37,703 nucleotides of DNA from an uncultured Acidobacteriota bacterium (GTDB lineage: Bacteria > Acidobacteriota > Vicinamibacteria > Marinacidobacterales > SMYC01), in NCBI GenBank assembly GCA_964518945.1, contig CAZFLB010000019.1, positions 1-37,703 on the forward strand. Direction: 5' to 3'. Positions 1-37,703 of the stretch are shown one piece after another. The number at the start of each line of letters is the position of its first letter. Position 1 is the stretch's first letter. The translations under genes and the position numbers were made by a program. The notes under the pieces were generated by a model, which saw nothing but the letters and a program-made list of their open reading frames with translations, had not been told where the DNA came from and searched no databases.

Positions 1-1700
<1,700 letters not shown>

Positions 1701-1783
1701 AAAATTTACCAAGAGCAAAGTTTGTTCGACGCAGCTAGCGTATTTGTTATCCTAGGGTTGTCAGATATTCATTGTGTTTGAGT

Positions 1784-1903
<120 letters not shown>

Positions 1904-1918
1904 TGAATTTCAATCAAA

Positions 1919-1977
1919 GGCTCAGTTCGCCGATGAATAGGTATAAAATGTACCTATCGGTGGACTGAGCCTTTTTT
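1919..1977 (+). terminator. Rho-independent terminator of the rRNA operon
   Basis: The outer stem is GGCTCAGT (1919-1926) pairing with ACTGAGCC (1964-1971). An inner imperfect stem pairs CCGAT..ATAGGTA with TACCTATCGG. A T6 run (1972-1977) follows immediately. Confidence 0.75.
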
Positions 1978-2230
1978 AGTTGTTGGCTCAGTGTTCTACT
2001 TTTGCATTCTTGAATTTGGCGTTATTTTTGCTGACCTCTGTTATGATTTTGCTCCTGTGGAAATGCGAGATTGTCGGGGTTCTATTCACAAGGGCCGAAC
2101 TCCTGATCCAGTATTCGAAGTGCTGTTCAGGTTGTACGATTGCAATCTATTGACTTTTTCTGCTGAAGGTCTTGAAGTTTCAAAACTTAATCTTCGGGAC
2201 CATTTCTATATTTTTTTTGGAGGTTAAAGC

Positions 2231-4120
2231 ATGCAAAGAACACTTCTAACGGTTCTCCTGCTTTCAACTTCTGCTTCTGTGTTTGCACAAAATAATCTCC
2301 AAATTGTGGGGCCTTCCATTGTACTTGCGGGGGTTCCGTTCCAGTTGTCTGTGCAAGTTTTAGATGACAAAGGAAGAGTTGCTTCCGATTTTCAAGGTAC
2401 TCCTGAAATTTCGGGTCTGTCAAATGGAGACTTTGATGGTTTTGTTATAAGTGATGCAGTCGTTGACACTATTGGAGAGCACCAAGTTAAGGCTACTTTA
2501 GGTGGGATCGAAACTGAATTTGACTTGAGAGCGATTCCTGGCATTTTCAGTATTCTTCCACCGTTACTTGCTATTGGTTTAGCGCTGATGTTTCGTCAAG
2601 TTGTGATTTCTTTGTTTGCCGGCATTTGGCTTGCTGGTACTTTCATCAATGATTACAACATTATTGCTGGTTTTTTCTCCGTGTTAACGCACTTTGTGAT
2701 TGATGCTGTCACGACGAAGAACCAGGCACAGATTGTGGTTTTCAGTCTATTGTTCGGCGGAATGGTAGGAGTAATTACTCGCAACGGTGGTACGCGCGGG
2801 ATAGCAGAACTCATAACGCGATATGCAAAAAATGCTCAGCGAGCGCAGTTATCAACGATGTTTATGTCTGTGGTGATTTTCTTTGACGACTACGCGAATG
2901 TGTTGGTGCGAGGAAATCTTATGCGGCCGATTACTGACAAGCTGCTTGTATCGAGAGAAAAGCTCGCATTCCTCGTTGATACTGGGGCCGCTGCTGTAGC
3001 GAGCACCTTTTTTGTTTCAACATGGATTGGCTATGAGGTTAGTCTAATAGATCAAGGTCTTCAGATTATAGGCTCGGAACACGATGCGTACACGATGTTT
3101 GTCCGTACGATTCCCTATCGCTTCTATCCGTTACTAGTACTTGCGTTTGCGTTTGCAATTGGATTGACAGGCCGCGATTTCGGTCCAATGTTGAAAGCCG
3201 AACGACGTGCGCGTATCAAAGGAAAGGTGTTGCGGGATGGATCTGAACCAGCGACTGAGACATTAGATGATCCGTCGTACTCTGATCGCCCGGCGAGTTG
3301 GGTAAACGGTTTAGCTCCGATAATGACGACACTAATTGTTGGGCTCGTCGGTTTCTACCTGACAGGGAAGCGTTCTCTAGCAGTAGAGGAGCCCGTGACG
3401 TTGAGTAACATTGTAAATAATGCGGAGTCTTATGTTTCTCTTTTGTGGGCTTCTCTCTCGGGCTGTCTTGTCGCGCTGGTATTGGCTGTCGTAAAACGCA
3501 TCTTGACCTTTAATGAAGCTTTTGAAGCATGGATACAAGGAGTGAAGGCAATGCTGACAGCAGTAATTATCTTGATTCTTTCGTGGTCAATTGGTTCGGC
3601 AACGATAGAACTACATGCTGCTGATTATTTGGTACAGATTCTACAAGGTGCCCTAAGCCCAGCCTGGCTTCCGTCTCTCACCTTCATTCTTGCAGGGGCG
3701 ATGGCCTTTTCAACAGGCTCTAGCTGGGCTACGATGGCGATAATGATGCCACTGGTCATACCACTTTCGAATGCTTTGAGTTTAGGTGCTGGTTTGGGAG
3801 TGGAGCGAATAGATGTGATCCTTATGGGTGTTATCAGTGGAGTGTTAGCTGGCTCGGTGTTCGGTGACCATTGTTCTCCGATTTCTGATACAACGATCCT
3901 AAGTTCCATGGCTTCTGGATCTGACCATATCGATCACGTACGAACACAGCTCCCATATGCTGTTGTTGTTGCTGTTGTTGGCATTGTGCTAGGTAGTATT
4001 CCTGCAGCATATGGCTTCTCACCGTGGCTCTCGCTTGTAATAGGGTTTCTTGTGTTGCTTGGAATTTTGTACGTTTATGGCGAGCCGGTTACTAACCCTC
4101 AGAAAGGGGGCAACTGTTGA
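2231..4120 (+). CDS. NhaC-type (COG1757-like) Na+/H+ antiporter family membrane protein with an N-terminal extracytoplasmic domain
   Basis: GGAGG at 2219-2223 sits 7 nt before the ATG. There is a signal peptide (MQRTLLTVLLLSTSASVFAQ). A ~100-aa soluble beta-rich segment is followed by many hydrophobic helices. The C-terminal motif GDHCSPISDTTILSS is recalled from NhaC-family antiporters. Substrate is unknown. Confidence 0.65.
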   Translation: MQRTLLTVLLLSTSASVFAQNNLQIVGPSIVLAGVPFQLSVQVLDDKGRVASDFQGTPEISGLSNGDFDGFVISDAVVDTIGEHQVKATLGGIETEFDLRAIPGIFSILPPLLAIGLALMFRQVVISLFAGIWLAGTFINDYNIIAGFFSVLTHFVIDAVTTKNQAQIVVFSLLFGGMVGVITRNGGTRGIAELITRYAKNAQRAQLSTMFMSVVIFFDDYANVLVRGNLMRPITDKLLVSREKLAFLVDTGAAAVASTFFVSTWIGYEVSLIDQGLQIIGSEHDAYTMFVRTIPYRFYPLLVLAFAFAIGLTGRDFGPMLKAERRARIKGKVLRDGSEPATETLDDPSYSDRPASWVNGLAPIMTTLIVGLVGFYLTGKRSLAVEEPVTLSNIVNNAESYVSLLWASLSGCLVALVLAVVKRILTFNEAFEAWIQGVKAMLTAVIILILSWSIGSATIELHAADYLVQILQGALSPAWLPSLTFILAGAMAFSTGSSWATMAIMMPLVIPLSNALSLGAGLGVERIDVILMGVISGVLAGSVFGDHCSPISDTTILSSMASGSDHIDHVRTQLPYAVVVAVVGIVLGSIPAAYGFSPWLSLVIGFLVLLGILYVYGEPVTNPQKGGNC

Positions 4121-5118
4121 AGACAACGCGTTTGGGCACTACAGGGCTGGAAGTATCCCGGTTGTGTCTTGGTTGTATGTCCTATGGAGATCCGGGCTGG
4201 CGTCCTTGGATCTTGAGCGAGGACAAAGCCCGAGAACACTTCAAGCGGGCATTTGAACTAGGATTCAACTTTTTTGACACTGCAGATATGTATTCAAAAG
4301 GAGTGAGTGAGGAGATTACTGGAAAACTTTTGAAAGAGTTTGCGGAACGTGAGGATTATGTGCTTGCGACCAAGTGTTTCTATCCTCTAACAGAGGGACC
4401 TAATCGTAAAGGGTTATCGCGGAAGCATATCCTTGCTGCTTGTGATGATTCTCTTCGAAGACTCGGCCACGATTATATTGATCTTTATCAAATTCACCGA
4501 CTGGATCATGAAACTCCAATGGAGGAGGTGCTTGAAGCACTCAACAGTCTGGTTGTTGCCGGAAAAGTACGCTATCTCGGTGCAAGTAGTATGGCAGCTT
4601 GGGAATTTTCGAAAATGTTATTTCTCTCAGATATAAATGGCTTCCATCGGTTCGCAACAATGCAGAATCATTTCAACCTCGTGTACCGGGAGGAAGAACG
4701 TGAAATGATTCCACTGTGTCTTGATCAGGGAGTGGGACTCATTCCGTGGAGCCCACTCGCCCGTGGCTTTCTTGCAGGCAACCGTTACCGTGATCGCAAG
4801 GGTGACACTGATCGAGGAAAAAATGACCCTTTTGCGGATGACATGTATTACTCTGATGAGGATTTTAATGTCGTCGACGCCTTGGTAGAAGTAGCAAACG
4901 AGCTTGGAAAGAAGCCAGCTCAAGTTGCGCTTGCTTGGGTTCTTTCTGTCCCAGGAGTTGATTCCCCGATCATAGGTTCAACTAAAATCCAACAACTGGA
5001 AGAGCTTGTAGAAGCAGTAGATCTCGAACTGGATGAAGAACTAATTAAACGTTTAGAGAAGCCCTATCGGACTCACCCAGTTGCAGGCCATAACCAACGG
5101 GGTCCACGTGACCTGTGA
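4117..5118 (+). CDS. Aldo/keto reductase family oxidoreductase
   Basis: The TTG start overlaps the upstream TGA (TTGA at 4117-4120). AAAGGGGG at 4103-4110 serves as the RBS. AKR hallmarks are present: LGTTGLEVSRLCLGCMSYG, FFDTADMYS (Asp/Tyr), LATK (Lys) and YQIHRLD (His). Confidence 0.85.
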   Translation: MKTTRLGTTGLEVSRLCLGCMSYGDPGWRPWILSEDKAREHFKRAFELGFNFFDTADMYSKGVSEEITGKLLKEFAEREDYVLATKCFYPLTEGPNRKGLSRKHILAACDDSLRRLGHDYIDLYQIHRLDHETPMEEVLEALNSLVVAGKVRYLGASSMAAWEFSKMLFLSDINGFHRFATMQNHFNLVYREEEREMIPLCLDQGVGLIPWSPLARGFLAGNRYRDRKGDTDRGKNDPFADDMYYSDEDFNVVDALVEVANELGKKPAQVALAWVLSVPGVDSPIIGSTKIQQLEELVEAVDLELDEELIKRLEKPYRTHPVAGHNQRGPRDL

Positions 5119-5168
5119 GCATCGTTTACGAGGTGTTTTTGAATGTGTCTTGCTTTTAAACTGTTGTC

Positions 5169-6932
5169 TTAACAGCCAACGCAGTTGTGGTTATTTTTTG
5201 AGCCGAGGTTTTCAAGAAGAGCTATCGTTTCTGGAAAAGGGCTCACTCGCTGTACAGGGCCGTTTGCCATATCTACTGTAGTTTGTCCGGTTCGGCTAAC
5301 TGCAGTTACGTTGGATCCTTTTGCGACAAGGTAGTGAATAAGTTCGTTGTCGCCTCTAGCAGCGGCATGGTGGACTGGCGTGTAACCATTGTGATCTCGC
5401 TCGTTGACGTTTGCTCCAAGCTCCTCTACGAGAAATTTTACTGCGGGAAGCCATCCCTCGGGGTCGTGGCGGTGTGAGTTTCCAGCGAACCCCTGTCCAT
5501 GGCCGACACCAGAAGCGGCGTGAATTGGATAAACAGCCGGACCGCCCATTGGCACCGGAGGTAGTCCAGAGTGATCTTTGTCGTCACCATCTCGACGACG
5601 ACGTCGCTCTGGAACTCTTGTCGTTGGAGTGTGTGGGTTAGCACCATACTTAAGAAGTAACCGCATGGCCTTAATATCGAGAGCGTGAGCAGCACGCCAA
5701 AATGGTGTTGCTCCTGCACGGTTCACCCCAAGCAGATCACGGTTATAAGTTGTGTACCATAATGTTTTTTCCAGGCGTGCATTGGGGTTGACTCCAGCTT
5801 CAAGTAGTTTTTCCATCACTTCAAGATAAGTGATCTTCTGCTGTTGGTAGTTTACTGGTTGAGGATGCCGTGCTTTTGGTGCCCAGTGCATATTCAAAGC
5901 GGCATACAGAGGAGTTGCTCCAGCAGAGCTAGCGATTTCAGGGTTAGCTCCCAACTCGAAAAGTTTCATCGCTAGATCGAAATATCCATTGATCATAGCA
6001 ATTAACATGGGGCTTGTGTTGTCAGCTGCGCTTGTTTGGTTGATATCGGCTCCACCTCGAATAAGTGCGACAGAAGATTCTACGTGTCCTTCGCGAGCCG
6101 CAAGGAGAAGTGGCGTAAGCCCACCATGAGTTCCTACAAGACCAGCAAAATTAAGGGGCACGGGTTCTCCACCGCGGAGTTCTGCTTCTTCTCGTTCTTT
6201 TTGCCGCTCACGTTCTTCGTTTATTGTTACGGCGCTATCCAATTCTGATTTAGAGGGATTCTTTTCGTTTAGTCGCGCTTCTGCACGTATGGCAGCGATA
6301 CGCTCGTTTCTGCTGCGGCGTTCTGCTTGGTCGATTTTGTTGCGTTTAACGACATCGATTACAAGAGCTGTAATTCGTGGGTCGGCTCCGCGTTCGAGGA
6401 GTATATTTACAGCTTCAGTTCTACCTGCTGCTGCAGCAAACATTAGAGGGGTTTGACCCCACTGCGGCTCCTTTGAATCTAGAGAAGCGCCATGTTCAAG
6501 AAGGAGGGCGATGGACTCGGGGTTGCCCGAGGAAGCAGCAAAGTGTAACGGTGTAGCGCCCGTTGTTGTAAGGGCATTGACGTTGCTCCCAGCTAGAAGC
6601 AATTCTTTAATTGCTTTAGCACTACCAAATTTGCTTGCAACATGGAGAGGTGTGTGTGCACCTATCCGAGTCACGGCACTGGTTGAACCACCTGCTGCGA
6701 CCAAAAGGGCAATGATTTCATCGTGGTTGTTTTTGGCAGACCAGTGGAGTCCTGTCATGCCATCGGCGTGTGCTGTATTTGATTCAGCACCAAGTGCAAG
6801 GAGCTCTTGAATCTTGGCTATATCGCCATGCATGGAAGCATCAACGATAGACTCAGACAACTCTGCAGATGATGAAGATACAATCCGAAGAAAGATGGCT
6901 AGCCCAAGAATTGCTGTTGTTAGATAACGCAT
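5169..6932 (-). CDS. Secreted ankyrin-repeat protein, module A component 3
   Basis: It has a signal peptide (MRYLTTAILGLAIFLRIVSSSSAE). There are multiple ANK repeats, e.g. DGMTGLHWSAKNNHDEIIALLVAAG and TGATPLHFAASSGNPESIALLLEHGA. A charged low-complexity insert follows, then a conserved distal region. The protein ends ...GSKNNHNCVGC. An AAGGAAG RBS lies between the upstream stop (6943) and the ATG (6932). Confidence 0.85.
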   Translation of the reverse strand: MRYLTTAILGLAIFLRIVSSSSAELSESIVDASMHGDIAKIQELLALGAESNTAHADGMTGLHWSAKNNHDEIIALLVAAGGSTSAVTRIGAHTPLHVASKFGSAKAIKELLLAGSNVNALTTTGATPLHFAASSGNPESIALLLEHGASLDSKEPQWGQTPLMFAAAAGRTEAVNILLERGADPRITALVIDVVKRNKIDQAERRSRNERIAAIRAEARLNEKNPSKSELDSAVTINEERERQKEREEAELRGGEPVPLNFAGLVGTHGGLTPLLLAAREGHVESSVALIRGGADINQTSAADNTSPMLIAMINGYFDLAMKLFELGANPEIASSAGATPLYAALNMHWAPKARHPQPVNYQQQKITYLEVMEKLLEAGVNPNARLEKTLWYTTYNRDLLGVNRAGATPFWRAAHALDIKAMRLLLKYGANPHTPTTRVPERRRRRDGDDKDHSGLPPVPMGGPAVYPIHAASGVGHGQGFAGNSHRHDPEGWLPAVKFLVEELGANVNERDHNGYTPVHHAAARGDNELIHYLVAKGSNVTAVSRTGQTTVDMANGPVQRVSPFPETIALLENLGSKNNHNCVGC

Positions 6933-6942
6933 GATGCTTCCT

Positions 6943-8337
6943 TCAGCTCTTCAGTGAAAAAGCCTCAGTGCTATCACCGAACGCAGTCATATCTTCGAAG
7001 CCTAATTGATGTAAGAGAGTCAACATAACGTTGGCCATTGGGGTTCCTGGTTTAGCGCGGTAGTGAATTCCGCCTTTGTGCTTACCATTTGCTCCGCCTA
7101 CTACTAATAGAGGACATCTCTTATGATTATGGACATGCGGATCTCCCATTGGCGAACCGTAGATAACCATTGTCTTATCCAAAAGCGTTGTACCTGCTTC
7201 TTCGATGTCTTTCAGTTTCGATAAGAAATATGGAATAAGGCTAGCGTGGTATCGATTGATACGAAAGAATTCCTCGATGTTTTTTTCCTTGTCACCATGG
7301 TGTGAGGCTGGATGAAAACCGTTGTCGACTCCACTGAGAGGATAAACACGACTAGAGGCATCACGTCCCATTTTAAAAGAGAACACGCGAGTGATATCTG
7401 CTTCAAAAGCAAGAGCTTGAAGATCAAACATTAGCTTGACGTGTTCATCAAAGGAGTCGGGAACGCCTGCCGGTGCTTCGGGTAATTCGCGCGTCTCGTC
7501 GCTTTTGTTGCGTTCCACTACTTTTTGGATACGGCGCTCGATTTCCCTTACGTTTGTGAGGTAACGCTCCATGCGCCTCTTGTCAACAGCGTCTAATTCT
7601 CCTTGGAGTGTTTTAACTTCACCGATGACAAAGTCTAGAATGCTTCTCCTTGTTTTCCTCCTGACTTCTCGTTCTTCTTTGGTGCCACCAGCTCCAAACA
7701 TGAGATCGAAAGCCACACGCGGATCTCGAATCATGGGAAGTGGTTCGGTTGGTGATGACCAGCTTAGCGTGTCTGTATAGACACACGAATAACCATAGGC
7801 GCAGCCCCCTGCCTGGTCGACATTTTCGATGCAAAGTTGCATCGAGGGTATGGGGGTCTCTTGACCAAATTGTTGTGCGTACATTTGATCAAGCGATGTA
7901 CCTACAAACACGTCGGAACTTTCTGTTTGCTTTGGGTGCTCTTGGGTGAGAAAGACCGAACTTGACCGGAAGTGGTCACCCCCAATCTCTTTTGGTATTA
8001 CAGCTTCAGCATTTGCAACGTCTGTATCGCTTACAATCGTAAGTTGATTTTTGAATGGAGTAAGTGAACTTAAAGCGGTTGGTGACAGATCAAATTCGTT
8101 ACCTTCTGATGCAGGGGACCAGTAATTTTGTGTGGCGCCCCATTTTGTACTTCCTGCCGCGCCGTGAACGATCTCAATGGCTACCAAACGAGTTGGGTCA
8201 GTATCCTGGTTGGATCTTGTGCCGTGTAAAGTTTTGTGTTTTGGAACCAAAGATTCAAGGAAAGGTAGCGCAAGTGTTGCTGAAGCGCTCCGAAGAAATC
8301 TCCGCCGATGCAAGTTTTCCTTACGTATCAGACCCAT
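6943..8337 (-). CDS. Tat-exported DUF1552 (Pfam 'HXXSHH') family protein, module A component 2
   Basis: The twin-arginine leader is LHRRRFLRSASATLALPFLES. The family-defining HxxSHH is present as FHPASHHGD. His-rich GDPHVHNHKRCPLLVVGG lies near the C-terminus. An AAGGGGAG RBS lies ~9 nt upstream, and the gene starts 28 nt after the upstream gene's stop. Confidence 0.85.
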   Translation of the reverse strand: MGLIRKENLHRRRFLRSASATLALPFLESLVPKHKTLHGTRSNQDTDPTRLVAIEIVHGAAGSTKWGATQNYWSPASEGNEFDLSPTALSSLTPFKNQLTIVSDTDVANAEAVIPKEIGGDHFRSSSVFLTQEHPKQTESSDVFVGTSLDQMYAQQFGQETPIPSMQLCIENVDQAGGCAYGYSCVYTDTLSWSSPTEPLPMIRDPRVAFDLMFGAGGTKEEREVRRKTRRSILDFVIGEVKTLQGELDAVDKRRMERYLTNVREIERRIQKVVERNKSDETRELPEAPAGVPDSFDEHVKLMFDLQALAFEADITRVFSFKMGRDASSRVYPLSGVDNGFHPASHHGDKEKNIEEFFRINRYHASLIPYFLSKLKDIEEAGTTLLDKTMVIYGSPMGDPHVHNHKRCPLLVVGGANGKHKGGIHYRAKPGTPMANVMLTLLHQLGFEDMTAFGDSTEAFSLKS

Positions 8338-8365
8338 TGGCTTATTCTCCCCTTTGTCGCCTATA

Positions 8366-10810
8366 TTATTGACTATTTGACATTCTTGGAGCTACTGTCT
8401 TCATTTGAAATGCTGCACTTCGCACAACACCTAAAATAAATGAAGACAAGCGATTCTCGTTTAGTATAGCGTCACGTTCTATTCGGCGGATTGCAGGCAT
8501 ATCATAATACTCCATCCTCCGTCCGATTCCATAGGCCATCAGGTTTTCTGTAAACGTGCGGATAAAAGAGGCCGAACGGTTTAAAAGAGCATCCCGCAGA
8601 TCTGAAGGTCCTGTTAGTGCTGTTCCATCGTAGAGCTCCCCGGTGGCATCGATGACTACATCTCGATCTCTGATTCGCCACGCTCCGGTTGCATCGAAAT
8701 TTTCAAGGGCAAGACCTAGAGGGTCTATCGTCTGATGACATGAGTTGCAACCGGGGTCAGCACGATGGAGTTCCATTTGCTCGCGAACCGACAACAGTCT
8801 TCCCTCGGTGGATTCGCCAGCATCCTCGAGCTCTGGTATTCCAGGTGGTGGAGGAGGTGGTGGAGACCCAAGAAATACCTCCATAATCCACTTTCCGCGC
8901 AAAACAGGTGATGTTCGGCTGGCATGGGAGGTCAGTGTCAAAATGCTGCCGTGGCCTAGTAATCCAGTCCGCTCGGTTCCACCGTCATATTGCACTCGCC
9001 GGAAATTATTTCCGCGGACACCAGAGATACGGTAATGCGTAGCAAGTCTTTCATCGATAAATGTGTAGTCAGCAGTAAGGAGTTCAAGGATATTACGATC
9101 TTCGCGCACTAAGTTCTCGAAAAACAGTTCTGTTTCACGTCGCATCGATTCTTTCAGTTGGTCATGAAAATTTGGGTAGGTGCGCACATTTGGATGCATC
9201 CTATTGAGATCCTGAAGTCGTAACCATTGCCCGGCGAATCGAGAAGAAAGTGCTGTTGCGCGAGGGTCCTCTAGCAATCGACGTGCTTGTTTCTCGAGTA
9301 CCTTAGGGTTTGAGAGTTCGCCACTTTCAGCAATTACTAGAAGCTCTTGATCTGGAATTGTACCCCAGAGAAAAAACGAGAGACGAGAGGCAAGATCTAT
9401 ATCATTGAGACGATAGGTTTTTTTATTAGGGTTCTGGTTTTCAGGTGGCTTCTCGAATCGAAAAACAAAGTTTGGACTAGCAAGGATTCCTTCGAGAGCT
9501 GTGCGGACTCCTGAATCAAAACCTTCGTCTGCAAATCCCGTTTCGTAGAGATCCAGAAGAGCTTGAAGTTCATCCGAAGCAAGGGGTCGACGGTATGCCT
9601 TTGTGGCGAGTTGAGAGATAATTTCTTTAGCACAAGGCACTTCTTCGGCTACCGATTTAGGGTTGCAAGTAAAAGTTGCGTGCCTCTCCGGCATTTCAGA
9701 AACTCCAGAAACATTATAGGGTCCGGTTATAGCTAGGTCTCTCAGGTGGGGAAGGCTTGTCATGCCATACATATCTGCAATGCTTGTGCTGGCGATAGAC
9801 CAATCGTGTGGAGCTATTAAATCTTGTACTGGACCTTCGAGTTTTCGAATGAAGGCGGCTGTGACACGGTGGTGACCAGATCTTACGAACAAAGGATCCG
9901 TTCTAATGTTGACACCGTTTGGGTCAGAGGCATGCATCCACCGATCTATATTAAAGATAGCTTTTTGCTCCCCATTGATGGAAATTTCGATTTGTTCTGG
10001 GTTTTCGATGGTGTGAAGCGCTGCTGGAGCACTTCCGTGTAACTGCCCGGTTGTTTCGTGATGAAAAGAGACACGAAAGGTATATTCTCCATCTGCAGGA
10101 AAGAAATGGACTTGTGACACGCCTCCTCGAGTGCCGTAAGGAGCTCCGTCAACTTGTTCTGTTTGTGAGCCCCAACGTGCGACCTTGTAAGTAGTTTCGC
10201 GAGGTGTAGCGTTTTTGTCGCCGATGACCAACCTTGTAACTGCACTAGCTGCTCTCAAATACCCTTCCATTAAGGTTGCCGAAAGCATTTGGACATCGGC
10301 GATGTTATCGAAATTAGCACTTTTTGTATCGAGTGGAAGAAAATCTCCTGCATCGACCTTGATCCCTAATAGGTCTTGAATCGCATTTTCGTACTCTGTC
10401 CGATTGAGACGCTGGAATGTCCTTCCCCCAGGGATTGGTTCATGCGTAGCATTTTCATCAAGTTTTGTTTCCAACTCGGAAGCAAGTCTGTCTAAAGCTT
10501 CTTCACTTGGCCTAGGAGCACCGGGCGGTGGCATCATGCCTGCACGTAGCTTGCGAATCATCTTCTCACTAATCGTGGCGTTTTCGACAGCTTTATCCAC
10601 TGTGAAATTGTCTAAGGACATGTTACCGATGAGAATTGCGTCGTTGTGACACTGTTTACAACTTTCTTCGACGATTGACTGAGTGTCAAGGAGGGGTCCA
10701 TCTAGTTGGTTTGTGTGGGCTGATATTAAAGAGGCAAATCCTATACAAAAAATTGTACAAAAACTGGGCAGTGTGATGAGTTTTTGTCGCAAATTTATTG
10801 TTCCTTGCAT
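8366..10810 (-). CDS. PSD-type multidomain protein (DUF1587/DUF1592/DUF1595/DUF1588/DUF1585) with two CxxCH haem-c motifs, module A component 1
   Basis: It has a signal peptide. The N-terminal motif is CKQCH followed by KLRAGMMPP. Family strings are present: FQRLNRTEYENAIQDLLGI, ASPNFVFRFE, LASRLSFFLWGTIPDQELL, FAGQWLRLQDL and RTSPVLRGKWIMEVFLGSPPPPPPPGIPELE. The second motif is CNSCHQTIDPLGLALENFDATGAWR. Confidence 0.85.
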   Translation of the reverse strand: MQGTINLRQKLITLPSFCTIFCIGFASLISAHTNQLDGPLLDTQSIVEESCKQCHNDAILIGNMSLDNFTVDKAVENATISEKMIRKLRAGMMPPPGAPRPSEEALDRLASELETKLDENATHEPIPGGRTFQRLNRTEYENAIQDLLGIKVDAGDFLPLDTKSANFDNIADVQMLSATLMEGYLRAASAVTRLVIGDKNATPRETTYKVARWGSQTEQVDGAPYGTRGGVSQVHFFPADGEYTFRVSFHHETTGQLHGSAPAALHTIENPEQIEISINGEQKAIFNIDRWMHASDPNGVNIRTDPLFVRSGHHRVTAAFIRKLEGPVQDLIAPHDWSIASTSIADMYGMTSLPHLRDLAITGPYNVSGVSEMPERHATFTCNPKSVAEEVPCAKEIISQLATKAYRRPLASDELQALLDLYETGFADEGFDSGVRTALEGILASPNFVFRFEKPPENQNPNKKTYRLNDIDLASRLSFFLWGTIPDQELLVIAESGELSNPKVLEKQARRLLEDPRATALSSRFAGQWLRLQDLNRMHPNVRTYPNFHDQLKESMRRETELFFENLVREDRNILELLTADYTFIDERLATHYRISGVRGNNFRRVQYDGGTERTGLLGHGSILTLTSHASRTSPVLRGKWIMEVFLGSPPPPPPPGIPELEDAGESTEGRLLSVREQMELHRADPGCNSCHQTIDPLGLALENFDATGAWRIRDRDVVIDATGELYDGTALTGPSDLRDALLNRSASFIRTFTENLMAYGIGRRMEYYDMPAIRRIERDAILNENRLSSFILGVVRSAAFQMKTVAPRMSNSQ

Positions 10811-11114
10811 CCGTTAAGCACTCCAAAAACCACTACAGGCGAAGGGGCTTACGATAGCATAACATTGCCTTGATTCGTCTTGCTATGTGTACAAGGTAAG
10901 TGTGGAATAGGTGTGTTGCATTCCTGTTTCTTCAGGTGCGTAGCCGTTCGTTAGAATTCTTGACGGAGCGCTTTTTAGTGGATCTTCGTAGTTGGCAAAA
11001 TGTGTACTCATCAAGAAATCTAGATAAGCGCATCGAGTTTGGAAAACAGCTAGAATTATGTTTATGGCCCTGAACTTCCTTGACCAACAAAACACTTAAA
11101 AACCCCTATTAGTT

Positions 11115-12245
11115 TTGATTATTACTCCGATTGCACTTATAGCATTTTTATTTCTTCTGATCGCTGTAGCAAGGTTTTGCGAGCATCATTTTAGCGTGGT
11201 AAAGAAGATTACCTCCGCAGGTTTGTGTACTGTAATCGGGATCGCATTTGCTAATGTAGGTGTGATTCCACATCAGTCCGTTGTCTACGAGGGAATTTTT
11301 GAGTACGGAGTTACTTACGCGATCGTACTTATGGTTCTCTGTTCCAGGCTTGACGTTCTTCGCAATGCTGGTAGGCCGTTGGTTATTGCTTACGTCCTAG
11401 CCGTGCTGGGAAGCTTTTCGGGAGCGTTAATAGCTAGTAGTCTGTGCTATGAGTGGCTGGGTTCAGAAACTTGGAAACTTGGAGGCACGTTTGCTGGGGC
11501 CTTTATAGGTGGCGGCATGAATTTCGTTGCTGTCGCAAATAGTCTTGGTTTGTCACCATCACTGTTTGCTAGTGCCGCAGTCGCCGATAACCTATCTACG
11601 GTACCTTGGATGGTTGCTCAGTTGTTATTGGCCACCCATCTCGCGCCTTTTTACAGACTTCATGTTAAATCAAAGCAGGTTGTCGAACCTTCGGAGGATC
11701 CTCGTAAGTATTGGACTTCTACTAACCTTAGTATTAAGGATCTTTCTCTATTAGCCGCCCTTCCTTTATTTGTTCTGTGGGTTACCTCGAGTGTTATAGC
11801 ACCGATATTTCCAACAGTACCTGAGGTGATCTGGTTGACAACACTCACGCTAGCTTTGGCACAGTTTCCATTTGTAAAAAAGCTCCAAGGGGCGTCAGTC
11901 CTTGCGTACTTTGCACTTCATCTTTTTTTTATCGTTATCGGTGCTGTGTCTCAAATCAGTGAGGTGATAAACGCTGGGCCTAGTATTTTTTTGTATATGA
12001 CTATTATCATTGTGATACACGCTTTTGTTGTGTACGGTTGTGGATGGTTATTGCGCTTGAGCCTTCCTTCTCTCACAATTGCCAGTCAAGCTGCCATTGG
12101 TGGCCCTGACTCGGCTCTTGCTATTGCGATGGCGATGAACTGGAAAGAACTGGTTACACCGGGAATCATCGTGGGTATTTTCGGCTATGCCGTAGGTAAT
12201 TATGTTGGCGTTGCTTGTGCTTTTCTCTTAAGGTCTGTCCTATGA
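11115..12245 (+). CDS. DUF819 family integral membrane protein (putative transporter)
   Basis: The protein is hydrophobic throughout. The C-terminal ASQAAIGGPDSALAIAMAMNW...GIFGYAVGNYVG resembles the DUF819 signature recalled from memory. The TTG start is uncertain. Confidence 0.6.
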   Translation: MIITPIALIAFLFLLIAVARFCEHHFSVVKKITSAGLCTVIGIAFANVGVIPHQSVVYEGIFEYGVTYAIVLMVLCSRLDVLRNAGRPLVIAYVLAVLGSFSGALIASSLCYEWLGSETWKLGGTFAGAFIGGGMNFVAVANSLGLSPSLFASAAVADNLSTVPWMVAQLLLATHLAPFYRLHVKSKQVVEPSEDPRKYWTSTNLSIKDLSLLAALPLFVLWVTSSVIAPIFPTVPEVIWLTTLTLALAQFPFVKKLQGASVLAYFALHLFFIVIGAVSQISEVINAGPSIFLYMTIIIVIHAFVVYGCGWLLRLSLPSLTIASQAAIGGPDSALAIAMAMNWKELVTPGIIVGIFGYAVGNYVGVACAFLLRSVL

Positions 12246-13300
12246 AAAATCCATTTTCTCTTTACAGTGAAAAATCGTTGCGCCAATTTACGACGGAATT
12301 CTTGATTTCGCTTGGTGCTAAGGATGAAGAAGCTACTATTGTTGCGGATGGACTAATGACAGCTAGTTTATGGTGGCATCCTGGTCAGGGCCAGGGCCTT
12401 GAGAAACTTATCCGCTATCATCGACGTGTAGCAAACGGGGGAATCGTTCCTGGCGTGGAGATGGAATGGATTCGAGATGAACCGAGTGTCGGAATCCTAG
12501 ATGCGAAAAAAGGGTTTGGGTATGTTGCAGCACATCGTGCTATGCAGAAAGCGATTCAGAAGGCTGGTGAGACAGGTATCGCTATGGTAGGGGTTCGGAA
12601 CAGCAATCACTTTGGAATGGCAGGCTATCATGCTCTTTCGGCAGCCCGTGAAGGATTGATTGGGTGGGCGATGACTAATGCGGGGTCGGAAATGGCTCCG
12701 ACAGGTTCGTCAGAAGCAGTTCTTGGCACAAACCCGTGGGGAATTGCAATTCCCCGATTAAATAAGGACCCAGTCGTTTTGGATATGGCATTAACTATGA
12801 GTGGGAAAGGAATGATGCGATTTTTCCATAGTCAAGGACTTGAAATGCCGGATTCGTGGGCGTTGACTCCTAAGGGGGAAAAGACTATATCTCCTGCTGA
12901 GGCGCTTTCCGGTACGCTTCTTCCAATAGGTGAATATAAGGGTTATGGCCTAAGTCTTTGGACGGATGTGCTGGCCGGTGTGATGACAGGAGCTCTTTTT
13001 GGTACCGATGTGTTTCAGGTTGATACTCATTTCGATGTGGGACACCAGATGGTTGCTATCCAACCAGACTTGTTTGGAGACAGGAAAGATTTTGACAGAC
13101 GCTTAGAAGAATTATTTAGGCAAGTTAAAACTGCAGCACCGATTGATCCAGCACGGCCTGTTTTGTTACCAGGAGAAATGGAACTGGCACGTTCTGAACT
13201 ACGTCGGGCTGAGGGTGTTCCAGTACGCCGTGAAACCGTACAGACGCTTCAGCCCTTGGCTGTTGAACTGGGCATTATCTTTCCAGACGAGAAGAACTAG
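12242..13300 (+). CDS. Ldh_2 family (malate/L-lactate/sulfolactate/ureidoglycolate-type) NAD(P)H-dependent dehydrogenase
   Basis: The ATG at 12242 overlaps the DUF819 stop (ATGA at 12242-12245). The ORF-track start at 12215 is an in-frame extension inside the upstream gene. Ldh_2 hallmarks are GVRNSNHFGMAGYH and LGTNPWGIAIP. The substrate cannot be assigned. Confidence 0.8.
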   Translation: MKNPFSLYSEKSLRQFTTEFLISLGAKDEEATIVADGLMTASLWWHPGQGQGLEKLIRYHRRVANGGIVPGVEMEWIRDEPSVGILDAKKGFGYVAAHRAMQKAIQKAGETGIAMVGVRNSNHFGMAGYHALSAAREGLIGWAMTNAGSEMAPTGSSEAVLGTNPWGIAIPRLNKDPVVLDMALTMSGKGMMRFFHSQGLEMPDSWALTPKGEKTISPAEALSGTLLPIGEYKGYGLSLWTDVLAGVMTGALFGTDVFQVDTHFDVGHQMVAIQPDLFGDRKDFDRRLEELFRQVKTAAPIDPARPVLLPGEMELARSELRRAEGVPVRRETVQTLQPLAVELGIIFPDEKN

Positions 13301-13335
13301 AGAGACCCTATAGTAGTTAGAAACACCTTTCTTTG

Positions 13336-13743
13336 TTAAGGGCAGTCAGGGGTTAGGTGTTTTAAAGATGTTAGGTTCAAGTTCGAGCGGTTATTGGTGG
13401 TGTTCTCAGTCAAGAGTCCTTTAACACGTACTTTGTGGCCTTTATGTTTAGAGGGATTGAATTCTTGAAGAGTGCCAATCAGGTGATAATCATTATTGCC
13501 CAAGCTTGTTTTTGCTAGTTCATTATCAATGGTGGAAGCTGGCACTGGCTTGCTAGCCTTTGTCAAATGCCACTCTCCATCTGTTTCGGCGAGACAACCG
13601 ATGATGCCGACGACTTCCATTTTGCTCTTAGGCTGAGCAAATACTGCAGTGGTGGTGATTGCTAACAACAATCCAACTCGTGGAATCAATTTAATTTTCC
13701 GTAATTCCCTTGGTCGGAATAAATTTTTGTAAGCGCTGTCCAT
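13336..13743 (-). CDS. Small secreted protein of unknown function (last gene of the PHM/PAL-like operon)
   Basis: It has a signal-peptide-like segment (IPRVGLLLAITTTAVFAQP). It lies on the same strand directly after the NHL gene. An alternative TTG start at 13689, one nt after the NHL stop codon (TAAATTG), would remove the 53-nt overlap and seems more likely. No family was recognised. Confidence 0.5.
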   Translation of the reverse strand: MDSAYKNLFRPRELRKIKLIPRVGLLLAITTTAVFAQPKSKMEVVGIIGCLAETDGEWHLTKASKPVPASTIDNELAKTSLGNNDYHLIGTLQEFNPSKHKGHKVRVKGLLTENTTNNRSNLNLTSLKHLTPDCP

Positions 13744-14770
13744 AAGTGTCTCCTACGTATACGGCCCCTTGCGAGTCAACACCAAGTCCGTGCGCCCAAT
13801 CGAATTGTCCAGGCTCACGTCCCAAACTGCCCCAACGAGACACAATTGTTCCTTCTGGAAGAGATACTTTTAACACTTGTTCTGTTTCATGCTCCGTCAT
13901 GAACATATAGTTTTCGTCTGCTGATAGGGCGATGCCCCAAATGTACCCAAGGCCTTCTAGTTTTCCAAGAAAGTTGCCATCCGTGTCGAACATCTGAACA
14001 CGATGATTTTCACGGTCGAGAACGTAGACTTTGTTTTTGGAATCTACCAAAACTTGGTGTGGCAAGTGAAACTCACCGTCCTCCGTACTCTCATCATCAG
14101 GGCCTCCGCCCCATTCCTTGATGAATTCACCGTTAGCGGAGTACTTAGCAATTCGGTTGTTACCGTAGCCGTCAGCAATCAAGATGTCTCCAGTGTTCGT
14201 TATGGCAACGTCAGCTGGGAGGTCGAGATGGAACTGATCGTACCCTGCCTCGTCTTTGACACCAATTTCCATTAAAACGGTTTTCATTTCACGGTCCATT
14301 TTCAAAACTCGATGTGCTGCTTCGTCTACGAGCCAGACATTGCCGGCAGTATCTACCTTTATAAAATGAGGGACGGTTCCAGTGATTCCTTCTGCGCCGG
14401 TGCGTAAGACATTGCCATCGGAATCAAAAACGATCACAGGGTGTTTGCCACGATTGAAAACGTAGATGTGATCGTTTTGGTCAACCCACACTCCTGACAC
14501 TCCTGGTTGTACGCTTGGTTGGCGGATTGGTGGTGTTTCACCTCTGGATATTGCGGCTGCACGCTGATTTTCACGTTCCGTACGTGCTTTAGCACGTTCA
14601 GATGGCATAGGGAAATCTTGAGGATGTCCGAGATGCATACCTTGAGGGAGAGTCGCCCAATTGGGTACGAGCTGATAGTCCTCGATTTCTTCAATAGGGT
14701 CGGTGACAGTGCAGCTCCCCAAAGAGAGAATAACAAACAATAGACAAAACTTTATAAAAGTATGTCTCAT
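13691..14770 (-). CDS. NHL-repeat six-bladed beta-propeller lipoprotein, peptidyl-alpha-hydroxyglycine alpha-amidating lyase (PAL)-like
   Basis: The preferred start is the ATG at 14770, which overlaps the upstream stop (ATGA at 14767-14770). This gives the leader MRHTFIKFCLLFVILSLGSC, whose LGSC fits a lipobox. NHL blades carry PAL-like motifs: FNRGKH, VPHFIKVDTAGNVWLVDEAAHRVLKMD, ADGYGNNRIAKYSANGEFIKEWG, FHLPHQVLVDSKNKVYVLDRENHRVQMFD and FDWAHGLGVDSQGAVYVGD. Confidence 0.8.
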   Translation of the reverse strand: MRHTFIKFCLLFVILSLGSCTVTDPIEEIEDYQLVPNWATLPQGMHLGHPQDFPMPSERAKARTERENQRAAAISRGETPPIRQPSVQPGVSGVWVDQNDHIYVFNRGKHPVIVFDSDGNVLRTGAEGITGTVPHFIKVDTAGNVWLVDEAAHRVLKMDREMKTVLMEIGVKDEAGYDQFHLDLPADVAITNTGDILIADGYGNNRIAKYSANGEFIKEWGGGPDDESTEDGEFHLPHQVLVDSKNKVYVLDRENHRVQMFDTDGNFLGKLEGLGYIWGIALSADENYMFMTEHETEQVLKVSLPEGTIVSRWGSLGREPGQFDWAHGLGVDSQGAVYVGDTYGQRLQKFIPTKGITEN

Positions 14771-15372
14771 CTTTTGAACTCCTTTTGCCACCAAGGACTT
14801 CCGTAATTCATGTACGGTCCTCCGTCTACTGATATAGCTGCTTCAATTTTGAAATTTAAAGGAGACACCATTCGCTTTTTCGTTTTTAGACGTACAGTGT
14901 GGCCATTCGCTTCGAAAGGAGCACTCTCGTAATGAATTGTGTAGAAACCACCAAGATCGCCACCTATAGGACCTGTCCGAAACATTTCAAAGCCACGACT
15001 GTCTTTGTCGTAGCGGGCGAAGACCTTCCGTTGTTTTTCGTATGCGATGGTGGAGGTGACTGTGAAAGGCCCATCTGGGCCCTCTGCCTCGATGATGCTT
15101 GTGTAGTAATGGCCATCTTCAGAAGGCGTAAATGTTTCAGTTCCTCGGATGGTTCCAGAGGCCCCTAGCGGGCTTTCGGGAACACGCCATTCAAAATTCC
15201 ATTTACCAGGAAAATAGATGTCATAATCGAACAGGGGGGCTTCGTCACTCTTTTCAGTTGGCCGACCTAGATCAGAAATTTGTCCTCGAGGTAATTGTGT
15301 TCTTGGTTTTTCCTGCGTCCACGTTGTTGCAGTGAGCACTAATACACAGATAGATACGAGGACATGTCTCAT
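14767..15372 (-). CDS. Secreted protein of unknown function (possibly a DUF1579-like beta-barrel)
   Basis: It has a signal peptide (MRHVLVSICVLVLTATTWTQE). The ATG at 15372 overlaps the stop of the upstream monooxygenase gene by 1 nt (TGATG). A TTG at 15375 is the alternative start. The fold guess is weak. Confidence 0.55.
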   Translation of the reverse strand: MRHVLVSICVLVLTATTWTQEKPRTQLPRGQISDLGRPTEKSDEAPLFDYDIYFPGKWNFEWRVPESPLGASGTIRGTETFTPSEDGHYYTSIIEAEGPDGPFTVTSTIAYEKQRKVFARYDKDSRGFEMFRTGPIGGDLGGFYTIHYESAPFEANGHTVRLKTKKRMVSPLNFKIEAAISVDGGPYMNYGSPWWQKEFKR

Positions 15373-16823
15373 CAAGGGTCGTTGTTTTCTTCGCTGTCGG
15401 CAGCTTGTTTTGTCAGGTCCAGGCTATCTATCGAATACTCTGTGAAGGCTTGGTACATCTCATCCCAACTTTGCTCACCCCAGTAGACTTCGAGCTGTGG
15501 ACCTGGATTCCAACGGTTGTACAAAGAATTGTCATAGACGCCGATGGCGGTGATTTTGCTGCCAGCTGGAATCTTTAAGGGTTCTACGAGTTCGTAATGG
15601 ATCTGCCAGTTGAAATCAAAATCAGGCACGTCGAGAATTGTGTCCTCACGTCCGTCTGGCCAAGTGAGAATCCATCGTAGGCTCTTACCGCGAAGATGCA
15701 TATGAGGTGACATACCGTAAAGAGTAATGTCTTCAGTTACGGGTGTGATCCCAGTGATTTTCCAGTTTTCAGCATAAGGTGGAATGGTTGGGATTTTGGG
15801 GCGCACACGTTTACCGTTAGCATCAATAGAAGAAACGATCTCTTCACCGTTTACAATATAAATGTCGTGACCTTTAGGATCTGTTGGTACTGGGTTGCCG
15901 CCTTGGCGTGTGAGAACTTCGTGAGTTACTGGCTTTGTGTTAAACCAAACACCAAGTCTTGACCGGTCTTTCTCAGGTTTTCCAGTAGCGTTGTAATGCA
16001 TCGTAAATTTGATCCATTTTCCTGCCGTTAGACGCTTGCCAGTGCCGGGGCGGTGGCGTTCAACCCCTCGACCGGGCGCAAAGGAAATCAACTTACTCGT
16101 TCCCGGAAGATTGAATTGATTAAATACTGCTTGTTGAATCCTAGTCTCAGATCCTTCTGAACGTCGTGCGCGGTCAGCAGTGTTGGCTTGTTTACGGGTA
16201 AGAGGCTCACCGTCTTCGTTCACCATCTTTCCGTTTAAGATACGTGCTCCTGGAAGGGGGTCTATAACAAACGTACCAAAATGATGTACGACTGCGTGGT
16301 TGCCGGGTCGGGCTTCTAAAATTTCTGCGAAACGGTCTTCCTCGAAAGGTATTTCGACATAGAAGTCCAGATACTCTTCCTCTCCTTCTGCTGGTATTTC
16401 GTATTCAACGGGAAGCTCAAAGACATAGTCAGGTTCGCGACCGACTGTCCAACCATCAGAAAACTCTGGCATATCCGGGGGTTGGCCGTCTCCTCGTGGA
16501 GCCCCACCGTCGGCCCATGCAGTAACAACGTCAATCTCATCCTGCGTAAGGCGCCATTCGTTTCTCATTGGGAATGTATTTCCAGGGTCAGCGGGCCAAG
16601 GTGGCATTTCGCCGACAGTTATGGCAGATTTAATTGCTTGTGCCCAGGGACGAACTTCTTTGTAGTCGCGCAGAGGCATGGGGGCAATTTCCCCAGGGCG
16701 GTGGCAACTAACGCAATTCTCATAAAGAATTGGGGCAATGTCCTTCGTAAAAGTCGGAATCTCTGCAATTCCGAACACAGGAGCTAGTACCAAAGTTACA
16801 ATAAGAATCGATGCACGAGTCAT
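15372..16823 (-). CDS. Haem-c domain fused to a copper type II monooxygenase core (PHM/DBH-like)
   Basis: It has a signal peptide. The N-terminal Planctomycete-cytochrome-like domain reads FTKDIAPILYENCVSCHRPGEIAPMPL...GEMPPWPADP, with CxxCH at C37/C40/H41. The PHM-like motifs are AVVHHFGTF (H180, H181), KFTMHYNATG (H276), MSPHMHLRGKS (H374, H376) and QSWDEMYQAF (M456). Confidence 0.85.
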   Translation of the reverse strand: MTRASILIVTLVLAPVFGIAEIPTFTKDIAPILYENCVSCHRPGEIAPMPLRDYKEVRPWAQAIKSAITVGEMPPWPADPGNTFPMRNEWRLTQDEIDVVTAWADGGAPRGDGQPPDMPEFSDGWTVGREPDYVFELPVEYEIPAEGEEEYLDFYVEIPFEEDRFAEILEARPGNHAVVHHFGTFVIDPLPGARILNGKMVNEDGEPLTRKQANTADRARRSEGSETRIQQAVFNQFNLPGTSKLISFAPGRGVERHRPGTGKRLTAGKWIKFTMHYNATGKPEKDRSRLGVWFNTKPVTHEVLTRQGGNPVPTDPKGHDIYIVNGEEIVSSIDANGKRVRPKIPTIPPYAENWKITGITPVTEDITLYGMSPHMHLRGKSLRWILTWPDGREDTILDVPDFDFNWQIHYELVEPLKIPAGSKITAIGVYDNSLYNRWNPGPQLEVYWGEQSWDEMYQAFTEYSIDSLDLTKQAADSEENNDP

Positions 16824-16861
16824 TGATTGTCCTCCCAGAACCCCCCAATTTAAGGATGAAA

Positions 16862-17998
16862 ATGCTGAATGTCAATCGTGAAAGATACGTTGTATCACAA
16901 ATCGTCTTTGTACTTGTTTTCACATTTTGTTTTGGGGCAATTACATTGCCTCACAACCTAGACTTCACTTACATCATCTTAATATTGAAACCTGATGGAA
17001 CCTTTCAGGCGGACGTTACGTGTGACTTAGATGCAATCGCTTTAGGAGTTTCTCCCGGTGCGGATTCTTATCAAGTCGTTAAGAGGCTTGAAAGTTTACC
17101 GAAGTCGGAGTTTGACAGGCGTGTTGATAGGGCTCGAGAGTACGTGAGCAATCGTGTCGCAATCTCCTTCGATGGGAAAGCAGTCCGTTCTTTGCCGTTG
17201 TTTCCTGAGTACGGACATGAATTCTACGCAGGAGCCTCACCGATTCCCACTATTCTAGGTCTGACAGCCCGTTTTACAGGGAATATTCCTAAAGGAGTGT
17301 CAGAGTTGACAGTAGAAGTTGACAGAGGTTTTCCACCTGTTTACTTAACAGTTATGAATCAAGCGCTTGATGTAACCGAACATCAGGTTTTGGCTCGAGG
17401 TGCAGTCAGCGATCCTTTTCCACTAGGCATACATGCTGAACGCACGAAAACTTCAGTGGCCTTGCAATATCTGTATCTTGGTATCTCACATATCATACCT
17501 AAGGGTCTCGATCACATTCTGTTTGTGCTTGGCTTGTTTCTTTTGAGCTTAACTTTCAAATCACTGTTGTTGCAGATTACAGCGTTTACGGTTGCTCATA
17601 CCCTTACACTGGCGCTCACGAGCATGGGAATTTTCCGACTTCCATCAGATTTCGTTGAACCATTAATTGCGCTTTCGATAGCTTACGTTGCTATTGAAAA
17701 CATTGTGACGAGTGAGCTAAAGCCTTGGAGGCCAGTTTTGGTTTTTTTATTTGGCCTACTACACGGAATGGGATTTGCTGGTGTTTTAGGAGAATTGGGC
17801 ATTCCAGAAAACCACTTTCTTTTAGCACTTTTCAGTTTTAACGCAGGAGTTGAAGTCGGCCAGTTGTTGGTTGTTACGGCGGCTGCTCTTGCAATAGGTT
17901 GGTTTCGTAATGCGCCCTGGTTTAGAAGTCGCATCACGGTTCCACTTTCAGTCGCTATCGGTATCATGGGACTCTACTGGTTTTGGGATCGACTGTGA
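16862..17998 (+). CDS. HupE/UreJ-type (HupE_UreJ_2-like) metal permease with an N-terminal periplasmic domain
   Basis: Family strings are present: GLDHILFVLGLFLL, FTVAHTLTLALTS, VEPLIALSIAYVAIEN, FGLLHGMGFAGVLGELG and FSFNAGVEVGQLLVV. The start was chosen at the ATG at 16862, 5 nt after AAGGA. The ORF-track start at 16811 would overlap the divergent gene. The ATG at 16856 is also possible. Confidence 0.75.
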   Translation: MLNVNRERYVVSQIVFVLVFTFCFGAITLPHNLDFTYIILILKPDGTFQADVTCDLDAIALGVSPGADSYQVVKRLESLPKSEFDRRVDRAREYVSNRVAISFDGKAVRSLPLFPEYGHEFYAGASPIPTILGLTARFTGNIPKGVSELTVEVDRGFPPVYLTVMNQALDVTEHQVLARGAVSDPFPLGIHAERTKTSVALQYLYLGISHIIPKGLDHILFVLGLFLLSLTFKSLLLQITAFTVAHTLTLALTSMGIFRLPSDFVEPLIALSIAYVAIENIVTSELKPWRPVLVFLFGLLHGMGFAGVLGELGIPENHFLLALFSFNAGVEVGQLLVVTAAALAIGWFRNAPWFRSRITVPLSVAIGIMGLYWFWDRL

Positions 17999-18130
17999 AG
18001 TTTTGCTGAATAATAGTTGCTCTCCAGGCGATTGGTCGACATGATGGGTTGCACAGGAGTTTCAGTTGTTAGCTTTCATTGGCCTAAAACTAGGCTTGCA
18101 CCACCGGGGAGGTGGTGGTGTAGGAGTTCC

Positions 18131-18156
18131 ACTGACTGAGGCTTCCTCAGTTCAGT
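18131..18156. terminator. Hairpin between convergent genes (possible bidirectional terminator)
   Basis: ACTGACTGAGG (18131-18141) pairs with CCTCAGTTCAGT (18145-18156), giving 11 bp with one bulged T and a CTT loop. It overlaps the helicase stop codon. There is no clean U-tract on either strand, so its function is uncertain. Confidence 0.3.
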
Positions 18157-19555
18157 TTGTATTACGGCTCCTAGTGTGATGCTTCCTTTTGTTCTTCTTT
18201 TTACTGCTAGACGGATTTTTGCGTTTCATCCCGTCCGATTTTGTTCCTTCGTTCTCCAGATCGTTTTTGTAATGTTTATGTAATAGATAGTTGATGAGAT
18301 TTGTTCTCTCTGGAGAAGCAAGAAGTTGGTTAGTTAAGCTATTTAATTCACTCTCAACTGAGCTTTTGGACTCCGTTGCTTTTAGCAAAAGTTGTTGCAG
18401 GAGTCTTTCGTTACGGCGCCTCGATATTTCTTCCGAAGAGGGCGTGTCTCTTTCGATAAGTTGAAGTTGGTATTGGTTTTCCAACCGATTAAAACTTACA
18501 AGATCTGTTGCGGAGACGAGTGACACAACGTTTCCACCACTGCCACTTCTTCCTGTCCTTCCAGCGCGATGGATATAATCCTCAGGTGAGTCTGGAGTTG
18601 AATAGATAAAGACGTGGGAAAGTTCATCTATATCGATACCACGAGCGGCAACATCGGTTGCAACAAGGTGACGGATTTTACCTGAGCGAAAGAGCGACAT
18701 CACGCTTTCACGCTTTTTCTGGGTGAGGTCACTGGAGATCATTTCTACAGGCAATCCTTTTTGGGTCAGATATGTTGATACTGATCTCACTTCACTGCGA
18801 GTATTACAAAAAATCATTGATGCAGTTGGTTGATCTAACTCAATAAGGTTAAAAAGAACCCGTTCTTTGTCCGCTGTTGGTGACATGATGTAGGAATGTT
18901 TCACTTCGCGCACGTAAGCGAAATCTTCGGAAAGAGATATCCACTTAGGGTTTTGTAGATAATTGTGGATGATCCCACGAATGCCTATAGGTACAGTTGC
19001 AGAATACAAACTAGTTTGCCTTTTAGCTGGAACAAAAGTCATTATTTCGCTCATCTCTTGAGCAAACCCCATATCCAACATCCTATCTGCTTCGTCTAGC
19101 ACAAGAGATTGCACACTACTAAGTTCTAAAATCTTACGCTTTAGGAGGTCTAGTACTCTTCCGGGAGTGCCTACAATAATCTGGACGCCGGATCGAATAC
19201 TATCTATCTGCTTTTGAATAGAATTCCCCCCATAGACAGCCTGAACGCGTAGTTGGTGCCCAGACCCGATCCGCCCAAGTTCGTCACAAACCTGTGCCGT
19301 GAGTTCTCGCGTTGGTGTTAAAACCATTGCCTGTATGTTGGCAGTATTGGCATCAACCTTTTCAACAAGAGGTATTCCAAATGCTGCAGTTTTTCCGGTT
19401 CCTGTGCGAGCCTGAACTACTAGATCTCTGCCTGACATCGCTAGCGGAATGGATTCTTGTTGAACAGCTGTTGGCTGAGTGTATCGCATGTCTTTGAGCG
19501 CACGGATGGTGGGAGTGGATAAGTCGAAATCTAGGAATGTTTTGTTGTTTGTCAC
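18152..19555 (-). CDS. DEAD-box ATP-dependent RNA helicase
   Basis: The Q motif and motif I are present (ARTGTGKTAAF). Motif II is VLDEADRMLDMGF, motif III is SAT, and motif VI is HRAGRTGRSG. There is a basic Lys/Arg-rich C-terminal tail. Confidence 0.95.
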   Translation of the reverse strand: MTNNKTFLDFDLSTPTIRALKDMRYTQPTAVQQESIPLAMSGRDLVVQARTGTGKTAAFGIPLVEKVDANTANIQAMVLTPTRELTAQVCDELGRIGSGHQLRVQAVYGGNSIQKQIDSIRSGVQIIVGTPGRVLDLLKRKILELSSVQSLVLDEADRMLDMGFAQEMSEIMTFVPAKRQTSLYSATVPIGIRGIIHNYLQNPKWISLSEDFAYVREVKHSYIMSPTADKERVLFNLIELDQPTASMIFCNTRSEVRSVSTYLTQKGLPVEMISSDLTQKKRESVMSLFRSGKIRHLVATDVAARGIDIDELSHVFIYSTPDSPEDYIHRAGRTGRSGSGGNVVSLVSATDLVSFNRLENQYQLQLIERDTPSSEEISRRRNERLLQQLLLKATESKSSVESELNSLTNQLLASPERTNLINYLLHKHYKNDLENEGTKSDGMKRKNPSSSKKKNKRKHHTRSRNTN

Positions 19556-19747
19556 TCTTTTATTTCTGGTTGCTGGTTGACATTAATTTTATAAGAATGC
19601 CCTATCCTCTCATGCTTAGAACTGAAAAAGAACTCGGGTTGGATTCAATCGCGCTGCAATAGGCACAGGTGTGTTACTTTAAAACTCAGAAATAGGAGCT
19701 GACAGCTCTCCGTTTTTGTCGTAAATATCAACTGAAAATCAATTTTT

Positions 19748-20968
19748 TTGAAAAGGTTGGCGGTAAATAAAGGAAGACAGTTGCGACAGGTTAGAAGTCT
19801 CAGTAGGCGTGAAGCAGTAAAAAGTATTGGTATGGGGCTTCTTGGCTTCGGAGTTGCTAGCTGTTCTTCGCGAAAGTTTAGCAATTTAAATTCAAGTATC
19901 AGCAAGCTTGCTTTGCCAATACCTAGCGTTTCTTGGGACCGTATTCTTGGAACCACGGTTGGCTTTCGACCCTACCGCTCAAAGGGGTTCGTTCTTGGAA
20001 GCGAAATGTATGACCGAAAGTTCGTGGTACACAATTATGGACACGGTGGAGCAGGGATGTCCTTATCTTGGGGTACCGGCCAGATGGCTACAGAACTGGC
20101 ACTTGAGCGGCCTGAGCGTAGAGCTGCAGTTTTAGGTTGCGGTGTAGTTGGTCTCACCTCTGCACGTCAACTACAACGTAGTGGTTTCACGGTCACTGTC
20201 TACGCTGCAAGTATTCCACCGAACACGACTTCTAACATGTCACTTGCTGCGTTTACGCCTACATCGGGGCTGCTGGATTTTCGAAGTAGAACTCCGCAAT
20301 GGGAAGAACAGTTCCGGCGTGCGGTGCGGTTGGCATACGAACAGCTTCAGTTACTAGTGGGTTCTCGTTATGGCGTTTCCAAGATTCAGCACTATACACC
20401 TACGGATGACATACGGCTTGGCTCTGGGCAGAACATGCTTCTCCCGAAAGAGCTGCAGCCGGAAATGCGCATGTTGAAAAGAGGTGAACATTCATTTCCG
20501 AAGCCATTTGTCGTTGAACAAACGCAGATAAAGATAGAGCCTTCGATTTATCTAGATGCGTTGCTTTTAGATTTTCATCGCTTTGGGGGAAAACTGGTCA
20601 TGAGAGAATTTGAATCTATTAACGAAGTAGTTTCTTTACCTGAGGCTGTCATTGTGAATTGCACTGGACTGGGGTCGAAGAAGCTTTTTGAAGACGACGA
20701 GCTAGTCCCGCATAAGGGACAGCTTACCGTCATGATTCCTGACAAGGCCATCCAATATGCGACGAATGGTGGTTTGAAAACTTCAAGCGGACGTCCAGGC
20801 AGCGGTCTTCACATGTACCCTCGTTCCGACGGCATTGTTCTAGGAGGTACGTCGGAGAAGGGAGTTTGGAATACAGACGTCAACAAAGAAGAGCAAAATC
20901 GAATTGTAAACGGCCACATTGATCTGTTTGATGCAATGCGAATACTATCGAATGTACAATCAACATGA
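19748..20968 (+). CDS. FAD-dependent D-amino-acid-oxidase-like oxidoreductase, Tat lipoprotein, with permuted motif order
   Basis: The leader is Tat-like (LSRREAVKSIGMGLLGFGVASC, with a VASC lipobox). DAAO motifs VGFRPYR...VVHNYGHGGAGMSLSWG come before the Rossmann motif AAVLGCGVVGLTSA. IVNCTGLGS...PHKGQ and VLGGTSEKGVWN are also present. The start codon is uncertain (TTG at 19748 or downstream). Confidence 0.8.
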   Translation: MKRLAVNKGRQLRQVRSLSRREAVKSIGMGLLGFGVASCSSRKFSNLNSSISKLALPIPSVSWDRILGTTVGFRPYRSKGFVLGSEMYDRKFVVHNYGHGGAGMSLSWGTGQMATELALERPERRAAVLGCGVVGLTSARQLQRSGFTVTVYAASIPPNTTSNMSLAAFTPTSGLLDFRSRTPQWEEQFRRAVRLAYEQLQLLVGSRYGVSKIQHYTPTDDIRLGSGQNMLLPKELQPEMRMLKRGEHSFPKPFVVEQTQIKIEPSIYLDALLLDFHRFGGKLVMREFESINEVVSLPEAVIVNCTGLGSKKLFEDDELVPHKGQLTVMIPDKAIQYATNGGLKTSSGRPGSGLHMYPRSDGIVLGGTSEKGVWNTDVNKEEQNRIVNGHIDLFDAMRILSNVQST

Positions 20969-21049
20969 TCTATATTTGTTGTCAGGCTCTGTCATTATTG
21001 TTATGTCGTAGCAGGACTTTCACGTTAAAAGTGTGAAGAGGAGAGAGCG

Positions 21050-21886
21050 ATGAAACTAACTAGGTATAGCCTTTTTATTGCGGCTCTGCTGGGTGTGTGC
21101 TGGACTAACACGTTACCTGCCCGAGTGCAGCCAGGGGATAACATGGATTTATACAACACGGCAAAAAAGAAAATGATGGAAGGAAAACCTATCATCGGCG
21201 GGACAGTTTATACGTCCGATCCGAACATTTATTGCGCGATGGCGGATGCAGGGTTTGATTTCCTTTGGATTGAGATGCAGCACAGTCCGCTCACATACTC
21301 GGATGTTGCGAAAATGATACGAGCCTGTAAAGGTGCGAAAGCGGTTCCCTTCATTCGTGTCCCAGATGCTACCCAGGGGGATATTCAGAAGGCCACGGAC
21401 ATCGGCGCGCTCGGAATTATAGTTCCTATGGTTGCAACCGTAAAAGAGGCTGAGGACGCTGTTATGTACGCGAAATACCCTCCCTTGGGTAAGCGTAGCC
21501 AAGGCGGTGGTCAGTACGGTGAGTTGTGGGGGGAAGGCTATCGTGCTACTGCGAACGAAAATATTATGGTTATCGCTATGATCGAGTCACCCGATGGCGT
21601 TGAAATCGCAGATGAGATTGCAGGAGTTGAAGGAATTGACGTTGTTTTTGCCGCTAGTGGTGATATCGGAAGCTTTAGCGGATACTCTCAAGATGATGAG
21701 AGGTACGAAGCTCTTATTAGCAAGATCCAGGATGACACACTTGCTGCAGGAAAGAAGTTGGGTGGTCCATTTATGTGGAACGACCGAGAAGGTTATAGTT
21801 TTTTTCAGGCTTCGAGTGAAGCAGGTTTAATTCGTGCTGGGACCAAAGTTTTACTGGAGACAATGAAGGGTCAATACGAATACTAA
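21050..21886 (+). CDS. HpcH/HpaI family aldolase with an N-terminal signal peptide
   Basis: GAGGAGAG lies upstream of the ATG. The N-terminus is hydrophobic (MKLTRYSLFIAALLGVCWTNTLPA). Family strings are present: AGFDFLWIEMQHSP, PFIRVP, GALGIIVPMV, KYPPLGKRS, and MIESPDG...IDVVFAASGDIG carrying the metal Glu/Asp. Confidence 0.75.
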   Translation: MKLTRYSLFIAALLGVCWTNTLPARVQPGDNMDLYNTAKKKMMEGKPIIGGTVYTSDPNIYCAMADAGFDFLWIEMQHSPLTYSDVAKMIRACKGAKAVPFIRVPDATQGDIQKATDIGALGIIVPMVATVKEAEDAVMYAKYPPLGKRSQGGGQYGELWGEGYRATANENIMVIAMIESPDGVEIADEIAGVEGIDVVFAASGDIGSFSGYSQDDERYEALISKIQDDTLAAGKKLGGPFMWNDREGYSFFQASSEAGLIRAGTKVLLETMKGQYEY

Positions 21887-21916
21887 TTCAATGGAGGCTT
21901 TAGGGTAAGTGATCTG

Positions 21917-22162
21917 ATGGTTGAACGTAAGGTTGGTCGCAACGAACTATGTTTTTGTGGAAGTGGAAAGAAATACAAAAATTGTTGTGAGGGCAAGGCG
22001 CAGTGGCTCAATCCCGTAGGATGGGCTACCGTAGTCGCAATAGTTGTTGCTGTGGTGGTTCTTGTTTATTTTGTGCTGATGTCGTCGCCAAGGAGTGGTT
22101 CAGCGGGACGCTCTTGTCCTCCGGGTACGGTATGGACCCATGGCCACTGCCATAAGGTGTAA
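21917..22162 (+). CDS. Small SEC-C-motif membrane protein
   Basis: The N-terminal [13 protein letters not shown] is the SEC-C zinc-binding motif. A single TM helix follows ([20 protein letters not shown]). The tail is Cys/His-rich ([13 protein letters not shown]). Confidence 0.6.
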
Positions 22163-22167
22163 AACTT

Positions 22168-22902
22168 TTGTCGCGCCTTACGGATTTTAAGGCTTTAACA
22201 TTTGATTGTTATGGAACCTTGATTGACTGGGAATGTGGAATTTGGAACGCATTTCAGCCTCTTTTGCAAGCGAATGGTGATCCGGCCATAACTCAAGAAA
22301 ATTCGCTTAAGGCTTTTGCTGAAATCGAGGCAGAGCTTGAGCAGTGCAGCCCTGGGCTTCTTTATCCTGATTTATTGTCACGCGTACACGCGAAATTCGC
22401 ATTGAAATTCGATCTTGAATCTACTAGTGAGCTTGATTCGAGGTTTGGAATGTCGATCGAATACTGGCCTGTATTTCCGGACACTATTGAGGCTCTTCGT
22501 TATTTTAAAACGCGGTATAAGCTATTTGTTTTGTCCAATGTAGACCGCAAAAGTTTTGATTGCTCAAATCGTAAGCTCGGTGTTACCTTCGATGGCGTAT
22601 ATACCGCAGAGGAAATCGGTACTTATAAACCGACACTTAACAACTTCGAGTACATGTTGTCTAGATTGAAATTGAACCACGGGCTTGAACATTATGACGT
22701 TCTTCACGTTGCCCAAAGTGTTTTTCATGATCACGTGCCTGCAAAGGCCATTGGTCTCTCGACTGTTTGGATAGATCGGTATCGGCTGTCGGAAAAGGGT
22801 GATTGGGGTGCGACTTCTACGGTCCAGCGTTTTCCAAAAATGGACTTCACGTTTTTTTCTCTAAAGGAGATGGTTACCGCTTTACAAGCGATGTCTGCGT
22901 AG
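22168..22902 (+). CDS. HAD superfamily hydrolase, type II haloacid dehalogenase-like
   Basis: Motif I is FDCYGTLIDWE (the D-x-Y-G-T-L variant typical of L-2-haloacid dehalogenases). SN (LSNVD), K (YKP) and the C-terminal acidic region are present. The start is TTG, 5 nt after the previous stop. Confidence 0.75.
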   Translation: MSRLTDFKALTFDCYGTLIDWECGIWNAFQPLLQANGDPAITQENSLKAFAEIEAELEQCSPGLLYPDLLSRVHAKFALKFDLESTSELDSRFGMSIEYWPVFPDTIEALRYFKTRYKLFVLSNVDRKSFDCSNRKLGVTFDGVYTAEEIGTYKPTLNNFEYMLSRLKLNHGLEHYDVLHVAQSVFHDHVPAKAIGLSTVWIDRYRLSEKGDWGATSTVQRFPKMDFTFFSLKEMVTALQAMSA

Positions 22903-22937
22903 AGGAGAAAAGGGTGATCTTTTTTCAGTTAATTATT

Positions 22938-24827
22938 TTAGCAAGATACGCACTTGTGGTTGTTCTTTGAGCCGAGCTCTTCAAGTAGTGCGAGCGCTTC
23001 TGGCCATGGCTGAACACGCTGTACAGGACCATTGGCCATGTCTGCAGTCGTTTGCCCTTGACGACTCACAGCGGTGACATCGCACCCTTTTGATACTAAA
23101 TACTCAATCATCTCGGAGTCGCCTCTTGTGGCAGCGTGATGTATCGCGTTGTATCCTTGGTGGTCACGAAACACAACATCTGCTCCTAATTCCTCGACAA
23201 GGTATTTAACGGTTGGCATGAAGCCGTCACGCACATGCTTATGTGAGTTGCCTGCAAAACCAGCTCCGTACCCGACGCCAGCTGCAGCTAGGAGAGGAGA
23301 GACTGCTGGACCACCTTGTGGGACGGGAGGCAAACCGGAGACATCTTCTATGTCCTCCCTGGGGCCGATTCCATCTGTTGGCTCTACCTCGGGAACTCGG
23401 GTAGGCACGTGCGGGTCTGCCCCATGGGCAACCAGCAGTTTCATAGCAGGAATGTCTGTACCGTAAGCAGCTCGCCAAAAAGGAGTCGCTCCATTCTCAT
23501 TAACGCCTGAGAGATCAAAGTTGTAACCTGAATACCATATTTTCTTTGACAAACGAGTATTGGGATCTGCTCCGTTCTTTAGAAGAATTTCCATGAAATC
23601 CAGATATGACAACTTTTGTTGTAAGTGGGCTCGTGGTTGAGGGTAGAGAGCTTTCGGAGCCCAGCGAAGATTGATAGCTGCATAAAGTGGTGTTGCTCCA
23701 GCCTCGCTTTGTAGATTTGGGTCAGCACCTTTCTCGAGCAGTGAGTTCGCCAAGTCGAAGTGCCCATTGATAGTTGCAATTAACATAGGTGTTGTCTTGT
23801 CGCCACCCGTCAGAGAGTTTATATCCGCGCCTGCTTGTAGTAATGCATCTACGCTGTCTTTATTTCCTTGGCGAGCGGCGAAATGTAAAGCCGTCATTCC
23901 ACCCTGATTGCCTACGATTTCTCCAAAAGGAAGGCGTCGAAATCGGCTTCGGCGACGCTGCTCGTCAGGACTAACTTTTTCTCCACCATCGCCCACTCCA
24001 GGAAGCCAGCCAAACATCTTTGACAGAAAACTTCTTCCTTTCTTTTTTTCTTCAGTTTCACAGTCGGGCTCGTTAAACGCTCGAACGCAAGGCCTATCTT
24101 TGTCGACTTTTTCTTCAGGAGCTGACTCTCCGGACTCCTGAGCCGCTGCCAGTTGTATCGCTTGAGCTTCTTCTAAGCGTTGTGTTCTTCGTTCTTTATC
24201 AGCTTCACTCCATTTTTTTTCGACAGCAGCTGTCTCAAAAATATTTGTGGTTGCCGTGATGTCTGCGTCGTTTTCTGCGAGTACGTTGATCACCTCATGA
24301 CGATTAAAGGCTGCAGCAAACATTAGCGGCGTGCGTCCTTTAGCTGATTCTTCTGCATTCACATTGGCGCCGCCTTCGATCAACATTTGTACTACATCGG
24401 CATTTCCTGATAGGGATGCGTACATAATAGGAGTTGTTCCAAACTCAGTTTTCGAATTGACGTCGGCATTAGCGTCGAGGAGTATCTCAATTAAATTACG
24501 GTTGCCTGTCTTGCCTGCTAAGTGCAAGGCCGTGAACTTACCTAATCTAGTTAGAGCATTTACATTTGCACCGGCATAAAGCAACATCTCAGCTATTTCT
24601 ACATTCTCATGTTTAGCTGCCCAGTGAAGTGCAGACATGCCATCACCGTGCGAAGCGTTCACATCTATTCCTTGCTTAAGAAGGGAGCGTACGGTATCCG
24701 CTTCTCCCTTCATTGACGCATCGGCTATCGGAGACATTCCGGGTTTTGGAACGTCTTTTGGTGCTGCACCGAGAAGGCAAAAAGAGAATGCAATTAGAAG
24801 CGCAATAGTTTTTATGCTCTTGAACAT
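22938..24827 (-). CDS. Secreted ankyrin-repeat protein, module B component 3
   Basis: It has a signal peptide (MFKSIKTIALLIAFSFCLLGAAP). ANK repeats are present, e.g. DGMSALHWAAKHENVEIAEMLLYAGANVNA. A long charged insert follows. The distal region is closely similar to module A, e.g. GLPPVPQGGPAV...GFAGNSHKH...MANGPVQRVQPWPE. The protein ends GSKNNHKCVSC. An AAGGAG RBS lies 6 nt upstream. Confidence 0.85.
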   Translation of the reverse strand: MFKSIKTIALLIAFSFCLLGAAPKDVPKPGMSPIADASMKGEADTVRSLLKQGIDVNASHGDGMSALHWAAKHENVEIAEMLLYAGANVNALTRLGKFTALHLAGKTGNRNLIEILLDANADVNSKTEFGTTPIMYASLSGNADVVQMLIEGGANVNAEESAKGRTPLMFAAAFNRHEVINVLAENDADITATTNIFETAAVEKKWSEADKERRTQRLEEAQAIQLAAAQESGESAPEEKVDKDRPCVRAFNEPDCETEEKKKGRSFLSKMFGWLPGVGDGGEKVSPDEQRRRSRFRRLPFGEIVGNQGGMTALHFAARQGNKDSVDALLQAGADINSLTGGDKTTPMLIATINGHFDLANSLLEKGADPNLQSEAGATPLYAAINLRWAPKALYPQPRAHLQQKLSYLDFMEILLKNGADPNTRLSKKIWYSGYNFDLSGVNENGATPFWRAAYGTDIPAMKLLVAHGADPHVPTRVPEVEPTDGIGPREDIEDVSGLPPVPQGGPAVSPLLAAAGVGYGAGFAGNSHKHVRDGFMPTVKYLVEELGADVVFRDHQGYNAIHHAATRGDSEMIEYLVSKGCDVTAVSRQGQTTADMANGPVQRVQPWPEALALLEELGSKNNHKCVSC

Positions 24828-24841
24828 GAGTGCTCCTTAGA

Positions 24842-26212
24842 TTAGATAGCAGCTTCGCCTGTACTGTCTCCGAAGCTGTCCATTTCAAGTCCAAGACGGC
24901 GCATTACTGTTAGCATCGTGTTTGCCATTGGAGTGCCATCGGCTTCTTTAATGTGCAAATTGCCCTTGAATTGGTTGCGGCCGTGGCCAGCAAGAAAGAG
25001 TGGGCAGCGTTTGTGATTGTGAACATTTGAGTTGCCCATCGGTGAACCATAAACAATTAGCGTGTTGTCAAGAAGGTTTCCCTCACCATCAGGTGTATTT
25101 TTTAGTGTTTCAAGAAAATGAGGCACCATCGAAACGTGATAAGTGTTGATTTTTGCAAAGTCCAGTACCGTTTTTTCTTGATCTCGATGATGGGAGGCAG
25201 GATGAAACCCTGTGTTTACTCCACTTTCAGGGTATGCTCGTCCAGATCCGTCACGACCTAATTTAAAGGCAAACACCCGTGTGGTGTCAGACATAAATGC
25301 GGCGGCCTGAAGATCGAACATTAACTTTACATGTTCTTCGAAAGAATCAGGAACGCCTATAGGGGCATTTGGCAATTCGCGAGATTCACCGCTAGCATTA
25401 CGTTCTTCTATCTTTTGGATGCGGCGCTCGATTTCACGAACATTGTCAAGATAATCGTCTAAACGACTGCGATCAGAGGGCCCTAGAGTTTTTTTCATGC
25501 GCGCAACCTCATCGGTTATCCAATCCAAGATGCTGCGGTCGGTTTTACGGCGTTCACTTCGCTCTTCAGGTGTGGCCCCGGCGCCGAATAATTGGTCAAA
25601 GACGATGCGAGGATTGCGAATCATCGGCAGAGGATCTGTCGGTGAAGCCCAGCTAATTGAGTCTGTATATACACATGAATAATTGTAAGTACAGCCACCA
25701 GCTTGGTCTACGTTTTCAATAGACAGTTGCATTGATGGCATTGGAGTATCTTGTCCAAATTTCTGTGCATATAACTGGTCTACCGATGTGCCGGCACGGA
25801 CATCAGATCCTTGAGTTTGTTTCGGGTGTGCTTGAGTCAAGAAAACAGCACTCGACCGAAAGTGGTCTCCACCAATTTCAGGGAGTGTGAATGCCTCTGC
25901 CATTCGCACATCGGTGTTACTTACGATCGTAAGATAATCACGGTACGGTTCTAGTGAAATCAGGCTGGTTGGGGACAAATCAAATTCATTTCCCTCTAAA
26001 GCTGGAGACCACAGGTTCTTTTCTATCCCTATTTTGGTGCTACCTGCTGCTCCGTGTACCATCTCAATGCATACCAGGCGCGAAGGGTCAGACTTTGGTG
26101 CAGCCCAAGCTTTGCCTGCCGGGACCATCGATTCCAAAAAAGGCAAGGCTATAGTTGCTCCTACCCCACGAAGTACAGTCCGTCGAGACAAGTGCTTATT
26201 AGTGATATACAT
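24842..26212 (-). CDS. Tat-exported DUF1552 (HXXSHH) family protein, module B component 2
   Basis: The start was chosen at the ATG at 26212, 8 nt after AGGAGG. The ORF-track start at 26290 overlaps the upstream gene and lacks an RBS. The Tat leader is LSRRTVLRGVGATIALPFLES. FHPASHHRD and NSNVHNHKRCPLFLAGHG are present. By eye, well over half of the aligned residues match module A. Confidence 0.85.
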   Translation of the reverse strand: MYITNKHLSRRTVLRGVGATIALPFLESMVPAGKAWAAPKSDPSRLVCIEMVHGAAGSTKIGIEKNLWSPALEGNEFDLSPTSLISLEPYRDYLTIVSNTDVRMAEAFTLPEIGGDHFRSSAVFLTQAHPKQTQGSDVRAGTSVDQLYAQKFGQDTPMPSMQLSIENVDQAGGCTYNYSCVYTDSISWASPTDPLPMIRNPRIVFDQLFGAGATPEERSERRKTDRSILDWITDEVARMKKTLGPSDRSRLDDYLDNVREIERRIQKIEERNASGESRELPNAPIGVPDSFEEHVKLMFDLQAAAFMSDTTRVFAFKLGRDGSGRAYPESGVNTGFHPASHHRDQEKTVLDFAKINTYHVSMVPHFLETLKNTPDGEGNLLDNTLIVYGSPMGNSNVHNHKRCPLFLAGHGRNQFKGNLHIKEADGTPMANTMLTVMRRLGLEMDSFGDSTGEAAI

Positions 26213-26252
26213 CGCTGTGTTCCTCCTAAAACTTAAAAGGCCTTGAGATATT

Positions 26253-28697
26253 TCATTGTTGTGCTGTGTTGATTTGTTCTGTTCCACCAAGTCGAGTCAT
26301 TTGAAATGCGTTGCTTTTTACAACACCGAGTATGAATGATGCAACAAGGTTGTCTTCTTCAGCAGCGTCTCGGATGATGTGTCGTATCGTTGGCATATCA
26401 AAGTACTCTACTCTTCGACCTAGTGCGTACGTTAACAAACTTTCGGTAAAACTTGTAATTACAGCATTGGAATGTTTCATTAGAGCATTACGTAATCCTA
26501 CAGGGCCGTCCATTTGAGTACCATCGTATAGTTCGCCGGAGGAATCGATAGGACTATCATCGCTGTCTTTAATACGCCACGCACCAGTAACATCGAAGTT
26601 CTCGAGTGCAAGGCCTAACGGATCGATTACAACGTGACACGACATGCAAGCTGGATTTGAACGATGGGCTTCCATTGCTTCACGCACTGTGAGTTTTTGG
26701 CCAACCACGGCCTCTTGAGCTTCCTCAAGGGTGGGAATATCAGGAGGAGGAGGAGGAGGAGGACTACCTAGGAGTACTTCCAGTATCCATTTTCCTCGCA
26801 TTACCGGAGATGTCCGATCAGCGATGGAGGTGAGTGTTAGAACACTTCCTTGACCTAGGATGCCGCGACGGTTTTCATCGTTTAGCTTGGTGTATCTAAA
26901 ATGACTTCCTGTAACATCATCCAATTGATAATGTCTCGCTAAACGTTCGTTGGCAAAAGTGTAATCAGCGGAAATGATATCGAGAATGCTTCGATTTTCC
27001 TTGAAGATATAGTTGAAAAACAGCTGTGTTTCCCGAACTAGGTCCTCTCCAAGTTTGTGATCGTATTGCGGGTATAACAAAGCGTCTGGATGTAAATTCT
27101 TTACGTCTTGGAGGCGGAGCCATTGCGAAGCAAACCGAGTGCCTAGAGTTTCCGAGCGAGGGTCTGTCAAGAGTCTTTTTACTTGAGTTTCGAGAGTGAT
27201 CGGATCATCGAGTTGTCCTGCGCTTGCAAGCTCTCTTAGTTCGTCATCTGGGACAGTACCCCAGATAAAGAACGACAGCCTTGACGCAAGTTCTGTTTGA
27301 GATATCCGGTAATTGGTTTGTTCTGGGGTTAGTTCTTGAGGAGCCTGTTCGACACGGAACACAAAATGAGGACTTGCAAGGATAGCTTGCAATGCATGGC
27401 GGATGCCATTCTCGAAACCTCCAGTTTGAGAGCCTATCCGATAAAAGGACATAATGCCTTCTATGTCGGTTTCATCGACAGGGCGCCGGTATGCTTTTTC
27501 CAATAGACGCGTGATGATTTTGCTTGCGCATGGAAGCTCATCGTTTTTAGAAGTTGGTCGGCACACGAAAATCTCACGTCGACTTGGTGTCTCCGACACG
27601 CCAGTTACATTGGTTGGCCCATTAATACTAAAAAATCGTAAATGAGGAAGTGTAGTCATTCCATGTGCACGACCGACTGTGGTGTCAGTAAGTGTGTGCT
27701 CAATCGGTGCCATTAAATCGTGAACAGGCCCATCCTCGTTTTGTATGAATGCTGCTGAAATTCGTTGTGGCCCCGCTTTCACTGTAACTGGTTCACTGGT
27801 CATGACCATGCCATTTGGGTCCTGCTCATGCATCAAGGGGTTAACGCTGAGGAGAGCTTTCCGATAGCCATTTATGGAGACTTCCAATTTTTCATTCTCT
27901 GCGGTTAACCCAAAGAGAAAACCTGTGGGTGTACTATGGAGTTGAATTTTAAAGATGTATTCTCCATCGGCTGGAAAGTGATGAATGATAGAGAGTCCGC
28001 CTCGAGTTCCTATCGGAGCACCTTCGACGTGTTCCATCTGTGATGCAGTACGCGGGATTTTATATGTCGCTTCAGTTGGACTTGCGTTGCGATCTCCGAC
28101 AGCATCCCGACTTATCTGACTAGCTGCACGCATATATCCTTCTAAGAGCGTCGCGGACATCTGTTGGACTTCGGAAACATTGTCAAAACTATTACTTACC
28201 GTGTCTGGAGGTAGAAAATCTTCGACCTTAACGTCAATTGAAACAAGGTCTTTGACTGAACGCTGATAGTCTGAACGGTTAAGACGTTGAAATGTCCGCC
28301 ATCCGGGATTTGGATTGAGCAAACTCGCTTCGTCCATGATTAATTCGAGCGATGTTACAAATTCTGTAATGGCTTCTGGCTCGGGTTGCGGAGCGATTGC
28401 TGGAGGCATCATTCCAGTTCTTATTTTGCGTATCATTTTCTCGGTGAGCTCTGCATTTTCAACGACGCGAGCTGCATCGAAAGACTCGAGCGTTAGTCCG
28501 CCGGTTTTTGCTGCATCACTGTGGCACATGATGCAGGTCTCTTCCACAAAGAGATTTAGGGACTCTGTTGAAAGTGTTGTTGATGCTTTGGTGGTTGTCG
28601 GAGCGGTCAGGATTTTGATTGATGATGGCTCAGTGTAAGCTAAGTTAGCGACACACAAAGAATAGACAACTAACATTCTTTTAGTTAGGGATCTCAT
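26253..28697 (-). CDS. PSD-type multidomain protein (DUF1587/1592/1595/1588/1585) with two CxxCH motifs, module B component 1
   Basis: A GGAG RBS is present. The motifs are CIMCH plus KIRTGMMPP, FQRLNRSDYQRSVKDL, ASPHFVFRVE, LASRLSFFIWGTVPDDEL, FASQWLRLQDV, RTSPVMRGKWILEVLLGSPPPPPPPDIPTLE and CMSCHVVIDPLGLALENFDVTGAWR. Confidence 0.85.
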   Translation of the reverse strand: MRSLTKRMLVVYSLCVANLAYTEPSSIKILTAPTTTKASTTLSTESLNLFVEETCIMCHSDAAKTGGLTLESFDAARVVENAELTEKMIRKIRTGMMPPAIAPQPEPEAITEFVTSLELIMDEASLLNPNPGWRTFQRLNRSDYQRSVKDLVSIDVKVEDFLPPDTVSNSFDNVSEVQQMSATLLEGYMRAASQISRDAVGDRNASPTEATYKIPRTASQMEHVEGAPIGTRGGLSIIHHFPADGEYIFKIQLHSTPTGFLFGLTAENEKLEVSINGYRKALLSVNPLMHEQDPNGMVMTSEPVTVKAGPQRISAAFIQNEDGPVHDLMAPIEHTLTDTTVGRAHGMTTLPHLRFFSINGPTNVTGVSETPSRREIFVCRPTSKNDELPCASKIITRLLEKAYRRPVDETDIEGIMSFYRIGSQTGGFENGIRHALQAILASPHFVFRVEQAPQELTPEQTNYRISQTELASRLSFFIWGTVPDDELRELASAGQLDDPITLETQVKRLLTDPRSETLGTRFASQWLRLQDVKNLHPDALLYPQYDHKLGEDLVRETQLFFNYIFKENRSILDIISADYTFANERLARHYQLDDVTGSHFRYTKLNDENRRGILGQGSVLTLTSIADRTSPVMRGKWILEVLLGSPPPPPPPDIPTLEEAQEAVVGQKLTVREAMEAHRSNPACMSCHVVIDPLGLALENFDVTGAWRIKDSDDSPIDSSGELYDGTQMDGPVGLRNALMKHSNAVITSFTESLLTYALGRRVEYFDMPTIRHIIRDAAEEDNLVASFILGVVKSNAFQMTRLGGTEQINTAQQ
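26743..26763 (-). repeat. Perfect (CCT)7 trinucleotide tract encoding the heptaproline of module B component 1
   Basis: The plus strand reads GGA x7 at 26743-26763. This is CCT x7 in the coding frame (GSPPPPPPPD). The paralogue in module A encodes the same PPPPPPP with mixed CCA/CCT codons (8844-8864). Confidence 0.9.
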
Positions 28698-28921
28698 TAC
28701 GTGTCTCCAACAATTAATAACATAAGAATCAGCATGGCAACACCGTTCTTTTACGGCTCCTTAAACATTTCCAGATCTTTGTATTATTTCTTAAATGGTC
28801 AGCAGAGATCAATCTGCGAGTAGTAATTATTCGAATTTTCTCTTATGTCAGATTCAAGGCTTTTTATCTTGGATTTCGGATTGAACTATACAAACAAAAT
28901 GACTCCACGGTAACAACGAGT

Positions 28922-30139
28922 TTATCGCCAAAACGCAGGTATTTTTGTCTTAGTGTCTTTTAGTATCTCGATCGTCTCTTCCCTTTTCGCTTGGGTGAGA
29001 AACTCGTAAAGACTTCGGTATATTTTATCGCGTACGCTACTTGGCAAGGTGTCGAAAGCTTTAGTGTAGATCATATAACTTAGGGGGTATTTGAATAAAC
29101 GAGTGCGAAGGTCGAATTCACGCAAAGACCGACCTTTTTGATCAAAAGGCCCTTTTGCGGAGAATGTTTCGGTGAACATTGATACACCTTTTAAGGGTTG
29201 TAGTAATTTTGCTTCCTCCTTGAACAACATGTAGCTCACTAACTCGCTGATTTCGGCGTTTAGAGTATCAATGCTTCCATCTCCGGCCGTCAAAAGACGT
29301 GCTGTCCAATTAAGGCGTGTTAACAAATTCGTCATTTGCGTCTGATGCTCTAGTGTCATCAGTGCGACGATGTCGCTTGAGCTTGTTGGGTAGGCAGTTG
29401 TACGCAACTGTCGTAAAAGGCTTATTAGATTTGGCACACCACCACTTCGAGGAGCGGTGGTGTCAGCAGGACCTCTTCTTGCAGTGTTTCCCCTATGGTT
29501 TTTGAGTTCGTTTGCGCTATCTACGAACCAACCGCCCCATCTCGTGGAGAATGGACTACGGTGATCGGTGACAATAGAACCCATTCGAAAGTCTGGCTTG
29601 CCTGAAGGCGTTGTATACATGGAGCTAACGTAAATTCCAGGAACTCCTAGAGTTGCGGGTCCTTGGTGACATGAAAGGCAAATTCTAGGACGTTCGAATT
29701 TGGGAGGCATTTCACTGTCAGTGCTCAATGTAAAAAAGACGGTGCCGAGTTTTGAGTCGACACTCGATATCTCGATCACACTGGCACCAGGAACAAAGCC
29801 TATTGCCACATCGTCATTAAAGTAGATTGCGCGCGGGGTCCGAGGAGATATGTGTGCACGCTGCAAGCTGTTTTGTGCAAATACTAGCGTTTGAGAATCA
29901 GCCCGGATGTCAAAAACTCTCATAAGGTTATGGAGATAGGACGAACCATCTGCTGAAGGAAGGAGTTTCTGTTCCCCGCTCTCAAGGCTAGATATAAGGT
30001 GGCTGACAGGGTTGTCGGCAGGAGTTGCCCAATATTGAATTGATTGGTGCTCAGCTGGCAAGTCATTCTTGTATAGTTGTGCTGGTTCGCTACTAGCAGA
30101 GAAAATCAGGAAAACAAAGCCAACAACGATGCCCAACAT
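28922..30139 (-). CDS. Conserved hypothetical exported protein with a single CxxCH motif
   Basis: The N-terminus is hydrophobic. The motif RICLSCHQGPATLGVPG is followed by TDHRSPFSTRWGGWFV. It lies on the same strand as module B, 224 nt upstream of it. No family name can be given from memory. Confidence 0.55.
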   Translation of the reverse strand: MLGIVVGFVFLIFSASSEPAQLYKNDLPAEHQSIQYWATPADNPVSHLISSLESGEQKLLPSADGSSYLHNLMRVFDIRADSQTLVFAQNSLQRAHISPRTPRAIYFNDDVAIGFVPGASVIEISSVDSKLGTVFFTLSTDSEMPPKFERPRICLSCHQGPATLGVPGIYVSSMYTTPSGKPDFRMGSIVTDHRSPFSTRWGGWFVDSANELKNHRGNTARRGPADTTAPRSGGVPNLISLLRQLRTTAYPTSSSDIVALMTLEHQTQMTNLLTRLNWTARLLTAGDGSIDTLNAEISELVSYMLFKEEAKLLQPLKGVSMFTETFSAKGPFDQKGRSLREFDLRTRLFKYPLSYMIYTKAFDTLPSSVRDKIYRSLYEFLTQAKREETIEILKDTKTKIPAFWR

Positions 30140-30241
30140 GGGGTAACATTACTTTAACTTAGCAAGCAGGTATAGGTTACATTTGCAAGTCATTTTGCAG
30201 TCCACTATGTATGAAGTAGATTAATTGCCATAAAGGCGTGG

Positions 30242-32629
30242 ATGTCGACATCGATGAAAATCTTTCAGGTCTTAATCGCCTTAATGTTGGCATGGAGTTT
30301 AGCTGTAACAGCCGGAGCAGGCGAATCTCAGGAAAGCAGCTCGAATACACAGTTTGTCAATGAGTATTGCTCCACTTGCCACAATGCGGAGCTTCAAGTT
30401 GGTAATTTTTCACTATCAAACGTGAATTTTGATTTGCCCGAGGCTCACGCAGAGTCTTTGGAAAAGGTGATTCTAAAACTGCGAGCGGGGATGATGCCTC
30501 CAGCAGGCGTCCCTCACCCCAAGGATATTGAGTCAGCAGCTTTTGTTGAACAGCTTGAGAAGAGTATTGACTTAGCAGCTTTGGTGTCACCGAATCCCGG
30601 GCGCCCTATCCTTCACCGACTGAACCGTACTGAATACAAAAATTCGATTCGTGATTTGCTCGACCTAGAAATAAATGTTGAATCGCTACTTCCACCTGAT
30701 GATATGAGTGAAGGGTTCGACAATATGTCGGATGTATTGACGCTTTCGCCTACGCTTTTAGATGGTTATATACGAGCTGCTGGCAAGATCAGTCGCCTGG
30801 CAGTAGGTGATGTGAGTGCGAGTCCTAGTGTTGAGACCTATATAGTGCCACAATCGTTATCTCAGTTAGATCATGTAGAGGGGACGCCGTTCGGAACGCG
30901 CGGAGGGATTGCTGTCAGACATAATTTCCCCGCGGATGGAGAGTATATTTTTCGTATCAACTTGTATCACAGGAGCCTAGGTCCTCTATTTGGAGATAAC
31001 AAGCCGGCAGAAGGAGAGCAGCTCGAAGTTTCAGTTAACGGAAAGAAGGTCGCGTTGTTCGATATCGACCGGAAAAGGCATACAACCGAGGATATCCGGA
31101 CTCCACCTATCTTTATTACAGCAGGTCCTCAAATGATATCGGCTTCATTCATTCGTCGGGCCGAAGGCGCGGTACAGGATTTCGTAATGCCGTTTGAGCA
31201 AGCGACGGCTGATCTAACAACAGGTAACGTGAAGGGATTAACTGGTCTTCCGCATGTTAAAACATTAGGTGTAGATGGACCTTATAAAGCTCGTGGCGTA
31301 AGTTCTATGCCTAGCCATGATAAAATTTTTACTTGTTGGCCAGCTAGATCTTCTGAAGAAGTCGCATGTGCTAAAACGATATTGTCACGTTTAGCTAGAC
31401 AGGCGTTTCGCCGACCAATCACTGATCAGGACTTAGTAAGCTTTGTCGCTATGTATCAAGTTAACCGTGATGGCGGCGGAGATTTTTATTCCGCTATCCG
31501 AGTGTCGATACAGGCAATTCTCGCTGATCCTGAATTTGTTTTTCGTTTTGAACGCACGCCACCAGATGTTACGCCTGGTGAGAACTACTTTATTGACGAT
31601 TTAGAACTAGCTTCTCGACTATCGTTTTTTCTCTGGAGCAGCGGTCCAGATGACGAACTTATTACTTTGGCGAGTAAGGGTAAATTAAGTGAACCAAGTA
31701 ACCTGAAAGCACAAACGCGTCGTATGCTTGCGGACCCGAAATCTATAGCGCTCACAGAAAATTTTGCGTCTCATTGGTTACGTCTCCAGAATTTGAAGGA
31801 TATTCAGCCAGATGTCTTTTTGTATCCAGATTGGGATTATAATTTGACTCAATCGATGCAAAAAGAAACGGTTCTGTTTTTTAATAGCATCGTTAATGAA
31901 GACCGGAACTTGTTGGATCTGTTGATGGCAGACTATACCTTTGTCGATGGCCGTCTTGCACTTCATTATGACATTCCAAATATCATAGGAAATCGATTTC
32001 GTCGCGTGTTTGTGGAGGACGAAAACCGTCGTGGTTTGCTGGGTCAAGCTAGCTTGTTAACTTTGACATCATTAGCAAACCGAACATCTCCGGTCATACG
32101 TGGTGCGTGGATTTTAGATGTACTACTTGGAGCTCCGCCTCCTACTCCTCCTGCAGATGTGCCAGCCCTTGAGGAGAATGAGCATGGAAAGAAGGTGCTG
32201 TCGGTAAGAGAGCGTCTTGAAACACATAGATCTAATCCTGCCTGTAGTGCTTGCCATGCCATTATGGACCCACTGGGGTATGCTTTGGAGAATTTCGATC
32301 CGGTGGGTGCGTGGCGGGAACAAGATGGAGGGAGCAAGATTGATCCTTACGGTGAGCTATTCGATGGTACTGAGATTGCGGGTCCGGTCGATCTTCGAAA
32401 GTTTTTGTTAGACAATAAGGTTTTGTTTGTTACTAATTTTTCCCGGAAGTTATTAATGTACGGTTTGGGCCGAGTGGTTAAGTATTACGATATGCCGGCA
32501 GTCCGGAAAATTGTTGATTACACAGCGAAAAATGACTATCGATTTTCGTCGTTTGTTTTGGGAGTTGTACAAAGTGTGCCGTTTCGGATGAGGCGAGCGG
32601 AGCCTCATATGGCCGTGACGGAACCGTAA
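30242..32629 (+). CDS. PSD-type multidomain protein (DUF1587/1592/1595/1588/1585) with two CxxCH motifs, module C component 1
   Basis: It has a signal peptide. The motifs are CSTCH plus KLRAGMMPP, LHRLNRTEYKNSIRDLL, ADPEFVFRFE, LASRLSFFLWSSGPDDEL, FASHWLRLQNL, RTSPVIRGAWILDVLLGAPPPTPPADVPALE and CSACHAIMDPLGYALENFDPVGAWR. Confidence 0.85.
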   Translation: MSTSMKIFQVLIALMLAWSLAVTAGAGESQESSSNTQFVNEYCSTCHNAELQVGNFSLSNVNFDLPEAHAESLEKVILKLRAGMMPPAGVPHPKDIESAAFVEQLEKSIDLAALVSPNPGRPILHRLNRTEYKNSIRDLLDLEINVESLLPPDDMSEGFDNMSDVLTLSPTLLDGYIRAAGKISRLAVGDVSASPSVETYIVPQSLSQLDHVEGTPFGTRGGIAVRHNFPADGEYIFRINLYHRSLGPLFGDNKPAEGEQLEVSVNGKKVALFDIDRKRHTTEDIRTPPIFITAGPQMISASFIRRAEGAVQDFVMPFEQATADLTTGNVKGLTGLPHVKTLGVDGPYKARGVSSMPSHDKIFTCWPARSSEEVACAKTILSRLARQAFRRPITDQDLVSFVAMYQVNRDGGGDFYSAIRVSIQAILADPEFVFRFERTPPDVTPGENYFIDDLELASRLSFFLWSSGPDDELITLASKGKLSEPSNLKAQTRRMLADPKSIALTENFASHWLRLQNLKDIQPDVFLYPDWDYNLTQSMQKETVLFFNSIVNEDRNLLDLLMADYTFVDGRLALHYDIPNIIGNRFRRVFVEDENRRGLLGQASLLTLTSLANRTSPVIRGAWILDVLLGAPPPTPPADVPALEENEHGKKVLSVRERLETHRSNPACSACHAIMDPLGYALENFDPVGAWREQDGGSKIDPYGELFDGTEIAGPVDLRKFLLDNKVLFVTNFSRKLLMYGLGRVVKYYDMPAVRKIVDYTAKNDYRFSSFVLGVVQSVPFRMRRAEPHMAVTEP

Positions 32630-32646
32630 CCAGTAGGAAAATAGAG

Positions 32647-34020
32647 ATGTTCATTTCAAAAAAGTGTATTTCGAGGCGGTCTGTTCTTCGTGGTCTTGGT
32701 GTTACTCTATCCCTTCCATTGCTGGATGCTATGGTGCCAGCGATGGCTCGATCCCGAGAGATAATGACAAATAGCAGAACGCGTTTTGCAGCTCTTGAAA
32801 TGGTGCATGGTTCGGCGGGAAGCACTGGTGAGGGAACGAGACTTAACTACTGGTCACCAAAAAAAGTTGGCCGAGACTTTGAGTTTACTCATATTTTGCG
32901 AGCACTTGAGCCTCATCGAGACTATGTAACGGTTGTTAGTCATACGGATATAGCTCCTGCAACTGCACAAACCCCAGCAGAAGCCGGAGCCGATCATACG
33001 CGCTCTTCAGCGGCTTGGCTGACTTGTGCTCATGCAAAGATGACAGAAGGAACTGATTTTTACAACGCGGCTTCAATGGATCAACTTTATGCTCAACAAT
33101 ACGGCCAAGATACTCCACTCCCATCGATACAAATGTGTGTCGAGGATGTAGGCTCGTTAACTGGAGCATGTGGTTATGGGTACAGTTGTGTTTATGCGAA
33201 CACTATCTCTTGGGCGTCTCCCACAACTCCATTGCCAATGGAACGTGATCCGCGTGTTGTTTTTGAGCGTTTGTTCGGTGATGGTGCAACTCCTGAGGAG
33301 CGTCGTCGTCGTCGCCAGACTAATTCAAGCATTCTTGATGGAATCCTCGAAAAAATAAACAGACTTAGAAGAGATTTGGGTGCGAAGGATCGCGCTCGTT
33401 TAGAGAATTATTTTGATGATGTTCGTGAAATTGAGCGCCGCATCGAAACAACAGAGCGAAGAAACGCATTGAAGAAAGGCCCCGATCTTCCTGCTGCTCC
33501 CATAGGCGTTCCAGATTCGTGGGTAGAACACGTTCGGTTGATGTTTGACCTTCAAGTCCTAGCGTTTTCGGCTGATACCACTCGGGTCTCAGCATTCAAG
33601 ATGAGCCGGGATGTTAGTTCGCGCGTGTTTACAGAAGGTGACATCAAAACACCATTTCACATTCTCTCACACCATCAGAACAAGCCAGACAAACTAGCCG
33701 AATTTGCAAAACTTAATGCGTTTCATGTCAAGCAAGTTGGCTATTTTCTCGACCGGTTAAAGAGTACGCCAGACGGAGACGGGAATTTACTCGATCACAC
33801 AATGGTTATGTATGGTAGCCCGATGGGAGACGGAAGCGTTCACAATCATCTCCGAGTTCCGCTTTTCATAGCAGGACATGCTAATGGGCAACTTAAGGGT
33901 AATCGGCACGTAATGTGTCCAGATGGAACTCCAATGGCCAACGTGCTCTTAGCGATGCAGCACAAGCTAGGGATGGACGTTGAGAGCTTCGGGGACAGTA
34001 CCGGCATCGTGGATCTTTAA
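32647..34020 (+). CDS. Tat-exported DUF1552 (HXXSHH) family protein, module C component 2
   Basis: The Tat leader is ISRRSVLRGLGVTLSLPLLDA. FHILSHHQN and GSVHNHLRVPLFIAGHANG are present. The gene starts 17 nt after component 1. Confidence 0.85.
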   Translation: MFISKKCISRRSVLRGLGVTLSLPLLDAMVPAMARSREIMTNSRTRFAALEMVHGSAGSTGEGTRLNYWSPKKVGRDFEFTHILRALEPHRDYVTVVSHTDIAPATAQTPAEAGADHTRSSAAWLTCAHAKMTEGTDFYNAASMDQLYAQQYGQDTPLPSIQMCVEDVGSLTGACGYGYSCVYANTISWASPTTPLPMERDPRVVFERLFGDGATPEERRRRRQTNSSILDGILEKINRLRRDLGAKDRARLENYFDDVREIERRIETTERRNALKKGPDLPAAPIGVPDSWVEHVRLMFDLQVLAFSADTTRVSAFKMSRDVSSRVFTEGDIKTPFHILSHHQNKPDKLAEFAKLNAFHVKQVGYFLDRLKSTPDGDGNLLDHTMVMYGSPMGDGSVHNHLRVPLFIAGHANGQLKGNRHVMCPDGTPMANVLLAMQHKLGMDVESFGDSTGIVDL

Positions 34021-34025
34021 AGACA

Positions 34026-35594
34026 ATGTGGATAAAACGGTCTCTTAGAATGTTTCTAACATTCCTTACTAGTTCAATCCTTTTTATTGCTGAGCCGGTC
34101 AGAAGCTCACAGCTTGTTTCCGAAGCAAAAGAAGGAAATATGAACGCCGTTCATACATTGCTACATGACAATGTTGATGTTAACGCTGCTGAGGGCGACG
34201 GGATGACAGCACTTCATTGGGCTTCGTTTCGTGATGATTTATCTCTCGCGATGCTCTTAATCAGTGCGGACGCACGAACCGATGTGACTACTCGCGTTGG
34301 CCAAATTACTCCCCTATTCATAGCAAGTAAAAACGGTAGTGTTTCTATGATAAAGCTGCTTATTGGTGCTGGAGCGGATCCAAATCGTTCAACCGATACT
34401 GGTGCAAGTCCTTTAATGGCGGCTTCGGCAGCTGGAGATGTTGAGGCTGTGGCAGCTTTAATTACTGAGGGCGCTGACTTAAATGCCAGAGAATCACATA
34501 ATGGACAGACGCCTCTGATGTTTGCAGCCTGGGAGAATCGCCCCGAAGTCATCTCGTTTTTAATGGAACAAGGTGCACATTCTGAATTAACTACATCGGT
34601 ATTGTCGCTGAATGAAGATAGGCTTGACGAGTATGGAAACCCGAGGCGCAGAACTAAGGGTTCGGAGCAGTCTGGTGGTAATTCAGCAATGGGGGGAATG
34701 ACAGCACTTTTGTTTGCTGCACGGGATGGAAATATAGAAGCTGTGAAAGCCTTGGTGGAGGCAGGAGCTGATGTTAATCACGTTAGCGGTGGAGATGCTT
34801 CAAGCCCAGCTGTTATCGCTATAGCGAATGGGCATTATACGGTTGGTCAGTACCTTCTTGATAAAGGAGCGGATCCGAACAACGCAAATCTGGATGGCCT
34901 GACACCTTTAATGGCAGCGGTGAACATGCGTTATGCTCCTGTTTCTTGGGCACCGAATCCCAGAACTGACCAAGAAGTTGTTAGTTCGCTCGATCTTATC
35001 CAAGCGCTTCTAGAAAGAGGCGCTGAACCTAATGCTCGAATAAAACGTAAGCTTTGGTTCAGTCCAACGTCTCATGATCGCGGCTGGGTTGATCATGATG
35101 GTGTAACGGCATTTTGGAGAGCAGCGATGTCAAGCGACATGGAAGCAATGCGTGTTTTGGTTTCCGGCGGAGCTGACCCTAATCTCATGTCAGACAAGGC
35201 AGCAACTCCCCTGATGGTTGCTGCTGGGCTAGGCTGGATCGGTAACTTTAGCCAGAATGCGCCTGACTCGTTTGTAGATGCAGTTAAGTATTGTCTCGAA
35301 CTGGGGAACGAAGTGAATGCTGTTGACCATAACGGCTTTACAGCGCTCCACGGAGCAGCCTCACGAGGTGATAATGCAGTAATTAAAATTCTCGTTGAGC
35401 ATGGTGCTAGGGTCGATGTTTTAAATAAGGATGGAAATTCTGTCGCAGACATGGCGTTTGGGCCATCTCGCTTTTTTATTCCACGACCGGAAACTGTTGA
35501 TCTTCTTGTCGAACTTGGGTCCCCATTTCAGAACAATTGCCGGTCGGATCAATGTGTCGACGGAAAATTTCTTGGAGCGCAAGTAGCTAAGTAA
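34026..35594 (+). CDS. Secreted ankyrin-repeat protein, module C component 3
   Basis: The N-terminus is hydrophobic. ANK repeats are present, e.g. DGMTALHWASFRDDLSLAMLLISADA and NGFTALHGAASRGDNAVIKILVEHGA. The distal motifs are shared with A and B, e.g. RYAPVSWAPNP and DMAFGPSRFFIPRPETVDLLVELGSP. The C-terminal Cys pair has different spacing (NNCRSDQCVDG). The gene starts 5 nt after component 2, and an ATG at 34050 is an alternative start. Confidence 0.8.
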   Translation: MWIKRSLRMFLTFLTSSILFIAEPVRSSQLVSEAKEGNMNAVHTLLHDNVDVNAAEGDGMTALHWASFRDDLSLAMLLISADARTDVTTRVGQITPLFIASKNGSVSMIKLLIGAGADPNRSTDTGASPLMAASAAGDVEAVAALITEGADLNARESHNGQTPLMFAAWENRPEVISFLMEQGAHSELTTSVLSLNEDRLDEYGNPRRRTKGSEQSGGNSAMGGMTALLFAARDGNIEAVKALVEAGADVNHVSGGDASSPAVIAIANGHYTVGQYLLDKGADPNNANLDGLTPLMAAVNMRYAPVSWAPNPRTDQEVVSSLDLIQALLERGAEPNARIKRKLWFSPTSHDRGWVDHDGVTAFWRAAMSSDMEAMRVLVSGGADPNLMSDKAATPLMVAAGLGWIGNFSQNAPDSFVDAVKYCLELGNEVNAVDHNGFTALHGAASRGDNAVIKILVEHGARVDVLNKDGNSVADMAFGPSRFFIPRPETVDLLVELGSPFQNNCRSDQCVDGKFLGAQVAK

Positions 35595-35612
35595 GACGGT
35601 TGTTTCTTCTAG

Positions 35613-35637
35613 GGCGTTCGGGCAATTGTCGAGCGCC
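35613..35637 (+). terminator. Hairpin after module C (possible terminator)
   Basis: GGCGTTCG (35613-35620) pairs with CGAGCGCC (35630-35637), giving 8 bp including one G-U pair and a 9-nt loop. It lies 19 nt after the ankyrin stop. The downstream sequence is A/T-rich but has no clean T-run. Confidence 0.3.
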
Positions 35638-35675
35638 TATCTAATTAGCAAAAGATATTCCGAGAGGAGGACACT

Positions 35676-37568
35676 ATGAGGACTGTGGTCTTTATGGTTT
35701 TAAGTTTTAGTCTGTCCAGTTTACCCCTAGCCTCTGAGAGCCAAATTAAGCCGGCTTACGAAGAAGTTATTATCGCCAAAAACGTCTTGGTGCCAATGCG
35801 TGATGGTGTGCGATTAGCTACGGATATTTATCGACCTGGAAAAAATGGTGAGGTGGTTCAAGGAAAATTACCAACTCTTCTGTCGCGCACACCTTACGGA
35901 AAGCACGGAGCTGAAGTAAATGCGAGCTTCTTCGCTCAGCACGGTTACGCAGTTGCGGTTCAAGATGTGCGTGGAAGATACGACTCAGAAGGAGAGTTCT
36001 ACATTTACGTAAATGAGGGACGAGATGGTTATGATGCGATTAATTGGGTTGCTTCGCAACCATGGAGTCGCGGAAAAGTTGCCACTTTTGGGGGTTCCTA
36101 TCTTGCAGCGACACAACACGCTCTTGCGCGAGAACAACCAGAAAGCCTCGAAGCAATGTTCGTGACTGTGAGCACTTCTAATTATTTTGAAGATGGTGCT
36201 GGCGCGGGTGGAGCCTTTGCGTTACTTCACAATCTTGTTTATGCACTTAATCTAGCGAGTACTAGTAAGGAAGCAATGGCTGAACCCTCGCGACAAACGG
36301 CACTTAAGAATGCCCTGATGAGGGAACCTTTGGAGGCTTGGCTTGGAGCCTATCCTTTTAGACCTAATGCTTCTCCTTTAGCAGTAATACCCAGTTATCA
36401 GAAGTGGTTTCAGGATTGGGTTGATCACTCGAGTTTCGATGATTATTGGAAGCAAAACGGTTATACGTTTGAGTTGTCGTACGACAAATATGCAGATATT
36501 CCGGTTTATCATGTTGGTGGATGGTACGATATTTTCCTTCGCGGAACGTTAAACAATCATGCGGGGCTTGCTGATCGCAACAAAAGCTTGACCCGTCTCA
36601 TGATAGGACCTTGGGAACATGGTGTGGGCCCACGCATCACCGGTGATGCTGATTTTGGGGAATCTGCCGAGGTGAAAATCAGAGATGAGCAACTGAAGTG
36701 GTTTGGTGCCATGCTTAAAGGGGAGCACCCTGAGGCGTTTGAGAAATCACCCGTTGACCTCTTTTTGATGGGTGGAGGAGATGGTAAACGGTCTCCAGAT
36801 GGAAAGTTGAGGCATGGTGGGAAGTGGCTTTCTCTGAATCAGTGGCCACCAAGAAGGATAGAAGCGCAGCGTTAATATTTTCATGCTAATGGCCTACTTG
36901 ACAAAAATCCACCCAGCGCTTCGAATGAACCATCAGCTTTTGTTTTTGATCCCAAAAATCCAGTTCCAAGCATCGGAGGGAAAATTAACTCAGGTGACGA
37001 TCTCGTACCTTCAGGCCCTTGGGACCAGAGATGTGTCGAAGATAAAGTGTCCGGTTGTAAAGACAACCTTCCCTTGTCAGCGCGAAGTGATGTCCTCGTT
37101 TTTCAAACTCCCCCGCTTGAAGAAGATGTAGTAATAATAGGACCGGTCTCCGTAAAGCTCTGGGTTTCTTCTTCTGCACGTGACACCGATTTCACTGCTA
37201 AATTAGTTGATGTTTATCCTTCCAGTGAAGATTACCCTGAGGGCTATGACTTGCTTCTTGCTGATCGAATTCAGCGGGCTCGTTTCCGCAATGGTCCTGG
37301 CCAAGAAGATCTGCTTGTCCCAGGTGAAGTTTTTGAGCTTACGGTTGACCTAGTAGGTGTAGCCAATAGATTTCAGAAGGGCCATCGCATTCGAGTTGAC
37401 ATTTCGAGTAGCAATTTTCCGTTTTTCGATGTCAATCCAAATACAGGTGAGCGTCTAGGACACCATACACATACGCTTACTGCGAACAATAAAGTGTTTC
37501 ACGGACCCGAGCGTGCATCACATCTGTTGTTGTCCGTTGGTTCGTTAGGGCAGCTAACCGAAAACTGA
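35676..37568 (+). pseudogene. CocE/NonD family (S15, X-Pro dipeptidyl-peptidase-like) hydrolase interrupted by one in-frame TAA (36873-36875)
   Basis: A GAGAGGAGG RBS and a signal peptide are present. The hydrolase domain carries LLSRTPYGK and the nucleophile motif FGGSYLAA. ORFs 35676-36875 and 37047-37568 are in the same reading frame. Translation straight through reads ...WPPRRIEAQR*YFHANGLLDKNPP...FVFDPKNPVPSIGG..., which continues into the family's C-terminal beta-sandwich domain (RFQKGHRIRVDISSSNFPFFDVNPNTG). Confidence 0.75.
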
Positions 37569-37703
37569 GGTTGATTGCAAGTTAGTGCTCAGCCGGGTTA
37601 CTACAATTCTCGGATGCATAGAGGCTGAAAATTTGTCTATTTGGAAGTTGCCCCGAGAAGTGATTTTCTTGTCACCCCTGACGGAAAAGGCCGACTGGTA
37701 CCG

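Follow-up and report, generated by a model that had tools for sequence, protein, structure and literature searches.

Adjacent genes encoding a large PSCyt/PSD multidomain protein and a DUF1552 protein have been described as pairs in Planctomycetes and Verrucomicrobia (Studholme 2004, as cited in PMC5615132 and PMC3542564). Clusters in which DUF1501 is found with PSCyt1, PSCyt2 and PSD1 have been reported from PVC bacteria (Kamneva et al. 2012, PMC3542564). These are among the most expanded uncharacterised families in Planctomycetes and Verrucomicrobia and, as seen here, also in Acidobacteriota and Gemmatimonadota, and the literature gives the function of both PSCyt/PSD and DUF1552/DUF1501 as unknown (PMC5615132, PMC3542564). 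A separate system, katB-ankB of Pseudomonas aeruginosa, has a gene for a periplasm-directed ankyrin protein directly downstream of that for a haem enzyme, which requires it for full activity (PMC12754779, citing Howell et al. 2000).

In the 37,703-nucleotide stretch of DNA analyzed here (the window), a pair of the known but uncharacterised DUF1552 kind occurs three times, and each time it is followed by a gene for a secreted ankyrin protein. What is added here is this dedicated ankyrin, together with the extra haem proteins of one module type (C-type). In the literature searched, we found no mention of an ankyrin partner for the DUF1592/DUF1552 pair, in line with a sequence-only reading of the window, and the ankyrin is apparently an undescribed, dedicated partner of a long-puzzling gene pair.

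Three Modules with the Same Gene Order

The same three families are found in the same order three times in 30 kb (Table 1), which is no chance pattern. The ORFs match the three modules exactly as the sequence-only reading had delimited them, and Pfam supports all nine of its family assignments. The spacers that it gave were correct for module A (28 and 10 nt) and module C (17 and 5 nt), and those for module B (40 and 14 nt) hold only if B2 starts at an internal ATG at 26212 (MYITNKHLSRRTVLRG), which is the start supported by alignment with orthologues. The maximal ORF of B2, which has a TTG start (24842–26290), overlaps B1 by 38 nt. A ribosome-binding site (RBS) had also been proposed for each downstream gene; purine-rich, RBS-like letters were observed before A2, A3, B2, B3 and C2 (e.g., GGGGAG before A2, AGGAGG before B2 and AAGGAG before B3), but those before C3 were weak.

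Table 1. Positions in the window of the genes of modules A, B and C and of accessory gene H.
Feature	Positions	Strand	Evidence
A component 1 (A1): PSD/PSCyt3 protein (DUF1587-1595-1592-1588-1585), predicted two-haem, exported, 814 aa	8366..10810	-	ORF, Pfam, CxxCH at 51 and 688
A component 2 (A2): Tat-signal DUF1552/HXXSHH protein, 464 aa	6943..8337	-	PF07586, E 7e-85; HRRRFLR and HPASHH
A component 3 (A3): signal-peptide ankyrin protein, 587 aa, C-terminal CVGC	5169..6932	-	Pfam ankyrin families
B component 1 (B1): PSD/PSCyt3 protein, predicted two-haem, 814 aa	26253..28697	-	Pfam; CxxCH at 55 and 684
B component 2 (B2): DUF1552/HXXSHH protein, 456 aa	24842..26212	-	Pfam, E 1e-86; maximal ORF to 26290
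B component 3 (B3): signal-peptide ankyrin protein, 629 aa, C-terminal CVSC	22938..24827	-	Pfam
C component 1 (C1): PSD/PSCyt3 protein, predicted two-haem, 795 aa	30242..32629	+	Pfam; CxxCH at 43 and 668
C component 2 (C2): Tat-signal DUF1552/HXXSHH protein, 457 aa	32647..34020	+	Pfam, E 3e-85
C component 3 (C3): signal-peptide ankyrin protein, 522 aa, C-x4-C near C-terminus	34026..35594	+	Pfam
Accessory H: exported protein, 405 aa, single CxxCH (CLSCH)	28922..30139	-	divergent from C1, 102-nt spacer

The modules are old duplications and not an assembly artefact, as had been claimed: between them, amino-acid identity is 42–62% and nucleotide identity at most 65% (over partial alignments), and the codons of a polyproline tract differ in each copy. 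Modules A and B had been described as close paralogues with C more divergent. They proved to be only moderately close (51, 62 and 51% amino-acid identity), and C has 42–54% identity to either. Hydrophobic N-termini were confirmed in all components 1 and 3, as was a twin-arginine motif in all components 2. Each module would represent a self-contained operon, whose three exported proteins cooperate in the periplasm.

The Haem Protein and the DUF1552 Protein

A1, B1 and C1 each have PSD3, PSD5, PSD4, PSCyt3 and PSD2 in that order, all above the Pfam gathering cut-offs (E 1e-17 to 1e-46), and a weak Pfam match to cytochrome c at the N-terminus. Their two CxxCH motifs are putative covalent c-haem sites. 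Residues C668, C671 and H672 of C1, which form the PSCyt3 motif, were invariant in 122 sequences, and the N-terminal CxxCH was at least 90% conserved in the homologue alignment, with an invariant MPP. In an AF2 model of C1 (pLDDT 82), a beta-sandwich at approximately residues 196–352 matched CBM35/6/36 folds (probability 1.0, E 6e-3, TMt ~0.5). No CBM domain was matched by Pfam in components 1, and the fold match may reflect just a generic beta-jelly roll. Component 1 would comprise an N-terminal class-I-like c-haem, a second c-haem in PSCyt3 and a CBM-like beta-sandwich, and probably binds a substrate, possibly glycan-like, and carries electrons to or from a catalytic site.

Components 2 of all three modules matched HXXSHH/DUF1552 (PF07586) with E about 1e-85, and the HxxSHH motif was present in A2, B2, C2 and all 67 of 67 related proteins. 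Their N-termini have a Tat-like motif of the form S/H-R-R-x-[FV]-L-R (HRRRFLR, SRRTVLR and SRRSVLR). They are predicted Tat substrates, judged by an N-terminal S/T-R-R-x-F-L-K-like motif and the hydrophobic stretch that follows it, and the RR motif was found in 63 of the 67 related proteins. DUF1552 also has numerous invariant His, Asp and Glu residues, a likeness to the alkaline-phosphatase superfamily and what a metal site would need. When an AF2 model of C2 (pLDDT 73, pTM 0.82, with disordered stretches) was compared to the PDB with Foldseek, 50 of 50 among the matches listed were to this superfamily (probability up to 0.99), although these matches were weak (best E 2e-3, TM 0.30–0.36). No match of DUF1552 to the superfamily was found by sequence or profile. 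The model thus hints weakly at a distant alkaline-phosphatase/sulfatase fold, and the metal-bearing enzyme proposed by the sequence-only reading gains this fold-level likeness but nothing at the sequence level. That component 2 is a type I (formylglycine) sulfatase was rejected, as it had no Pfam Sulfatase match and no conserved nucleophile motif (C/S-x-P-x-R matched anywhere in 8 of 67 sequences, and in none at a conserved position). Component 2 would be the catalytic subunit, metal-dependent and exported by Tat after folding in the cytoplasm.

A fold of this type raises the alternative that the module serves hydrolytic nutrient scavenging, for example as a phospho- or sulfo-ester hydrolase on glycans via TonB-dependent receptors, with haems that are sensing or structural. 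Such a role would fit the CBM-like domain of component 1 and the presence, close to several modules, of genes resembling those for TonB-dependent receptors; PSCyt genes are also reported to co-locate with sulfatases and CBMs (PMC5615132). We consider it improbable, because the sulfatase nucleophile motif is missing, a plain hydrolase needs no two strictly conserved covalent haem sites, extra cytochrome genes have been recruited repeatedly, and adjacency to TonB-receptor genes is sporadic.

The Ankyrin Partner

Components 3 matched Ank, Ank_2 and Ank_4 in Pfam (E down to 1e-65), are 520–630 aa in length and have roughly a dozen repeats. A3 has >100 full-length homologues with 58–70% identity across phyla. 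A C-terminal CxxC is present in 96% of the family alignment, but is absent from the C-type and Novosphingobium ankyrins. The nearest relatives of C3 lie downstream of C-type pairs (loci L088, L089, L091 and L096–L098).

The 80 closest DUF1552 loci in reference genomes (Acidobacteriota, Gemmatimonadota) contained 102 assessable DUF1552 genes. A gene of the ankyrin family was directly after DUF1552 in 98 of these, and component 1 was before DUF1552 in 97 of those 98 loci; the four close relatives that had no ankyrin gene were degraded copies beside IS elements. The sequence-only reading was to be abandoned if ankyrin genes were essentially never beside DUF1592/DUF1552 pairs outside this lineage, and these counts uphold it. 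Median spacers were 20 nt and 10 nt in 87–94 related trios, and a permuted order, with the ankyrin gene before component 1, was observed at two loci (L049 and L077). At least four bacterial phyla have the trio; further examples were a MAG of the Tepidisphaeraceae (Planctomycetota), Bryobacteraceae and an alphaproteobacterial Novosphingobium plasmid. No flanking gene was conserved, the commonest flanking family being present in 9 of ~86 loci, and the module is therefore autonomous.

The adjacent, co-oriented DUF1592-DUF1552 pair, with DUF1552 downstream, was observed in the window, in related loci and on distant annotated plasmids. The ankyrin had been called obligate, which does not hold for the whole DUF1592/DUF1552 family, as distant pairs (23–32% identity) have no ankyrin gene. 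The ankyrin therefore marks a subclade and not the whole family, and the core chemistry needs no ankyrin.

The three genes co-diverge and stay paired through tandem duplications. Their distance matrices correlate (r = 0.89–0.92), all three genes of A have their nearest neighbours at the same loci, as do all three of C, and at tandem loci (n = 19) the ankyrin and DUF1552 share a paralogue class in 33 of 38 modules.

These observations bear on whether the ankyrin is a subunit of the working enzyme or a transient periplasmic maturation or protection factor, comparable to AnkB for KatB, that would help to load haem or metal, or keep component 1 or 2 stable. Besides the katB-ankB precedent, the distant pairs that function without an ankyrin gene are consistent with a transient factor, and a thiol-redox or metal-handling function is conceivable for the terminal CxxC of the A/B-type ankyrins. 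We regard this explanation as rather unlikely. This is because the ankyrins are large and well conserved over their full length, and because each co-diverges with its own pair as closely as components 1 and 2 co-diverge between themselves, which fits a stable partner better than a general chaperone.

It is far less credible, to the point of being very improbable, that the ankyrins are eukaryote-like host-interaction effectors, as proposed for sponge symbionts and Legionella, that lie beside the pair by chance. Some carriers are sponge-associated (Candidatus Palauibacter poriticola), and there is a superficial likeness between the terminal C-V-x-C and a CaaX box. The proteins also have sub-threshold similarity to Legionella Dot/Icm ankyrin effectors (NCBIfam T4SS_Ank*), an identity that was rejected because the scores of 60–132 bits are far under the cut-offs of 450–1400 and reflect generic repeats. 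The host-effector explanation is already contradicted by synteny, since the ankyrin gene begins 5–14 nt after DUF1552 in the operon. In addition, the ankyrins have Sec signal peptides and co-diverge with the enzyme genes, and members of the family are frequent in free-living Vicinamibacterales and in metagenomes from soil and fresh water. Such ankyrin genes should not be counted as "eukaryote-like" host-interaction factors in surveys of symbiont genomes.

Gene H and Additional Cytochromes

Between modules B and C is gene H (Table 1), 224 nt upstream of B1 on the same strand. Its product had no match in Pfam, NCBIfam or the PDB, but is 43–50% identical to those of genes adjoining C-type trios at L088, L089 and L096. 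Of 57 assessable metagenome loci, 38 have an H-type gene immediately next to a trio, in most cases one of the C-type. H, mono-haem by its motif, is probably a fourth member of module C. Other cytochrome genes were also noted, including one for a CytoC_RC-like di-haem protein beside such pairs, one for a 146-aa CxxCH protein adjoining the pair at L097, and cytochrome c and cytochrome b genes adjoining a distant Sphingobium pair. The three-component unit of the sequence-only reading is a recurring trio, but in C-type modules a haem protein is usually present as a fourth component, and often a cytochrome as a fifth. In the C-type, the electron chain would be extended by the mono-haem 405-aa protein, often with a small di-haem cytochrome, to the respiratory chain.

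Proposed Role

We think it somewhat probable that the module encodes a redox enzyme of the periplasm, for which the ankyrin is a dedicated subunit or assembly factor. Component 3 would be a stoichiometric scaffold subunit, or an assembly or stabilising factor, specific to its own pair. The three copies are ancient paralogues, presumably with different substrate specificities. The ankyrin partner, with the extra cytochromes in one lineage, makes the module a discrete and portable unit for expression and purification. Together with those cytochromes, it favours redox chemistry over simple hydrolysis, and as a co-evolving partner it supplies a directly testable interaction hypothesis.

More tentatively, the ankyrin may be an obligate structural subunit of an unrecognised class of periplasmic redox metalloenzyme, in which a subunit with an alkaline-phosphatase fold is wired to c-type haems; we hold this to be doubtful. 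If true, soil and marine Acidobacteriota and Gemmatimonadota would widely encode this enzyme class in multiple copies, with each paralogous trio handling a different abundant substrate. Among bacterial oxidoreductases, it would be the first to have an ankyrin subunit of its own, and it would offer a first way into the function of the whole PSCyt/PSD-DUF1552/DUF1501 gene expansion.

Comparison with Known Systems

The alkaline phosphatase, type I sulfatase, LtaS and NPP superfamily differs from DUF1552 in that its known members have no obligate haem-protein partner. Because the superfamily is hydrolytic and not redox, we know of no established precedent for the wiring of haems to such a fold. 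In the periplasmic SorAB sulfite dehydrogenase, the catalytic subunit is exported by Tat and the other subunit is a c-type cytochrome. The split proposed here is the same, with a cofactor-bearing Tat substrate and a Sec-exported c-haem carrier encoded side by side, but the modules have neither a molybdopterin nor a flavin domain, and SorAB-type systems have no ankyrin third partner.

The katB-ankB operon had been offered as a precedent by the sequence-only reading. No catalase domain was matched by Pfam in any module or flank, and so the comparison is an analogy only, of a periplasmic ankyrin and a haem enzyme. AnkB is small (<200 aa), whereas the ankyrins described here are 520–630 aa long and have a family-specific C-terminal half, and the homology is to generic ankyrin repeats only.

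The DUF1501 clusters also pair a Tat-signal protein with a large c-haem multidomain protein, are sometimes extended by interaction repeats (WD40, Big_2) and have many copies per genome (PMC3542564). However, the Pfam families differ on both sides, and the repeat partner in those clusters is WD40 fused to a cytochrome domain, in contrast to the separate ankyrin protein here. The PSCyt/PSD and DUF1552 pairs have the same component 1 architecture and the same Tat-signal DUF1552 neighbour. The modules described here differ in being mainly from Acidobacteriota and Gemmatimonadota and not from PVC bacteria, in their added secreted ankyrin gene and, in the C-type, in the further addition of the 405-aa mono-haem protein, alone or accompanied by a di-haem cytochrome.

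The three modules in the window

Of the 24 ORFs in the window with a length of 150 aa or more, nine make up three trios (modules A, B and C), each consisting of a two-haem PSD/PSCyt3 protein (component 1), a DUF1552 (HXXSHH) protein (component 2) and a signal-peptide ankyrin protein (component 3); individual genes are referred to by module and component (e.g., A1, B2, C3). The trio coordinates proposed in a sequence-only reading were matched exactly by ORF calling, and Pfam searches bore out its family assignments for all nine proteins. The ~800-aa proteins have PSD3, PSD5, PSD4, PSCyt3 and PSD2 domains in that order and a weak N-terminal match to cytochrome c, the ~460-aa proteins match DUF1552/HXXSHH with E about 1e-85, and the 520–630-aa proteins are ankyrin-repeat proteins. 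As had been described, CxxCH occurs twice in each component 1, and an HxxSHH and a twin-arginine motif are present in each component 2. The predicted export signals also agreed with that description, with signal-like hydrophobic N-termini on components 1 and 3 and the twin-arginine motif on component 2, as did the spacers of 28 and 10 nt (A), 40 and 14 nt (B) and 17 and 5 nt (C). The value of 40 nt presupposes the ATG at 26212 as the start of B2, which orthologue alignment favours. Every downstream gene had been credited with its own ribosome-binding site; RBS-like purine runs were observed before five of the six. Promoter and terminator scans showed no excess of sites over shuffled controls and no site within the short spacers; they are uninformative rather than supportive.

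Judging from their sequences, the three copies are old paralogues, because their amino-acid identity is 42–62%, their nucleotide identity is at most 65% and confined to partial alignments, and the codons of the polyproline tract differ from copy to copy, as the earlier reading had noted. An assembly artefact or a recent duplication is ruled out by the nucleotide divergence. That reading also held A and B to be close and C more divergent; A and B do resemble each other more than either resembles C, but only moderately so.

The window opens within a 23S rRNA gene with a 5S rRNA gene after it, so the contig starts in the last part of an rRNA operon; a search of the window for tRNA genes returned none. 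Relatives of a 483-aa CVSCH protein encoded elsewhere in the window, at 26–29% identity, lie a few kb from trios in loci L042, L048, L062, L085 and L140 (L-numbers denote related loci fetched for comparison). The S15 hydrolase beyond module C is split between two frames, probably by a frameshift that reflects either a pseudogene or a sequencing error.

Positions of features in the window and in related loci
Feature	Sequence	Position	Strand	Description
23S rRNA gene (part)	window	1-1700	+	model positions 1259-2925
5S rRNA gene	window	1786-1902	+	
C-terminal CxxC of A3	window	5169-5180		exact chain end C-[VL]-x-C-COOH
Co-oriented run of three exported proteins	window	13691-16823	-	483-aa protein with CVSCH, no Pfam family; weak DUF1579 match; NHL-repeat β-propeller
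C-terminal CxxC of B3	window	22938-22949		exact chain end C-[VL]-x-C-COOH
H	window	28922-30139	-	405-aa exported protein, single CxxCH
S15 (X-Pro dipeptidyl-peptidase/CocE-like) hydrolase	window	35676-37568	+	399-aa catalytic ORF and 173-aa PepX_C ORF, different frames
Permuted module	L077	12045-15376		metallo-β-lactamase-fold gene, ankyrin (36% identity to C3), component 1; Pfam-confirmed
Permuted module	L049	12698-15222		equivalent 355-aa ORF, ankyrin, then end of locus
Stub copies	L078, L080, L081, L084	about 6650-8365 each		near-identical DUF1585-only stub and DUF1552, without ankyrin; three in one 10-Mb genome
Ankyrin-less DUF1592/DUF1552 pair	L095 (Sphingobium herbicidovorans pMSHV)	4352-8498		followed by cytochrome c and cytochrome b
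Ankyrin-less DUF1592/DUF1552 pair	L097	389-2319		followed by 146-aa CxxCH protein

The ankyrin gene as a regular third partner

More than 100 full-length homologues of A3 were found at 58–70% identity, and those with a source name were annotated as Acidobacteria/Vicinamibacteria or Gemmatimonadales MAGs. By its sequence, A3 differs from generic repeat proteins. Three of these homologues were looked up: two lie in loci with such a trio and with flanks unrelated to those in the window, and the third is at a contig end. A search of a representative library with the C-terminal half of the ankyrin returned 1020 matches at E<=1e-30, many longer than 1000 aa and dominated by giant ankyrin-repeat proteins; a few dozen 50%-identity clusters aligned end to end, and no clean family size emerged.

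To gain a broader view, a DUF1552 alignment was run against one genome per GTDB species and the best 80 loci, 62–78% identical to the query, were taken. These come from Vicinamibacteria, Vicinamibacterales and Holophagae on the Acidobacteriota side and from Longimicrobiales, Candidatus Palauibacter and Gemmatimonadaceae on the Gemmatimonadota side; the nearest relatives are Acidobacteriota MAGs. In these loci and those fetched earlier, we counted the DUF1552 genes with sufficient downstream DNA. An ankyrin-family ORF directly follows DUF1552 in 98 of 102 assessable genes, and component 1 precedes DUF1552 in 97 of 98. Median spacers in the related trios are 20 and 10 nt, and two trios stand in tandem in 22 of 77 loci.

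The four ankyrin-less copies are in Marinacidobacterales MAGs with a DUF1585 stub alone upstream, and they look degraded or mobilised. The L078 copy, the sole one of the four inspected closely, has as neighbours the genes for an IS-type (rve-type) integrase and for a TonB-dependent receptor. Two Vicinamibacterales loci have a permuted order, with the ankyrin gene immediately 5' of another component 1; in both (L049 and L077) this is a second module, a few kb beyond a normal trio.

Trios resembling module C (C-type, as opposed to A/B-type) are also carried by a Tepidisphaeraceae (Planctomycetota) MAG, by Bryobacteraceae and by other large genomes, and on a plasmid of Novosphingobium sp. KACC 22771 the gene after a pair at 37–38% identity encodes a signal-bearing ankyrin protein of 417 aa. 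Distant pairs, at 23–32% identity, have no ankyrin gene: the pair is followed by a DUF1080 protein in Planctomyces sp. SH-PL62, by nothing in Chondrinema litorale, and by cytochrome c and cytochrome b in Sphingobium herbicidovorans. The proposal of an ankyrin third partner thus stands for a large DUF1592/DUF1552 subclade that spans at least four phyla, with the ankyrin as its marker, and not for the family as a whole. Loci L095 and L097 hint that the third position is often taken by an electron carrier.

Co-divergence and autonomy of the trio

For the three proteins of 67 complete trios, the matrices of pairwise distances correlate with r = 0.89–0.92 (Mantel p = 0.001). All three genes of module A have their closest relatives in the same loci (L008, L001, L009), and the same holds for module C (L088, L089). 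Since species relatedness inflates matrix correlations, a tandem-trio test on 19 loci was added. Of 38 DUF1552 proteins, 33 have their nearest neighbour from another genome at the matching tandem position, as do 32 of 38 ankyrins, and the two agree in 33 of 38 cases. The ankyrin gene has therefore been copied along with its own enzyme genes and has kept to them since.

Clustering of flanking ORFs found no universally conserved further neighbour of A/B-type modules, the commonest flanking family being present in 9 of about 86 loci. As its flanks are not conserved, the trio behaves as an autonomous module, and overall these data support well that it is a conserved functional one. A reading of the ankyrins as eukaryote-like effectors is contradicted by their Sec signals, their position in the operon, the free-living soil lineages among the carriers and their co-divergence with the enzyme genes; synteny and signal peptides rule it out.

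In L089 and L098 (also L091, L001, L004 and L005), creatininase and glyoxalase genes are repeated neighbours of C-type trios, and amidohydrolase or hydantoinase genes lie near several A-type trios. Flank clustering showed no significant association, and these neighbours may be a coincidence or a pointer to cyclic-amide substrates.

A probable fourth gene, H

Between modules B and C lies the gene for H, a mono-haem protein for which Pfam, NCBIfam and the PDB gave no match. H is 43–50% identical to the product of the gene after the ankyrin in L088 and L089, and the L096 homologue shares the window's arrangement, upstream of component 1 and divergent from it. A metagenome scan with the H family returned 80 loci, 57 of them assessable, and a trio directly adjoins H in 38. 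H is the fourth gene, straight after the ankyrin, in 27 loci, in 14 of which a small CytoC_RC-like di-haem cytochrome comes next. It is divergent from component 1 in seven, as with module C in the window (102-nt spacer), directly upstream of component 1 in three, as with module B (224-nt spacer), and convergent in one. The remaining 18 have no trio nearby, and flanking-ORF clustering found no common partner in H-only loci. Because the trios adjoining H are mostly C-type, module C probably comprises four genes, and the interval outlined in the sequence-only reading should be taken as including H.

Structure and proposed function

An AlphaFold2 model of C2 built with 122 homologues (pLDDT 73, pTM 0.82) gave 50 listed Foldseek matches in the PDB, all in the alkaline-phosphatase superfamily (E about 2e-3, TM 0.30–0.36) and including LtaP, S1 sulfatases, YejM, autotaxin and phosphonoacetate hydrolase. 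This model tentatively suggests an alkaline-phosphatase-superfamily fold for DUF1552, with which its numerous invariant His, Asp and Glu residues are consistent. The sulfatase CxPxR motif is absent from DUF1552 proteins, and an hhalign comparison of the DUF1552 profile with a type I sulfatase from the neighbourhood found no match. When the PDB was searched by sequence and by profile with DUF1552, component 1 and H, only chance matches came back, and components 1, 2 and H are not covered by any NCBIfam model.

In the model of C1 (pLDDT 82), a β-sandwich at about residues 196–352 alone finds PDB relatives, namely CBM35, CBM6 and CBM36; no solved relatives of the helical PSD domains were found. 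The PSCyt3 haem motif of component 1 is invariant and the N-terminal one at least 90% conserved. The latter is accompanied by an invariant MPP, which is typical of a Met ligand region and may supply a haem ligand. The ankyrin family is better conserved in its C-terminal half. A/B-type ankyrins end in NN[HD]xC[VL]xC-COOH, and each of the two Cys is found in 96% of the 67 sequences aligned; this terminal CxxC, absent from C-type and Novosphingobium ankyrins, may form a disulfide, bind a metal or serve thiol-redox chemistry.

The best-supported interpretation is that the trio forms a periplasmic enzyme module, in which the Tat-exported DUF1552 protein would be a catalytic metal enzyme, the two-haem component 1 would serve substrate binding and electron transfer, and the ankyrin would be a dedicated scaffold subunit or assembly factor. 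In a rival view of the last, it is a transient, AnkB-like maturation factor. The module might alternatively be a hydrolytic scavenging system; the repeated recruitment of extra cytochromes (H, the di-haem CytoC_RC-like protein, cytochrome c and cytochrome b in Sphingobium, the 146-aa CxxCH protein in L097) argues instead for redox chemistry tied to the respiratory chain. We know of no precedent for haem wiring of an alkaline-phosphatase-like fold.

Comparison with known systems

A full-text literature search for ankyrin combined with any of these DUF names found nothing relevant, and within the limits of the literature searched the ankyrin partner and H appear to be undescribed. The DUF1592/DUF1552 pair itself is known and explicitly uncharacterised (PMC5615132), and analogous DUF1501/PSCyt clusters have been reported as a system whose function is unknown (PMC3542564). 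The katB-ankB operon of Pseudomonas aeruginosa, put forward earlier as a precedent, does pair a haem enzyme with a periplasmic ankyrin protein (PMC12754779, citing Howell 2000), but for these trios it offers an analogy only.
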